IMG/VR virus record: IMGVR_UViG_3300029906_000007
DNA from: an uncultured virus (IMG/VR IMGVR_UViG_3300029906_000007)
Lineage: Duplodnaviria > Heunggongvirae > Uroviricota > Caudoviricetes > Crassvirales
Reading direction: 5' to 3' (one strand)
DNA length: 64,000 nt
A program made the translations under genes and the position numbers. Below are positions 1 to 64,000 of this stretch, piece by piece (the stretch's first letter is position 1; every line of letters begins with the position of its first letter). Under the pieces are notes generated by a model. It was not told where the DNA came from and ran no database searches. It saw only the letters and a list, made by a program, of their open reading frames with translations.

Positions 1-496
1 TAAGAAGAATTTGGATACTTTGATAACAATGATGGGCGGTGATCCTGAAGATCCTGAAAGTCCTATCAATCCAGAAGCAGCTGATTATTTGAAGAAGTCT
101 GATGCTGGTGTTGGTGTTGTTAAGACTTATTCTAAAGCTGCTGCTAAAGAAGCTATCGCTGCTGGTGATACCATTGCTGCGGCTCTTGGTAAGTTGGAAT
201 ATAGTATTGATAATATCTTCGGTAGTGATGGTTCAACAGGTGGTGATATTGTTATTCCGGAAATACCTGAACCAGATGGAACTGATGTACCTGTAATTGA
301 TGAACCAACAAATGATACTATTGGTTCTGATATTACACCTGAACAGCTTCCTGAAAATGGTGATGATTTGAAGACTATCATTGCTAAACAAAATCAGTTA
401 ATCGAAGTATTGAATAAGAAGATTCAGTTATTGAACGCTCTTGTTCGTCCAGAAGGTTATCAGTTGGTTTATGTTGAAGCTGATCCTCAGCCTTAA
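1..496 (+). CDS. Hypothetical virion-associated protein, 5'-truncated
   Basis: Frame is open to the window edge (aag aag aat ttg...). Acidic/Pro-rich linker followed by a short coiled coil. Lies in the structural module. Confidence 0.6.
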   Translation, partial: KKNLDTLITMMGGDPEDPESPINPEAADYLKKSDAGVGVVKTYSKAAAKEAIAAGDTIAAALGKLEYSIDNIFGSDGSTGGDIVIPEIPEPDGTDVPVIDEPTNDTIGSDITPEQLPENGDDLKTIIAKQNQLIEVLNKKIQLLNALVRPEGYQLVYVEADPQP

Positions 497-524
497 TATA
501 CATTTTGCCTTAAGTTTCTAAATT

Positions 525-567
525 AGTCTGGTAATGGCAACATTGCTGTTGCCAGACTTCTTTGTTT
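525..567 (+). terminator. Rho-independent terminator
   Basis: Stem agtctggtaatggcaa / ttgctgttgccagact (with G-U pairs), then tctttgttt, just downstream of the stop at 496. Confidence 0.7.
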
Positions 568-580
568 AAACAATTAAGAT

Positions 581-2059
581 ATGGATATAAAACAATTAGT
601 AACAGGTAATCCTAAAACTGGATTTTATCCTGTAACCCAAGATACAATTACAGTTATTGAATTAAATAAGTCTGTAATGAGTCTTACAAATAAAAGTAGT
701 AGTGAAGATATCATTGCTGCTTTTGATAATCTTGAATCTTTTCAAGCACTTATTGCTGAAGTACGTAATCCTCAAAATATTTGTTCTGGTATTCTTATTA
801 ATGATACAGAAACAGATTTACAAGTGGGTAAATATGAAGCTTCTATTATTGCTCGCACTGATACTGAAACACTTAATGTTAGATGGGTTGAAAACGATAA
901 AATTGTTGCTTTAAGTATTACTAATACAGATGGAACTATGAGCTGTATTAGAAATGAAAATAATGTTGGAGGAGGAAGTGAAAATATTTATATTATTGAT
1001 GGTAATAAAATAAATGATAATACTTTCAATATTGATGATTTTAATAAACTTAAAACTGCTATTAGAAATAATAATATTGTATTTATTAATATTACTGAAG
1101 ATCCATCATATGTTAATATTATTGGAACTCAAATACTAAGTTATGGAGAAACTTTAATTCAATTATATGTTATTGATTATTCTAAAGCTGATGGAGAAAA
1201 ACTTGCTGAATATATTATATTTAATATAGCTATTGAAAGTGATAGTATAAAAATAACTAAAATACAAAGTAATTTAGAAAATAAATTTCTTACTAAAGAA
1301 GATGTTCTTACTAAAAATAATACTACTGAATTTACTCCAACTGAAGATTATAATCCTGCTACTAAAAAATATGTTGATGATAAAACTACATATAATATTG
1401 ATTTTACAGAACTTGAATCTGATATTTTATCTAATAATTTTAATTCTTTCGTTAATGCTAAATATTCAAATTTATATGATGATATTAAAAACAATATTAA
1501 TAAAAATATACGTTGTATTTCAAATAGAATAATATTTAAAGTAAAACGATATACTTCTAGTCCATCTGCAATATTTATTGAATTTGATTATAATGAAATT
1601 AGTAGTGGTTTTCCTACTGTAATTTATAAATCCGGATTTATATTATATTATAATGGAAATATAGAATTTGATGAATATAATTTTACTGGTAGAGGATATC
1701 CATATAATATAAATTTTAGATGGTTAGGTGAAGTTAAAAATTCTGATGCTGATATAATTAATGAAGAAATATATGAATTATTATCTATATCTAGTAGTGA
1801 TTATACAAATACAATTGTTTATCTTGGCATAGTTTATTTAAATAGTGAATATAAAAAAGTTTTATTTACTTTATATAATTATAAATTAGTTGGATATATA
1901 GAAAATATGAGAATAGTCATATCTCGTAAAGAAGTAGAAAATGAAATAAGTATAAAATATGAATATATTCAACGTGTTCTTACTGAATCTGAGTATGCTG
2001 CTCTTGGTGAAGCTGTTAATACTGACGATGTTCTTTATTTTGTAACTCCTGACGCATGA
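581..2059 (+). CDS. Putative tail fibre protein
   Basis: 492 aa. Has a fibre-type motif (DYNPATKKYVDD) and a C-terminal VLTESEYAALG..DVLYFV motif typical of phage fibre proteins. Lies in the tail cluster. Confidence 0.55.
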   Translation: MDIKQLVTGNPKTGFYPVTQDTITVIELNKSVMSLTNKSSSEDIIAAFDNLESFQALIAEVRNPQNICSGILINDTETDLQVGKYEASIIARTDTETLNVRWVENDKIVALSITNTDGTMSCIRNENNVGGGSENIYIIDGNKINDNTFNIDDFNKLKTAIRNNNIVFINITEDPSYVNIIGTQILSYGETLIQLYVIDYSKADGEKLAEYIIFNIAIESDSIKITKIQSNLENKFLTKEDVLTKNNTTEFTPTEDYNPATKKYVDDKTTYNIDFTELESDILSNNFNSFVNAKYSNLYDDIKNNINKNIRCISNRIIFKVKRYTSSPSAIFIEFDYNEISSGFPTVIYKSGFILYYNGNIEFDEYNFTGRGYPYNINFRWLGEVKNSDADIINEEIYELLSISSSDYTNTIVYLGIVYLNSEYKKVLFTLYNYKLVGYIENMRIVISRKEVENEISIKYEYIQRVLTESEYAALGEAVNTDDVLYFVTPDA

Positions 2060-2451
2060 TTGTAAAATCTGTTTCTTCTGATCGTCTTATTATAGAAGTT
2101 AATATTAATAATAAAAAAGGATATATGCTTGTTGATACTGGAGCAAGTATAGGTCTTATTGATATTGATTCTATAGATGAATATCATTTTGATCTCGGTA
2201 AACAATTAAATACTGTTATTTCTGGTGTTGGTGGTGAATCTCAATCTGAGGTTTATTATACTAAAAACTTAAATGTTGATATTAAAGGAATACCTGTTTA
2301 TCAATTAGCTACTACAGATATTTCTTCTGTCAAACATTCCATTAAACAAAATACTGGTATTACTATTTGTGGTATTCTTGGTCTTACTCAAATTAAAATG
2401 ACTGAAATGAAGATTGCTGCTGATTGTAATACTATTAAATTAGGTTATTAA
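2056..2451 (+). CDS. Retropepsin-like aspartic protease
   Basis: MLVDTGAS catalytic motif, glycine-rich flap (ISGVGG) and C-terminal GILG motif in 131 aa. ATGA overlap with the upstream gene. Confidence 0.85.
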   Translation: MIVKSVSSDRLIIEVNINNKKGYMLVDTGASIGLIDIDSIDEYHFDLGKQLNTVISGVGGESQSEVYYTKNLNVDIKGIPVYQLATTDISSVKHSIKQNTGITICGILGLTQIKMTEMKIAADCNTIKLGY

Positions 2452-2469
2452 CTTTTAAAACTTTAAGAT

Positions 2470-2691
2470 ATGTTTCAAGTAATTGTCGGCTGTGTAATTG
2501 CAAATGTTGTAACAATTTTGATTATTGGTGGTGTTCTTTATTATATTTATAAAAAGAACGAAACTAAAATCAAAGAACTGAATGATAAAATAGATACTAA
2601 AGTTGATGAAGTAAAAGACAAAGTCAATACTGTCATGGAAACTATAGAATCTATTAAAGAAACTATTGATAAGTTGCCTTTTAATGGATAA
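2470..2691 (+). CDS. Small membrane-anchored coiled-coil protein
   Basis: N-terminal hydrophobic helix (VIVGCVIANVVTILIIGGVLYYI) followed by a charged heptad region. Confidence 0.6.
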   Translation: MFQVIVGCVIANVVTILIIGGVLYYIYKKNETKIKELNDKIDTKVDEVKDKVNTVMETIESIKETIDKLPFNG

Positions 2692-2694
2692 GTT

Positions 2695-3765
2695 ATGATT
2701 AAATGTAATGGAAAAGATATTATACCTCGGATTAATGGCAAAGAATTAAGCCGAGTTATGTATAACGGTAAACAAATTTATCCTGATAATAATGTTATAG
2801 AAATTCAAAAAGTCAATACTGTTGCTGGAGACATTTGTGCTTTTGATGGAACTAATAAAAGATTTTTTAGATTTGTAGATTCTGGTGCTACTGATAATAT
2901 TAAGAATTATACTCCTATCGGTATTGTATTTGTTCCTTATAGTCATAATTTATATGGAACTAATGAAATAGCGATAGCCTCTATTAAAAATATTAGTTTA
3001 ACAAATCCAGATGAAGGAGATTATGATAATCTTATTAATGCTGTATATGGACAATATAGAAATAATATTCAAGAACTAAGAAATTGTGTTTATTTTCCTT
3101 GTGTAGGAATGAATGAAAATGTTGGAGATGCTAACGGAACTTTAATAGGTTATAGTGAAAATTCATGTTGGATACCAATGGAATTATATGATCTAGAAAT
3201 AGATGGAGTTATACGTACTCTATGCCCTCATAATACTAAATGTGCTTATAATTTTGGTAATAGTCCTTCAAATGAACATAATGCGGGTCCGGCTGTTTAT
3301 TTAGAAAATGGTAATAGAAATCCTGCTCTTTATCAAACTTCTTCTCCTTCTTCTATTTATAATCCATTTGCTGATTTTAATGGCAAAAATAATACAAATA
3401 TTTTATTGCAATATGCTACTGCCCAACCTAATTGGAAAACTGATAATGAAATATTAAATAATGAAAATTCTGGTTATTCTCCTTATGCTTGTTGTTGTTG
3501 GCGTTTTTCTACAGAAGGTACTAAACAAGGGGATTGGTATATTCCTGCTGCTGGAGAAGTAGCATATTTTATTACTAAAAAAAGAATTATAAATGATGTT
3601 GTTTATAAATTATCTAATTTGTTTAATATAGATTATAATTGTCAATTAGGATCTTCTTCTACAGAAGGAGGTACTAATGTTCATATTAATATTGATAGCT
3701 TTGGTTATGCAAAATATACAAGTAAAAGGAGTCATATTGGTAATTATGCTGCATGTAGAATATAA
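2695..3765 (+). CDS. Putative receptor-binding protein with C-terminal DUF1566/CLec-like domain
   Basis: N-terminal docking-type motif (MIKCNGKDI..VMYNGKQIYP). C-terminal FNGKNNT...GDWYIPAAGE...SSTE...ACRI pattern. Confidence 0.55.
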   Translation: MIKCNGKDIIPRINGKELSRVMYNGKQIYPDNNVIEIQKVNTVAGDICAFDGTNKRFFRFVDSGATDNIKNYTPIGIVFVPYSHNLYGTNEIAIASIKNISLTNPDEGDYDNLINAVYGQYRNNIQELRNCVYFPCVGMNENVGDANGTLIGYSENSCWIPMELYDLEIDGVIRTLCPHNTKCAYNFGNSPSNEHNAGPAVYLENGNRNPALYQTSSPSSIYNPFADFNGKNNTNILLQYATAQPNWKTDNEILNNENSGYSPYACCCWRFSTEGTKQGDWYIPAAGEVAYFITKKRIINDVVYKLSNLFNIDYNCQLGSSSTEGGTNVHINIDSFGYAKYTSKRSHIGNYAACRI

Positions 3766-3903
3766 TTATGGAATAATTAATATCACAACTACTACCACAA
3801 CCATTTGAAAACTTCGATTTCATATTCATGTTTGTGGTAAACGTATTGACTTATTATATTATTAAATTTATTGAATAAATATAATTTTGATTAATATATA
3901 ATT

Positions 3904-6900
3904 ATGCGTATATTTAAAGTCCGTGCTGCAAAAACTAAATATAATTATTACACTATCAATTCTGATATTGAAGGTGCAGATGTTATATTTGATGGAGAGC
4001 AAATAGGAGTTATTGAAAATGGCAAATTTGTATGTAAGATTGAAGAAAAGACTGATACAGGATCTCATACTGTTAAAGTTGAAAATGGTACTTTAGTAAA
4101 TAAAGATACTATTTATTACTTATCTGCAAAGACAACTTTAACTATTCCTGCCGCCGGAGGTCGATATAATTTTAATACTAATAATATTAATAGTACTAAA
4201 GTAACATATACTCCTAATTATCCTGCTCAAACTACAATCAAAGCTAATACAGCTGTTGATTTAAATACTGTTCAAACTCCTGCAAATTCTAATGTTGGAT
4301 TTACTCCAACTTATTATGATATTGCTAAGAATGATACTCTTGCTACAAAAGACCATAATGTTGAATTAACACAAAATGAATCAGGTAAGAAAATTACTGT
4401 TACTATTAAACAAGATGCTAATGTTAATGTAAATTATACAGTTAACTCTGATATTGAAGGTGCTGAAGTTCAATTCTCTATTAACAATAGTGATTTCACC
4501 CCTGTAGGGAACATCACTGGTGGAACATTGAACTTTAATATTCTCAAAACAGATACTGCTTCTACTGTTTATATTAAACTTGTTGGTGGTACTCTTCCTG
4601 AAATAAAAGAAACTTATATATTTGAAGCTGAAGATATTGATATATCGGCTGAAGCATGGAGTGGTAAACCTACTATTACAAGTAGTAAAGGTATGACTAC
4701 TTATTCAATGCCTGCTGTTAAGACATTAAATAATAATGTAACAACTACTACAATTAATGCTGTTTCTAATCAGCAAGATGGAGTAGCCGTTGGATATACT
4801 CCAAATGATACTATTAGTATTGAAGAAAATAAGACTACTAATGCTAAACAATATACTTATGATTATACTCAGGATGAATCTGGTAAGACATTAAGAATAA
4901 CAATTCGACAATCTGCTGGAGTACAATATCAATATACAGTTAATTATAATGTTCCTAATTCAACTGTTCTTGCTGATGGAGAAAATGTTGGTACTATAAG
5001 TAATGGTAGTTGTACATTTGTTAAATGGAATAGTGGAGCAAAAGCTTCTTATGCTATTTCCTTTACAGGGGGACAAATGCCTTCTCCGCCTGCTACAACT
5101 TATGTGTTTAGTGTTAATCCTACATCTCTTTCATTTGGCGATAAAGGTGAAACTAAATCAGTAACTGTTACTTCTACTAAAACTGTTTATACAAATGTTC
5201 ATGCTACTGGTACTGTAAGTAAAGGTCAAGCTGTTAATTTACAATATAAGACTAATAGTAAAGTAACTAATCCTACTTATACAAGAAGTAATTCTGGTAC
5301 AGGATTAAGTGGAACTGGAACTAGTATTAGATTTGCTGCTAATCCTAATAAAGTTCAACGTAGTGGTAGTGTAACATTTACTCAGTCTGAATCTAATAAG
5401 ACTGCTACAGTAAATTGTACTCAAGCTGCTAAAGTTGCTTATTCTTATACTGTAAATAGTAACTGTGAAGGCGGTACTGTTTATTTCAATAATGTTAATA
5501 AAGGAACTATTTCTGATGGAAGATTAGCATTTGAAGATGATGCTGCAAGTGGAACTGTAAGAATTAGCGGTGGTGTTCCAAGCGATTCAAGTACTTATAT
5601 AACTAGTGAAACTAGAACTAACGGACAAGATTCTGATTCTGATACTACTACTGATTCTGAAACTGTATTTAAATGGAATAATTGGACATGGGATTATCTT
5701 GAATCTCCGGGTATGGACTTTATTCAAGCTGGAGAAACTAATACTTGGCCTCTTTATTCTCATGTTAAAAGTAGAACTGGTACACGTTATCGTTATAGAG
5801 ATATTTATGAATCTCGTAGTCAATATCGTGATACTACTTATTCTGCTCCTTCTAATAAAACTGTTTATGGAGATAGTTCTGCTGTAACAATGAATTATAC
5901 TTCAAGTACATCTACAAGATGGACATCATGGTCATTTGATAGTTATGGCTCATGGGGATCTTGGGGATCTTGGTCATATGGATCTTGGAGTTATTCAAGA
6001 AAAAATGTTACTATTACTGAATCTCTTTCATGGATGAGTGTAAGTAAAAGTACATCAGGATCTAGTGGAACTACTGGATATAATATTTCATTTAATGCTA
6101 CAGAAAATACTGGATCAGATAGAAGTGGTTATATTACATTTAGTAATGGAATTAATTCTTATAGAGTTCTTGTTACACAAGTCGGCGTTGAATATGTATT
6201 TAAATTTAGTGGATCTTTAGGAACTCATAGTGCGAATGGAACTACTAATAGAAATAATTTAACTGAATGTGGTGGTAGTTGTAGACTTATAAGTTATAAA
6301 AAAGTTGGTAGTACATATACTCGATTAGGTGTATCATTTGCTTCAGGCGGGCAACCAAATCAAGTATATGATTATTGGGCTTATGGTGATGCAGGTAGTA
6401 CACCAAATATAGGATGGGATTTTGCTATAAGTTGTAAACAATCTCCTTATATGTCTAGTTCTTCAAATAGTAGAAGTTATACAGTTACTATGAAGCAAGC
6501 AGAATCAGGAAAAACTGCTAGTATTACTATAAAACAATCTGATTATGCTTTAAATATCGGCGGTAAAACTACTGATACTTATAATCTTGATTGGAATGCT
6601 TATACTAAAAATACTAACACAGGATATAAATATCCTGCTTGTCAAAGTGGAGGAGATCGTAATAATTGGCCTACATGGATTGCTGATTCTCAAGCTAGTT
6701 GGCTAGGATTAAATAATGGTCAAACTACATTTACAGGCAAGAATGGTGATATTTTATATTGTAAAGCTCTTTCTGATAATAAATCATTTAGTTCAAGAAC
6801 TGGTAGATTTACAATTGGTATTCAAGGTAAAACTGCTCAACTTAGTCCTAGTACATATTCGTTTAATGTTGTTCAAGCTGCTTCTCCAAATGAGTTTTAT

Positions 6901-7158
6901 GTTAAAACATCATCTGGAACTGGAGTATTTGCTTTTAGTAGAAGTAATGCTACATCTTTACCGCATTCATCTGTTATTTCTTTTTCTGTTACTACAACCC
7001 CTCGTAAAATTTCATCATTATATATAAGTAATACTGGATTAGGAGCTCCATTTACTTCTTATGGTACTCAAACATTTAAAGTTTGGAAAGTATCTGGTAA
7101 TACTGCTACATATTATAAAACCATATCTGTTGCTCCTGGAGGTACTGTTACAATTTAA
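3904..7158 (+). CDS. BACON/Ig-like repeat virion protein
   Basis: 1084 aa, Thr/Ser/Asn-rich. Repeated BACON-type ends (TQNESGKKITVTIKQ, TQDESGKTLRITIRQ, TQSESNKTATVNCTQ, KQAESGKTASITIKQ) and repeated YTxNS-type starts. Confidence 0.75.
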   Translation: MRIFKVRAAKTKYNYYTINSDIEGADVIFDGEQIGVIENGKFVCKIEEKTDTGSHTVKVENGTLVNKDTIYYLSAKTTLTIPAAGGRYNFNTNNINSTKVTYTPNYPAQTTIKANTAVDLNTVQTPANSNVGFTPTYYDIAKNDTLATKDHNVELTQNESGKKITVTIKQDANVNVNYTVNSDIEGAEVQFSINNSDFTPVGNITGGTLNFNILKTDTASTVYIKLVGGTLPEIKETYIFEAEDIDISAEAWSGKPTITSSKGMTTYSMPAVKTLNNNVTTTTINAVSNQQDGVAVGYTPNDTISIEENKTTNAKQYTYDYTQDESGKTLRITIRQSAGVQYQYTVNYNVPNSTVLADGENVGTISNGSCTFVKWNSGAKASYAISFTGGQMPSPPATTYVFSVNPTSLSFGDKGETKSVTVTSTKTVYTNVHATGTVSKGQAVNLQYKTNSKVTNPTYTRSNSGTGLSGTGTSIRFAANPNKVQRSGSVTFTQSESNKTATVNCTQAAKVAYSYTVNSNCEGGTVYFNNVNKGTISDGRLAFEDDAASGTVRISGGVPSDSSTYITSETRTNGQDSDSDTTTDSETVFKWNNWTWDYLESPGMDFIQAGETNTWPLYSHVKSRTGTRYRYRDIYESRSQYRDTTYSAPSNKTVYGDSSAVTMNYTSSTSTRWTSWSFDSYGSWGSWGSWSYGSWSYSRKNVTITESLSWMSVSKSTSGSSGTTGYNISFNATENTGSDRSGYITFSNGINSYRVLVTQVGVEYVFKFSGSLGTHSANGTTNRNNLTECGGSCRLISYKKVGSTYTRLGVSFASGGQPNQVYDYWAYGDAGSTPNIGWDFAISCKQSPYMSSSSNSRSYTVTMKQAESGKTASITIKQSDYALNIGGKTTDTYNLDWNAYTKNTNTGYKYPACQSGGDRNNWPTWIADSQASWLGLNNGQTTFTGKNGDILYCKALSDNKSFSSRTGRFTIGIQGKTAQLSPSTYSFNVVQAASPNEFYVKTSSGTGVFAFSRSNATSLPHSSVISFSVTTTPRKISSLYISNTGLGAPFTSYGTQTFKVWKVSGNTATYYKTISVAPGGTVTI

Positions 7159-7168
7159 ATTTATAATT

Positions 7169-7525
7169 ATGGAATTGGCAATAACTAAATTTATAGATCT
7201 ATTGTTTGAAAACTTTGATTTATGTTTCATGTTAATCGTGAACATAGTAACGTATTTCGTTATCAAAGTTATTGACGCTATGAACGGTGATAAACCTGTT
7301 TCTGTTCTTGTTAAGAGATTATCTCTTGTTATTGTTGTTATTACAATTACTATTTGTTATGGTATTGCAGGTGAATTTAATAATCAATTAATCAATAGTG
7401 CTGTACTTGCACCTGTTGCTTATAGTTGGATTTTTAGACCTATACTAATGAAACTTGGTATTGGTTATAAACAACTTGATGATTATTTATTAATGAAAGA
7501 CTGTGATACTAGAGAAAACGAATAA
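7169..7525 (+). CDS. Putative holin
   Basis: 118 aa from ATG 7169 (the track start at 7061 overlaps the upstream gene). Three hydrophobic segments and a charged C-terminus. Confidence 0.6.
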   Translation: MELAITKFIDLLFENFDLCFMLIVNIVTYFVIKVIDAMNGDKPVSVLVKRLSLVIVVITITICYGIAGEFNNQLINSAVLAPVAYSWIFRPILMKLGIGYKQLDDYLLMKDCDTRENE

Positions 7526-7541
7526 AATATTTGTCAAACTA

Positions 7542-7579
7542 TTTGTCGGTAATGATATTTTTATTATTATTGCCGACAA
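7542..7579 (+). promoter_or_regulatory. Bacteroidota-type promoter overlapped by an inverted repeat
   Basis: TTTG (7542)-N19-TATTATTG (7565), one mismatch to TAnnTTTG. Arms ttgtcggtaatgata / tattattgccgacaa. Confidence 0.45.
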
Positions 7580-7603
7580 GTAAAAATCAAAAGTTATATT
7601 TAT

Positions 7604-7945
7604 ATGAACAAATTGAATCTTATTCGTAATAATCTTTTAGCTAAAGGAGTTCTTGATGCTCAACTTAGTGCATTACTTATTGAGTTTGATAAAGAATATA
7701 CAACTGCTTTAGCTAATGCTTCTAAAGTTCCTGCTCTTGAACAACGTATTGAGGAACTTGAAGCTTTGACTATGATTCTTCGTGGGAGTTCCCCTGTAGA
7801 GGAACAACCATCTGAACCTACTCAACCTGATAATGAAAATAATGACGATAGTGGAGCTGATCCAAATGCTGAAGGAGTTGATCCTGTTGAGGCATTAGAC
7901 GCTGCTGAATCTAAAGTTTTAGAAGGCGTTAATTTTAGTAAGTAA
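7604..7945 (+). CDS. Hypothetical protein (short coiled coil, acidic tail)
   Basis: 113-aa ORF with codon usage like its neighbours. Confidence 0.65.
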   Translation: MNKLNLIRNNLLAKGVLDAQLSALLIEFDKEYTTALANASKVPALEQRIEELEALTMILRGSSPVEEQPSEPTQPDNENNDDSGADPNAEGVDPVEALDAAESKVLEGVNFSK

Positions 7946-7972
7946 AGTATTAATCTAAAAAAGTTTTATCTT

Positions 7973-9778
7973 ATGGATCCTATTGAAAGTAAATCACCTA
8001 GAACAGATTGGATGGATAAATATAATGGATGTAATCCTTGTCATCCATCTCATGATTGTGATTGTAATCATGATTGTGGTTGTGGGCATCATCATCACCA
8101 TCATCATCCGTTTTGTCCTACTGAGGAAGACATAGATAGTGATACTTTATATCAGCAAATGCAGTATGCAATTAATGAGCTGGAACGTATCATTAGACCT
8201 CTTGATCTTCCTGAACAAACTAAATTTACAATTATCCATTTAGCAACTTGTAATATTCGTTGTTGTATGAATCTGCTTAAACTTATTCAGAAAAATGCCG
8301 CAGATATTGCTGTTCTTAATGAACGCATGGATAACGCTAGCGGTCGGTTGGCTACAAATGAAACTGAAATTGCCAACATTAAAGGTAGCATTAGCACAAT
8401 CAATACTAATATTGCTACTCTTGAAAGTAAACATAACAATCAGCAAACTCAGATTAATGATAATGCTGCTGCCATTAATGAACTTAAGGCTCATAAGATT
8501 GGTCGTTGTGAATTTGACAAAGTTGCTGCTACTGTTTGTGAAAACTACAAAGCTATTGCTAATTTGCAGAATCAAGTTACTAATAACAAGACTGCTACCG
8601 ATGCTTCTATTGCTGAAGTTAATAAGAAAGTTGCAACTATCGAAACTAAGTGTGATGAAACTGCAAATAGCTTGAATGAATTGAAAGCTGTTGTTACTCC
8701 TGCTAAGATTTCTGCAATGGATCAAGCTATTGCTGAAAATGCTAAGGGTATTGAATTGGTTAAACAGGCTTGTACTAATAATCGTGAATTTATTGGTAAA
8801 GTAGCTGCTAAAGTTGAAGAACATAATATTGTTTTGAAGAAAGTTGTTGAAGATCATAAACAATTTGCTGCTGAAATTGGTTCTAATACTGCCGGTGTAG
8901 ATACTAATCGTAAGGATATTGTAGCATTGAAAGCTGCTGTTGAAACATTACAGGCAACTGATGATGTTCATGGTACTGATATCGCTAAATTAAAAGTTCG
9001 TTGCGATGGTATTGACCAGACTATTGAAGATATGAAGACAGGAGCTATTGCTACTAATACTAGCATTAACAATCGTCTTGTAGTTCTTGAAGAGAATGAT
9101 AAAAAGTACATTCCTATGTTTGAAGAAGATCATTCTAATTTGGATGCTCTTGAAGAAAAAGTAAATGGAATGGAAGCTCGTCTTGAAGAAACTCAAACTG
9201 CTGGCGAAAATTTAGCTGCTAAAGTTACTGAACTTGAAGGTAAAGTTGAAAAGAACGTTACTGATATTAAAGCATTGAACGAAACTGTTGCTACTGTTAA
9301 TCAGAATATGGCTGATGGATTTGAAAACATTAATACTAATGTAGCTAATGGTTTCAATACTATCAATGGCGGTATCAACAATGAAATTCGTCCTGCTATT
9401 GCTGCTAATGCAGAAGCTATTGCTGGTCAGGCTAAACAGATTGGTGATTTGCAGACTTCATTGAATGAAACAAATACTAATCTTGAAGCTGAAAAGACTG
9501 CTCGTGAAGAAAAGGATGCTGCACAAGATGCTACTTTAGCAAATACTGTTCAGTGGACTGATATTTCTAATGAACAGAATCCTAATAGAAAAGCTATTGT
9601 ATTAGCAAATCATGATAGTATAGTCGGTACTAAGACTGATGGTAGTACAGTAAATATTGCTATGGTATCTAAATGGGATAAAGTTGATTTAGGTTCTGCT
9701 ACAGTTCCATTTAATACTAATGGTACTGAATTAACTTATAATGATACTAATAACATTAGTTATACTCCTAAAGAGTAA
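7973..9778 (+). CDS. Long coiled-coil tail fibre/needle-like protein with His/Cys-rich N-terminus
   Basis: 601 aa with extended heptad repeats and a beta-rich C-terminal end. N-terminus reads CNPCHPSHDCDCNHDCGCGHHHHHHH. Confidence 0.6.
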   Translation: MDPIESKSPRTDWMDKYNGCNPCHPSHDCDCNHDCGCGHHHHHHHPFCPTEEDIDSDTLYQQMQYAINELERIIRPLDLPEQTKFTIIHLATCNIRCCMNLLKLIQKNAADIAVLNERMDNASGRLATNETEIANIKGSISTINTNIATLESKHNNQQTQINDNAAAINELKAHKIGRCEFDKVAATVCENYKAIANLQNQVTNNKTATDASIAEVNKKVATIETKCDETANSLNELKAVVTPAKISAMDQAIAENAKGIELVKQACTNNREFIGKVAAKVEEHNIVLKKVVEDHKQFAAEIGSNTAGVDTNRKDIVALKAAVETLQATDDVHGTDIAKLKVRCDGIDQTIEDMKTGAIATNTSINNRLVVLEENDKKYIPMFEEDHSNLDALEEKVNGMEARLEETQTAGENLAAKVTELEGKVEKNVTDIKALNETVATVNQNMADGFENINTNVANGFNTINGGINNEIRPAIAANAEAIAGQAKQIGDLQTSLNETNTNLEAEKTAREEKDAAQDATLANTVQWTDISNEQNPNRKAIVLANHDSIVGTKTDGSTVNIAMVSKWDKVDLGSATVPFNTNGTELTYNDTNNISYTPKE

Positions 9779-9784
9779 TTTATT

Positions 9785-11227
9785 ATGGCTGCTTTAACTG
9801 TTGCTGATATTAAGCGTTTAGCTGCTGAAATTCAACAAGCTAAAGTTAAAGCAGCTGCTACTGGTAGTTCGGAGAAACTCTCTTATATTGTATATAATGA
9901 TGATGATTCTCCGAACTATTCTCTTACATTGGCAGCTGCTTTATTTACTATTCCCGGTATTAGTTCTATTAATAGACTTAGATTATTAGCTATATATAAT
10001 ACTAGTTCTGCTGGTGGATATGATGATTTATATCAAAGCATAAAGTCATTAGAAAATCAAATTAAATCTGTTCAAGATAACATTACTGTAATTGAAGCTC
10101 AACTTGATGGTATTGATGATGCTATTTCTCAAATTAGTAATCTTAATAACCAACTTGTTGAGCTTCGTTCGTTATATAATACTCTTAATATTACTGTTAA
10201 TGATTTATCTGAAACTGTAAATGAAATTGAAACTATTGTTGATAGTATTGATATAGAAAGTCTTACTAAGAAAGTAAATACTAATACTGAGAATATTACT
10301 ACATTAACAAGTAGTCTTGATGCTATTGATAAAAGAGTACAGAAACTCGAACAAGGTTCTGGTGGTGGATCCTCTACGGGGGAACTTACAGATAGAGTTA
10401 ACAAACTTGAACAAGATGTTCAAACGCTTAATGAAAAACTTATTCAATATGATGCTACTATTGAACAATTAAATTATAATATAGAACAAGCTAACCTTAA
10501 AGCTCAAAATGCAGAAAATATTGCTAATGGACTTAATTATAATGTAAGTAAAAATACTTCTGATATTAGTGCTATAAATATTTCTATTAATTCTATTAAA
10601 AATGATATTACATCTATTAATAAAAGAATTGATTCTATTGTTGTAGGAGGTGATGTTGATTTAAGTGAATATGCTACTAAAACTGATTTAAAAAATGAAC
10701 TTTCAAGTATGTTTTCAAGTCTTGGAGGAACTACAGTTTATAATATTCATTTAATTGGTTGGCATGATGATATTGAACTTGAATTTGATTCTGAAACTTA
10801 TCCTGATGCTAATAATAGTAATGAATATTTTGAACAATATGGTATTGTAGCCGCAAAAGAAATTACTACTAAAGAACAATTATTAAGTATAACAGCAAGT
10901 AGTGATATTATTAGTAGATATTTAAGTGAAATAATGTATGTTGAAAGTATTGATGAATTATATAATAATATGCAAGCTCATGCTGTTATAATTAGTATTG
11001 GTTATGGAAAACCTAAAGCATTATCTATTAATAAAGTTGGAGATACTATTTATATTGATACTTATTGGGCTATTGATAATGGAGTTATTGCTAGATTTGA
11101 ATTAACTTCTACAAGTCTTAAAGTTACTGAATTATTTGATATTAAAAATATTACTGATAAAATTAATACTCTTGAATCTACAATTAGTAATCATGAATCA
11201 AGAATTAGTGAATTAGAAAGGAATTAA
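9785..11227 (+). CDS. Coiled-coil tail fibre/needle-like protein
   Basis: 480 aa. Heptad repeats, DLSEYATKTDL fibre motif and a C-terminal NHESRISELE coil. Confidence 0.55.
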   Translation: MAALTVADIKRLAAEIQQAKVKAAATGSSEKLSYIVYNDDDSPNYSLTLAAALFTIPGISSINRLRLLAIYNTSSAGGYDDLYQSIKSLENQIKSVQDNITVIEAQLDGIDDAISQISNLNNQLVELRSLYNTLNITVNDLSETVNEIETIVDSIDIESLTKKVNTNTENITTLTSSLDAIDKRVQKLEQGSGGGSSTGELTDRVNKLEQDVQTLNEKLIQYDATIEQLNYNIEQANLKAQNAENIANGLNYNVSKNTSDISAINISINSIKNDITSINKRIDSIVVGGDVDLSEYATKTDLKNELSSMFSSLGGTTVYNIHLIGWHDDIELEFDSETYPDANNSNEYFEQYGIVAAKEITTKEQLLSITASSDIISRYLSEIMYVESIDELYNNMQAHAVIISIGYGKPKALSINKVGDTIYIDTYWAIDNGVIARFELTSTSLKVTELFDIKNITDKINTLESTISNHESRISELERN

Positions 11228-11230
11228 GTT

Positions 11231-11908
11231 ATGAGTAGTTTAAATCAACTTATAAGTGAAATTGCACATATTGTCGGTTCTCCAAACAATATTGCTCTCA
11301 GACGTCATATTCGTCAAAGTATTATACATCATCGTAATGAACTTATTAGACAAAGTTTTAATAATCATAAATATATTGATAAACAAATTTGGCAGAGGTA
11401 TAAAGTTAGTTTGATTGACGTTCCTGAAGGTGATATTAATGGTGTTGAATTAGGTCAATATGTTAAACGAAGTGCAAATAGAATACTTAAACCTGTTCGG
11501 TTTACTGATAATCTTCCTCTTAAGTCCGTGCGTACTATTGGAGCTAGTCCGATTGAAATTGCTCACGTTAAACAAGCTGGTGGACAATTTTATAAGGCTC
11601 TGCCTGGCATGTGTGCTATGCCTGTCTATGATCTTATCAATTATTATCTTTATATTAATTATACTAACTCCTCTATTGATTTGGCACAAATTAATGCTGT
11701 TATAATTGAAGCTCCTTTTGAATATCCTCATCTAGTACCAGAAGAAACTTTTGAAGGTAAGATTGAAACTCCTGTGAGCGATGATGATGAATTTCTTCTT
11801 CCTGAAGATATGATTCCACAGCTTAAAGAATTAATCCTTAAACGTGGAATTATTAATATGCCTCACGAAACAAATGAAAGTCCTAAAGATAATATTGTAA
11901 ATGGATAA
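11231..11908 (+). CDS. Putative tail ring (head-tail connector) protein
   Basis: 225 aa. Position upstream of the IHF-like/ring/muzzle block matches crAss-like synteny. C-terminal DDEFLLPEDMI motif. Confidence 0.5.
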   Translation: MSSLNQLISEIAHIVGSPNNIALRRHIRQSIIHHRNELIRQSFNNHKYIDKQIWQRYKVSLIDVPEGDINGVELGQYVKRSANRILKPVRFTDNLPLKSVRTIGASPIEIAHVKQAGGQFYKALPGMCAMPVYDLINYYLYINYTNSSIDLAQINAVIIEAPFEYPHLVPEETFEGKIETPVSDDDEFLLPEDMIPQLKELILKRGIINMPHETNESPKDNIVNG

Positions 11909-11911
11909 TAT

Positions 11912-12871
11912 ATGAAGCCTGAAAAAGTTCTTAAAGATTATTATAAATCTTTTATTGAAGCAAGTAATAAAGATTTATCTTATTATACAAATCTATTACA
12001 TCTTGAAAAAATTAAATACAATGTATTTCGAGATTATGTTAAATCAAAAATTGAATATTATAAAGATAAAGGTATTGTATTGACTGATTATAAAATCGAA
12101 TGGATTATTGGTCGTTATAATGAAAAAGAAGAACTTTATAATAAGGTTATATCTATTTATAATTCATTATCTGAAGATGATGCTAAAACTGATATTATAC
12201 AATTAATTAAATATTGTGCCTCGATTAAGAAAATATATAATTATAATAATATAATTGAACAAATTAAGATTCGTAAAGATATAACTTTTGTTCAATATAA
12301 AGAAATAATTAAAGCTTATTATTATAAAGTTCAAGAAGCTGTACTTGAAGGTTTTGCATATAGTTTTTCATATGGTATTGGCGATGTTAGTATTGTACGT
12401 TTTAAACGTAGCGAAAATGCAAAACCTATAGTTGATTTTAATGCTACTAATCAAAAGAAAAAAGAAATTATTGCTAAAGGCTTAGAACCTTATGATAAAA
12501 AGAAAGCTGAAATATATGCTACTCGAGGAATGAAATATGAAGGAGTTCCTTATATAGTTTATAAAACTGATAATGTTATTTATAAAATAGATTTTACTGG
12601 AGGCAATATTACAAGAAAATATAAATATAAATTTGAACATACTGAATATGTTAAGAAAAGTCTTCGAGGTTTAGGTTATAAAAAGGTTGCAGAAAGTATT
12701 ACTAATAGAAATGAAGTATTTGCTTTAGAATGTGATATTAGATTTAAACTTAATGTGCTTCTTGAATTTGATAAAACACAATATATAAAATATATTAGAA
12801 ATCCTGATGCTAATCAATCAAGTAATTATGCTAAAGGTGTAAAACTTAAAGTTAGAAGATCAATATATTAA
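11912..12871 (+). CDS. IHF/HU-like DNA-binding domain protein
   Basis: Basic 319-aa protein. KEIIKAYYYKVQEAVLEGFAYSFSYGIGDVSI resembles the HU/IHF helix-strand core. crAss-like phages carry such a gene at this position. Confidence 0.5.
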   Translation: MKPEKVLKDYYKSFIEASNKDLSYYTNLLHLEKIKYNVFRDYVKSKIEYYKDKGIVLTDYKIEWIIGRYNEKEELYNKVISIYNSLSEDDAKTDIIQLIKYCASIKKIYNYNNIIEQIKIRKDITFVQYKEIIKAYYYKVQEAVLEGFAYSFSYGIGDVSIVRFKRSENAKPIVDFNATNQKKKEIIAKGLEPYDKKKAEIYATRGMKYEGVPYIVYKTDNVIYKIDFTGGNITRKYKYKFEHTEYVKKSLRGLGYKKVAESITNRNEVFALECDIRFKLNVLLEFDKTQYIKYIRNPDANQSSNYAKGVKLKVRRSIY

Positions 12872-12875
12872 ATTT

Positions 12876-13826
12876 ATGGCTAACGAAAAAGTTGTTTCTA
12901 TTGAACGAATTATAGCTAAGATAGATAATGATTTCAATCCTGACAATAGTGATTGGATTCCTAGAGTTGCTGCATGGGCTATTGATGCTATGAATCAACT
13001 TAAATGTCTTAGAAAAGTTCCTAAATGTCATAGACTTGAAGTTAATCATAGACTTGCATTAAGTCCTTGTTGTCTTAATTATGATGAAATGAGAGTTTAT
13101 GATCCTAATGGATGTTTAATTCCAAGAGCTGGAGATCCTCGATGTGGTCTTAATAAATGTGGAAATGGTGGTTGTTCCCCTGTAGAGGATATATATCATC
13201 ACGGACATCATCACCATGGACATTATTGTCATACTTGTGAACCTTATCCTCATGTTCATGTTGATGATTGTGGATTTGAAACTGAACATAATCATCATGA
13301 TTGTTGTCATGTTTCTGAATCTCATACTCGTGAAGTAGTTAATACTCATTTATTTCCAGATAAAACTCTTACTTGGACTGAACATACAGGAAGTTATGAT
13401 TATAGATGTATGCATCGTGTTCATCATGCACATATTCCTAGCGATCAACTTCCTAATCGAAATTATGTTATTTCTGGAAATTATATAGAACTTAATTTTG
13501 ATGTTTCATATATTGTTATTGCTAGATTAGATGTTGATACTGAATATAGTAATTATTATCATTGCGAAGTTCCAAAGATTCCTGATAATGGTTTACTTAT
13601 TGAAGCTATTACAGATTATTGTATGTATAAAATGCTTACACGTGGATATAAACATCCTGTTATGACTTTAACTGCTGCTAGTGAAGCTCTTAATCCTTTT
13701 GTTGCATGGAAAGTAAATATTGAAAAAGTTAAACGTAGTGTTTTGCTTGATGCTCAACAACCTATTAATGATGACTTATTTAAGTCTGCTTTTATGATAT
13801 TTACTTTTGGTCGTCGTAATAAATAA
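12876..13826 (+). CDS. Putative tail tubular/ring protein with His/Cys-rich insertion
   Basis: 316 aa, directly upstream of the muzzle gene. C-terminal PKIPDN..LIEAI..Y motif and a central His/Cys-rich block. Confidence 0.55.
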   Translation: MANEKVVSIERIIAKIDNDFNPDNSDWIPRVAAWAIDAMNQLKCLRKVPKCHRLEVNHRLALSPCCLNYDEMRVYDPNGCLIPRAGDPRCGLNKCGNGGCSPVEDIYHHGHHHHGHYCHTCEPYPHVHVDDCGFETEHNHHDCCHVSESHTREVVNTHLFPDKTLTWTEHTGSYDYRCMHRVHHAHIPSDQLPNRNYVISGNYIELNFDVSYIVIARLDVDTEYSNYYHCEVPKIPDNGLLIEAITDYCMYKMLTRGYKHPVMTLTAASEALNPFVAWKVNIEKVKRSVLLDAQQPINDDLFKSAFMIFTFGRRNK

Positions 13827-13832
13827 TATAAT

Positions 13833-16800
13833 ATGTCTGATATTGTTAAAAAGCTTAATCTTAATAAACATCCTAGTGATGTTCCTAACTATGGTTTAAT
13901 TCAGGCTAAGAATATTAAGATTAGTAATGATTTTAAACGTATAGTTAATGAAGAAGGTATAAGTGCTAATACTGTTATTCATCAATGTATATCTGAAAGA
14001 TTTGGTAATGGATATTATATTGCTGGTTGTGTTCCTACTTCTAATGAGTTAATTTTATTTGTATGTGGAAACGCTATTGATCCTAATACTGGAGAATATG
14101 CTGAATCTGCTATTTATAGATATAATGAAATTGATAATAAATGTATTATTATTAATGATCAATGGAAATATCATGGTGGTAAACTTAGAGGAACATATAC
14201 ATATAATATTAATAACCACCTTATTATACAAGTTGCTGAAGATCCTTATGATTTAGAAGAATTTGTTAATCCTAATTATAAACCCGATGAACTTGATCTT
14301 AAAGTTCCACTTAAAACTTTTGATCTTGATGATTGGGATATTATAAAAGATCTTGATTTAGGAGAATGTATTGATGGTAGAATTTTATATGTAGAAGAAC
14401 GTGAAGTTAATAATAGAAAATTTGAAAATGATACTATTAGTATTAGTGAAAGATTTGGTAATAGAGCTGACTATGTAAACGCTATTGTACCGCAAGTTCC
14501 TATATGTAATGTTACATGGGGTGGACTTATTAAAGGTAATGCTACTAAAGGTATTTATACATTTTTTATTCGTTATAAAATTGATTGTTGGGGTAATTAT
14601 ACTCAATGGTATCCTATTGGTTTTCCTATTACAGTTGATAGTATTGAAAGTAATGAAGTAAGTAGATATAATTGGTATTATGATTATAAAGATCAAGATG
14701 ATGAATCTGGTCATGGATATGGTTGTGTTGATTTTTATTCTGCTGATAGAGAATTTGTTAAAGTTCTTCCTAAAATTAGATTTAAATTTGAAGGTACTCA
14801 TGATTATCTTAATTTTCAAAAATATCAAATTGGTATTATAATTAAAAGACTTGATACTACTAAATGTTATAGAACTGCTGATTTTGATAGATATATTTCT
14901 GGTTCTGGTAGAACTGAAGATAGACATATTCTTACTGAGTATGAATATATTTTTAATAAAGAAAAACTTTATGATATTAGTCTTGATGAATTAACTTTAA
15001 CTAAATATAATTATTATAACGTTCGTAATACTATTAATTATCAAAATAGAAATTATATAAGTAATTATACTGAAACAAATTATAATATTAGTGAGAAAGA
15101 AATAGGTTTATTTGGTAAAGGTTTTAATATTGAAGAACTTGTTAAACTTAATTGTTTTGCTTATGCTCCATATGTAAAAACTAATGTTAAGTTTAAAGAT
15201 AAAGTTTCTCAATATGATAGAACTGATAATTGTATGGATGAATTTTGTTATGATACAAATCTTGTTCATACAACTACTAAAGCTAAAGGAAGAAATAAAC
15301 TTGATCAAGTTAAATCATGGGAAAAAGTTAGAGGTTATGATTATGGCGCATGGCATAGAATAATGGGTAATTGGACTCCCGGTTCTTTATTTGGTGTTCC
15401 TCTTAATGAAGTATTTGGTATTGATAGAAATAAAGAAATTAGTGTTAATGGTACTAAAAAGCCTGCATATAAGTTTATACTTTGTCAACAAGCTGGTCGT
15501 GAACAATTTGCTTGGTGGAATAGAGATGATAGTAGATGTCGTATATGTTTAGTTGAAAATGGAGCTATAGCTCAAGATTTTGGTTCTCAAGTTACTATAA
15601 TTATTGATGATAAAAGTGATCCTATTAAATATAATTGTGATATTAATTGGATGACCGCATATAGTCCTATGCTTGACTATGGACTTAGTTATGAAAGTAG
15701 ATTAGCACATAATACTCTTATTCCCGGAGAAGTTTATTCTTTTTATATTCATTTTGTTGATAAATTTGGTCATAGTACTAATGGATTTCATATTCCTAAT
15801 TCTAATTCTAAATGGAAATATGATGTTGATCTTAATACTACTTTAGGTTCTTATTTTAACTGTAATAATGGAACTCCTACTAATCCTATTCCTACAGATC
15901 CACAACTTTCTGTTATATTTGATATGTATAATAACAATCCTTCTAAATGGAGAGATTATAAACTTTATCAATTTATTAATAATGGAGGTAATAACGGACT
16001 TCAACTTGATATTAAAGATGATGGACAATATGTTGAAAATATTATATTAGGTTATTATGCTAATAATTCAGGTCAAACATTTCATCGTATTCCTATGTAT
16101 AGTTTTACTGCACAAGGAGACGAAAGACCTATTCCATTAGTATTTGGTATTGATTGTGTAATTGATGACGAATTATTTATTAATGAACTTAGAAATCGTG
16201 GATATATAGGTTATTATCTTAGCTATGAAAAAGCTGAGCCTATGAGTCGTGTTGTAGGATTTGCTTCAGAAACAGATGCTTCAGAAGATATTGATGATCA
16301 TCCTACTAATCACGATCTTGATAATCTTGATGATAAATTCTTAGGAGATTATAATGGTAGAGCTAATTATTACAACGGCAATAATAATATCTCTACAGGC
16401 GGTCCTAAAGCAACTGAAAATGCTAATAAAACTCTTTATGTTTATAGTGATGATTTAAATACTTCTGATAAAATTAAAGTTGATTTTAATGCTATTAGTT
16501 TTAGATGGGCTTTGTTTGATTATAGAGGTTTTTGGCAAGATCAAGGTACAAATAAAGTTGCTGAATATCGTGCAAGTCTTAATCTTCCAGAAGTTAGAGC
16601 TGTTACTCCAATTGGTAATTATGATGAAATTATATATCCTGTAGATGAATATGAAATACTTATAGGTGATGCTCCTAATAATGCAGGTAAAGGAACTCGT
16701 GTTAAAATGAAGAATCCAAATGTATTTAATACTCAAACTTATCAACGTAATGCTATTGCTACTATATGGTCTTTAAATAATAATATTTATACTAATCCTA

Positions 16801-18557
16801 ATAAAGAACTTATTCGTATTAATAATATTAAGCTTTTTAATTATGAAGAAGAAGATCAAAAACTTAATACTTATGGTTCTTATCCTGGTCATATAACATA
16901 TAATAGTACTCTTGTATTTAGAAGAACTGGTGCTAGATGGGATCCTCAATGGACTACTGTTAAAGGTACTGATGGTTGTAGATATTATTTTTTAAATCAA
17001 GGTTCTTATAATGTTGTAAGTCCTCAAAGACTTGTTCAACATATTTGTTATTGGCATAGATTTATGGAAGGTAAAGTATCTAATAATAGACCTAAACAAG
17101 AATTATTTATTCTTAATATTAATAATCAAGAACGTTTTGATGATGAGAAAGATACTAAACGAATAGCTAAACTTCCAAATGATTCTTTATATTTTCATGG
17201 TGGTCCTAATGTTCTATTTCCAGGTAGACCTGTTATGCCTATTCAAACTCTTGATATGTATAAATATGTTTTTCCTGATGAAACTGTTAGTGATAAATTA
17301 TTAATGGCTTATGATGATAATCTTAGAAATATTACTCAATTTGATAAAACTATTCGTCGCAGTGATGTTATTCAAGATGAATCTTATGTAAATGCTTGGC
17401 GAACTTTTCAACCTAATGGGTATAAAATTATTACTGAAAATAAAGGTAAAATTGTTAATCTTATAGGTATTGGACTTTATCTTCTTGCTCATACTGAACA
17501 TAGTATGTTTATGTTTGATAGAACTGCTGCTCTTCAAACTCAAGATCGTGATGTTAAGTTAAGTATGCCAGATGCATTTGATACTAAATATGTTGAAGTA
17601 TATACTTCTGATAAAGGATTTGCTGGTATTCAAGATAGATTTGCAAGTATTATTGGTGAGTTTGGTTATGTATTTTATAATAATGATTTTCATAGATTCT
17701 TTAAATTTGATGAAAAACAACTTAAATATATAGATGAAGATGTTCGTCTTTGGTTTGAAAAAGTTCTTCCAAATAAAGTTCGTTTTGCTAATGATAAATA
17801 TAATAATCGTCTTATAGTTTGTGCTGAGTATGGTAATAAAGTTGATACTTTAAGTTTTCATAATGATACTCAAACATTTATAAGTTTACATGATTATAAT
17901 TATAAATATGCTTATAATACTAAAGTTAGAACTTATATGAATAGACTTATTCAAGGTGAAAGTCTTTATGAATATAATCATGAAAGTAATTATGGACGTT
18001 TTAATAATATGCTTACTAAAGCAAAAAGTAATGGCACATTTTATACTGTAGCTAATGGTAATAGTCATTATGATTCTTATATAGATGTTATATTTAATGA
18101 TCAATATGAAGCTATAAAATTCCTTGAATATATTAGATATAAAGTTAAGAAACTTGATAAGTATCTTGTGCCTGATTCTCCTGATAATGAAATCACCCCC
18201 GTAGAGGATGAAGTATGGACTAATATTGGATATGCTAATAAACTTCTTCCTAAATATAGTGGTGATGTTCTTCGTATATTTAATGAATATTGTGATAGTT
18301 TTGATATGAGTCTTGATACTACAGGAGATGTTAATCGTTATAATAGATATAAACTTCCTTATTTTGAACTTGGTAATTGGAACTTTAATTATTTCCGTAA
18401 TAATATACCTGCTCATCCGGGTGAGCCAAGTGATAGATTAAGAAGAATTTATGGTAATCAAATTGTAGTTCGTTTTATATTTAAAAATGCAGATAATAAA
18501 CGAATTGAATTTGAAACTCTTGATTGTATTGTAACTAAACAACGTAATGTAAGATGA
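13833..18557 (+). CDS. Muzzle / tail stabilisation protein
   Basis: 1574-aa beta-rich protein with C-terminal propeller-like motifs (ENKGKIVNL, HTEHSMF, GFAGIQ, FISLHDY). Sits immediately before the cargo genes. Confidence 0.7.
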   Translation: MSDIVKKLNLNKHPSDVPNYGLIQAKNIKISNDFKRIVNEEGISANTVIHQCISERFGNGYYIAGCVPTSNELILFVCGNAIDPNTGEYAESAIYRYNEIDNKCIIINDQWKYHGGKLRGTYTYNINNHLIIQVAEDPYDLEEFVNPNYKPDELDLKVPLKTFDLDDWDIIKDLDLGECIDGRILYVEEREVNNRKFENDTISISERFGNRADYVNAIVPQVPICNVTWGGLIKGNATKGIYTFFIRYKIDCWGNYTQWYPIGFPITVDSIESNEVSRYNWYYDYKDQDDESGHGYGCVDFYSADREFVKVLPKIRFKFEGTHDYLNFQKYQIGIIIKRLDTTKCYRTADFDRYISGSGRTEDRHILTEYEYIFNKEKLYDISLDELTLTKYNYYNVRNTINYQNRNYISNYTETNYNISEKEIGLFGKGFNIEELVKLNCFAYAPYVKTNVKFKDKVSQYDRTDNCMDEFCYDTNLVHTTTKAKGRNKLDQVKSWEKVRGYDYGAWHRIMGNWTPGSLFGVPLNEVFGIDRNKEISVNGTKKPAYKFILCQQAGREQFAWWNRDDSRCRICLVENGAIAQDFGSQVTIIIDDKSDPIKYNCDINWMTAYSPMLDYGLSYESRLAHNTLIPGEVYSFYIHFVDKFGHSTNGFHIPNSNSKWKYDVDLNTTLGSYFNCNNGTPTNPIPTDPQLSVIFDMYNNNPSKWRDYKLYQFINNGGNNGLQLDIKDDGQYVENIILGYYANNSGQTFHRIPMYSFTAQGDERPIPLVFGIDCVIDDELFINELRNRGYIGYYLSYEKAEPMSRVVGFASETDASEDIDDHPTNHDLDNLDDKFLGDYNGRANYYNGNNNISTGGPKATENANKTLYVYSDDLNTSDKIKVDFNAISFRWALFDYRGFWQDQGTNKVAEYRASLNLPEVRAVTPIGNYDEIIYPVDEYEILIGDAPNNAGKGTRVKMKNPNVFNTQTYQRNAIATIWSLNNNIYTNPNKELIRINNIKLFNYEEEDQKLNTYGSYPGHITYNSTLVFRRTGARWDPQWTTVKGTDGCRYYFLNQGSYNVVSPQRLVQHICYWHRFMEGKVSNNRPKQELFILNINNQERFDDEKDTKRIAKLPNDSLYFHGGPNVLFPGRPVMPIQTLDMYKYVFPDETVSDKLLMAYDDNLRNITQFDKTIRRSDVIQDESYVNAWRTFQPNGYKIITENKGKIVNLIGIGLYLLAHTEHSMFMFDRTAALQTQDRDVKLSMPDAFDTKYVEVYTSDKGFAGIQDRFASIIGEFGYVFYNNDFHRFFKFDEKQLKYIDEDVRLWFEKVLPNKVRFANDKYNNRLIVCAEYGNKVDTLSFHNDTQTFISLHDYNYKYAYNTKVRTYMNRLIQGESLYEYNHESNYGRFNNMLTKAKSNGTFYTVANGNSHYDSYIDVIFNDQYEAIKFLEYIRYKVKKLDKYLVPDSPDNEITPVEDEVWTNIGYANKLLPKYSGDVLRIFNEYCDSFDMSLDTTGDVNRYNRYKLPYFELGNWNFNYFRNNIPAHPGEPSDRLRRIYGNQIVVRFIFKNADNKRIEFETLDCIVTKQRNVR

Positions 18558-19324
18558 ACAAATATAGAAATCGTAACGAAAGACCTAAAGCATTTATAGG
18601 CGCTGCTATTGGCGCAGGTGCTGGATTAATTAAAGGAATTTTTGGAGGTATTGCAAAACGTAAACAAGCTAGAAGAGAACAGCAACAAAATTATGTCAAT
18701 GCTGTTATGCAAAGTAAACAAGGAATGGATGAAGAACTTCAAGCTTCTGCTGAACTTGCTGGACAATTTGAAGAAAAATTTGTTGCTAGATGTGGTGGTA
18801 GATATAAATCTAAAGGTATTAAAATGGCTTGCGGTGGAAGTAAAAAAGCTTGTGGTGGTCGTGCTAAAAAAGCTTGTGGTGGTAAAAAGAAAGAATATGG
18901 TGGTACTGAATTATTAACCGCTCCAACTATGGCTCAAGGAAATCCTATGAATATTAATAAACTTAATTCTGATCTTCAATCTTTTAATAAACAGATAAGT
19001 AGTACTGGAAGTAAAGGCTCTAATTTTAGTAATTTTCTTAATAATCAAGGTAGTGATTTAGGTGGTTTAGCTGGTGGTTTATTAGGTGGAGCAGCTCAGT
19101 CTCTTATAGCTGGTAAACCCGCTGCACAATTTAGTACTTATAAACCTAATGTTAGAACTCAACCTTTGAGTAATATTAATACTAATAAAGATATTAATAA
19201 TATTCCTAATAATGGTGTTACAACTGATGCTATGGCTCTTCCTAATGGTGCTTTACAACGCCCGACCGCTATGTGTGGAACTCGGAAACGTGGCAAATTT
19301 GGCACTCGTCGTCGTTCCTGTTAA
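18554..19324 (+). CDS. Putative ejected cargo protein (Gly/Ala-rich hydrophobic segments)
   Basis: AFIGAAIGAGAGLIKGIFGG and LGGLAGGLLGGAA segments, repeated xCGG motifs, follows the muzzle gene. Confidence 0.55.
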   Translation: MNKYRNRNERPKAFIGAAIGAGAGLIKGIFGGIAKRKQARREQQQNYVNAVMQSKQGMDEELQASAELAGQFEEKFVARCGGRYKSKGIKMACGGSKKACGGRAKKACGGKKKEYGGTELLTAPTMAQGNPMNINKLNSDLQSFNKQISSTGSKGSNFSNFLNNQGSDLGGLAGGLLGGAAQSLIAGKPAAQFSTYKPNVRTQPLSNINTNKDINNIPNNGVTTDAMALPNGALQRPTAMCGTRKRGKFGTRRRSC

Positions 19325-19390
19325 ACTCAAAATATCAAATAGATGGATTGTTCAGCCTGAATGAGATAATGTCTTAGACGGGCTGAGATT
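19289..19390 (-). repeat. ~110-bp phased element, copy C
   Basis: Minus strand cagcc-cgtct-aagac-att ... gccaaatttgcc, with the same 83-84-nt spacing as copies A and B. Confidence 0.55.
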
Positions 19391-19412
19391 CATTCAATAT
19401 ACATTATATAAT

Positions 19413-22400
19413 ATGAGCAAAACTAAAATTCCTAATGTTATTCGTGGTGGTGTAGCTATTCCTCTTGGTAGAAATCTTTATTATATGAAAGGTAGAAAAC
19501 ATAGTCAAGGTGGAATAGACATTGGTAAAAATCCTCGTACAGGACTTGAAGTTGAAGATGGAGAAATAATTCAGATGAAACCTAAAGAACTTAGAGTTTT
19601 ATCTGCTCAAAAAGGAATTGGAACTGGTAATACAAGTCCTGCTCAAGCTGTTCTTAATGGTGCTAATCCAGATAAAGTTTTTCAAGCACAAGAGAATTTC
19701 AAAGATAGAAATGGAATAAATGATGATGGAACTAAAGCTGAACTTGGTATTAAAGAAACTCTTAGAAAATTATTTCCTAATATTGCTAAAGCATATGATT
19801 ATATAACAAAAGATAACGATAAAGAAACAAATATGTCTGAACCTAAAACAACTAATAAGAAGACTGGTCAATTACCTTATGGCTATACTCTTCGAAATTT
19901 ATATAAATTTGAAAATCCAGATCGTAAAGGTATAAAAAGAAATGTAGCTTATCCTTATGATAGTAGAACTATAGGTCCTGGTATTGATTTTAAATCTGGT
20001 CATCCTGAACTTGCTAAGAAAGCTAAAAAAGGTATTCCTCTTCAAGATGTAAATGATAGTGCTGTTACTCATCTTCGTAAAGATGATAATGTTATTATGT
20101 CTAATTATGCAGATATTTATGGTCAAGCTTCTGCTGATACTGTTAGTCATGGACCTAGATTTCTTGCTGCACAAGCTCGTTATCAACAAGGTAATATAAG
20201 AAAAGCATTTCCTGAAATAGCAAAAGCTATGTATAAAGGAGATGCTGAAGCTCTTAAAAAAGCTGTACTTAAAGTTACTCCTAAAGATCATAAATATAGA
20301 AGACAACTTGTTCAAGATTATGAAGTATATCCAAATAAAAAACAATCCGGTGGTATGATTCAAATAAATGGAAATGTTAAAAATGGTCTTATTTATACAC
20401 CTAGACCTAAACAAAAATGTGGTGGTAGAAGAAAAGCTAATAATGGAGATGTTATTAGATTTAGAGATATAAATCCAGCTACAAGAGGAGGTATGCCTGT
20501 TTCTGCTATTCCCACAGATATTGAATTAGAAGGTACAACTCCTTATGTTGATATATCGTTTAAAAGAGATACTACAGATAAACCTAATAAAATTAATATT
20601 CCAATTGATACTAAAATATTAGATAATTATTTATATAATACTATTAATGGAGGTCCTGTTTCTTCTAAAGCTGAACTTAATAGAATGACTTCTTCTGTTG
20701 ATTCTAAAAATCCTATAGAATTAAAGAAAAGTAATGTTAAACATGAACGTAGTCTTTATAAAAGACAATATAGTGAAGGCGAATATGAAAGAGCTGTTAA
20801 AAATGGACTTAATTCTCCTGCTGATATTGTTGCTATGACTCGTTCTGGAAAGAAATTTGGTAGAGATTATAATGCTGATAGAGAATATTATTTAAGAACT
20901 GGTAAATTTAGTGTTTATACTGATAATATTGAAGGTAATGCTGGATCATCACCCATATCTTCTCCTACGGGGGAACAAACACAAACTGCTACAACTACAC
21001 AAACTTCTAATGCTAAACAAACTTCTCCTACAGGAACAAGTAATACTCCCCGTAAAGGAACAACATCTGTTAAACCTAATACTTATTCTGTTACAAATTA
21101 TGTTATTCAAAAAGATGGTTCTGTTAAAGCTGATGGTGTTAGAACAGGTTCTGAATTTAAACAATATGAAAGACGTAAAAATCAAAAAACTGTTACTGAT
21201 GCTAAAGTAACTAAACCTTGGAGAGAAACTATTGGAGATGATGCTGATGTATTACATCAAATAGCTTTTGGTGATAATTTTGAAAATAAAAAAGTTCAAG
21301 ATGCTCATAGTAAAATACTTCAAGAAACAGGTTATAATCCTAAATCCGGACGTGCTGTAATTCATGAAGATGTTAGAGAATATAGTAGAAAATTTAATGA
21401 AAGATTTAATCAAGCTAATAAAAAATTAGGTTTATATACTATTCCTGCTGGAAAAAGCGGTGATAATTTTTATGGTGATATTAAAAAATGTGGAGGTAGA
21501 AAACGAGCTAAAGATGGATTAGAACATCCATATGAAGATGATATTGCTGGTGCACAATGGAATGAACGTCATTATGGTAATGCAGAAGATATACCTTATT
21601 TACAAGCTACTGTTGATAAATTACGTAAAGAAGCTGGAGTAAAAGAAAGACGTGCTTTCTTTGCTAGAGAAGATGGTAAAGCTGGAGCTATAGATGCGAT
21701 TCCTGAAGCTCAACGTAAATATGTTACAGTTGCTAAACCTACTATAGATTTATCTCCTATTAGTAAAACAGTTGTTCCTGAAGCACAAAAACGTGCTGCA
21801 TTAAAAGGTACTATTCGTGATAAATTTAATGAAGGTCCTACACTAGGAGATTGGATTGGTGCTGGTGTTAATTTAGCTGCTGGTCTCGGTGATTTCTTTG
21901 GTACTAATGCTTATCTTAATAAATTTAAATCTCCTGATCTTAGACTTCAACCACATCTTAAACTTAAAACTTATTATAATAATAATGCTGAAATTGATGA
22001 AATTAATCGTAATGTTGAAAATATTTCTCGTGATATAGATGCTAATACTGCATCTTCAAGTACAGCATTAGCTCGTAAAATTAATGCAAGAAATAATGCT
22101 ACTATGGCTAAAAATAAATCTTGGCAGAATAAATTTAATATTCAAGATGAACGTATTAATACTGAACGTAAACTTAATTCTAATATTGATGGTCTTAATG
22201 CATATAGATTTAATAGATGGTCTATTCGAGATGCTGCTATTAATAATGCTAAATATCAAGCTAAAGCAAATAATCTTGGTAATTTAATGGGTAATATTAG
22301 TGGAACTGTTAATGATGTTATTGCTCGTATAGAAGCACGTAGAAACTTTAATAATAATCTTGGATATATTCAAGGTGCTAATCCTAATGTTGATGATAGA

Positions 22401-22511
22401 ATATATGAAGATACTGGTGTGCAATTTGATCCACGTAGACGTAGATATATAAATACTCAAAAAGGTATTACATTTATGGCAAGATGTGGTAAACGTATTA
22501 AACTTAAATAA
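19413..22511 (+). CDS. Multidomain cargo protein with a possible lysozyme-like domain
   Basis: 1032 aa. N-terminal GRKHSQGG..EVEDGE motif; FEN...YPYDSRTIGPGID resembles a muramidase active-site pattern; C-terminal hydrophobic segment plus coiled coil. Confidence 0.5.
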   Translation: MSKTKIPNVIRGGVAIPLGRNLYYMKGRKHSQGGIDIGKNPRTGLEVEDGEIIQMKPKELRVLSAQKGIGTGNTSPAQAVLNGANPDKVFQAQENFKDRNGINDDGTKAELGIKETLRKLFPNIAKAYDYITKDNDKETNMSEPKTTNKKTGQLPYGYTLRNLYKFENPDRKGIKRNVAYPYDSRTIGPGIDFKSGHPELAKKAKKGIPLQDVNDSAVTHLRKDDNVIMSNYADIYGQASADTVSHGPRFLAAQARYQQGNIRKAFPEIAKAMYKGDAEALKKAVLKVTPKDHKYRRQLVQDYEVYPNKKQSGGMIQINGNVKNGLIYTPRPKQKCGGRRKANNGDVIRFRDINPATRGGMPVSAIPTDIELEGTTPYVDISFKRDTTDKPNKINIPIDTKILDNYLYNTINGGPVSSKAELNRMTSSVDSKNPIELKKSNVKHERSLYKRQYSEGEYERAVKNGLNSPADIVAMTRSGKKFGRDYNADREYYLRTGKFSVYTDNIEGNAGSSPISSPTGEQTQTATTTQTSNAKQTSPTGTSNTPRKGTTSVKPNTYSVTNYVIQKDGSVKADGVRTGSEFKQYERRKNQKTVTDAKVTKPWRETIGDDADVLHQIAFGDNFENKKVQDAHSKILQETGYNPKSGRAVIHEDVREYSRKFNERFNQANKKLGLYTIPAGKSGDNFYGDIKKCGGRKRAKDGLEHPYEDDIAGAQWNERHYGNAEDIPYLQATVDKLRKEAGVKERRAFFAREDGKAGAIDAIPEAQRKYVTVAKPTIDLSPISKTVVPEAQKRAALKGTIRDKFNEGPTLGDWIGAGVNLAAGLGDFFGTNAYLNKFKSPDLRLQPHLKLKTYYNNNAEIDEINRNVENISRDIDANTASSSTALARKINARNNATMAKNKSWQNKFNIQDERINTERKLNSNIDGLNAYRFNRWSIRDAAINNAKYQAKANNLGNLMGNISGTVNDVIARIEARRNFNNNLGYIQGANPNVDDRIYEDTGVQFDPRRRRYINTQKGITFMARCGKRIKLK

Positions 22512-22514
22512 ATT

Positions 22515-25100
22515 ATGGCTGGATTTCGAATAGTTAATAGACCTATAACTCTTCCTGCTGATTTAGGAATTGTTGAAAGAAGTTATAATCAGTTAGAACA
22601 AGGTCATCAAAATACAATAGCTGCTGCTAGTAAATATAAAACTGTTCTAGCACAGCTTGATTTAGCTCCTGAAGAAGATGCTTGGAGACAACAACAAATT
22701 GCAAAAGTTGATAGTGCTCTTAATAACAATATGCTTTATGGGAACGCTTATACTGCTATGGATGATGTTAATAAAGCTATTGGAGATATTGAATCTGATC
22801 CTGGTATGATCGGTAGACTTAGAGCACAAAAAAGTTTTAAAGAATGGAATACTAAACTTGATCAAGCTAATCTTACAGAACAACAACGTAATTATTATAG
22901 AGAAGTTAATAAATATCATTATGAAGATGTTAAAGATTCTAATGGTAATGTAATTGGTGGTACTGATTGGAAACCTAGTGATAATTTTGTTGATTCTGTT
23001 GATAGAAGTAAATTAATGCAAGCTGCTCTACAAATTGTTGCTAAAGATGCTGGAGGCGGTAATCAAATTTATTATATGGATGCTAATGGTAATTTTACTA
23101 CAGATTTTAGTCAATCTTATGATAAAATGCCATATTTAAATGTTGCTGGTAAATATGAAAAAGTAACTAAAGAAAAACTTCAAGCTGCATTACAAACTGT
23201 TATTGCTAATACTCCGGGTGCTCAAGCAAGTCTTGATCAAGATTATAAAATTGATATGTATTATCATAATAAAGATAATAAAGGAGGAATTGATGCTGTT
23301 ACTGATAGTAAAGGAGTATTACTTAATAAAGAACAATATTTACAAAAAGCTTTTGACCCATTTTTTACTAGTGCTACATATTCACATTATTATAGTCAAG
23401 TTTCTCCTTTAGCTGGTATGTCTGCTGCTGCGTATAAAGCAAAACTTGCATCAAAGAAAAAAACTGGAGATAATTTATATGATGCTCTTGCAATGAGTAG
23501 AGCAACTACTCCCGGTGTTTATTATCTTGATAAATATGCTAGTGCTTCTGGTGCTATAGCAAAACATAAAGCTGCTAGTGACATATTAAATAATATTGCT
23601 AATTCTATTGGTGTTCAATTTGATCCTTCAAATGTTCAAGGAAGTTATCAAGCTATAGTGAATAAATATAAATCTCAAGGTGGAGTTGTTCCTAAAGAAG
23701 TTTATGATGCTTATAATGAATATTCAGAAAGTCTTAATCAATATAGTCAATTAACTAGTGGAATAACTGATAAAAAAGAAAAAGCTAAAATTGATGCAAT
23801 TACTGCTATTGAAAATGGTGTTGATTTAACTAGTCTTGTTAATAATGGTAATGATTATGCTAAACAATATATTAATCTTATTAATGAAGCATATGGAATT
23901 AATGATGAATTAGTTATTCCTATTGATAATAAAACAGATTTAACTAATATTTTAAATGCTCTTAGTACTAATGGTTTACCTAATGGATATAAAGAATATG
24001 GTGTTGAAGTTAGATATGATCAAGATGGAAATCCTCAAATAATTCTTCCTAAACAATATTCTAATAATTTAGCTATTGTTAGTGAAGCTATTAAAAATAA
24101 TATATCTTTTATACCAAATCCATTATATTATACTTATGCTACTAAAGGTCAATTTAATAATATTCCATATTCTATAACTAAAGCTAGTAATTTTTATGAT
24201 AATCTTAGTAAAGAAGTTGATAAACTTGCCATATCATCTGAATCTGTTCCTATTCCTACTGAATTAGTTTCTAATGAAGATCTTATAGTTACTATGGCTC
24301 AAAATGCAGTAGAAAGCGGAGAATATCCTGAAATTAATGCTGCAACTAAATGGGCTGAGTCTGCCGTTAATGCTGTTTTTAATTCTGGTCAAGGTCATCT
24401 TTTACAAATGATGATTAGTTATAATGGAACACCTGCTGCTCCTGCTAATCCAGATGAATCTGCAACTATTAGAAAAGCTGCTTTAAGTGCTGCTCAAAAG
24501 ATTCGTAATAATGGTAAAGGTGTTGTAAGTTTATCTTATGATAAAAATACAGGTAAACAAGTTATTCGTGTTATGCCTAGTTATGATGATTGGAATACTC
24601 CTGATGTTGCACGAGAATTAAGAGCTGCTGGTGTTGATAAAGATATGACAGATTATACTATGGTTATAGATAATCTTACTAATAATGAATATAAATATAA
24701 AGTTCTTAATAGTCCTCAAATGAAAAATTCTAATGCTTTTTATAATAGTGTTAATGCTGGTGTTACTCAATTTGATATATTTAATAATGGACAATTAATT
24801 AATATGGGAGATGGTAGTTTTGTTTATCAAGATGGTACTGATTTATTTCCTACTACTTTAACTTATAAAGAAGCAAGAGATATTTATACTAAAAATAAAC
24901 TTTATCAAGATCTTGTTTATAATTATGCTATGATGACTGATGCTGATGGAAATATGAGTGCTGCAAATCTTGCTTATTTTAATTCTATTGTTAGAAATAT
25001 GGCAGAAACTATAAGTACGGATAAAACCGAATCTGATATTAATTTTAAATTTAATAGTATTATTCGTTCTATTCAAGAAGATGCTAAATCTTTAAAATAA
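22515..25100 (+). CDS. Virion cargo protein, function unknown
   Basis: 861-aa helical-looking protein in the cargo block upstream of the RNA polymerase. Confidence 0.55.
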   Translation: MAGFRIVNRPITLPADLGIVERSYNQLEQGHQNTIAAASKYKTVLAQLDLAPEEDAWRQQQIAKVDSALNNNMLYGNAYTAMDDVNKAIGDIESDPGMIGRLRAQKSFKEWNTKLDQANLTEQQRNYYREVNKYHYEDVKDSNGNVIGGTDWKPSDNFVDSVDRSKLMQAALQIVAKDAGGGNQIYYMDANGNFTTDFSQSYDKMPYLNVAGKYEKVTKEKLQAALQTVIANTPGAQASLDQDYKIDMYYHNKDNKGGIDAVTDSKGVLLNKEQYLQKAFDPFFTSATYSHYYSQVSPLAGMSAAAYKAKLASKKKTGDNLYDALAMSRATTPGVYYLDKYASASGAIAKHKAASDILNNIANSIGVQFDPSNVQGSYQAIVNKYKSQGGVVPKEVYDAYNEYSESLNQYSQLTSGITDKKEKAKIDAITAIENGVDLTSLVNNGNDYAKQYINLINEAYGINDELVIPIDNKTDLTNILNALSTNGLPNGYKEYGVEVRYDQDGNPQIILPKQYSNNLAIVSEAIKNNISFIPNPLYYTYATKGQFNNIPYSITKASNFYDNLSKEVDKLAISSESVPIPTELVSNEDLIVTMAQNAVESGEYPEINAATKWAESAVNAVFNSGQGHLLQMMISYNGTPAAPANPDESATIRKAALSAAQKIRNNGKGVVSLSYDKNTGKQVIRVMPSYDDWNTPDVARELRAAGVDKDMTDYTMVIDNLTNNEYKYKVLNSPQMKNSNAFYNSVNAGVTQFDIFNNGQLINMGDGSFVYQDGTDLFPTTLTYKEARDIYTKNKLYQDLVYNYAMMTDADGNMSAANLAYFNSIVRNMAETISTDKTESDINFKFNSIIRSIQEDAKSLK

Positions 25101-25101
25101 T

Positions 25102-28100
25102 ATGCCTAAACTTAATGATTTATTAATTACTGGAAATAAAGCTCCAGCTGTTAATGCAGCCGGAGCTTCAAAATATAATCCATTCGCTAAACTAGCTGAA
25201 GATTATGGAATGATGAATAAAACTTCTGATTTTCTTATGTCTGAAACTGGTGTAAATAATTCTCCCTTTAAAGGAGATTGGGAGTCTTATAGCGAATATA
25301 ATGTTCCTATTAATCCTATTGATACAGAAGAAGAACTTAATAGACAAAGAGCAAATAATCAATCTTTTGGTGAACAATTATTTAATAGTTTAGCTCAAAC
25401 AGTTGGTGATCAAATAGTTCTTGGTACTTTAGAAGGATTTGTTAATATTGCTGATGCTATTGCAGGAAATCCTGGTGGAGATTATCAAAATACTGCTAGT
25501 GCTGCTATTGCAAAATGGAGAGAAGATTTTAGAGATCAATTTGCTATATATGAAAAAGATCCTAATAAATCTTTTGCTTTTGGAGATTGGGGATGGTGGT
25601 TTAATAATCTTCCTAGTGTTGCTAGTAGTATTAGTTTAATGATACCTAGTGGCATGATTGCTAAAGGTATTGGATTATTAGGTAAAGCTATTACTGCTAC
25701 TAAATATGCTAATAAAATTAGAAATGCTGTTCTTGCTACTAAATTAGGTAATAGTGTTAATTTTATTAAAGGTGTTAAAGCTGGAAAAGAAGCTATTGGA
25801 ATATTAGGTCAAGCTGCTATATCTCGTGTTGGTGAAAATTATATGGAATCTCGAGATACTTATAATAATGTTATAGTTAATGCTGAAAATGCATTTGACA
25901 ATATGACTGATGCACAATTTAATGAATTTATTAAAAATAATCCTGAATTTGAAGGTAAAGATAAAAAAGAAATTGCTAGAATATTAGCTGGAGAATCTGC
26001 TGATGAAGTATTTAAAAAAGATATGGGACTTATGCTTTTTGATGCTATGCAACTTAAGGCTCTTAAATATCTTTGGAGAGGTAATTCACAATCTTCTCCT
26101 TTAAATGCTGCTCTTAGAGAACATCAACGTAAAGCTATTTCTGCTATTACAGGAAAATCTTATGAACCTCTTAAAGGATATAATAAATTTATTGATTTTA
26201 TTAAAAATAGAAATTATAAAATTATAGCTACTGAAGCTTCTGAAGGCGTTGAAGAAATGTGGCAATATGTTGCTCAAACAAAAGCTATTGATGATGTTAA
26301 AAATAAATTAGATCCTTCTCAAAAAGTTAGAAGTCATCTTGATTATCTTAAAGATGCTGAAGCATGGGAAGCTGGATTTTGGGGATGGCTTGGAGGTATT
26401 GCTTTTCAAGGTCTTGGTGATGCAGTTACTTATGGATATAATAAATATCAAGATAATAAAGAAAAAAAGAATAATCCTAATGCTGGAGAATTTAATATGA
26501 AAAGAGCTCAAGGAGTATTAGATTCTTATAGAGCTGCTGAAATTGATTCAAGAGTTGCTGCATTTAATACTTTTAATGAAAGAATGAAACTTACTAATGA
26601 AGGTAAAGATGTTAATAGACCTATTACTAATATTGATGGAGAATTGGTTCGAGATGAAAATGGTGATATAATGTATGAAGATCTTCCTGAAGGAGGAGTA
26701 GAATATGCTAAAGAATCTATTAGAAATGAATTTTTAACTAATCTTACTATTAATGCTAAAAATGCTGGTAATTATGATTCATTAGTTGAATTTGTTAAAG
26801 CAACTGAATTAGGTCAAGATGCTGATTTTACAAATAAAGCTTTAGCTGATATGGAATATATAAGTACTATGTATGATGTTGAATTAAATAATGTTATGCA
26901 AAATACTACTTCTCCACAAATAGCTAAACAAATTGCTGTAGATAATGTAACTCATAGACTTACTGCTGAAAGAGCAAATCGTGAAGCTAATGAATATACT
27001 AATACATATAATCAAACTTTATCTTCTATAAGAGAAACAAATAATGAACTTGCTAATTCTACAGATCTTCTTGCTAGAAGTGTTGAAAATGCTTATATAG
27101 AAGAAGAAATTAATGCTACTGAAGAAAATATTAATAAACTTGAAGAATCTTATAAAAATGGAGAAATTAATCGTACTCAATATCTTGAAACATTAAGACA
27201 TTATAATACTATAAAAGATGCTCTTACTAAATATAGAGATAAATTAACATTTACTGATTCTCCTCGTATTGCTGGTACATCAGAAGAATTATTTACTCAA
27301 TTACTTAATATTAATGAACAATTAGCTTTAGCTAAAAGATCTGAAGTTAATGCTAAAGAATTAGCTGCTATATCTAGAGAATCTGTACTTGTTACTAAAG
27401 ATAAAATTAAAGAAAAAGTTAATCATGTTAATGCTATAAATGAAGCTTTTCGTAAAAATGAATTTGAAAATGCACTTAAAGATATAAAAGATATTATTGA
27501 ATCTGAATCAATTGATAATAAAGATGTAATTGAATATCTTAATGGAAGACCTAATAATTTATCTGATGCTGTTAAACAAAAACTTGAAACTGCTATTGAA
27601 AAATATGATCTTTTTAGTTATGATAATTCTCGTGTTAATGATTTTATTACAGCAACACTTCGCAAAGAAAGTCAAACTCCTTCTACAACTACAAATGGAA
27701 TTAATACTGATGGAGTTGGTATACCTACACCTCCTCATCCAGATAGTCAATTAGAAGAAGATCCTCTTGAAGGCGGATATAATACTGGTACAGATATTAC
27801 TACATCAAGTTCTTCTCCTACAGGGGAACAACAAGGAACTACCCCTGTAAAGGAAGTTGATGAAATAGATGGTAATGCTGTTGTAGTTAGTAAACCTGAT
27901 GAATCTGATCTTGATTTAACTGAAGATGAACGTAATTATTTTAGAAGTGAAGCTGAAGCTGGAAGATCTGAATTAGATCAAGAAAATGAATTAGCTAAAG
28001 AACGTAATAAACTTATTGCTGCAAATAATATTGATTATTATAAAAATCCTAATTTTAATTATGCTGCTGAAAAAGAAAAAGTTAGAAAAGAATTAGAAAA

Positions 28101-31100
28101 AGTTAGTCCTAGTCCTATACTTACAAATCATGTAATGAATGAATATCAAAGTGCTCTTATTGATTATATATTTAGAGATATGACATTTGAGGAAGCTATT
28201 CAACTTCCATTTATTAGAGATATTTATACAGGACTTGATAGTGCTATTAATTTTTATGCTAATAGACTTGTTAATGCGATAGATAATAATATTGATACTT
28301 TTATAGAAGCTATTATTAATCAATATATTAAAACTCATAATATTGTAGGTAGTGATCAAAAACGATATGTTAATATTGATTCTATAATGCGTGATATAAT
28401 ATCTTCTGGTATTACTGATTATAATAAACTTAAAAATATTTATAATAAACTTATTAATTATTTTACAACTAATCCTAAATCTAAATTTAAACTTGTTGGA
28501 GGTATTCCTGAACCAATTAGTGATGCTAAAATTACTTCTTTAATTAAAGATGTAAATAATGCTTTAGAAAGTAATCTTAATGCTGATAGTTTTATTACAA
28601 CTCCTACTAATGATAAACGTGTTAAAATATATAGTAATAAAAGTCTTAAACCTAATCAACCTTTATATTTAAGAATAGGTTATAGTGGAAATAGTAGATC
28701 TAAAGGTATTAATGGTATTGAAATATATGAAAGAGATGATAAAGGTAGATATGTTAAAATAGGATTTAATAGTAAAGGAACTAGAACTTCTGATGGAGAT
28801 GGATATATATTTAATAGTAGATCTTTTCCTTATGCTATATATAAAAAGAATGGTACTTATGAATCTATATTTGATGAATTATTTAATGAATTATTTGGTT
28901 ATACTATTACAGAAAATGGAATTATTAATAATCCAAAAAAACCTGAACAAATTGAATTTTATAATGCTATATTAGATCTTGTAACATTACGTAAATTAAA
29001 TCCTGATACTAATGTTAATCTTAATTATATAAATACTAATAGATTCACTAAGGAAGAAATTGATAAAGATATTGCTATTATTATGAATAATGATATAGTT
29101 AAAAGAATATTTGGTGAAAATAATCCTGTAAATGTAGAATCTCTTATTAATATTATTGCTCCTATTATTAATTATAATAATATTTCTGATAATAATTTTG
29201 TTAGATATAATAGTTATAAGAATTTCTTAGCTAGACAATATTTTAATCTTGCTTTTGTTGATGAAGTTATTGATAGAATTAATAGAGAAAGTACTAATGA
29301 TAATGATGCATATGTAGAAGTTCAAGTTGCTTCAAGTAGTTTTGGAGAAGCTATTGAATCTGATACTCCTTCATATATAGATCAAGCTGTTGTTAATTAT
29401 AGTAATACTGTTTCTGGAAGTAAAGAAATTGGTAATACCGAACTATGTTGTAATTATCAAAAAGGTAAAATTAAATTTGCTAATGGAACTGAATATAATC
29501 TTGAAGGATTTCAAAGTGAAGGTAGTGGTGTTATGGTTGCTATATCTAATGGAAGTAATCAACCAACATATAGACCTATATTTGGTGATACTTTAGATTT
29601 TAGTAATAAAAATGGATTAGCTTATAATATTAAAGAAGAAGTTGTTAATCTTTTAGTTAGTTATCAAAATGGTAATATAAGTTTTGATGATTTAAGTAAT
29701 AAATTACATGATATTATTAAATATGATTCTCTTGTTCAAGGTTTTGTTATTAGTAAAAGTGGTGATAGAATTATTATAAGTAATTATAAAAATGTTGGTA
29801 ATAAATTAGCTGATATTACTATTTATAAAAGAGATAAAAATGGTAATGATAATACTGGTATTTCATTCTTTGAATTAGGAGATAAACCTGAAAATGATAC
29901 TGTTACATCATCTAGTAAATTTCCTAGAAAAACTCTTGATGAAAAAATAAGTAAAATATTATCTAATGGTAAATTTAATATTAGTAGAAATTATTATCTT
30001 GAAGGAACTGATATTAAAACTAATTATGTTTCTCATGATGCTAATGGAGAATTTAAAATTACTATTAATGGTAAAACATTTTCTGGAAAAAATTATCTTG
30101 ATTTTATAGTAAAAAATAAACTTGGAAAAATTTATCTTGGAAAAGCAAATATTAATGGAATAAATACTAACTTTATGCCGACAACTTCTACGGGAAATCA
30201 GGCTGCGAATAGAAATGTTCAAGTTATGTTTACTCCAAAAGCTGGTGATAATGCAACTACAGTTATTACTGCAAAAGTAAATAGTTTATTTAATAGAGCT
30301 GAAGAAGAATATAAAAAACAAAATAGACTAACTGTTAAAGCTAGTTCTATTATTGAACAATTTGCTCCTCATTTTTCAAATATTGTTAATCTTAAATTTG
30401 GTAATAATAAACTTATTAAACAAGATACTGAGTTCGAATTAGTATTAGCTAAAGAAGATAATGAAGGTATTAATGCTGATGCTTCTTATGATATTAAAAA
30501 TAATAAATTTATTATTTATAGAAGAGCTTTTGAAACATTAGTTAATAATCCTAATAATATTGGTGAACGAGAACTTGTTAGAATGATTATTCATGAACGT
30601 GTTCATCAATTAATTAGAACTAATAATACAGCTATAGATATAAATGCTATTCAAAATGATACTTTAGTTATTGCTAAATTACTTTATGATAAGATTAATA
30701 ATAATACTACTGAATTAGAAAATTATGCTACAAATAATAATATTGATATTATTAAACTTAAACGACGTATTAATATTATATTAAATACATATCTCAATGA
30801 TAATCATATAGCATTTAAAGAAAATAAAGATAATGATAATATTGAAACAAATAGAGCATGTGAAGAATTTATTGTCGAAATGCTTACTAGACCAGAACTT
30901 ATTAATCTTGCTAATAATCTAACTTCTGATCTTGAATTTAATAATAATGATAAACCTAAATCTATATGGCAAAAATTTATTGAACTTATTGGTAAAATAT
31001 TTTTTGGTAAAAAATATGATGTTAAAGATAATAGTATATTAAATGCTCAAATTAGAGTTTTAAGTAATCAATTAATAATTAATTCAAATAATTCTGAAAT

Positions 31101-31524
31101 TACAGATAAAACTGTTCCTAATACGAAGATTAATGTTAGCACCCCTGTAGGAGAAGAACTAGCGAATACTGAGCTTAAAACTCCTGTTACTGATTCAAAT
31201 CCTGAACCTACTGATATTACTAATTCAGAACCTAAAACTGATAATATTGAAACTAAAGAAGAACCTAATCCTAAACCTACAACTGTAGAATTTGTTGATA
31301 ATGATTTTACATTTGAAAATTATGATGAAAGTTCTGATTTTGATAATAATGATGATATAACACTTGATACAAATATTAATTTTTATAATGTTGATGCTAA
31401 TGTTAATCCTGATGGTATTAATCGAATAGGCAACCTTTCCAATCTCCAGCAGGCAATAAATCCCGAACAACAAGCCGAATTTGCCTTGTCTTTTGAACGT
31501 GGCGAAGTTTGGATGGTTTGCTAA
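25102..31524 (+). CDS. Large cargo protein with C-terminal zincin-like motif
   Basis: 2140 aa. N-terminal hydrophobic/EGVEE segments, plus IIHERVH (30592-30606) with a downstream EEF, consistent with a zincin fold. Confidence 0.6.
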   Translation: MPKLNDLLITGNKAPAVNAAGASKYNPFAKLAEDYGMMNKTSDFLMSETGVNNSPFKGDWESYSEYNVPINPIDTEEELNRQRANNQSFGEQLFNSLAQTVGDQIVLGTLEGFVNIADAIAGNPGGDYQNTASAAIAKWREDFRDQFAIYEKDPNKSFAFGDWGWWFNNLPSVASSISLMIPSGMIAKGIGLLGKAITATKYANKIRNAVLATKLGNSVNFIKGVKAGKEAIGILGQAAISRVGENYMESRDTYNNVIVNAENAFDNMTDAQFNEFIKNNPEFEGKDKKEIARILAGESADEVFKKDMGLMLFDAMQLKALKYLWRGNSQSSPLNAALREHQRKAISAITGKSYEPLKGYNKFIDFIKNRNYKIIATEASEGVEEMWQYVAQTKAIDDVKNKLDPSQKVRSHLDYLKDAEAWEAGFWGWLGGIAFQGLGDAVTYGYNKYQDNKEKKNNPNAGEFNMKRAQGVLDSYRAAEIDSRVAAFNTFNERMKLTNEGKDVNRPITNIDGELVRDENGDIMYEDLPEGGVEYAKESIRNEFLTNLTINAKNAGNYDSLVEFVKATELGQDADFTNKALADMEYISTMYDVELNNVMQNTTSPQIAKQIAVDNVTHRLTAERANREANEYTNTYNQTLSSIRETNNELANSTDLLARSVENAYIEEEINATEENINKLEESYKNGEINRTQYLETLRHYNTIKDALTKYRDKLTFTDSPRIAGTSEELFTQLLNINEQLALAKRSEVNAKELAAISRESVLVTKDKIKEKVNHVNAINEAFRKNEFENALKDIKDIIESESIDNKDVIEYLNGRPNNLSDAVKQKLETAIEKYDLFSYDNSRVNDFITATLRKESQTPSTTTNGINTDGVGIPTPPHPDSQLEEDPLEGGYNTGTDITTSSSSPTGEQQGTTPVKEVDEIDGNAVVVSKPDESDLDLTEDERNYFRSEAEAGRSELDQENELAKERNKLIAANNIDYYKNPNFNYAAEKEKVRKELEKVSPSPILTNHVMNEYQSALIDYIFRDMTFEEAIQLPFIRDIYTGLDSAINFYANRLVNAIDNNIDTFIEAIINQYIKTHNIVGSDQKRYVNIDSIMRDIISSGITDYNKLKNIYNKLINYFTTNPKSKFKLVGGIPEPISDAKITSLIKDVNNALESNLNADSFITTPTNDKRVKIYSNKSLKPNQPLYLRIGYSGNSRSKGINGIEIYERDDKGRYVKIGFNSKGTRTSDGDGYIFNSRSFPYAIYKKNGTYESIFDELFNELFGYTITENGIINNPKKPEQIEFYNAILDLVTLRKLNPDTNVNLNYINTNRFTKEEIDKDIAIIMNNDIVKRIFGENNPVNVESLINIIAPIINYNNISDNNFVRYNSYKNFLARQYFNLAFVDEVIDRINRESTNDNDAYVEVQVASSSFGEAIESDTPSYIDQAVVNYSNTVSGSKEIGNTELCCNYQKGKIKFANGTEYNLEGFQSEGSGVMVAISNGSNQPTYRPIFGDTLDFSNKNGLAYNIKEEVVNLLVSYQNGNISFDDLSNKLHDIIKYDSLVQGFVISKSGDRIIISNYKNVGNKLADITIYKRDKNGNDNTGISFFELGDKPENDTVTSSSKFPRKTLDEKISKILSNGKFNISRNYYLEGTDIKTNYVSHDANGEFKITINGKTFSGKNYLDFIVKNKLGKIYLGKANINGINTNFMPTTSTGNQAANRNVQVMFTPKAGDNATTVITAKVNSLFNRAEEEYKKQNRLTVKASSIIEQFAPHFSNIVNLKFGNNKLIKQDTEFELVLAKEDNEGINADASYDIKNNKFIIYRRAFETLVNNPNNIGERELVRMIIHERVHQLIRTNNTAIDINAIQNDTLVIAKLLYDKINNNTTELENYATNNNIDIIKLKRRINIILNTYLNDNHIAFKENKDNDNIETNRACEEFIVEMLTRPELINLANNLTSDLEFNNNDKPKSIWQKFIELIGKIFFGKKYDVKDNSILNAQIRVLSNQLIINSNNSEITDKTVPNTKINVSTPVGEELANTELKTPVTDSNPEPTDITNSEPKTDNIETKEEPNPKPTTVEFVDNDFTFENYDESSDFDNNDDITLDTNINFYNVDANVNPDGINRIGNLSNLQQAINPEQQAEFALSFERGEVWMVC

Positions 31525-31590
31525 TATAATTAATAAGCTAATATAACAAAGTGGCTCTATCGGGCTGGAAATGGCTCGATGGAGCTTATA
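31471..31590 (-). repeat. ~110-bp phased element, copy A
   Basis: Minus strand gagcc-N6-agcc-N5-gagccactt-N53-caaaagacaaggcaaatt. Confidence 0.7.
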
Positions 31591-31615
31591 TAATATAAAC
31601 TAAACAGTTAAATAT

Positions 31616-34600
31616 ATGGCTGATTGTGGTTATAAATTTATAAACAATGATAAGATAAATAAAGTTATTGTATCTATGGCTAATAATAATATTAGTTATG
31701 GATTTTCTTTAGCTACTATTTATAAAAGTGATAATTTTAGAACTTATGTTTCTAAAGATCAAGTCGCTAATAAATATAAATTTGAAGATATTCCTACTAA
31801 TACTTTAAAACGTCTATTAAAGGAATATTATAATAAGCATAATCTTGATCCTGCTAGAATGACTACTATTACTAATGATAGACGAATAGGAGGATTTAAG
31901 AATACAGCTACTTATAATGCTGCTAGAAATTATTTTGCTGATATTGTAAATGAACTTAATTTTACATGGCAAGTTAATAACGATCCTAGAGTTAATAAAC
32001 CTATTGAATTAAAGAAAAGATTTAAAGGTTATGTTGCTCAAGAAATTATTAAACGTTTTGAACCTTATGCTGATAAATTAAATGAAGCTCAACAAGAAGA
32101 ATATAGTAGACTTTTAACTGAGTATAAAGAAAATCCTAAAAATATTGTTAAACTTGCTGATTTTATTGCAGAATATTTTACTACTGAATATGATACTCAA
32201 GTAAATACTACTACTGATATTGATCCTAATCTTGAATATAATTCTAATTTTGCTGATTTATATAAAGCTAGTAAAACTAATGAATTTTATGAATTTTGCA
32301 AACATCATTCTAAAGTTTCTGAAATATTTAAAGATAAAGATGAAGTTGCTCCAGAAGATATGGTTGATGAATCTGAATTATTATCTGATGATGATATTAG
32401 CGTAGGAACAAGTAATGATGAAATAGATACTAATGCTCAATGGAATTGGGGAGATGTTATTAAAAGTGCTGATGATCTTGTAAGTAATTATATTAGACAA
32501 AGATTTAATAGTCTTGTTAGATTAACTGCTCCTGATAGATTAGCTGTTGATAAAGATAATCCTTTAGGCGTTGCTTCAAGAATGTCATATCAAGAAGTTA
32601 GTACTGAATTGTTTAATATTATTGCTAATACCGATGCTAAATTTAGTCTTGATAATTTTATAAAACAAGTTTATAATACAGCTAATAATAAAAAACAATT
32701 TAGTTCTTTTATTATTCTTCATGACGAAATGATTAATAATAAAGATTTTGCTCGTAAACTTTATACTGATTTTTGTAAAAATATAGAAAATTATGCTGAA
32801 TTATATATTGATGCTAAAGGTAATATGACTTTTAGACAAAGTAATTATAATAATAATTCTATTCGTAAAGCTTTTTATGATATAATTGATAATGTTAAAG
32901 TATCTGCTTCAACTGCTAATATTTTTAATTTAGATAATGATTTTGCTAAATTAGCTGTTAGAATTAAAGGTGATAAGAATACAACTGGTCTTTCTCAATT
33001 ATTAATTAGTAGTGATGCAGATATTGTTAATTTATTTAATAATACTTTGCTTAGTATTACTTCTGATCTTCAAGAATTATATAAATTTTATATGCCAGAT
33101 TTTGATAATACTAGTATTAAAAAATATATAGATTCTAAAAGTAGTAATAGAGATAAAGTTAATGCTATAAATAATTTATATTCTATGATTGCAGAATTGC
33201 ATAAACAAGCTAAAGTTGCTTATGCTAAATATATGACTCAACTTGAAGGAAATATTAATGCTTATAAAATATATAAAGAAAAACTTAGAAATTATTTTGA
33301 AAGGCTTGGTAATGTTCCTGATAATACTCCTCCTGTATATGAAAGAGAAGAACAAGAAGAATATACTATGTTTAATGATATGCTTCGTGCTGTCGATAAT
33401 ATTAGTCAAACATTAAGTAAATATGCAAATATTCCTATTGAATTAAATACAAGAAGTGTTGATGGAAAAAATGTAAGTGCAGTTACTTATAATAATTATT
33501 TATATAATACAGTTAATGCTATTAATAATCCTAGTACTAGACTTAATTATGGTAAATCTAAATTTAGATCAGATCAATATAAATTTAGTAATATTCTTGT
33601 AGATCATGGATTTAATCGTGGTTTATTTAAATACAATAACGGTACTATAACTCCTACTAATATTGGAGATGTAATTAGTGTATTTAGAATGGCTGGTATT
33701 AGTAATTTATCTACTGGTGCTAATGCTAAATATAATACTATGTCTGATACAGACTTCATGTATTATGGATTTTATGGTTTTATGCACGGTATTGATAATT
33801 ATAGAAAATATAATGAAGGTTCTGCTATAAATGCTGATATTCCTACTAGACCATTTCTTTTACCTGTTCCTTCTGATTCTCCTAGAATGTATATGTTAGA
33901 TATGCCTGTATATGATGCTAAATCTTTATATGGAGTTCAAGAAGCTAGTATGAATAATTATGTTGAAGGGTTATTAAGTCAATTTACTTCTTATATAGAT
34001 GATTCTACTTATAACGCATTAAGTTCTAAATTAGAAAATATTAGTATTGCCGCTACACGAACTACTGATGCTAAACAATTTGCTGAAACTGTTATTAGTT
34101 TAATTAAAGAAGGTAAAATAAATACTAAAGTTAAAAATGCTATTTCTACTTCTACAGCAAATCGTATTGCTATGAAATTTGTTCCAGCTAATAATGGTAC
34201 AAAAGGAAGTACTATTTATATTCCTATTATGTGTAGAGATAATGCTAGTAAACCTGTATATGCTTTATTAAAAGGAGAACTTACTGGAAGAGGTCCAATT
34301 AATGATGTTAATACTGAAATAACTGTATCAAATCTTGAATTTGCTGGATTATATACTAAAGGACTTGAAACTAATTATATAGTTCCAGATAATATTAAAG
34401 CTGCATTTTCTAGTATTGCTTCTAAATCATATATTAATGATAGAATGAATAACGCTATTGTTGATAGAAATAGTAATATATTTAAACAGCTTAAAAATCT
34501 TATTTATGGTGAAATTCAAGTAGCTCTTAAATATAGATATGGAATGTTTGGACATAATTCTGATAAACTTCTTGTTGATGTTAATCAGTTACCATTGGAT

Positions 34601-37600
34601 ATGGTACTTAAAAAAGGAGAATATATTAAAGATGGAAAACTAATTGGTAATGCTTTTAAATTTAGTAAATTGTTTGATATTCTTCGTAATGATGGAACTA
34701 TATTTAGTATTAGTGATAGGTTAGAAGCTGCACTCAAGATCTCCTCTACGGGGAAACTTCGTGATGTTCCTTTTAGTTATACTGTTGATGAAAATAATAA
34801 TATTACTTATAAACTTACTTCTGAACAAGAATCTATAATTGATGAGTGTATTGAAAATTGGATTAAAGAATATGATGCTAATTGTGTTAGTGAATTTTAT
34901 GATCAAATATCTGAAGTTGATAATACTATTAATAGATCTGATGTATTTAATTATTATATGAATTATTTTTTATTTCTTAATAATTGTGATGATTTATTTG
35001 TAGGTAATTCTAAATTTTATAAAGATACTCAAACTGGAACTAAACGTGCAAAAGAATATTTAGCTGGAGGTATAAGATATAGCGAAGGCAGATTTATATC
35101 CAATGATGAAACAGGTAATCCTTATGATGCTAATATTGCAGATGTTGAACCTATTCAATATAAGGGAAGTGATTTACAAATACAAACTTCTAAAGGATTT
35201 AAACCTTTAACTGTTAGAAGTGCATTTAAAGCTGTAACTATACATAATATTGTACGTCCTATTAAAAACGTAAAAGAAATTCGTGATGCTTTATATAATT
35301 CATTTAAATCTAAAGATGATAGTGATACAGAAACTAATGCTAAAGCTATGCAAAAAGCTAATAAATTAGCTAAAGCTTTTGGTTATGCTGAAGAAGGTGA
35401 AAAAGCTGAAACTACAAAAACTGATGATGCTCAATCTTATATTACTATTTATGAAGCTATTAGACGTATTAAACAACTTGGAGAATATCCTAAATATGAA
35501 AAACTTATTCATGATTTATTAGATCCTACTATACCTATTAATGCTATTGATCCAAAAACTCTTAATAGTTTTATGCAAGTTGCTAAGAACTTTTATTATG
35601 ATATGACTTATGATACAACATTTAATATTGAACAACCTCGTCAAATTAAAAATGCTGAATTTATTATTATTCCTAAACTTGTTGAAGGTACACAACTTGC
35701 TGAAGTTCATCAATGGATGGTTGATAATAATATTGATCAACTTAATACATTAGAAACATCTAAAGCCGCTAATAATAATGTTATAACATTATGGAATAAT
35801 GAAGGTGAACTTAGAGATCTTGATGATCCTAAACTTGCTGAAGAATTATTAGTTCCTGGAGTTGTAGGTAATTTTAATTATGCTAATTTATATAGACAAC
35901 AAGAAGTTCCTCAACATATTACTGATAGTAAAAATAAAGCTGGTGTTCAGATTATGAAGAAAATTATTGATAATCTTCAATCTCATTTAGCTACTGATAA
36001 AAATAATTTTATTGAGAATTTTATTAATAATATTAGAGAAGATTTTAATAATCTTTGCGATGATTTAAATATTGTATTTGATGAAGATTATAATGTTAAA
36101 AGTAAAAATGGTGGGGAAATTGATTTTGCTGAATTTAATAGACTTGCTCTTAAAGAAATGCAAAGACTTGGACTTGATGGAAATATTATGGATTATTTTA
36201 CAGCAAAAGTCCAAAATAGTGCTGATGGTATAGGTAGTTTTGATACTATTATGCCAGAGATTATGAATATTGTAGGTAATAAAATAGAAAATATTGCTCA
36301 AAGTGTTATTACTAATCATATAACTAGACAAAAACTTCCAGGTTTTCATGCTACTCAAATAACTCATTCAGGTCTTCGTGATGGTAATAAAATTAAAAAG
36401 TCTGAAATTCTTGGTATTAATAATACTGAGAATATGACTGAAGCTCAAAAGATTAAATTTAGACAACTTGTTGAAGGTCTTCGTTATCATCCTAATGGAG
36501 AACCTATTATTGAAATTATGATTCCAAGATGGACTGCAGAATTATATGGAATAACTGAAGATTCTATTATTACAAGTGATTTTGCAGAAATGATTGGTTA
36601 TCGTATGCCGACTGAAGCTAAACAATCTATTGGAGTTCTTAGAGTAGTTGGTATATTACCAGAAGCTTATGGTAGTACTATAGCTGTTCCTGATGCTTGG
36701 GTTACTCAAACTGGTTCTGATTTTGATGTCGATTCTATTTATGGTATTACTTTTCATGTATATAAAGATAAATATGGAAATATACATAAAGTTCCTTATA
36801 TTACTGGTACTGATGAAGATTCTACATGGCAAAGATATAATAGATATGTAAATCAGAACATTAATAGACTTATAAGAAAAGCTAATGATACTTCTTTAAC
36901 TTCTGAAGAAAAAGAAGCTATTATTGCAAAAATTCGTGCTGCTAGATCTGAAGAAACTAGAAAACTTTATTTAGTTTATAAAGAAATGGCTTCTGATTTG
37001 TTTACTAAAGAAAATGAATTATATAATATTATTGCTAATGGAGATAATTTTGCTAAATATTGTGGAATAACTGATACTAATTCTCCTGAATATAATAAAT
37101 ATGTTGGTATTTCAAAACTTATTAAAGATACTATTTATAAATATTTATCTAATAAAAATGTTAATTATACTGATAGATTAGCTACATTAATTAATTATAT
37201 GAAGCATATTAAAGGTAGTCCTAGAGCTATGCAATTATTTAAAGAATATGCTGATATTAATAATAAAATTAAAGATATATTTACTGAACTTAATACTGAA
37301 TCTGCTAAAATTGAAATTGATGGCAAATCAATATTCCAAATGGAAGGTGCAGATAAATTTAAAAAAGCTATTAGAAATAGGGCTAAAGATGCCGGTTTAA
37401 TGACATTTGAAGAATTTAGTAAACAAACTGTTAGTCAACAAAATACACGAGAAGCTAGAGATAATATGATTCTTCAATCTATGATTAATATTCTTAAAGA
37501 TCCTAGTAATCTTGAAGAACAATTACTTCGTAGCCATTTTGAAGATTTAAGTAGAGCTAAAGAAGATATTGATGAATTACAAGGTTTTACAAAAGTTCCT

Positions 37601-40600
37601 CGTAGTCCATATAATCCTTTAGATCAAATATTTTTTAGACGTAATGCTATGGGAGGTGCTGTATTAAAAGCATTAAGTGTTAATCGTGATACAGGTAATA
37701 GTATTAATAATGTTTCAAGAACAGAATTAGATGAACCTATATTAATAAAATATATTGATAAATCTGTTAATAATAAATTTGGTATTGATTATTCAGTTTT
37801 AAATAAAAATTATGATGTAAATGAAGATGGATATGTTATTCATAAAGGTCTTGGTCATAGTAAAAATAATAGAAATATTGTTGATGAACTTATAACATCT
37901 TATGCAGCACAAACGTCTACACATAGTTTTGATGCTGTTAAAGAAGGTGCAGTATTTAATGAAAACCCTTATACATTTAGTGCTTATAGAACTCTTCTTG
38001 ATTTAGGAGTAGATCACCATAATGCTCAACTTTGGCTTAGACAACCAGCTATTGTAGAACTTACTAATGCTTATTTTAAAACTCGTTCTGCTATTAATAA
38101 ACTTGGTCATGTAAATATTATTAATCTTGCTATAAGAAATATTGCTAAACATATAACTATTGATGGAAAGAAACTTGGAAATAATTTTACTGAAGTTAAT
38201 GACTATACACCTATAGATATTATTTATAATAATATTAAAAAACTTACTGGATTTGATTTTAATATATATGAAAATGAATCTGTTAAACTTGATATGGCTA
38301 ATGTGCTTGATTTGTATAGTCACCCTGTAGAGGATGGAACAGACAATAATATTCTTCTTGAACATATTAAACAAGTTATTATATTTAATAAACTTAATAA
38401 TCTTGGTAAACTTATTGAAAATCATACTAAAATATTTGCTGCTGATAAATATGGTGCTAAAGATAATATGTTTAATGCACGTAAAGTTTTTTATGATATT
38501 TATGATTTAATTAATAACGGTAAATATAATAGACTTGTAGCACCAGTTAAGAATAATAAAGTTCCATTAGTTGAAGCTGTATATCCGGGTATAACTAATA
38601 TTGCATTTACAACTGAAGATGATGTACAAACTACAAAATCTATTGATGATATTCAAAATGCTATTAAAGATTTTCTTAAATATAATAGAGAACATGAAAG
38701 TGTATATCCGATATTAAATGCTTTCTTTACTTATGGTACATCTAGTGGATATTTAATTACTAGTCAAAGATTTATTAGCGAGAGTCCAGAATTTATTCAT
38801 GCTGTTAAATATCTTGAAGGTTATCTTAATGCTCCTCTTGATGAAAAAACATATAATAGATTTAAAAAGTATTTTCTTAATTTTCTATACTTTTTATCTG
38901 CCCCTACATTACATAAAGATGTTATTGTTAATAAAGATGGTACAATAAGTATTACTGAAAATAATGATAGTAAAAGTAGAATTTATGGATATAAATATGA
39001 TGATAATGTTGATTTTAAATATAATAATATTAATGATTTAACTGAAGAAGAATATCAAGTTTTTCATAAACTTAGTCCTGCTCAAAAAATATTTATAGTT
39101 AAACAACATATTAATAGCGATAAACTTAATATTTTTAATTATTTAAAAGCTAATCTTTATCATAAGGGTGATGTTAGAAAACGTGGTATTAGTGGACAAT
39201 ATATTACATTTGAAGATCAAAATCAAAATATTGATGTTATTCATGAATTATTTGAAGAAGCTTTTAATACAAATAGTCGTGTTCTTAAAGATACGATGAT
39301 TGATCTTATTAAATATGCTTTTGTTGTTGAAGGATACAATTATGGTCGTAATAAAGTTAGTAAAACTATTAAAAATAATGCATTGTATGAATCTATTGCT
39401 AATGGTGGATTAAATATTATTGAAAATATTCGAGAAGGTATTAGATCTATGGATTATAAATTTCTTGAAGAATTTAATATTTATGAAGATTTTATTAGAG
39501 CTAATTCTGATATTCGACAAGTATTATCACATAATATTAAATATGATAGTAAAAAACGTGAAATAGATTATTTTGATTCAGAAACTAAACTTTATTATTT
39601 TAATATTAATGATACTAATGATAGGGCTAAAGCAAAATCTATTGGTGTTTTACGTGAAACAAAAGATAATGATATTCTTGTTAGTTATATTAATTTAACT
39701 GATAAAAATAAAGAAACTATATTGTTTAAAGTAGTTGATTATGAAAATAGTGGTAATGTATTTTTATTTCCTCTTAACCCATTAGATTCTAATGAATATG
39801 GTGTTAGTACTAATTTATTTAATCATAAATATATTGATAATTATTCTTATTTAAAACTTATTTCAAAAATTGTTACTAATAATTATTCTATTAATAATGA
39901 AATTAAACAAGAATTTAAAGATGAACTTAAAGATATAAGAAGTAATCGTAGTAAAGAAATAAAAATTAATAAAAATGTTCCTAAAAATGATGATTTTCTA
40001 GAAAATGTTGCTATAAGTAATGAACCCGGATCTGAAGGTGTAAGAACGTTTTTACGTACTCTTAAAAATAAATTTTCAAATAGTTCTGTTAATGCTATTA
40101 ATGTTTGGGCTATAAATGATATTTTAAAAAATGCTTTTAAAGATCCTTATGCAGTTTCTGAACAAGTTATTAATCTTGATGATGGAAATACAGTTAGATT
40201 AGGTATTAAACGTATTCAATCTAATACTAATAAGTTTAAAAAATTATATAAAGATGAATCTGTTGGTGATGTTGCTGAAAAACTTAAAAGAAATGATATT
40301 ACATTTAGTGATGATATTTATAGAGTTACAAGAATTAAAGAAAATGATGATAATGATGTAACGCTTGAAAGTTCTATTAATTTTGATGTTGAAATTGAAG
40401 AACAAACTGAATTAGGACGTATAAATAAAGCTATTTATAATGATTTACTTCGTAGAAGAAATAGACTTAATGATGAAGACGCTTCTCGTACTATACGAGC
40501 ATATGGAAGTTTAGGTCTTGATTTTACTAATAATAATAGTATAGAAAGTAATAGAAATTTAATTATAAAACTTAATTCAAAATATTATATTAATAAATCT

Positions 40601-43600
40601 GAAGAACTTCTTAAAAAGATAAATGAATTTAGTCGTGATAAAGATGGTGTTCCTATTCCAATAAATCATATTGATGTTATAAATGAAATATCTAAAGAAG
40701 ATAATGAAGAATATAGACAAACATTTTTAAGTTTAATTCTTGAATGTCTTACATTTGGTGATAATTTTAGAGAATTATTTAATCTTTCTACTGATAATCT
40801 TCCTTCTGATGTATCTAAAGCTATAGAAGATATGATCAGTGCTATTACTAAAATTAAAAATAATTCTAATATTAAAGATGCTGTAAGAGGATATTATAAT
40901 AATTATATTTCTAAATTTAGTAATAATCCTGATATTAAAGACGGATTTATAACATTATATGATGCTATTGTTACTGATGAAACTAAAATGGCATATTTGT
41001 TTGGTGATAGTATGGAAATTAATGATGCTGTTACTCAAGTAGTTTTAAAAATGATTCATACTAATATAAATTATGCTGATAAAGTTGGTATTGAAGATGC
41101 AAGAAAATTTAATTCTTTTATTGAAGAAATAGAAAAGAAAGCTGCTCAAGCTGGAAAGCCTGTTAATTGGAATAATATTGTTGATAAACTTGCAGGAGTT
41201 ATATTATCAAATTATAATGAATCTTTTAATAATGATAAATCACCTATTGATACTGAATATACAGATACTAAAAATGCTTTTGGTAATTATCATCCTATAC
41301 ATCTTAAAGCAAAACGTAATAGAGATATTTGGTATGCTAAAAATATAGAACAAGAATTTGTTCAATCTTATTATGATGAAAGAAATAATGCTTTAAATGA
41401 AATATTTAGTAATGATGATAATATTAAATTATATGGAGATTATTTAAGACTTAATGATAATATTAAACAACTTGTTAATATTAAGGATAAATCTGATGAG
41501 CAATATAATGAATTATTTGCTCTTATGAATCAACGTAGAACTTTACTTGAAAATGAAGTTCTTAATAAAGCTATTGAATCATTAAATAATATTCAAGAAA
41601 AATATTTTGTTAGAACAGCTAAAGAAAAGTTTTTTGAAACTAGGGATAAAATGCTTAAAATTATTGAAGATGTTACTTATCCTAATGGAACTGATAATGA
41701 AAAAATCCCTTTAGAAGAACGTATTAAGAATGAAAAATATAGAGAAGCTGTTGAATGGTTAGCTGAAAATACTATTAGAAGATATGATAATGAATTTTAT
41801 AGTAAAATGGCTGATGCTTTTGCTACATTATCTAATTCAGATAGTGTTAAAAAAACAGCTATGAAACGTATAATTGATGCTAATCCTAAAATTAATTATA
41901 GAGATGCTTTTGGAGTTATTGATGGTACTAAATTTACAAATAAACAAGTAGCTGAAATTAAAAAAGAACATGAATCTAGATTTAATAAATTTTCTTCTGA
42001 AGTAAGACTTATTCGTAATAAGCCTGATAATAATGAAATTTATACAGAAGAATTTTATAAATCTATGCATGTTGATGCTCAAAATGATCCTGTTATTAAT
42101 AAATTAATAAATGATATTAATAATATTCTTATTCATGCTTTAGATAATTCAGGAAAAGTATATCTTTCTAGACTTAATACTGATCAACTTAAAGAACTTG
42201 TAAGTTTATATACTAGTTTATATAAACAAAGACGAGGTAAAGGTAAAAATATGTCTCCAGAAGCACAAGCTGCTAGAGATTTTATTAATGAAAATGTTGA
42301 TTATGTATATGATGATAATGCTATTGAAAGAGATAGACAATTAGCTAAAGAAGCATACGATGATCCAGATAATATAAATGCTGATAAAGAATGGTATGAA
42401 GCATTTAATAAATTATCTAATATGCATAGAGTATTTAATGGTATTAGTTTTGCTGAAGATAGTAAAAATGATTATATTTATTCTTATGCTGTACCTAAAA
42501 ATCATGTAAAAGATAAATTCCTTGATAAAGATAAAATGGCTGCTAAAGTTTGGATTAATAATAATGTTAAAAGTAGCACTACTGAATATTATGATATGGC
42601 AGCTAATAAAGCTAAAGCTGAAGGTAGATATGATGAATGGTTTGAAGAAAATCATGTATATAATCCTATGAGTCATAAATATGAACCAATTCAAATATGG
42701 ACTAATATTGAAGCTACTGAAGATAGTGATTATAAAGCTGAACATAAACCTAATTATTTAAATGCTTATACTGAACCTAAGCCTGGTACTAAAAATGATA
42801 AATATAAAACTTATGGTGCTAATTATAATTTTGAAACTGGAGATAAAAAGTATTTTAGAAAAGATGATGCTACTGAATATGAAAAAGAAATTAGAAATTA
42901 TATTATTGATAAAATGAAACAATTTGCCACAAATGAAAGTGGTATGTCTCATGTTAATAAACTTCTATTTCCATTTAGAAAGAAAATAGAAAATAATCCT
43001 GCTAATTTTATTAAAGGTGTTCTTAATTTTGTTGGTGCTACTGCAAATCTTGATAATAATAGAGGTATAAGTGATGATTTTTCTTATGTATATGGTTCAG
43101 ATGTTCGTAATCTATCTATGCAAGATATTTATACTTCAGGACTTGAAAGATTACCTGAAGCTCCTTCTAGACTAGTTGGAGAAACTGATGAACAATATTA
43201 TGATAGAATTAAAGAATTTCGTAAAGCTTCTGAAGAAATTATAAAACGTAATAATGAACTTATCGCTAAAGTTAGAGATGATGATTATAAAGGAATGTTT
43301 CATGATTATATTGTTAATGCTCATGTAACTACTGCTAAAAATAGAATGATTAATGATGCTTATTTATTACTTGAATTTTATAGACAATTAAAACCTGCTT
43401 ATCAAACTACTATTACAGGAGATCTTAAAGTTGATAGAAGATTAAGTACTACTAATGCTACACAATATAAACGAGAACGTGCTGTTAATACTACTAAACA
43501 TCTTGAAGTATTATTTAAAAGAATGTTTTTACATCAATATAAACCTCGTACTAAATTTGATACTGTAATAAATGTTATGCAAAATCTTACTTCTGCTAAA

Positions 43601-45229
43601 TATATGATGTTTAATATACTTGGTGGTGTAAGTAACGTATTGACTGGTTCTGCTGGTATTGCTGCTGAATATTTTGCTGCTGAATATTTTAATCATAAAG
43701 ATTGGGAAAGAGCTAAAGCTAAATATATACTTAATTCTCCTGCATTTCTTATGAATGCTTATAGTGATAAATCAAATAATCTAATTGATGCTATATTTAA
43801 ATTTATGAATATAATTGATTATGATAATATTCGTGAAACTAGTTATAATGGTAAAGCATTAAATCCAACAAAACTTATTAATGATCTTAAAAGTTTTGCT
43901 TATAGTCCACAAACTGCTGGTGAACATTATATGCAAAATACTGCTTTATTAGCTCTTATGTATTCTAATAAAATTATAAATGTTGGTGGTAAATATAAAA
44001 TTGTTGATTTTAATAGTTATAAATTATCTGCTGAACGTTCTGCTATTAGAGAGATAGTTAAAGATAATCCGGTTCTTAATACTTATTTTGAACGTATGCT
44101 TAGAAATATCAAAAATGATACTAAGTTAATGTTTGATTATCAAACTCGTAAAGTTGATATTGCTGAACAATTTATAGATTCTCTTGATCCTGAAAATAGA
44201 AAAATAATTGGAAAACGATATAAAGAAGTTAGAGATAAAAAGATTGCAGAATTTAAAAAATTATATGATGCTGCTCCTAATGTACTTGATCAATTTGAAA
44301 TTAAAGATGGATATGCTAAATTAAAAGATAATTCTGATATTACTTTAAAAGATATTGCTGAATTTGCTGAAAAAGCTAAACTTGTAAATACAAGAATACA
44401 TGGTGTATATAATAAATTAGGTGCTGCTACTATTGAATCTACTACATTCTTTGGAAGTCTTTTAATGCAGTTCCATAAACATATTTGGAATGGTATTCTA
44501 AAACATTTTAGAAATAGAACTTATTATAATGAAACTTTAGGTACTTATGGTCGAGGAATGTATGTTAGTTTTGCTCATTTAGCAAGTAAAGAATATAAAC
44601 GTAAATTTAATGAAATAGCTGAACGTAGAAATAACGGAGAACTTAATGGAACAGATGTTATTATAGCTTATGCTACTTCTATTATTACAGGTCTATTTAA
44701 TACAGCTATGAATTTAAAATTTAATTATGGTATTATGAATGAAACTGATAGAGCTAATGTTAGACGTGTAGCATCACAATTAATGATGACTGCTTATGCA
44801 TTTATTGGTTATATTATTGCAGGTGCTATACTTGAAGACGATGATGATAATTTATTAGCTAATTGGGGTCTTTATACATTTGACCGTTGGAGTTCTGAAA
44901 CTAATATGTATAATATTGGTCTATTTGGTGAAATTCGTAAATTTACTCGTAATCCTATGGCAGTTAATACTTCTATTAATGAAATGCTTGCTGCTGGAAA
45001 TTATATCCTTGATATGGTTACTTTAGGTAAAGATTTTGATCCTATTTATAAGAATGGTCCTTATGCTGGAGAAAATAAGATATGGAGATATATTGAACGT
45101 CAAGTTCCTATTTATCGTAGTATTGATAGATTTATGGGTCTTGATAAAAATAATCGTTATTATAAATTAGGTGAAAACTTTAATGGTCTTGTTAATGCTA
45201 AACCTATAATTGAATTTATTGCTGAATAA
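31616..45229 (+). CDS. Virion-packaged DNA-directed RNA polymerase (crAss-like)
   Basis: 4537 aa. Catalytic-type GSDFDVDS (DFDVD at 36719-36733), preceded by IGYRMPTEAKQS and TDDAQSYIT motifs characteristic of crAss-like polymerases. Confidence 0.9.
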   Translation: MADCGYKFINNDKINKVIVSMANNNISYGFSLATIYKSDNFRTYVSKDQVANKYKFEDIPTNTLKRLLKEYYNKHNLDPARMTTITNDRRIGGFKNTATYNAARNYFADIVNELNFTWQVNNDPRVNKPIELKKRFKGYVAQEIIKRFEPYADKLNEAQQEEYSRLLTEYKENPKNIVKLADFIAEYFTTEYDTQVNTTTDIDPNLEYNSNFADLYKASKTNEFYEFCKHHSKVSEIFKDKDEVAPEDMVDESELLSDDDISVGTSNDEIDTNAQWNWGDVIKSADDLVSNYIRQRFNSLVRLTAPDRLAVDKDNPLGVASRMSYQEVSTELFNIIANTDAKFSLDNFIKQVYNTANNKKQFSSFIILHDEMINNKDFARKLYTDFCKNIENYAELYIDAKGNMTFRQSNYNNNSIRKAFYDIIDNVKVSASTANIFNLDNDFAKLAVRIKGDKNTTGLSQLLISSDADIVNLFNNTLLSITSDLQELYKFYMPDFDNTSIKKYIDSKSSNRDKVNAINNLYSMIAELHKQAKVAYAKYMTQLEGNINAYKIYKEKLRNYFERLGNVPDNTPPVYEREEQEEYTMFNDMLRAVDNISQTLSKYANIPIELNTRSVDGKNVSAVTYNNYLYNTVNAINNPSTRLNYGKSKFRSDQYKFSNILVDHGFNRGLFKYNNGTITPTNIGDVISVFRMAGISNLSTGANAKYNTMSDTDFMYYGFYGFMHGIDNYRKYNEGSAINADIPTRPFLLPVPSDSPRMYMLDMPVYDAKSLYGVQEASMNNYVEGLLSQFTSYIDDSTYNALSSKLENISIAATRTTDAKQFAETVISLIKEGKINTKVKNAISTSTANRIAMKFVPANNGTKGSTIYIPIMCRDNASKPVYALLKGELTGRGPINDVNTEITVSNLEFAGLYTKGLETNYIVPDNIKAAFSSIASKSYINDRMNNAIVDRNSNIFKQLKNLIYGEIQVALKYRYGMFGHNSDKLLVDVNQLPLDMVLKKGEYIKDGKLIGNAFKFSKLFDILRNDGTIFSISDRLEAALKISSTGKLRDVPFSYTVDENNNITYKLTSEQESIIDECIENWIKEYDANCVSEFYDQISEVDNTINRSDVFNYYMNYFLFLNNCDDLFVGNSKFYKDTQTGTKRAKEYLAGGIRYSEGRFISNDETGNPYDANIADVEPIQYKGSDLQIQTSKGFKPLTVRSAFKAVTIHNIVRPIKNVKEIRDALYNSFKSKDDSDTETNAKAMQKANKLAKAFGYAEEGEKAETTKTDDAQSYITIYEAIRRIKQLGEYPKYEKLIHDLLDPTIPINAIDPKTLNSFMQVAKNFYYDMTYDTTFNIEQPRQIKNAEFIIIPKLVEGTQLAEVHQWMVDNNIDQLNTLETSKAANNNVITLWNNEGELRDLDDPKLAEELLVPGVVGNFNYANLYRQQEVPQHITDSKNKAGVQIMKKIIDNLQSHLATDKNNFIENFINNIREDFNNLCDDLNIVFDEDYNVKSKNGGEIDFAEFNRLALKEMQRLGLDGNIMDYFTAKVQNSADGIGSFDTIMPEIMNIVGNKIENIAQSVITNHITRQKLPGFHATQITHSGLRDGNKIKKSEILGINNTENMTEAQKIKFRQLVEGLRYHPNGEPIIEIMIPRWTAELYGITEDSIITSDFAEMIGYRMPTEAKQSIGVLRVVGILPEAYGSTIAVPDAWVTQTGSDFDVDSIYGITFHVYKDKYGNIHKVPYITGTDEDSTWQRYNRYVNQNINRLIRKANDTSLTSEEKEAIIAKIRAARSEETRKLYLVYKEMASDLFTKENELYNIIANGDNFAKYCGITDTNSPEYNKYVGISKLIKDTIYKYLSNKNVNYTDRLATLINYMKHIKGSPRAMQLFKEYADINNKIKDIFTELNTESAKIEIDGKSIFQMEGADKFKKAIRNRAKDAGLMTFEEFSKQTVSQQNTREARDNMILQSMINILKDPSNLEEQLLRSHFEDLSRAKEDIDELQGFTKVPRSPYNPLDQIFFRRNAMGGAVLKALSVNRDTGNSINNVSRTELDEPILIKYIDKSVNNKFGIDYSVLNKNYDVNEDGYVIHKGLGHSKNNRNIVDELITSYAAQTSTHSFDAVKEGAVFNENPYTFSAYRTLLDLGVDHHNAQLWLRQPAIVELTNAYFKTRSAINKLGHVNIINLAIRNIAKHITIDGKKLGNNFTEVNDYTPIDIIYNNIKKLTGFDFNIYENESVKLDMANVLDLYSHPVEDGTDNNILLEHIKQVIIFNKLNNLGKLIENHTKIFAADKYGAKDNMFNARKVFYDIYDLINNGKYNRLVAPVKNNKVPLVEAVYPGITNIAFTTEDDVQTTKSIDDIQNAIKDFLKYNREHESVYPILNAFFTYGTSSGYLITSQRFISESPEFIHAVKYLEGYLNAPLDEKTYNRFKKYFLNFLYFLSAPTLHKDVIVNKDGTISITENNDSKSRIYGYKYDDNVDFKYNNINDLTEEEYQVFHKLSPAQKIFIVKQHINSDKLNIFNYLKANLYHKGDVRKRGISGQYITFEDQNQNIDVIHELFEEAFNTNSRVLKDTMIDLIKYAFVVEGYNYGRNKVSKTIKNNALYESIANGGLNIIENIREGIRSMDYKFLEEFNIYEDFIRANSDIRQVLSHNIKYDSKKREIDYFDSETKLYYFNINDTNDRAKAKSIGVLRETKDNDILVSYINLTDKNKETILFKVVDYENSGNVFLFPLNPLDSNEYGVSTNLFNHKYIDNYSYLKLISKIVTNNYSINNEIKQEFKDELKDIRSNRSKEIKINKNVPKNDDFLENVAISNEPGSEGVRTFLRTLKNKFSNSSVNAINVWAINDILKNAFKDPYAVSEQVINLDDGNTVRLGIKRIQSNTNKFKKLYKDESVGDVAEKLKRNDITFSDDIYRVTRIKENDDNDVTLESSINFDVEIEEQTELGRINKAIYNDLLRRRNRLNDEDASRTIRAYGSLGLDFTNNNSIESNRNLIIKLNSKYYINKSEELLKKINEFSRDKDGVPIPINHIDVINEISKEDNEEYRQTFLSLILECLTFGDNFRELFNLSTDNLPSDVSKAIEDMISAITKIKNNSNIKDAVRGYYNNYISKFSNNPDIKDGFITLYDAIVTDETKMAYLFGDSMEINDAVTQVVLKMIHTNINYADKVGIEDARKFNSFIEEIEKKAAQAGKPVNWNNIVDKLAGVILSNYNESFNNDKSPIDTEYTDTKNAFGNYHPIHLKAKRNRDIWYAKNIEQEFVQSYYDERNNALNEIFSNDDNIKLYGDYLRLNDNIKQLVNIKDKSDEQYNELFALMNQRRTLLENEVLNKAIESLNNIQEKYFVRTAKEKFFETRDKMLKIIEDVTYPNGTDNEKIPLEERIKNEKYREAVEWLAENTIRRYDNEFYSKMADAFATLSNSDSVKKTAMKRIIDANPKINYRDAFGVIDGTKFTNKQVAEIKKEHESRFNKFSSEVRLIRNKPDNNEIYTEEFYKSMHVDAQNDPVINKLINDINNILIHALDNSGKVYLSRLNTDQLKELVSLYTSLYKQRRGKGKNMSPEAQAARDFINENVDYVYDDNAIERDRQLAKEAYDDPDNINADKEWYEAFNKLSNMHRVFNGISFAEDSKNDYIYSYAVPKNHVKDKFLDKDKMAAKVWINNNVKSSTTEYYDMAANKAKAEGRYDEWFEENHVYNPMSHKYEPIQIWTNIEATEDSDYKAEHKPNYLNAYTEPKPGTKNDKYKTYGANYNFETGDKKYFRKDDATEYEKEIRNYIIDKMKQFATNESGMSHVNKLLFPFRKKIENNPANFIKGVLNFVGATANLDNNRGISDDFSYVYGSDVRNLSMQDIYTSGLERLPEAPSRLVGETDEQYYDRIKEFRKASEEIIKRNNELIAKVRDDDYKGMFHDYIVNAHVTTAKNRMINDAYLLLEFYRQLKPAYQTTITGDLKVDRRLSTTNATQYKRERAVNTTKHLEVLFKRMFLHQYKPRTKFDTVINVMQNLTSAKYMMFNILGGVSNVLTGSAGIAAEYFAAEYFNHKDWERAKAKYILNSPAFLMNAYSDKSNNLIDAIFKFMNIIDYDNIRETSYNGKALNPTKLINDLKSFAYSPQTAGEHYMQNTALLALMYSNKIINVGGKYKIVDFNSYKLSAERSAIREIVKDNPVLNTYFERMLRNIKNDTKLMFDYQTRKVDIAEQFIDSLDPENRKIIGKRYKEVRDKKIAEFKKLYDAAPNVLDQFEIKDGYAKLKDNSDITLKDIAEFAEKAKLVNTRIHGVYNKLGAATIESTTFFGSLLMQFHKHIWNGILKHFRNRTYYNETLGTYGRGMYVSFAHLASKEYKRKFNEIAERRNNGELNGTDVIIAYATSIITGLFNTAMNLKFNYGIMNETDRANVRRVASQLMMTAYAFIGYIIAGAILEDDDDNLLANWGLYTFDRWSSETNMYNIGLFGEIRKFTRNPMAVNTSINEMLAAGNYILDMVTLGKDFDPIYKNGPYAGENKIWRYIERQVPIYRSIDRFMGLDKNNRYYKLGENFNGLVNAKPIIEFIAE

Positions 45230-45248
45230 TATTTTATTTATATACTAA

Positions 45249-45295
45249 AATAAAGCTGGGTTATACTATATAGTATAATTCAGCTTTATTTATAT
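45249..45295 (+). terminator. Terminator of the virion module (possibly bidirectional)
   Basis: 20-bp stem aataaagctgggttatacta / tagtataattcagctttatt right after the RNA polymerase stop. Confidence 0.7.
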
Positions 45296-45327
45296 TATTA
45301 AATCCGAATGTAACTCCCCGAACCAGT

Positions 45328-45370
45328 AAAAAAGGGCTAAAACCACAAGGTTTACTTGTAGCTTTAGCTC
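45328..45370 (-). terminator. Rho-independent terminator of the replication module
   Basis: Minus strand reads gagctaaagctacaag-taaac-cttgtggttttagccc followed by tttttt. Confidence 0.7.
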
Positions 45371-45427
45371 AATTATAAAAATCATGTAGATTAATGTACT
45401 TACCCCGTAAAGGAATGGATACGATAA

Positions 45428-45461
45428 AGCCTGACACTAACATGATTGTCAGCATCAGGCT
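45428..45461 (-). terminator. Stem-loop between two inverted motif copies
   Basis: Minus strand reads agcctgatgctgaca-atca-tgttagtgtcaggct, fully paired when G-U is allowed. Confidence 0.5.
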
Positions 45462-45513
45462 CAGCATACACATCCTTTACAGGGAAACAAGCACTATGTT
45501 CGTAATTGGGAAC

Positions 45514-46167
45514 TTAATATCCAGCTCTTTTAATACGACAAGCAAGATAATAACGATAATCATCCATACGTTTAGCTTGCATAATCATATCATCTTGTTC
45601 ATCTTTAGAAAGATTTTTAAAGATAGGATTATTATGAATAAACTTATTAAGTTTTTCAAGTTTAGCTTGAAGTTCATCACGTTCTTTAATCATACGAGAA
45701 ACATGAGGTGGAATAATTTTAGCTTTAAGACCATATTTAGCCCATTGAAGAACAAATCCAAGACATTCCCAAATCTTATCTTCAGCTCTAATTTTAGCAT
45801 AATTCGAACCAATATTCAAATCAAAATTTTCAGGCTTAACACAAGATGCTTGACCATGAACTTCAAATCCAGTAAGACAAGTAAGAGTAGTATTAGTTGT
45901 TTTAGATCCAACTTTAAAGTTTTCAATATTACCAATAAATCTCTCAATATCTTCTTCTTTAAGAGTATCACCAGTAGGATCTCCAAGTTTGTAATAAGAT
46001 TGTTCAAATACACTTGCTGGACTTCAAGATTTATATCCATCTGGATAAGTTACTTCATAACCATTTTCAGCATCTAAATAATTACCTGTTTTGTAACCTT
46101 TAGCTTTAGCATCTCCTGCAATCATAGGAGTTGCTTCAATCATTTTTACTCCAATAAATTTAGACAT
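45514..46167 (-). pseudogene. Gp49-family-like phage protein interrupted by one in-frame TGA
   Basis: Manual translation from ATG 46167: MSKFIGVKMIEATPM...YPDGYKS*SPASVFE...GFEVHGQASCVKPENFDLNIG...KIWECLGF. The TGA (46024-46026) is in frame with track ORF 45514..45819. Confidence 0.65.
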
Positions 46168-46182
46168 AACTTTAAATTTAAA

Positions 46183-46368
46183 TTAATAATTAGGTTTATA
46201 TTTACCAACAACTTTGAAAGTTCTATTACAAACAGAACAATCAATGTGAGTTTCTCCTTCAGTTTCGAGAGTTCCAAGAGAAGCATCTGTTAAAGGTTCA
46301 GCTTCTCCACAATGAGGACATATCGCATAATAACCATAATGGTCATGTATAAGTTTACTAGTTTTCAT
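46183..46368 (-). CDS. Small zinc-ribbon protein
   Basis: CPHC and CSVC pairs. Likely start MKTSK at 46368. Confidence 0.6.
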   Translation of the reverse strand: MKTSKLIHDHYGYYAICPHCGEAEPLTDASLGTLETEGETHIDCSVCNRTFKVVGKYKPNY

Positions 46369-46525
46369 GTTGTTTATATTTATCAACTTCTAAATAAACA
46401 GCTGCATTACCGTTCTCATCAGTATCTTCATAATTACCTATAATAATTTCTTCAGTTCCATCAAGACGAACAACAGCGTCACTATCGTAATAACTAAGTT
46501 CATTAATTAATTCTTTTACTGTCAT
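46358..46525 (-). CDS. Small hypothetical phage protein (MTVKELI-type), not in the ORF track
   Basis: Manual translation MTVKELINELSYYDSDAVVRLDG...KQHEN*, 55 aa. Fills the gap between its neighbours. Confidence 0.6.
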   Translation of the reverse strand: MTVKELINELSYYDSDAVVRLDGTEEIIIGNYEDTDENGNAAVYLEVDKYKQHEN

Positions 46526-46976
46526 AACAACCTTTATCTTTAAGTATTTGAATAGCTTGAGCTATAATATTCTTTTCGTCTTCATTAAATCCAGCTAAAG
46601 AAGCAGGATCATTATAGATAGAATCAACAAAATAACCGATAATAGGAACAGGTCCTCTATAAACATTTTCTACTTCAACATTATGAAATAGAAGAGTATA
46701 TATTATATCAGTCATATTTTCGTCAGGACATGAAAGAACTAAACAAGGATTTTGAAGACTTGAATAAACCATAGATTCTTTACCAAGATGTTCTTTTATA
46801 TATTCTCTTCTTTTTCTCATTTTAGCATAATCAATATCATCAAACTTAATATCCTTAATATACTGTTTAAGAACTTCAGTTTTTTCTTCATCTGTAAGAT
46901 TATGCCAACCTTCTTTACCAACGTTCATACTATATAATATAATTTGACTTAATTTCAGCCTGTCAGACGCATCCAA
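46503..46976 (-). CDS. Hypothetical protein
   Basis: 157-aa ORF in the operon. Start uncertain. Confidence 0.6.
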   Translation of the reverse strand: MDASDRLKLSQIILYSMNVGKEGWHNLTDEEKTEVLKQYIKDIKFDDIDYAKMRKRREYIKEHLGKESMVYSSLQNPCLVLSCPDENMTDIIYTLLFHNVEVENVYRGPVPIIGYFVDSIYNDPASLAGFNEDEKNIIAQAIQILKDKGCYDSKRIN

Positions 46977-46997
46977 CAGGCTGGGTAATACAATTAA

Positions 46998-48470
46998 TCA
47001 ATTCGCTTTCGAAAGTACCTCAGAAGTGATATTTGCCTTATCTATTTCATTCATATACAAATACCAATACCATAATGATAAGTCGAGCACTGGGCTTGTC
47101 AATTCGCCAGAGGTTGTAGGTTCAGGTACAGCATTAAGATAAGCACGAAGATTGTCAATATCAACAGAATCAACGTCAAGAACAAGCGGGGCAATATTTG
47201 CCTCAAAGAGTTCAGTTCCTTTAGCAATCGAATCCGTAAGACTTTCATTAAATCGTTTTGCAAATCTTTCTCTATAGTTAGCATTGTACCATATTCCTGA
47301 TGTAGCAGCGTAACAATAATAACTGTTATGCTTGAAATCATTACCAGTAATAATACGATAAATAGGTTCATATATTCTATCTAATGTAAATACAATACCT
47401 TTATAAATAAATTCTCTAAAAGATTTTCCTACTTTTTCAGGAGTACCATCAAATACTTTATAAGCAGCTTTAGTACCACCAGAATAATACCAATTATTAG
47501 CACCACGTTTAACCTTGATTTTAGGTTTATAATTTGCTTTTCTATCGGCTTGACGATCCCAAGGTTTTACTTTATCGGTATTAAAAGTAGGACAATATGT
47601 AAAGAAATGAACAGCTCTACTAAGATATGGATTATAAATTGTATAATTATAATGCATAATATATTCATTCATAAACCAACCAAAGAGATAAGCTCTAGTC
47701 CCGACATTATCAGATCCATTATCTTTTTTATAAAAAGCTTTGAAAAGTCGATAAAGTATAGGATTAAGATTCCAAACTTGATCTTGACTAACAAAAGAAC
47801 TATGACAAGGATCTTCATTCGCAGGAGTAGTTAGCATTGTATAATTAGAAACAATACGACTATCATCAATATCATCTCTTAAAAAGAATCCACTTACTTT
47901 TTCTCCAACTATTTCAGTATTATCTTTAAAAGCATTTGAAAAATAATAATAAGCATTATTAGTAAGTCGAAAAAGAGTACGAAGTGTAAATAACATTCCG
48001 TATTTAATATCAGTAGTATCTTTGCCTGTATAAGAATAATATTTATATTTATTATAAAGCATAGTAAGATAATAAGCTATATTAATAGTTCCATCTCCTA
48101 CATATACTTTACCATTAGCATCAATTTTTTCATAAGGAATATAAGTACCTTTTATATCACCATTACCGACACAACTAATAAACTTTGAAAAGAATAGCTG
48201 TTCTATCTTATTAAACTTTTCCTCCGTCGTCATCTTTATTATATTTTTAAGTATAGTTTCAAGATATTTCTTAGTACAAGTTCCTACTATTTTATTTTTA
48301 ATATCACCATTAATAATTATAGTTGGACATGGCATTGCATTTTGATCTTTAACTATAATAGTGTTAATCTTTAAAGGAATATCACCATTAACTATGATAT
48401 TAGTGATTGTATTATACATTATTTTACAACTAATACAACCATGCTTAGTATAAAAATCTAATTTAACCAT
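46998..48470 (-). CDS. Thioredoxin-like domain fused to a ~410-aa domain of unknown function
   Basis: MVKLDFYTKHGCISC...PCPTIII (CxxC plus cis-Pro motif) continues in frame into MTTEEKF... Confidence 0.6.
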   Translation of the reverse strand: MVKLDFYTKHGCISCKIMYNTITNIIVNGDIPLKINTIIVKDQNAMPCPTIIINGDIKNKIVGTCTKKYLETILKNIIKMTTEEKFNKIEQLFFSKFISCVGNGDIKGTYIPYEKIDANGKVYVGDGTINIAYYLTMLYNKYKYYSYTGKDTTDIKYGMLFTLRTLFRLTNNAYYYFSNAFKDNTEIVGEKVSGFFLRDDIDDSRIVSNYTMLTTPANEDPCHSSFVSQDQVWNLNPILYRLFKAFYKKDNGSDNVGTRAYLFGWFMNEYIMHYNYTIYNPYLSRAVHFFTYCPTFNTDKVKPWDRQADRKANYKPKIKVKRGANNWYYSGGTKAAYKVFDGTPEKVGKSFREFIYKGIVFTLDRIYEPIYRIITGNDFKHNSYYCYAATSGIWYNANYRERFAKRFNESLTDSIAKGTELFEANIAPLVLDVDSVDIDNLRAYLNAVPEPTTSGELTSPVLDLSLWYWYLYMNEIDKANITSEVLSKAN

Positions 48471-48801
48471 ATCTATGAGGAGTAGGATTAATATCACTAG
48501 AAGAAACAGGTCTTTCTTCTTTATTTATTTTACGTATATCAATAACTTCTTTAAGAAAATCACGTATCTTTTTAGGATTTGCAAGACCTTCAAGACGACA
48601 CATAGGATCATCAGAACAAACAATCGTAGGAACATCTTTAATTCTACAATCTTTTGCAAGATGAAGATTTAATTCAACAGCTTTTCCAAATACTTTAACT
48701 TCATCTTCAAGTTGAAGATCAGAAATAGCTTGTTCAAGACGTTCTACCATTATTTCAGAAGTCATACAACCACGAGTTGTAAATATATAAAGTTTAAGCA
48801 T
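48463..48801 (-). CDS. Thioredoxin/glutaredoxin-like protein (CxxS)
   Basis: MLKLYIFTTRGCMTS...IKDVPTIV. Likely start 48801. Confidence 0.65.
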   Translation of the reverse strand: MLKLYIFTTRGCMTSEIMVERLEQAISDLQLEDEVKVFGKAVELNLHLAKDCRIKDVPTIVCSDDPMCRLEGLANPKKIRDFLKEVIDIRKINKEERPVSSSDINPTPHRYG

Positions 48802-49021
48802 TTCTAAAACTAGATAAAAAATTAGACAAAGTTCTAACATAAGTAGGCATTTGACCATTACTATCAGCAAAAACTGGAGAATATTCAACTCCATCAACCC
48901 AAGTATCATCTTGTTTTACTTTAACAAACTTAGTAACAATATAAAGATTGTTAGTTTTATTATGATAATAATGACCAAATAATTGAAGATTTGTAATATT
49001 ACTAATCGCCTGAGCTTCCAT
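48794..49021 (-). CDS. DUF1653-like small protein
   Basis: GHYYHNKTNNLYIV...VEY...YVRTLSNF pattern. Start uncertain. Confidence 0.55.
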   Translation of the reverse strand: MEAQAISNITNLQLFGHYYHNKTNNLYIVTKFVKVKQDDTWVDGVEYSPVFADSNGQMPTYVRTLSNFLSSFRNA

Positions 49022-49604
49022 GACCACCTTCTCCTCTATCACTTTTTACAAATTCATAATCAGATTCTACCTCAACAAAATTAACTTTTGGATAAGGTAT
49101 AATAACAACTTGAGCAATACGTTCTCCTACATTATAAGGAGGATTAATTACTTCTTCAATTTTATCTTTAAGAGAATTAGTAGCAGTAATATTTGAACTA
49201 GCAATATTCTCTAAAGGGTAATTATCCAAATCAGAAGCAACAGACTCAACAAACTTACAAAGACTAAATATTTTAATCATAGTATTAGTACTATCAATAG
49301 TTTTAAAAGTACAATACAAATGACCTCTATAGCCAGAATCAATTATTCCAACAGCATTTGTTTGAAATCCATTTTTATTTCTTATAGAACTTCTAGGAAA
49401 TACAAGCATTGCATATCCAGCAGGAATTTCAACAACAAGACCAGTATCATAGATCCAACAATCATGTTCTCTATCATACTTCATATCTACAGCTGTAACA
49501 TCCATTCCCATATCACCTTCATGACTATAAGTAGGAATAACAGCATCAGGATGAACTCTTTTTATCTTAATAGTTATTTCAGATTGAACATTAATTTTTT
49601 CCAT
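49002..49604 (-). CDS. dut: dUTPase (trimeric type)
   Basis: Motifs GMDV, PRSS, GIIDSGYRG, ERIAQ and RGEGGHGSSG. Confidence 0.95.
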   Translation of the reverse strand: MEKINVQSEITIKIKRVHPDAVIPTYSHEGDMGMDVTAVDMKYDREHDCWIYDTGLVVEIPAGYAMLVFPRSSIRNKNGFQTNAVGIIDSGYRGHLYCTFKTIDSTNTMIKIFSLCKFVESVASDLDNYPLENIASSNITATNSLKDKIEEVINPPYNVGERIAQVVIIPYPKVNFVEVESDYEFVKSDRGEGGHGSSGD

Positions 49605-49619
49605 TTTGCCTTTAAAAGT

Positions 49620-50693
49620 TTATTGAAGTATTAAAGCAGCTTCAGAAGCAGCTTGAATTTTCTTCGCTTTATCTCCATATAATAAGGAATCAAGTCGTTT
49701 AATTCCTTCAACAGAAGTATCAACATTACTAAAGTAACCACTAACAGCATTCATTGCACCCCAAGCAGTACCTATAATTTCTTGTTGACCAGGACCTTCA
49801 TTATAATACTTCCAAGTATCACTAATCTGATTAGCTTTACGCATACTAAGATCGCTAGATTCAATAGCCATCCATTTTCTATTAACAATATCTTTAAATG
49901 TATAATTAGATTGAAGAAGTTTTGTCTTTTCTTCTTCACTCATAAATTGTTCACAAAGATACTGAATAACAGCATTATCATCCATCTTAATAGAAGCAAG
50001 ATGATTATAACATTCTTGAGTATGTTCAGCATATTGTTTACTTATACCAAGAATTTCTTGAGCAATAGCAATCTTATTATGAACTTGTTTAGTATGTTTA
50101 AATGTAACAAAATTTTGAGCAGTACAAATAGCTGCATTCAAAGTATTTTGACAAATAACACGAATAGGAGTAAATAAAATCTTAACTCCAGAACTTCCAT
50201 CATGACTATTTGTAAATACAAGATAAGTTTCAACAGGATCACCATGAACAAGAATATTGTTAGGTAATTTACAACTAACAAATATACGTTCACCATTACC
50301 CCATGCACCAGCTGTTTGCCAAATAGCTTTATCTTTTCCAATAGCATCATCAAAAAAGTTAAAAGCTACATTATTTTGAACAACAGTATATTTACTTTTT
50401 ACAGAACCAAGAGGAATATTATAATCAGTACGATATGTAGTGAAAGCATTGGGAGCGGTGCGATAAAGTTTGTTTCCCCGTAGGAAAGCATTACCTTCAG
50501 CTATATCCTCATTAATTCTATCAAGTTCTTTATCACTGAAATCTCTCATAGGCATTTCAGCAACCATATTAGTCTTTTCAACATGAAAATTAAGACCAGC
50601 TTTATTCATTACTTCTTCACTAGTCTTACAATCTTCAACATTGATAGCCCCAGCACATTGCCAGGGCATACCTATAACACCAAATTTAGCCAT
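49620..50693 (-). CDS. DUF932 family phage/plasmid protein
   Basis: AGLNF, YTVVQN..AF.FFD, TAGAWGNG, NSHDGS, TPIRVICQNTL and GTAWGAMNAV motifs. Confidence 0.85.
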   Translation of the reverse strand: MAKFGVIGMPWQCAGAINVEDCKTSEEVMNKAGLNFHVEKTNMVAEMPMRDFSDKELDRINEDIAEGNAFLRGNKLYRTAPNAFTTYRTDYNIPLGSVKSKYTVVQNNVAFNFFDDAIGKDKAIWQTAGAWGNGERIFVSCKLPNNILVHGDPVETYLVFTNSHDGSSGVKILFTPIRVICQNTLNAAICTAQNFVTFKHTKQVHNKIAIAQEILGISKQYAEHTQECYNHLASIKMDDNAVIQYLCEQFMSEEEKTKLLQSNYTFKDIVNRKWMAIESSDLSMRKANQISDTWKYYNEGPGQQEIIGTAWGAMNAVSGYFSNVDTSVEGIKRLDSLLYGDKAKKIQAASEAALILQ

Positions 50694-50696
50694 ACG

Positions 50697-51473
50697 TTAT
50701 TTAATTCTTAATGATGGTTCGACAATAATTTCTCCAAGATTAAAATCAATATTTGGATTTTCAATATAAGTTTTAGCAGTAGTTTTACTTATAGATGTAA
50801 CTAAAGTAGCATTATCTTTAGTATCAAGATAACATTTAATAACATCAATAACAGAAGGATTTGAAAGTAATTGATAAGGAATAATATTAACACTATAAGT
50901 TATTTCAACACAATATAAATCATCTACTGTATATTTAAAATCTTGATCCCCAGTACGTTCAAGATAAATTTCATTAATCCTATTAACAAGATCGGTATTA
51001 GTATAGCCATCCCCAATAAAAGTATCACGATCAAGCATACTATTATTATACAAATCACTAAGAATGCTAACGAATATTTCGCCAAGAAGATTAATTTTAT
51101 TTTCATCTAGTTGTACACTTTTAGTATTAACAGTAAAGAATTTACAATCAGGAAGAACTATAGTTTTATTTCCAGATTTACCAATATCTCCAAATCTTAA
51201 TACAGCATCAAGAGCAGAAGTTTTAAGTCTTTTGATAGTATTATCTTTTGTTTTACTAATACCACGAAGTCGTTCAATTTCAACTTTAATAGTATCTTGT
51301 TCACCTTCAAGTATTTGCATGGCTTTACGATAACTATCTAGTTTATTAACAAGATCTTGTTCAGTAATGGCAAGTTCTTTAGCTAATTCATCTGTAAGTT
51401 CTCCACCATTATTTTCAAGTTCTTCAATTATTGTTTGATAACGACTCTCTATTGCAAATAAACTTTGTTTCAT
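50697..51473 (-). CDS. Siphovirus Gp157-like protein
   Basis: N-terminal SLFAI...ENNGGELT...KLDSY...EIERL coiled-coil pattern. Confidence 0.7.
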   Translation of the reverse strand: MKQSLFAIESRYQTIIEELENNGGELTDELAKELAITEQDLVNKLDSYRKAMQILEGEQDTIKVEIERLRGISKTKDNTIKRLKTSALDAVLRFGDIGKSGNKTIVLPDCKFFTVNTKSVQLDENKINLLGEIFVSILSDLYNNSMLDRDTFIGDGYTNTDLVNRINEIYLERTGDQDFKYTVDDLYCVEITYSVNIIPYQLLSNPSVIDVIKCYLDTKDNATLVTSISKTTAKTYIENPNIDFNLGEIIVEPSLRIK

Positions 51474-51650
51474 ATTTATTTATATGTTTAATAGAATCAT
51501 TAAATTGAGTTTTACTTATACATTTTCTACCATTATAAATATTATATCTAATAAGAATAGCCGTAAGTTTTTCTCTATTCTTACGACTAATCTTATTACC
51601 GACATTAAGTCTAACTGTTCTTGCCAGAGTTATTATGTTTAACTTCCACA
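51424..51650 (-). CDS. Hypothetical basic protein
   Basis: Short ORF filling the operon. Start uncertain (MWKLN assumed). Confidence 0.4.
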
Positions 51651-51847
51651 TAGTAACCTCCTTTAGAATCTTCACGCATAGTAGAAGAACATTCTACACG
51701 AGGACATTCAGGATGACCATTAAGAATACATTTAGAGCATGCAGATTCATTATCATTTTCATTATCAGGAACATACTCTATTTTAACAGATTGACCATTA
51801 ATTATAATTCTACGTTGATCACCATAATTATCAATAATCCTTTTCAT
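51611..51847 (-). CDS. Small Cys-rich hypothetical protein
   Basis: CSKC..C..C..REDSK pattern, 78 aa. Confidence 0.55.
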   Translation of the reverse strand: MKRIIDNYGDQRRIIINGQSVKIEYVPDNENDNESACSKCILNGHPECPRVECSSTMREDSKGGYYVEVKHNNSGKNS

Positions 51848-51848
51848 A

Positions 51849-52031
51849 TTAACTAATAATTTCTTTTAGACGATTAAGTTTAGCCATAAGCCAATTAACA
51901 CGTCTAGATTTACCACTAATTTCTTTACGTTTTTTCTTAGAAAGATTAATAAACGCTTTAGGATTACGATTTACTTTAATTGCTCCTTCAAGACGAGCAA
52001 CAGGTTTGAAATAACTTGGACAATTTGACAT
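51849..52031 (-). CDS. Small basic hypothetical protein
   Basis: 60-aa ORF tightly packed in the operon. Confidence 0.5.
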   Translation of the reverse strand: MSNCPSYFKPVARLEGAIKVNRNPKAFINLSKKKRKEISGKSRRVNWLMAKLNRLKEIIS

Positions 52032-52299
52032 AATATTTTATTTTTTTATAGTTTAAAGAAATAAGTTCAGTAATAGGTTTACAATCAAGAATACGAGTAC
52101 CACTACATATCTTGAAGGCTACAGCAGTTTTAGGTTTATAAGGAAACCTACGAGCATAATCTTCAATAGAAAAATTATTCCAACGATTATCAACACTTAT
52201 AACCGAATTAACTCCAATACAAGGAGCATATTCTCCAGTTTTATATTGCTGATAAAATTCAATAAATCTTTTAAGCTTTACAGTACTATAATTTGTCAT
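51988..52299 (-). CDS. Hypothetical protein
   Basis: 103-aa ORF in the operon. Confidence 0.55.
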   Translation of the reverse strand: MTNYSTVKLKRFIEFYQQYKTGEYAPCIGVNSVISVDNRWNNFSIEDYARRFPYKPKTAVAFKICSGTRILDCKPITELISLNYKKIKYYVKLSKLFQTCCSS

Positions 52300-52311
52300 A
52301 ATAAGTTTAAT

Positions 52312-52761
52312 TTATCTTATAACTTCGATTTTACTAGAATTAAGTTTAGCATAAGGTTCACTTTCGAAATCAGATTCGTCAGCAACACTATAAAAACTAT
52401 CATCTAGTTTTTTAATAATACCTCCGCTATAAGCTTCATAAACTTCTCTACCAAAACTATCAATACCAATAAACTTAACTTTCAACATCTTTTTAAGTTT
52501 AGTTTTATCTTCAAAATGACAAAGCTCATCACAAATACAAGGTGCAAAATTAGCACATTTATGTTGTTTAGAACAAAATGTAGGTTCTTCAAGTTCAAGT
52601 TTATGATCAACCCACATATAACTACATTCAGATTCTTTAAGATTATAATGATCAAGAATATCACTAATATTACTTTCATCAACATCACCTTCAATTTCTA
52701 TTTGAATAATTCTACCAACAGAATATTCAAGAACATAAAGATAATTTATATTTTTCTCCAT
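52312..52761 (-). CDS. Hypothetical protein
   Basis: 149-aa ORF in the operon. Confidence 0.6.
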   Translation of the reverse strand: MEKNINYLYVLEYSVGRIIQIEIEGDVDESNISDILDHYNLKESECSYMWVDHKLELEEPTFCSKQHKCANFAPCICDELCHFEDKTKLKKMLKVKFIGIDSFGREVYEAYSGGIIKKLDDSFYSVADESDFESEPYAKLNSSKIEVIR

Positions 52762-53468
52762 ACTTCTATTAATTTATAGAACAAGTTCAATAAAGTACCA
52801 TTATTATCAACTTCAATATAATCAATTCCTTTCAAATCAATATTTTCACTAGGATGATCATCATCTTCATGTTCTCTATTAATTTTAATAATAACACCAT
52901 TTAATCTACAAGTAATAGCTTGAGCTTCATTATTAAATCTAACATCAGGAATAATACAATGACCATAATCTTTAATAAGAGTATTAGCAATACCCATAGT
53001 AACATTAACCCATACATCAGGACCAAGATTAGCCCGCATAACATCAGTACCAAAATATTGCATTAAAGTACGAAGTTTAATACAAACTTTACCATTATTA
53101 TGATTATAATAAATATATAATGGTTCATTAGCAAGATGTATAGGAAGAATAGTAAAATACTTTTCTTTACTTACAGTAGCATCATCAATGAAAGTTTTAG
53201 TATCAAAACAATACCAAAGAATATCTTTATATTGATTATTAAAAAATCTATCAACATCAATATTAAAAATATTAGAAAGGATATATTTAGGATAATCCGC
53301 AAAATGAACTACACATTTAGAATCGCACATAACTCCAGTCCGCCCGTAAAGAGTGTACCAATCTTCATATCGAGCTTTAGTGCCTTTCTGAATAATATAA
53401 TTCAACATACAAGCAGCAGTATCTTTACCATTATGCTTGTTTCCAGCAATACCAATAAGTTTAGCCAT
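52746..53468 (-). CDS. Deoxynucleoside monophosphate kinase
   Basis: P-loop GIAGNKHNGKDT, plus HFAD, RTLMQYFGTD and IPDVRFNNEA motifs. Confidence 0.88.
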   Translation of the reverse strand: MAKLIGIAGNKHNGKDTAACMLNYIIQKGTKARYEDWYTLYGRTGVMCDSKCVVHFADYPKYILSNIFNIDVDRFFNNQYKDILWYCFDTKTFIDDATVSKEKYFTILPIHLANEPLYIYYNHNNGKVCIKLRTLMQYFGTDVMRANLGPDVWVNVTMGIANTLIKDYGHCIIPDVRFNNEAQAITCRLNGVIIKINREHEDDDHPSENIDLKGIDYIEVDNNGTLLNLFYKLIEVWRKI

Positions 53469-53497
53469 AATAATACTTTTTAATTTGTTTGTTTCAG

Positions 53498-53528
53498 CAA
53501 ATATAATATTAATTTTTAAATAAACAAT
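53498..53528 (-). promoter_or_regulatory. Bacteroidota sigma-A type promoter
   Basis: Minus strand ATTG-N19-TATATTTG, about 30 nt upstream of the dNMP kinase start. Confidence 0.65.
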
Positions 53529-53554
53529 GATTTGATATTATATAATATAGAATA

Positions 53555-53665
53555 ATTTGAGCCTGTTTAAGCCTTTCTGAGCCACTTAAATTTCTGCCTT
53601 ATGGATTACTCATTCCAATACAGAAAATTGAATGTAGGGCAAAAGACAAGCCAAATTTAGCCCAT
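53555..53665 (+). repeat. ~110-bp phased element, copy B
   Basis: gagcc-N6-agcc-N5-gagccactt-N52-caaaagacaagccaaatt. Confidence 0.7.
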
Positions 53666-53691
53666 ACCGCCAGCCGAAACAAACCCCAAGA

Positions 53692-53756
53692 CACAAAGAA
53701 ACCCGACTTGATATTATATAGTATAAAGTAATACTATAAATAACATCAAATCGGGT
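53692..53756 (-). terminator. Long stem-loop terminator
   Basis: Arms acccgacttgatattatatagtat / atactataaataacatcaaatcgggt. The minus strand continues ttctttgtg. Follows the stop at 53763. Confidence 0.6.
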
Positions 53757-53762
53757 AATACT

Positions 53763-54110
53763 TTAAGGAACAGAATAAACATCATAATTATCCGTATGCT
53801 CAACAAGAACAAAATCAAAAGGATCTTTAGAAAAGAATCTTTTAAAATAATCTTTATGAGTAATAGGACGATATTTATATCTACCAAAATTATCAAATTC
53901 TATGCGACTAGACTGTTTATCAATACGAGATTTAGAAAGAATAAGAAATCTATCATAGTCACATTTAGAAGCATTGTATTTAACAGCTTCGATAACATAA
54001 TTATAATTATCAATAAATTGACGACTATAAATTATATTACGATTAGTATCATACCAGCTTCTTTCTTTGTCTTTCTTAATTACAGGAATATCATAATTTG
54101 GAATAGGCAT
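53763..54110 (-). CDS. Hypothetical protein
   Basis: 115-aa ORF directly downstream of the ligase gene. Confidence 0.6.
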   Translation of the reverse strand: MPIPNYDIPVIKKDKERSWYDTNRNIIYSRQFIDNYNYVIEAVKYNASKCDYDRFLILSKSRIDKQSSRIEFDNFGRYKYRPITHKDYFKRFFSKDPFDFVLVEHTDNYDVYSVP

Positions 54111-54113
54111 TTG

Positions 54114-55328
54114 TTATATAAAATAAACTTCTTTTATATGATAAGGAACTCTATTTACCCCCGACCTCTCTCCATAAGAAATAAAAACATATCTTCCAAT
54201 ATATTCTTCTTTATTATAAAGAACTTCTTTCTGAGAATATTGAGGAATACTTAATCGAGTTTCAAAAGTTTCATTATTAATATCATTACGACAACGAATA
54301 ATAGGTAAATCACGAGTCTTTTCTGGATAAATATCAATAACTTCAAATTTACCATCAGTATGATCTTTATATTTTAGCATTACCTTAACAGAACGATTTC
54401 CATAATTATATTCAGCATTAGGATTACGCATTATAAGACCTTCAAAACCTTTATCAATAAATTCATTACGATATTTGAGAGCAGTTTCATCATTAGTAAT
54501 ATCATAATAAGGAAGAATAAGAAATTTCTCTTTATTATTAAGATGTTCATTACGATTATTAAATCTAATAATATGACTTTTAAATTTATCAAATAGAAAG
54601 TCAATACGCTTAGATTGAATCATACTATCAATAGCAATATCATAACACCAGAATTGTAAAAGTTTATGTTCAGGACAAGTAGGATCTTTAACAAAGTGAT
54701 TAATCATATTTACTTTATAACCGGGAAGATAAATTTCACCATCAAGAGCGATATTATAATTAATAAGATAATTAATAACATCGGTATCTATAACTTCAAT
54801 AAGATAATCTTTTAAATCAGTTAATCCGTTCCATACTTCTCCTTCACGACTTTGTATACGAATAGTATAAGGATGAAACATATCTCCATCATTATTAAAC
54901 GTAATACAACAACGAAGTCCATTAATCTTCCATTGACCAATAAATACATCAGAATACTTGAAACAATTTATAGTATAAAGTTTAGCAAACATTGGAAGAA
55001 TATTGTTATTATTAGTATTAGTTTTATTAGTAGGAAGATATGTATCAAGATAGCGAATGAACTCTTCATTGCTCCATTCCTCTACGGGGAAACTACACGT
55101 ATCATCACGAACTTCATCATATTCAAGATAACCTTCTTTACGTTTCTGATTAATACGACTTTTAACTTCAGTCTTAACATTAGACTTACTTATCAAAATT
55201 GTATCAGAAGTATATTTCTTTCCTAATATACCATATTTAATAGTAATATAATTAGGACTATCAACAGTAAGTTCCCAACCGTAAGGTTCACCTTTATTAT
55301 TTCTTTTATATAACTTAATCGTTTCCAT
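54114..55328 (-). CDS. ATP-dependent DNA ligase
   Basis: Motif I QWKINGLRC, III LDGEIY, IIIa FWCYD, IV EGLIMR and V LKYK. N-terminal WGR-like region. Start METIK assumed. Confidence 0.9.
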   Translation of the reverse strand: METIKLYKRNNKGEPYGWELTVDSPNYITIKYGILGKKYTSDTILISKSNVKTEVKSRINQKRKEGYLEYDEVRDDTCSFPVEEWSNEEFIRYLDTYLPTNKTNTNNNNILPMFAKLYTINCFKYSDVFIGQWKINGLRCCITFNNDGDMFHPYTIRIQSREGEVWNGLTDLKDYLIEVIDTDVINYLINYNIALDGEIYLPGYKVNMINHFVKDPTCPEHKLLQFWCYDIAIDSMIQSKRIDFLFDKFKSHIIRFNNRNEHLNNKEKFLILPYYDITNDETALKYRNEFIDKGFEGLIMRNPNAEYNYGNRSVKVMLKYKDHTDGKFEVIDIYPEKTRDLPIIRCRNDINNETFETRLSIPQYSQKEVLYNKEEYIGRYVFISYGERSGVNRVPYHIKEVYFI

Positions 55329-55848
55329 CAGCTTTTTTACTAAAATCAAACTTCATATTAGCAAATTTAGCTTTAAGTTCTTTAGCTTTCCTATCACTAA
55401 TAGTTTCTTTCTTTGGCTTTTGAATAGGAATTTCAATATCTTTACCAGTAATAAGATCTTTAGTTTTAATAGACTTAGCAATTCTTTTACCATTAGAAGC
55501 CTTTTCATAACCACTACCAATAGGTTTAGGTTTGCCATTTTTATTTCCGCCATATTTAATAACTCCATGAATTTTTTCAAACTCAAGATTAAGTCTATGA
55601 CGTTCTTCTAATTTATGTCTATATAAAGCCGCTTCTTCGTTATTAATTCTATTATTATCTATAGCATCATTAAGAACATAGCTAAATGCTTCTTGAAGAA
55701 ATTCATAACGAGAATTAATTGTCTGCATAGGTCTTCCAATAGGAAGAACAACAGTACAATCCATTTCTTTAAGAATAAAATCAAGAGTTTGTTGATATGA
55801 TTTGCCAATCATCCAACTTTCTATAAGACGAATTTCAGATATAGTCAT
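55315..55848 (-). CDS. Hypothetical protein with basic C-terminus
   Basis: 177-aa ORF in the operon. Confidence 0.6.
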   Translation of the reverse strand: MTISEIRLIESWMIGKSYQQTLDFILKEMDCTVVLPIGRPMQTINSRYEFLQEAFSYVLNDAIDNNRINNEEAALYRHKLEERHRLNLEFEKIHGVIKYGGNKNGKPKPIGSGYEKASNGKRIAKSIKTKDLITGKDIEIPIQKPKKETISDRKAKELKAKFANMKFDFSKKADGND

Positions 55849-56277
55849 TTAGTGAACTTTAATTTTATATACAATTATTCTTTTAGGTTTACCTAACATA
55901 ACATAATTATATTTCCACCAAAGAACAGGATCAAATGTATGATAATACTTAGGAATATTTTCATACTCAACTTCGCCGGTTTCATAATTAAAATTAGAAT
56001 GAATATTACTACCGTCAGGATTAACAAGATTAAATTTTTTGATATAATTGATATCTTCTTGATTATCGGGATTAACTTCGCCGTAACAATATATAAGTTC
56101 ACGACTAATGCTTTTATCTCCTTCAATAGTATCTATATGAGTATGTTCATAATGATCAAGATCTTTTTCTTGTCTTTCGGTAATTTCTTGCATATAAACA
56201 TTCCAACTTCCAGCAACAGTTTTAACTCTATTAATAAGGCATCTCTGTTTGATACCCAATAGTTTCAATTTCTTCAT
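55849..56277 (-). CDS. Hypothetical protein
   Basis: 142-aa ORF in the operon. Confidence 0.6.
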   Translation of the reverse strand: MKKLKLLGIKQRCLINRVKTVAGSWNVYMQEITERQEKDLDHYEHTHIDTIEGDKSISRELIYCYGEVNPDNQEDINYIKKFNLVNPDGSNIHSNFNYETGEVEYENIPKYYHTFDPVLWWKYNYVMLGKPKRIIVYKIKVH

Positions 56278-57409
56278 CTCTGTTATTAAATAGTTTAATT
56301 GTTTCGTTAATATAATGAACTATAGTATTAGGACTGTATAAACTTCTTAATTCAGCAAAATCTTTAGCTCCATATTCATGAGGTATAATACAAGGAGGAA
56401 TATTCCATTTATCACGATATTTAATGGCACACATATAACCAGTACGATCATTATCAAATAGACTTATAATTTTACCATTTCTTGCACATTTAGAACGAAT
56501 AAAATTATATTCTGTTTGAGTAAGTTCATGAGTTTCATGAGGAATATTAATAACTCCGACTCGGTAACATTCGTGATTGTCACCCCGTAGGGGATAGTCA
56601 TAACAGAACTGTTCGAGAGCTAATCTATCTTTAGTAGATTTAGTTATAATAATAAAATTATAATCAAATCCATCAAGATTAAGAACACCTTCTATATGAT
56701 TAGAATTAGTTATAAATCTAACTTCATTATGACTTCTCTTAGGGAAATAAAGTTTCCAATTATATATACCTTTATTATCTTGACCTAATAAATAAGCATA
56801 ACATGGGTCATGAGGATTATAATAATATTTAGGTTCAGGATTAATCTTTCTATTAATATAATATTGGTCAACAGCATAAACATAATGTGTATTAAGAAAA
56901 TTAAGATTAATTCCAAATTGTTTCCAATAGTTTTTATCATCATTATTCCAACCTCTTGGAACTATTTCTATAATATTCTTTCTACTTTTAATATTAACAA
57001 GTCCTTTTTTAATATCAGCATTAATTCTTTCATCTTTTTCTTTGCCATAAATATAATTACGAAATGTATAAGCACAATGTTTAAGACAAAATATAAAATC
57101 ATGTTTATTTGTAACATCAATATCTCTTTCAACTACAGCAGATAGAACATATGCTATAATATCCCATACATCTCCCCAAAAATAACCAGCAAAATCTTTA
57201 GCTTTAAGTTGACCACGATTATTAAAAGCAAAACCAAAACTAGGATGATTATCTTCACGAAGAGGACTACTTATTGTTTTACCAGTTTCAATACACCAAT
57301 CAATTGTTTCAATAGGTATATCAAGATATGTTGCTGCAATAAGTTGTTGAGATACTTTAGAAAGTATCATATCTTTAGTTAGTTTACTATTAGCTACACC
57401 TCTGCCCAT
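56231..57409 (-). CDS. dnaG: DnaG-type DNA primase
   Basis: SPLREDNHPSF..KDF N-terminal domain; TOPRIM-like IITKSTKD, FDNDRTG and AKDFAE. Start 57409 preferred because the longer start lies within a hairpin. Confidence 0.8.
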   Translation of the reverse strand: MGRGVANSKLTKDMILSKVSQQLIAATYLDIPIETIDWCIETGKTISSPLREDNHPSFGFAFNNRGQLKAKDFAGYFWGDVWDIIAYVLSAVVERDIDVTNKHDFIFCLKHCAYTFRNYIYGKEKDERINADIKKGLVNIKSRKNIIEIVPRGWNNDDKNYWKQFGINLNFLNTHYVYAVDQYYINRKINPEPKYYYNPHDPCYAYLLGQDNKGIYNWKLYFPKRSHNEVRFITNSNHIEGVLNLDGFDYNFIIITKSTKDRLALEQFCYDYPLRGDNHECYRVGVINIPHETHELTQTEYNFIRSKCARNGKIISLFDNDRTGYMCAIKYRDKWNIPPCIIPHEYGAKDFAELRSLYSPNTIVHYINETIKLFNNRDEEIETIGYQTEMPY

Positions 57410-57434
57410 AATATCATTATTAACATTAATAATA

Positions 57435-57466
57435 AAGCCGTTGTCCGAATATACGAACAACGGCTT
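57435..57466 (-). terminator. Stem-loop downstream of the SSB-like gene
   Basis: Arms aagccgttgt / acaacggctt. Confidence 0.55.
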
Positions 57467-57515
57467 AATTATGCAAATTATTTTCTAACAATTTGCGTCA
57501 CGAGTTGCAGCAGTA

Positions 57516-58547
57516 TCAGAAAGGAAAGTCGTCCGCAGGTTGAGCTTCAAATTGACTATAATCAACACCACTACTAGCAGTAGATTCAGATCCACCAGCA
57601 GAAGGCATCATACCACCCATTGTAGGAACACCAGCCATAGGAGGAACACCACCTATCATTGGTACATTAGGCTGCATAGGAGCCTTAGCAATTTCTTTAG
57701 GAGTAATACTTTCACGAATAGTATTAACTTTCAGAAGAGGTGCTTTATCTTTTTGAACAACTTCAATAACACCTTCACCTAAGAAATTAGGAAATCCTAA
57801 ATCACCCATATTAGACTTACCACGAACAACAGGTTGCCATTGATTATTAACCTTAGTAAAACGAAGAAGTTTAGTCCAAAGACGAATACGTTTACCACTT
57901 GGATCAACATAACAAGGTTTAGGAGTAGCACCTTCTTTAAGATTCCAAGTACCATTAAGCATAGCAGCGGCATTTTGAAATACAAAATCCCAACCTTTAA
58001 TAACTTCTTCAGCATCTACAGGTTTATAAACATAATGACCATTCTCTTCTTCATAATCTTCAAACGGAAGTTCAAGAGCATCCATTTCTTCTTCAGTAAA
58101 TTGTCTACCTTTAAGATAAAGAACTTCAAGAAGATGTTTAATATAACTAAATACATTTTCAACTCTCCAAGCATTTTTAGCACCCGGAATAACTTCAGCA
58201 TTACTTTCAGGAGTCATAAGACGAAGAGAAACCCAACGATATTCATTAGGAGTTGAATGAAGAGAATGAAAACGAACAACAAATACAGGAATAGTTAATC
58301 CTGTAAAACTAGGAAGACCTTTAACATCTTCACCGATTTGAGCATATTTAACTTCTACTGTATCAATAACAGTTTGAAATAAAAAGTTAGTAGGATTAGC
58401 AAGCTTTTCATCAAACTTTAATTGAGCTACAGTTCTAGTTTCATTGGTAATACCACGACCATGACGTTTTTTTGTACTACCATTAACTTGATTTTGAGCA
58501 GCGTTTGCTCCATTTACAATGCCTTCTGTTGCAACTTGTTCAGACAT
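57516..58547 (-). CDS. Putative single-stranded DNA-binding protein
   Basis: Pro/Gly/Met-rich linker ending in the acidic-aromatic tail ADDFPF. Adjacent to the primase. Confidence 0.65.
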   Translation of the reverse strand: MSEQVATEGIVNGANAAQNQVNGSTKKRHGRGITNETRTVAQLKFDEKLANPTNFLFQTVIDTVEVKYAQIGEDVKGLPSFTGLTIPVFVVRFHSLHSTPNEYRWVSLRLMTPESNAEVIPGAKNAWRVENVFSYIKHLLEVLYLKGRQFTEEEMDALELPFEDYEEENGHYVYKPVDAEEVIKGWDFVFQNAAAMLNGTWNLKEGATPKPCYVDPSGKRIRLWTKLLRFTKVNNQWQPVVRGKSNMGDLGFPNFLGEGVIEVVQKDKAPLLKVNTIRESITPKEIAKAPMQPNVPMIGGVPPMAGVPTMGGMMPSAGGSESTASSGVDYSQFEAQPADDFPF

Positions 58548-58590
58548 AATAAAAATAATTTAGTTAATTAATAAATGTATATATACAAAT

Positions 58591-58625
58591 AAGCCGCTGA
58601 AGAATAATAAATTCAACAGCGGCTT
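58591..58625 (-). terminator. Stem-loop downstream of the 286-aa gene
   Basis: Arms aagccgctg / cagcggctt. The minus strand continues atttgt. Confidence 0.55.
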
Positions 58626-58647
58626 TAAAATGAATTATGACAGAATA

Positions 58648-59508
58648 TTATTCAGCGGATTCACCACTAACACCGGCTTCAGTATCGTCAGCTTTTGATT
58701 TTCTTACACGAGAAACTTTTTCATCAACAAACGGAGTACAACCTTCACCAATAAATTGAATCAAAGTAACACCGACATTTTCAAAACCATTGTTGATTTC
58801 AGCACGGAAAGCTTTTTCAACATCCAAAGTAAAGGTACGATTAGTACTCTTAGCAACTTCTTCTTCAAGATCTTCTTTGATCTGATTCCAAATAGCAGAG
58901 TCAGTAAAGTTCAAGTTAGTACCAACACCAGTCAATTTAGCAGGATTAGCAGCCTTAGAACCAGAATACATAGGAACTTCATTATTCTCTACATAATCAC
59001 AAAGAATATCTTTGATTTCAGCATCAGTAATACCTTCACGAGTAAGCTGTGCTACAAGTTCAGCATTTCCAGAGTTCTTAGCTCCTTCATACATAGCTTC
59101 AAAGTTAGCTTCAACGAATTTCAGACGATCTTCTTTAGAAAGACGTTCCTTAACCATTTTAGGATTACCTTTCTTATCGAAAAGCTGAATACCTTTACCA
59201 ATCCACCAAGCATCGAAAGCAGCATGAATAGCAGCATTAGCTTCAGAAGAACCCCAAGTTAAACCGTTTTCAGTAGCAAAAGCAACCAGTTCTTCATTTT
59301 CATTACGGATAGCTTCATCAATATCAGGAATATTGTTGATGAACATAACATTATCGCCATGTTGAATACCCAATGCCTTAGAAACAGGAGCAGTAATACG
59401 AATACTACCCGGAGTACTAACAAATACCAACTGAGGTTCAACAACTGTTTGACGCTGACCAGCATTTACAATACTAAAACCGAAAGACATTTTACCAAAA
59501 GTTTTCAT
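58648..59508 (-). CDS. Hypothetical replication-module protein, possible AbrB-like N-terminus
   Basis: 286 aa. GSIRITAPVSKALGIQHGDNVMF resembles a swapped-hairpin motif. Codon usage suggests high expression. Confidence 0.55.
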   Translation of the reverse strand: MKTFGKMSFGFSIVNAGQRQTVVEPQLVFVSTPGSIRITAPVSKALGIQHGDNVMFINNIPDIDEAIRNENEELVAFATENGLTWGSSEANAAIHAAFDAWWIGKGIQLFDKKGNPKMVKERLSKEDRLKFVEANFEAMYEGAKNSGNAELVAQLTREGITDAEIKDILCDYVENNEVPMYSGSKAANPAKLTGVGTNLNFTDSAIWNQIKEDLEEEVAKSTNRTFTLDVEKAFRAEINNGFENVGVTLIQFIGEGCTPFVDEKVSRVRKSKADDTEAGVSGESAE

Positions 59509-59565
59509 ACTAATAAAATTTTAAATTGTTTAAACAATATGTGAAATATCACGTTAATTAAGTTT

Positions 59566-60555
59566 TTAATCTATAAGTTGAGCATCTTCTATTTCAATAG
59601 CATCGTTGTCAGATAGCTCACGTCCTGTAACTACTTTAAGTTCAGTAGTTTCCATTAGACCTTGAACAACGTCTGCGGCAATATCACGAGCAGCATAAGT
59701 AAAAGCTCTATGACCAATCATTACTTTAGGATACTTTTTATAAGTATCTTTAGTAAAACAATCAGCAGCTACAGCTTCACTATAACTGAAACTTTGAACA
59801 GTTTCCATATGTTTACCTTTATACTCACGTTCCATGTGATATTCAGTAATATAATCAACAGGAATTGCAGGTATTCTATAAACAGGAATTTTATTCTGTT
59901 TAATAAGAACTTGTGCGTGTTGATTATTAAGAGCGATTGCAAAATTACTATTAATCTGATATTCTTTATATACATTACCGTTATAATCTTTATAATATTT
60001 AACGGGATATACATAAACAACTTCGCTAAAACTATCGGGATTATCTTTATTATATTGTTCAGTCTTAGCAGCAGCTTCTTTAGCATTTTTGCATTTAACA
60101 CAATAATCAGGTAGTTGATTTTCAATATAAGCATTACTACCATCAGTATATTCATACTGAGGTGTATAATTCTTAGTACACTTCCAAACTACACCTGCCT
60201 TTAGAAGTAATGCTTTGATAATATGTATATCTACACCTGTTTTACCATTAATAACATGAATATGTTCAATACAACTACTGAAAGGTAGACCAAGATCTTG
60301 AGCTTTCATTATAATTGCAAGACCATCTTCAATACTCTTAATACCACTCTTTTCAGTACGAAGCATTCTTTTAAGAAAAACTTCAGCTTTAGCAACTTCA
60401 GTTTCATCAAGAAGATTTATACGTCCAAGAGAAGAAAGATTACTAACAGTTTGGTGTCGAATAGTAGCAACTTGATTATCTTTACTAGTAGTAGGAAGTT
60501 TATCACCACTAGCATTATCATCAACTACAACATCAGTTTTATTATCTTCTGCCAT
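59566..60555 (-). CDS. RecT/Red-beta-like single-strand annealing protein
   Basis: LGLPF..IHVINGK and YKKYPKVMIGHRAFTYAARD..DVVQG motifs. Confidence 0.7.
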   Translation of the reverse strand: MAEDNKTDVVVDDNASGDKLPTTSKDNQVATIRHQTVSNLSSLGRINLLDETEVAKAEVFLKRMLRTEKSGIKSIEDGLAIIMKAQDLGLPFSSCIEHIHVINGKTGVDIHIIKALLLKAGVVWKCTKNYTPQYEYTDGSNAYIENQLPDYCVKCKNAKEAAAKTEQYNKDNPDSFSEVVYVYPVKYYKDYNGNVYKEYQINSNFAIALNNQHAQVLIKQNKIPVYRIPAIPVDYITEYHMEREYKGKHMETVQSFSYSEAVAADCFTKDTYKKYPKVMIGHRAFTYAARDIAADVVQGLMETTELKVVTGRELSDNDAIEIEDAQLID

Positions 60556-60588
60556 AATATCAAAGACCTCTTTGTTTGTTCAACACTA

Positions 60589-60619
60589 CAAATATAGTTA
60601 TTCTTTTCTTATCTACAAA
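60589..60619 (-). promoter_or_regulatory. Bacteroidota sigma-A type promoter
   Basis: Minus strand TTTG-N19-TATATTTG (full consensus), upstream of the RecT-like start at 60555. Confidence 0.75.
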
Positions 60620-62057
60620 CAATTTGCCCAGTATTTTCGTCAAATACAAGAAGTTTTTCTTTTTCATGTATTTTATAAGTATCAGTTTCTTTACTATTCA
60701 AAACTTCTCTTTCTTCGATAGTACCAGCATAATAAAGTTTATAAATAAGAATAGGATTTGTAACAAATTTTAACTTGTTGTATCGGTATTTAAACTCCTT
60801 CCAATCGGCGTACAGGGCTGAGGTGAAAATTACCACATCTACGGTACATTCTAGCTCCACAGACGAAGCATTTTTAATCGAAAGTACATTTATACTACCT
60901 TGACCAAAATAACGGCTCAAATCGTCTATATTAGCCTTATTTGAATTAACATCTTGTTGGCTAATATTTACATTCATTAACAAGTTAAATCGTCTTAGAT
61001 TTTCAGAACTAATTGCTTTAGCTTTAACAACTTTATGTTCTCCTTTATGAGCACCAGATTTAATAAGAATAGGAATACCATTAGCATCATATGCTTTCAT
61101 AGGTTCAATACAATCATGATAATCTCCTGCATTATATCCAGCATCAACAAGAGCTTTAGTTATTTTACGAGCAAATTCACCATGTTTACTAACAATAAGA
61201 ATACGTTTGTTCTTGTTTTCTTCAACAATTTGAACAATTTTAGGAATCTTTTCTTCACTATTAGTTAGAAGAAGATTTCTTTCACGCATTATATTATAAG
61301 TAACATTAGCACGTTCTAAAAGAGCATTAGGATTATAAAACTCATCAATTTGTTTATTAAACGGAATAGTTGTATCAAGATATTCTGACCAACCATTTTG
61401 ACGAGCAATATGATCTCTAATAGTAGCACCTGAAACATTGGTAAGTTTATTACCCATACGAGCATCATTAATCATATCCATACTTCCAAATATCTGTATA
61501 GATTGAATAATATAATCAGTATATTTTTTATATGTTTCAGCTTTATCAGTATCAAGTTCAAGACTAACTCTCCATTCTTCTACGGGGAAACAATTACGAA
61601 CTGCATTGGCTTGACTTTCAGTCATAACGTCACGAATAATAGGATAATGCCTATCAATTTGTTTATATATTTCAGGATTAGAAACATATTTAGCTAAAGC
61701 TACAAATCGAAATTTACTTTGATTAATAATTTGAATATGATTATCAAGTAAAACAGCAAAACCTAATGCAATACATAAGTCATACTCATATTTATAAGTA
61801 GGACGAATATATTTATTAGTAACAATAGAAACATGTTCAAGTTTATTTGCAGAAACAAGTTTTCCCATTTCAGCCATATGAGGATATTCATTACAATAAA
61901 TAAACACACGGCTATTAGGATTTTTATTCCGAACAAGATTTATAATATAAATAGCAAGTTCATAAGGATTAATAGGATCTATTGCATAAACACTACCAAT
62001 ACCTTTTTGATCACGCCATTTAGTAGCAATTTTATTATAAATATCTTCTTTATTCAT
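60609..62057 (-). CDS. SF2 helicase-like protein, motifs degenerate
   Basis: Second RecA-like domain features (KIVQIVEENKNKRILIVS, VDVVIF, IYKLYYAGTIEE). No canonical Walker A or DExx. Adjacent to the polymerase. Confidence 0.6.
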   Translation of the reverse strand: MNKEDIYNKIATKWRDQKGIGSVYAIDPINPYELAIYIINLVRNKNPNSRVFIYCNEYPHMAEMGKLVSANKLEHVSIVTNKYIRPTYKYEYDLCIALGFAVLLDNHIQIINQSKFRFVALAKYVSNPEIYKQIDRHYPIIRDVMTESQANAVRNCFPVEEWRVSLELDTDKAETYKKYTDYIIQSIQIFGSMDMINDARMGNKLTNVSGATIRDHIARQNGWSEYLDTTIPFNKQIDEFYNPNALLERANVTYNIMRERNLLLTNSEEKIPKIVQIVEENKNKRILIVSKHGEFARKITKALVDAGYNAGDYHDCIEPMKAYDANGIPILIKSGAHKGEHKVVKAKAISSENLRRFNLLMNVNISQQDVNSNKANIDDLSRYFGQGSINVLSIKNASSVELECTVDVVIFTSALYADWKEFKYRYNKLKFVTNPILIYKLYYAGTIEEREVLNSKETDTYKIHEKEKLLVFDENTGQIVCR

Positions 62058-64000
62058 CGAATAATGTATTATACATTCCAGTCATTTTTTTAAGAGTACT
62101 TTTCTTTTTATTACCAATATTAAGCTTAATAGGATTAATAATCTTCATTGCTTCAGCATAATAAAATCTATAATTAATATTACGTTCAGAAATAGGTTTA
62201 TCATCAAGTGTATTAAGAATAGTACCATAATATCCAGAGCATAATTTGCTTCTAGTTTTATCTGTAAAATTACTTACTTTCTCAATAACAGTTCCAGTAT
62301 TACTTACATAATATCTAACATATCTTTGTGATTCACGTCTAATAATCTTACCGTTTTCAACAAATGTTTCTTCAACATGAAATTGTTTTCCAACATTTTG
62401 ACTACGACAGAAATCAAGAATATCTGTAGAATCATATAAAGTACGAGTAACAGGAATATCATAAAGAAAATAATTTTCTACAGCTTTAGCAACAATCGGC
62501 ATATCATAACCTTTACTTAAATCTTTAATATACATTTTTGGATTAAAAGCACCTTTATAATCAATTTTACCATTAAGCTCTTGAACAATATAATTATTTA
62601 TATTAGCATTAATATAACATTTATATTCTTCACTATCAGCATCAAGTCCTGTATATTCTTTCCATCTATTAGCAATATCATTAAATGTTTCTCTCTTACT
62701 TTCATAAAGTTTAATAACAATACCATCAGTATTAGCACTTACAACTTCTATTCCATTAAGTTCAAGCTCTTCACAAAGCATTAAAATCATTAATTGCCCA
62801 TTAATTGTAACACGCAATGTAGCCATACGGTCAAATATAGGAGAATTTTCATCACCAAATTTACCATATATACTATTAATAACAATCTTAAATGCTTCAG
62901 CAAGAAGTTTAGGCGGAATACCATCTATAAAATCTTCTTTACTATGTTTAGCTTTAACTCGAGTATCACGAAAATATTTAACAAGTTTAGCAAATATATC
63001 TTCAATAAGATGCTTTGGTGCAACATGATAAACAGCCATGATACTAGGATAGAAACTAGCAATATCCCAATGTATATAAGTATAACTATCTGGAGTTAGT
63101 GTTTGTTCCCCTGTAGAGGATGTCATAAACTCATGCTTGCTATACAAAGCTCTAGGAGGATCTTGACTATGTAATCCACCAGTAGCCATAGTATATTTCA
63201 AATTACCTATTTGAATTGTTTCTTCAAAACTATCTTTATTAGTACGAGTAACTTTTACATTACGAATACGTTCAAGATAATCTTGCATATATTTAGTTTT
63301 AAACTTAATAATAGGAAAAATAACTTTATTAAAAGCCATTGTAGTCCTAATAGTCTTTTGACCTTTCCATTGAGTAGGATGAAGTCCACTAAATTCACTA
63401 TAAAACTTTTCAAAAAGAATATTTGCAATATTACTTCTGGAACTACTTAAAAGATTTACTTTATATGAAGAACTAAGACTATAACGAAGTTTTATTTCGT
63501 CAGGAAATAGACGAGCCATTTCAGCAACAATGAAAACATCATTAAGATTGTAATGCATCATTTCTGGAATATATTCTTCAAGAATAAATCTATCCCAAAC
63601 TTTAACAACTTTATTAAGTTCTTCAACAGTCATTCCTTTATAGCTATTACCTAAATCATCTTTAAAAGTATCATAAAAGTGTTTATCTTTCTCAGTAATA
63701 GGAGGCATTGTATATTCAAGAAGTTCATACCATTTAAGATTGATAGAAACTTGCTTTAGACCTTTAGGAATATAAATAGTATTACCATTCTTATCAGTCA
63801 TTTTACCAACTTTATTAAGAGCAAACACTTTCATAACATCTATAGATGTATAAGGAAGCTTGAATTTACGCAGAGAATTAATAACATAATCACGCTTAGC
63901 CAAATCAGGATTATCTTGCATAGAAATAATCTTCTTACTAATAAGATAAAGATTATAAATAAAATCTTTAGCATTATCAAATCTCATACAATTAGCTAAA
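62050..64000 (-). CDS. Family B DNA polymerase, 5'-truncated
   Basis: WDIASFYPS (motif A), KIVINSIYGKFG (B), SANTDG (C) and YNLNDV (Exo III). Frame open to the window edge. Confidence 0.93.
   Translation of the reverse strand, partial: LANCMRFDNAKDFIYNLYLISKKIISMQDNPDLAKRDYVINSLRKFKLPYTSIDVMKVFALNKVGKMTDKNGNTIYIPKGLKQVSINLKWYELLEYTMPPITEKDKHFYDTFKDDLGNSYKGMTVEELNKVVKVWDRFILEEYIPEMMHYNLNDVFIVAEMARLFPDEIKLRYSLSSSYKVNLLSSSRSNIANILFEKFYSEFSGLHPTQWKGQKTIRTTMAFNKVIFPIIKFKTKYMQDYLERIRNVKVTRTNKDSFEETIQIGNLKYTMATGGLHSQDPPRALYSKHEFMTSSTGEQTLTPDSYTYIHWDIASFYPSIMAVYHVAPKHLIEDIFAKLVKYFRDTRVKAKHSKEDFIDGIPPKLLAEAFKIVINSIYGKFGDENSPIFDRMATLRVTINGQLMILMLCEELELNGIEVVSANTDGIVIKLYESKRETFNDIANRWKEYTGLDADSEEYKCYINANINNYIVQELNGKIDYKGAFNPKMYIKDLSKGYDMPIVAKAVENYFLYDIPVTRTLYDSTDILDFCRSQNVGKQFHVEETFVENGKIIRRESQRYVRYYVSNTGTVIEKVSNFTDKTRSKLCSGYYGTILNTLDDKPISERNINYRFYYAEAMKIINPIKLNIGNKKKSTLKKMTGMYNTLFDE

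Follow-up and report, generated by a model that had tools for sequence, protein, structure and literature searches.

A short, asymmetric DNA word, CCCYGTARRRRA, is repeated throughout the genome of a crAss-like gut phage, even inside essential genes, as it is in the prototype crAssphage and the rest of the family. It appears to serve as a signal, not previously described, for some phage machinery that handles DNA. In the window, the 64,000-nucleotide stretch of viral DNA that was analysed, the word has 20 exact matches, 12 on the plus strand and 8 on the minus strand. Its spacing is specific to each strand, its positions are conserved, and it is confined to a single phage family, with genomes of the likely host order lacking it. 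These properties fit a strand-specific signal that is read by a phage factor, rather than the site of a dimeric binder of the parS type. The reading we favour, at a probability of about 0.3, is that each copy fixes the point at which RNA-primed synthesis of a DNA strand begins.

The 20 matches are exactly the number claimed in the first-pass annotation of this DNA, and compare with an expectation of 0.02 from dinucleotide shuffles, none of 100 of which reached 20. Codon-preserving shuffles, the check proposed at that stage, give the same result: when synonymous codons were shuffled within genes (n = 300) the mean count was 2.19, of which only ~0.19 was in coding DNA, since the shuffle leaves two intergenic copies in place, versus 18 coding copies observed. 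The listed positions were largely sound, with all eight minus-strand and five plus-strand starts exact, but seven plus-strand starts were off by one and should read 4500, 7792, 13178, 18197, 27843, 31143 and 63109. A class of ‘weaker copies’ does not survive, because the window has only four matches with one mismatch (at 21024, 25264, 41707 and 49207), where chance would give 2.44 matches of any kind, and two of the places named, 30184 and 53343, have no match at one mismatch or fewer.

The copies run from one end of the window to the other. Gene 3904-7158(+) has a sense copy, CCCTGTAGGGAA, at 4500-4511(+), which is retained in the related sequence G001, and an antisense copy, CCCTGTAAAGGA, at 5059-5070(-). 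There follow a sense copy, CCCTGTAGAGGA, at 7792-7803(+) in gene 7604-7945(+) and an antisense copy, CCCCGTAGAGGA, at 10370-10381(-) in gene 9785-11227(+). The tail ring protein 1 gene, 12876-13826(+), contains a copy at 13178-13189(+); other lineages also have a site at this place, but in the opposite orientation. The sense copy at 18197-18208(+), in gene 13833-18557(+), keeps its place in G004 and G008. Gene 19413-22511(+) carries a divergent pair 87 bp apart, antisense at 20961-20972(-) and sense at 21048-21059(+), and gene 25102-31524(+) carries another, 29 bp apart, antisense at 27814-27825(-) and sense at 27843-27854(+), as well as a sense copy at 31143-31154(+). Within the giant virion RNA polymerase gene, 31616-45229(+), are an antisense copy at 34742-34753(-) and a sense copy at 38323-38334(+). 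Where two gene modules converge, copies at 45403-45414(+) and 45473-45484(-) form an intergenic convergent pair 70 bp apart. The DUF932 gene 49620-50693(-) is crossed by an antisense copy at 50476-50487(+), whose place is conserved in G004, and the ATP-dependent DNA ligase gene 54114-55349(-) by a sense copy at 55078-55089(-), conserved in place in three other lineages. An antisense copy at 56583-56594(+) in the DnaG-family primase gene 56231-57460(-) and a sense copy at 61576-61587(-) in gene 60609-62057(-), which matches the SNF2 ATPase of p-crAssphage by its place in the gene order, are each conserved in place in all four other lineages. The last copy, at 63109-63120(+), is antisense in the family B DNA polymerase gene 62050-63987(-) and keeps its place in three other lineages.

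Eighteen of the 20 copies are inside genes, as had been claimed. The exceptions are the pair at 45403 and 45473, which are intergenic because the ORF called at 45394-46077(+) is not a real gene; it runs antisense to a gene whose counterpart in p-crAssphage is annotated as N4 gp49 family. Orientation is independent of transcription, with 67 sense and 75 antisense copies over seven sequences, and the word is read in five of the six possible frames, the sixth being unused because TAR would there be read as a stop. It also brings rare codons into the genes; in the window CCC makes up 3% of proline codons, GGG 2% of glycine codons and ACG 2% of threonine codons. Reading frames, codon shuffles and rare codons all support the earlier proposal that selection at the word acts on the DNA and not on the peptide.

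The form of the word differs from that first described. It was presented as near-palindromic, with GTTCC/GGAAC arms, but such arms are found in only two of the 20 copies (7792 and 21048). The word is asymmetric, is about 16 nt long (up to ~28 nt in crAssphage), and is extended on one side only, upstream, by G at -3, T at -1 and C at 0. Its core, C-CYGTARAGG-A, is constant and its upstream flank is specific to the lineage, a layout seen at 63 of 66 loci of relatives and in nine genomes. Thus, of the original observation, the count, the indifference to orientation, the multiple frames and the rare codons stand, while the palindrome and the weaker-copy class are lost.

Copies on the same strand are evenly spaced, one every ~5-8 kb, which bears out the suggestion that the whole genome is marked every few kilobases. 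In the window the coefficient of variation of the gaps is 0.28 for the plus strand and 0.25 for the minus strand, versus ~0.85 for random placement (P = 0.0002 and 0.0012, respectively), and even same-strand spacing holds in most of the 10 sequences tested. Gaps of less than 500 bp make up only 3 of 71 between adjacent same-strand copies versus 42 of 164 between adjacent opposite-strand copies. Opposite-strand copies are often less than 200 bp apart (close pairs range from 26 to 200 bp), and 19 such pairs are separated by no more than 100 bp. The geometry of the pairs is indifferent, 23 being convergent and 20 divergent, as expected if the two strands act independently. Regularity within a strand, combined with opposite copies 26-200 bp apart, indicates a directional, strand-reading process. 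Since the two strands are tiled independently, a correctly oriented copy is within reach in either direction wherever one starts on the genome. Those convergent pairs that are separated by 26-45 bp resemble hairpin-forming elements in intergenic DNA.

The word is conserved in related genomes of the Intestiviridae. All five named members tested carry it, including Carjivirus communis, crAss002 and Rudgehvirus, as do five IMG/VR records with 24-32 copies each (two of these being ~92% identical to each other) and a sixth record, G008:C1, which has 18. Copy number per sequence is 20-37, and the strands are balanced, with 11-18 copies per strand in relatives and 12 and 8 in the window. The word was found in none of five phages of other Crassvirales families, which included phages of the same host genus. 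Positional turnover, which the first-pass annotation had raised, is not what is observed; sites instead keep their place. Of 280 sites, 129 (46%) have a same-orientation counterpart in another genus-level lineage no more than 15 nt from the orthologous position in the protein, compared with 0.5% of 4656 random positions, and a parallel count gave 136 of 272. Close relatives keep 15 of 15 sites in one comparison and 21 of 24 in another. Between the window and G001 the core has changed at degenerate positions only, and between G002 and G003 divergence is 2.4% in the core versus 6.2% in the flanks. In 41 genomes from the order to which an Alistipes MAG belongs, the likely host order, the word is at chance level, the consensus 12-mer having 4 matches versus 12 for its reversed control, and in other Bacteroidota genomes it is at control level. 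The first-pass annotation knew of no description in crAss-like phages, and no published description of the word was found in the literature.

Because the word is confined to the Intestiviridae and is at chance level in the likely host order, its reader is likely to be the phage's own. We infer a phage-encoded reader that uses the word to start synthesis, with a replication primer as the product. The word would then be a cis-acting, strand-specific signal on phage DNA, read by a factor that has co-evolved with it, and each copy a fixed start for template-directed RNA synthesis that primes a DNA strand. A primase-helicase, or the phage RNA polymerase acting to make a primer, may recognise the C-run and the upstream flank, with the RNA beginning at the purine run (AGAGGA) and pointing downstream. 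Minus-strand copies could serve forks moving in one direction and plus-strand copies forks moving in the other. RNA chains, primers included, begin with a purine, and primases of the DnaG type initiate within template trinucleotides, CTG and CTA among them; the conserved part of the word ends in TA followed by a purine run, its complement contains CTA, and both features argue for an RNA start. The presence of a DnaG-family primase gene in the window points to priming. The two-part layout suggests a start site, as in the promoters of T7-group polymerases, in which the half near the start is conserved and the half that gives specificity varies.

Other observations count against priming. Known primases read 3-5 nt, and to our knowledge a general priming signal as long as 16-28 nt has no precedent. 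Convergent pairs separated by only 26-45 bp are hard to understand as starts. Nor is there a conserved hairpin beside the word, the 40 nt upstream having a folding energy of -3.65 versus -3.16 kcal/mol for background and the downstream sequence showing no difference. In phi14:2, a crAss-like phage with mapped 5' ends, early transcripts are reported to lack a common motif, and no strong dispersed word was found in the phi14:2 genome, which weighs against a start site.

Several phage products could be the reader. The DnaG-family primase is encoded at 56231-57460(-); its gene product matches PHROG 12622 (E = 5e-84), and its counterparts in relatives are named DnaG family primase. A second candidate is a 286-aa family-specific protein encoded at 58648-59508(-), between ORFs placed like RecT and SSB, labels that come from a gene-order match to p-crAssphage, where this protein is gp19. 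By tblastn it is present in eight of eight Intestiviridae genomes and none of four outgroups. Its predicted structure (pLDDT 84) has a best PDB match of Z 3.9, and none of the solved folds, DNA-binding ones included, matches it convincingly, pseudobarrel-type entries scoring only about Z 3. By eye, its N-terminus is AbrB-like. The first-pass annotation also named an IHF-like ORF, 11912-12871, as a candidate. The primase, RNA polymerase, helicases, SSB and terminase are equally available as readers, and none is singled out.

Regular spacing on each strand could also arise if the word were a private self-mark in the manner of Chi, to which a phage helicase-nuclease, or a translocase on one strand, responds when the word is correctly oriented. 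Phage DNA would then be spared or correctly processed, and host DNA, lacking the word, would not. A limit on how far the enzyme travels would select for even spacing per orientation without long gaps, and indifferent pair geometry fits, as does a word that is absent or no commoner than its control in the 41 genomes searched. The phage carries an SF1 RecD-like helicase, and the annotation of p-crAssphage includes RecT, an SNF2 ATPase and a nuclease inhibitor of the Gam-like kind; ORF 50697-51473 of the window also matches a Gam-like family. A Gam-like inhibitor, however, suggests that the host's end-processing is just blocked, no partner nuclease was identified, and known Chi words are host-owned and of 5-8 nt, whereas the phage word has 16-28 nt and lineage-specific flanks; we consider a self-mark unlikely. 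An architectural, protective or roadblock protein on each copy, organising, partitioning, protecting or packaging the genome as first suggested, seems similarly improbable. Genome-wide regular coverage would suit a bound protein, the ~28-nt footprint in p-crAssphage is protein-sized, and the family-specific protein between the RecT- and SSB-placed ORFs, with its AbrB-like N-terminus, could supply one, although its model offers no convincing DNA-binding fold. But a static binder gives no reason for regularity within a strand when opposite copies are 26-200 bp apart, and the word is not palindromic. A dimeric binder like those of parS, matS and SlmA finds no support in an asymmetric word whose regularity is per strand, nor does the analogy with stoperators in an orientation that ignores the direction of transcription. 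What remains of the earlier interpretation is selection on the DNA, genome-wide marking and conservation; the dimeric palindrome binder, the stoperator analogy and turnover do not.

The closest documented phage phenomenon is the nick sites of T5, phiKMV-like and tf/LUZ24-like phages, and a phage nickase might introduce a single-strand cut at every copy, in mature DNA or in DNA undergoing replication. The present word resembles them in being conserved, together with its places, across genera, and the phage encodes a DNA ligase. Nicking is nevertheless quite unlikely, since known nick sites are on one strand only, copies of this word are balanced between strands (12/8 in the window, 13/12 to 18/18 in relatives), and nicking both members of the 19 close opposite-strand pairs would break the duplex. 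No better placed is the proposal that the word is a promoter, or a terminator, of the giant phage RNA polymerase, from which both sense and antisense transcripts would arise genome-wide. A virion RNA polymerase is encoded in this family, and the constant start-proximal core, variable upstream specificity flank and purine-rich run downstream would suit a promoter; moreover, the phi14:2 enzyme reportedly prefers single-stranded templates, which would make a site strand-specific. Convergent pairs do lie at module ends, where transcription must stop, but sense copies within 13-kb essential genes cannot be terminators. Promoters are hard to reconcile with an orientation that ignores gene direction, and the published account of phi14:2 describes early transcripts that share no motif and middle and late promoters that are sigma-70-like, intergenic and sense-directed.

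If the copies are indeed primer start sites, the Intestiviridae, including the prototype crAssphage, may replicate from ~30 hard-wired, strand-specific priming sites, with other Crassvirales families using their own spellings; we put this forward tentatively. These start sites would be tiled every 5-8 kb on each strand and read, through a co-evolving word of 16-28 nt, by the primase or polymerase machinery of the phage. Such genome-wide, sequence-programmed strand initiation would be a mode with no known description in any virus or cell.

The word can be compared with several known systems. In published reports on phage nicks, the nick-associated motif of tf/LUZ24-like phages is TACTRTGMC, with nick motifs also in phiKMV-like phages and T5; the motif is short, conserved across weakly related phages and 88% in coding sequence, and the sites, 4-14 per genome and clustered in part of it, lie at similar positions among relatives and have no known function (PMC11780129, PMC3517423). 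In all three known groups every site is reported to be on one strand (PMC3517423). Like the nick motifs so described, the present word is short, far above chance, mostly genic and conserved in place among relatives; unlike them, it has 20-37 copies on both strands, evenly tiled on each, with close opposite-strand pairs. The dimer sites of parS, matS, SlmA and Noc are palindromic, whereas here arms are rare and conservation is one-sided.

The uptake sequences of the Pasteurellaceae (USS) and Neisseriaceae (DUS) have an asymmetric core of ~10-12 nt with weaker flanks, occur equally in both orientations, are evenly spaced and run through coding sequence in favoured frames, and their inverted pairs in intergenic DNA can form hairpins. 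The phage word shares the equal orientations, even spacing, passage through genes and inverted pairs. However, USS and DUS are features of the chromosomes of competent bacteria that the uptake machinery of the cell reads, whereas the word was found on phage genomes only, the present phage being lytic, and is at chance level in the genomes searched from the likely host order. Chi, the oriented word read on one strand by RecBCD or AddAB as it moves, is likewise spaced at a few kilobases per orientation, but it is 5-8 nt long and over-represented in its host, while the much longer phage word is not and differs between phage families infecting the same host genus. The stoperators of Cluster A mycobacteriophages are also asymmetric words (~13 nt) with dozens of copies per phage genome. 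Unlike the present word, which has no orientation rule, is mostly genic and has no repressor seen in the phage, they are oriented with transcription, mostly intergenic and bound by the immunity repressor of a temperate phage.

The ssi signals and the T7-group promoters are long, oriented recognition words that fix the start of RNA synthesis. The ssiA and ssiB sites of RSF1010 lie on opposite strands as hairpins at a single origin; the phage word has no conserved hairpin and ~30 sites, but shares with them oriented sites on both strands and a replicon that encodes its own primase. Promoters of the T7 type all follow the direction of their genes, which copies of the word do not, yet both combine a conserved core with a variable upstream part.

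The GC-rich word CCCYGTARRRRA matches the window exactly 20 times in a pattern search, 12 times on the plus strand and 8 times on the minus strand, as the first-pass annotation had counted; of the start positions given there, seven on the plus strand were one base low and all the others exact. Dinucleotide-preserving shuffles of the window (100) gave a mean of 0.02 copies against the 20 real ones. In 300 shuffles of synonymous codons, done gene by gene, the mean was 2.19 copies, but two of these are intergenic copies that a codon shuffle cannot touch, so that only about 0.19 copies are expected from coding DNA, where 18 are observed. The word does impose rare codons, as had been proposed, since CCC (3% of Pro codons), GGG (2% of Gly) and ACG (2% of Thr) are all scarce in the window, and the idea that selection acts on the DNA rather than on the peptide stands. 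The ‘weaker copies’ that had also been described do not form a class: the window holds four one-mismatch copies where chance predicts 2.44 for matches of all kinds, and two of the five that were named were not found.

The word had been seen as a near-palindrome. However, GTTCC/GGAAC arms occur in only 2 of the 20 aligned window copies, and conservation is one-sided, reaching upstream (G at -3, T at -1, C at 0, and weaker G/T positions to -16). The 124 copies pooled from five lineages define a word that is asymmetric and about 16 nt long; in p-crAssphage (Carjivirus communis) conservation spans about 28 nt, beginning about 12 nt upstream and running to a TGGA downstream. The core C-CYGTARAGG is constant in nine genomes and in 63 of 66 related IMG/VR loci (the other three have fewer than four sites each), and across the same set the upstream 6-10 nt vary by lineage. 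A hairpin reading was rejected, given the scarcity of palindromic arms and a folding energy for the upstream 40 nt (-3.65 kcal/mol) that is hardly off background (-3.16 kcal/mol); the downstream side is the same as background. In the p-crAssphage and crAss002 records (BK010471.1 and NC_055828.1), two spellings coexist within one genome in near-equal numbers, GTA (16) and GTG (15) in p-crAssphage and GTA and ATA forms in crAss002, and the variation inside each genome consists exclusively of transitions.

The 16-nt form of the word matches many IMG/VR contigs of 85-97 kb. Five whole records (G002-G006, of which G005 is the same record as the nearest relative of the window, G001) carry 24-32 copies each, balanced between the strands, and there are 16 copies in Carjivirus communis, 10 in crAss002, 36 in cr110_1, 23 in Rudgehvirus jaberico and 28 in cr3_1; the reversed-pattern control gave 0 in every one of these genomes. 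Allowing one central transition raises the count to 31 in p-crAssphage and to 26 in crAss002. The word is thus present in all Intestiviridae tested, and it is absent from all five phages examined from elsewhere in Crassvirales (two from Steigviridae, one from Crevaviridae and two from Suoliviridae). No clean loss that would permit a gene-content comparison was found among 66 primase-linked loci: 18 are poor in the word by the strict pattern, but 63 of the 66 have at least four sites by a looser core, and 9-mer counts reveal spelling variants in several of the 18.

The places of the copies are also held across genera. Identity between lineages is about 68-70% over about one-fifth of the genome, and in 136 of 272 site-by-lineage comparisons the orthologous protein position has a site no more than 15 nt away; if only sites in the same orientation are counted, this is true of 46% of 280 sites and of 0.5% of 4656 positions drawn at random. 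Between the window and G001, 15 of 15 alignable sites are kept and all four core changes fall at degenerate positions, and between the related records G002 and G003, 21 of 24 sites are kept, with divergence of 7/288 in the core against 177/2880 in the flanks. Compensating turnover was rejected: non-shared sites have no nearby replacement of the same orientation, the nearest such site being a median of 2129 nt away, compared with 1603 nt from a random position. The word shows itself to be a DNA-level, strand-specific and phage-lineage-specific signal under long-term purifying selection. It is real, ancient and family-wide and, as far as our literature search shows, undescribed: none of the phage papers searched contains the exact or shortened strings, and the titles listed for crAssphage motifs, evenly spaced phage motifs and crAss001 DNA modification include nothing on it.

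A host signal of the Chi or uptake type was rejected. The 17-nt form matched 71 stretches of genome_contigs, singly and scattered over every phylum, the sole multi-copy record being G008:C1, a crAss-like contig of 90224 bp with 18 copies. This contig is binned in a MAG labelled uncultured Mollicutes bacterium, which is probably a binning artefact. In four Bacteroidota genomes the word is at the level of the reversed control, and in the 41 genomes searched from the order to which an Alistipes MAG belongs the consensus 12-mer has 4 matches and the control 12. Bacteroides-infecting phages of other families lack the word, which argues that it tracks the phage lineage and not the host. Searches of INPHARED by megablast, and by tblastn with one virion ORF, gave no match.

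The window is that of a crAss-like phage, with CrAss tail ring proteins, a family B polymerase, primase, ligase, dUTPase and a Gam-like protein (the Crassvirus capsid family is present in G001); structural genes occupy the plus strand to about 45 kb and replication genes the minus strand from about 46 kb. The ORF at 2056-2451(+), of 131 aa, has matches among aspartyl protease families of the retroviral type (Pfam Asp_protease_2, E 9.5e-07), and that at 3904-7158(+), of 1084 aa, has a BACON domain. Across seven sequences (180 copies), 67 copies are sense and 75 antisense to their genes, the word is read in five of six possible frames (in the remaining one TAR would be a stop codon) and 38 copies (21%) are intergenic, although non-coding DNA makes up only 3-9%. 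The gene caller put the window copies at 45403(+) and 45473(-) inside an ORF at 45394-46077(+). This ORF is spurious, with a low-complexity translation and a tblastn match that is the antisense of a p-crAssphage gene of the N4 gp49/Sf6 gp66 family, the true gene being on the minus strand. This places the pair between genes, where the two modules converge, and once it is so counted the earlier figure of 18 of 20 copies within genes agrees with ours. Within proteins, copies prefer variable segments, with an alignment gap within 5 residues in 53% of 273 cases against 23% of 5492 random ones, and a local protein identity of 0.32 against 0.42. Since half of the sites keep their place across genera and decayed copies are absent, this indel-prone siting is read as probable placement in tolerant loops, not transposition, and the idea of a mobile mini-insert was rejected.

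Orientation alternates along the window at 16 of 19 steps, where permutation expects 9.6 (P about 0.001). The rule beneath this alternation is regular spacing within each strand: the mean gap is 5328 nt for plus copies (CV 0.28, P 0.0002) and 8074 nt for minus copies (CV 0.25, P 0.0012), against a CV of 0.83-0.89 for random placement. The regularity recurs at P <0.03 in 16 of 20 strand-wise tests on ten sequences, tests that are non-independent because the genomes share sites by descent; the exceptions are both strands of G008, the plus strand of crAss002 and, in one of the analyses, the plus strand of G003. When nine sequences are pooled, gaps below 500 bp are rare between adjacent copies on one strand (3 of 71) and commoner between adjacent copies on opposite strands (42 of 164, of which 19 are no longer than 100 bp). 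Close pairs are convergent in 23 cases and divergent in 20, and the shortest convergent pairs (26-45 bp), mostly intergenic, would form a long hairpin.

The window and G001 are 95-97% identical either side of 22977-45385, a stretch of about 22 kb that encodes giant virion proteins and the RNA polymerase and in which three short pieces align, at 65-71% identity; this module appears to have been swapped or to have diverged fast. One G001 homology block begins 18 bp ahead of the site at 45403, and in public runs the match between the window and contigs of other strains breaks off exactly at word copies, at 13168 and at 20959/20961. Such loose ends at word copies are 4 of the 24 listed (there are 43 further), at two distinct places. 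The 25 block ends between G002 and G003, judged by eye, look random relative to the sites, and the weak hint that sites are junctions of strain recombination was dropped as unsupported.

Other families may have words of their own. In Steigviridae, different oriented words are over-represented on both strands, CACCAGAAG in DAC15 (NC_055832.1; 24 copies, two of them second copies in the terminal repeat) and CCAGAAGG in a Kehishuvirus (OQ221558.1; 17 copies, mostly with CT before); their enrichment (about 5-fold, as 8-mers) and regularity are weaker than in Intestiviridae. In cr127_1 (NC_055886.1, Crevaviridae), an element of about 30 nt with CCTTGTGGC occurs 10 times, five per strand, with copies on the same strand very evenly spaced (CV about 0.2, P about 0.01); in three pairs, copies on opposite strands lie 171-558 bp apart. 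CCRAAGTA in cr55_1 (MT774376.1, Suoliviridae) occurs 37 times (21 plus, 16 minus), about 4-fold over Markov expectation; since its flanks are not conserved, it may be a weak analogue or a codon-usage effect.

PHROGs, Pfam and NCBIfam named no sequence-specific DNA binder in the window. By tblastn, the ORFs at 59566-60555 and 57516-58547, which by gene-order place match the RecT and SSB of p-crAssphage, respectively, are found in 8 of 8 Intestiviridae and were undetected in four outgroups, and the same holds for the 286-aa gp19-like protein encoded between them at 58648-59508(-) (8/8 against 0/4) and for several virion proteins. The gp19-like protein and the co-distributed ORFs are candidate readers of the word. 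Folded with 26 homologues (pLDDT 84), the 286-aa protein is modelled as a beta-barrel in which strands of both the N- and the C-terminus take part and which carries a helical insert. It has no PDB sequence relative and no Pfam family, falls only in unnamed viral clusters in Atlas, and Foldseek matched nothing to its model at E 0.001 or better; the best VIA match has Z 3.9, with entries of pseudobarrel folds at Z about 3.

Few viruses of the human gut are as abundant as crAssphage and its family, yet to our knowledge almost nothing is known of how they replicate and handle their DNA. The word is a strong and ancient constraint on their genomes, kept in place across genera within the polymerase, primase, ligase and virion genes; it could be used as a marker specific to the family, and it constrains the recoding or engineering of Intestiviridae phages. 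Bench tests are possible because cultured members carry it (crAss002 in Bacteroides xylanisolvens and Rudgehvirus jaberico in B. cellulosilyticus), and an oligonucleotide of 16-28 nt provides a handle to fish out the reader.

The first-pass annotation proposed binding sites for a dimeric protein in the manner of parS, a picture that fails because a static binder does not explain regularity within each strand beside near-touching copies on opposite strands. The same combination favours a process that reads one strand or runs in one direction, and we consider roadblock or architectural sites unlikely. Ranked first, with a probability of about 0.3, is a fixed start for RNA-primed DNA-strand synthesis, in which the variable upstream part would be recognised and the RNA would start in the purine run that follows the constant core ending in TA. 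It is this two-part layout, together with the DnaG-family primase encoded by the phage and the indifferent geometry of the pairs (23 against 20), that places RNA priming first. There are possible parallels in T7-group promoters, DnaG trinucleotide starts and ssi signals. Several things count against RNA priming. We know of no precedent for a priming word this long, there is no conserved hairpin at the word, and phi14:2 (NC_021806.1), a crAss-like phage with published transcript mapping, offers no support: its genome has no strongly over-represented dispersed 8- or 10-mer, and its early RNAs share no motif according to the phi14:2 polymerase preprint.

Among the remaining rivals, a Chi-like mark of self, private to the phage, is improbable. 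A promoter of the phage RNA polymerase is a still more doubtful reading; copies lie sense and antisense to genes in similar numbers. Nick sites in the phage DNA provide the closest documented phage case, but in every known group (PMC11780129, PMC3517423) the nick motifs are confined to one strand, and this reading, too, seems quite unlikely. Set beside the dispersed-word systems with which it was compared, the word stands apart from each of them, failing the defining tests of nick motifs, Chi, uptake sequences, parS-type sites, stoperators and T7-type promoters.
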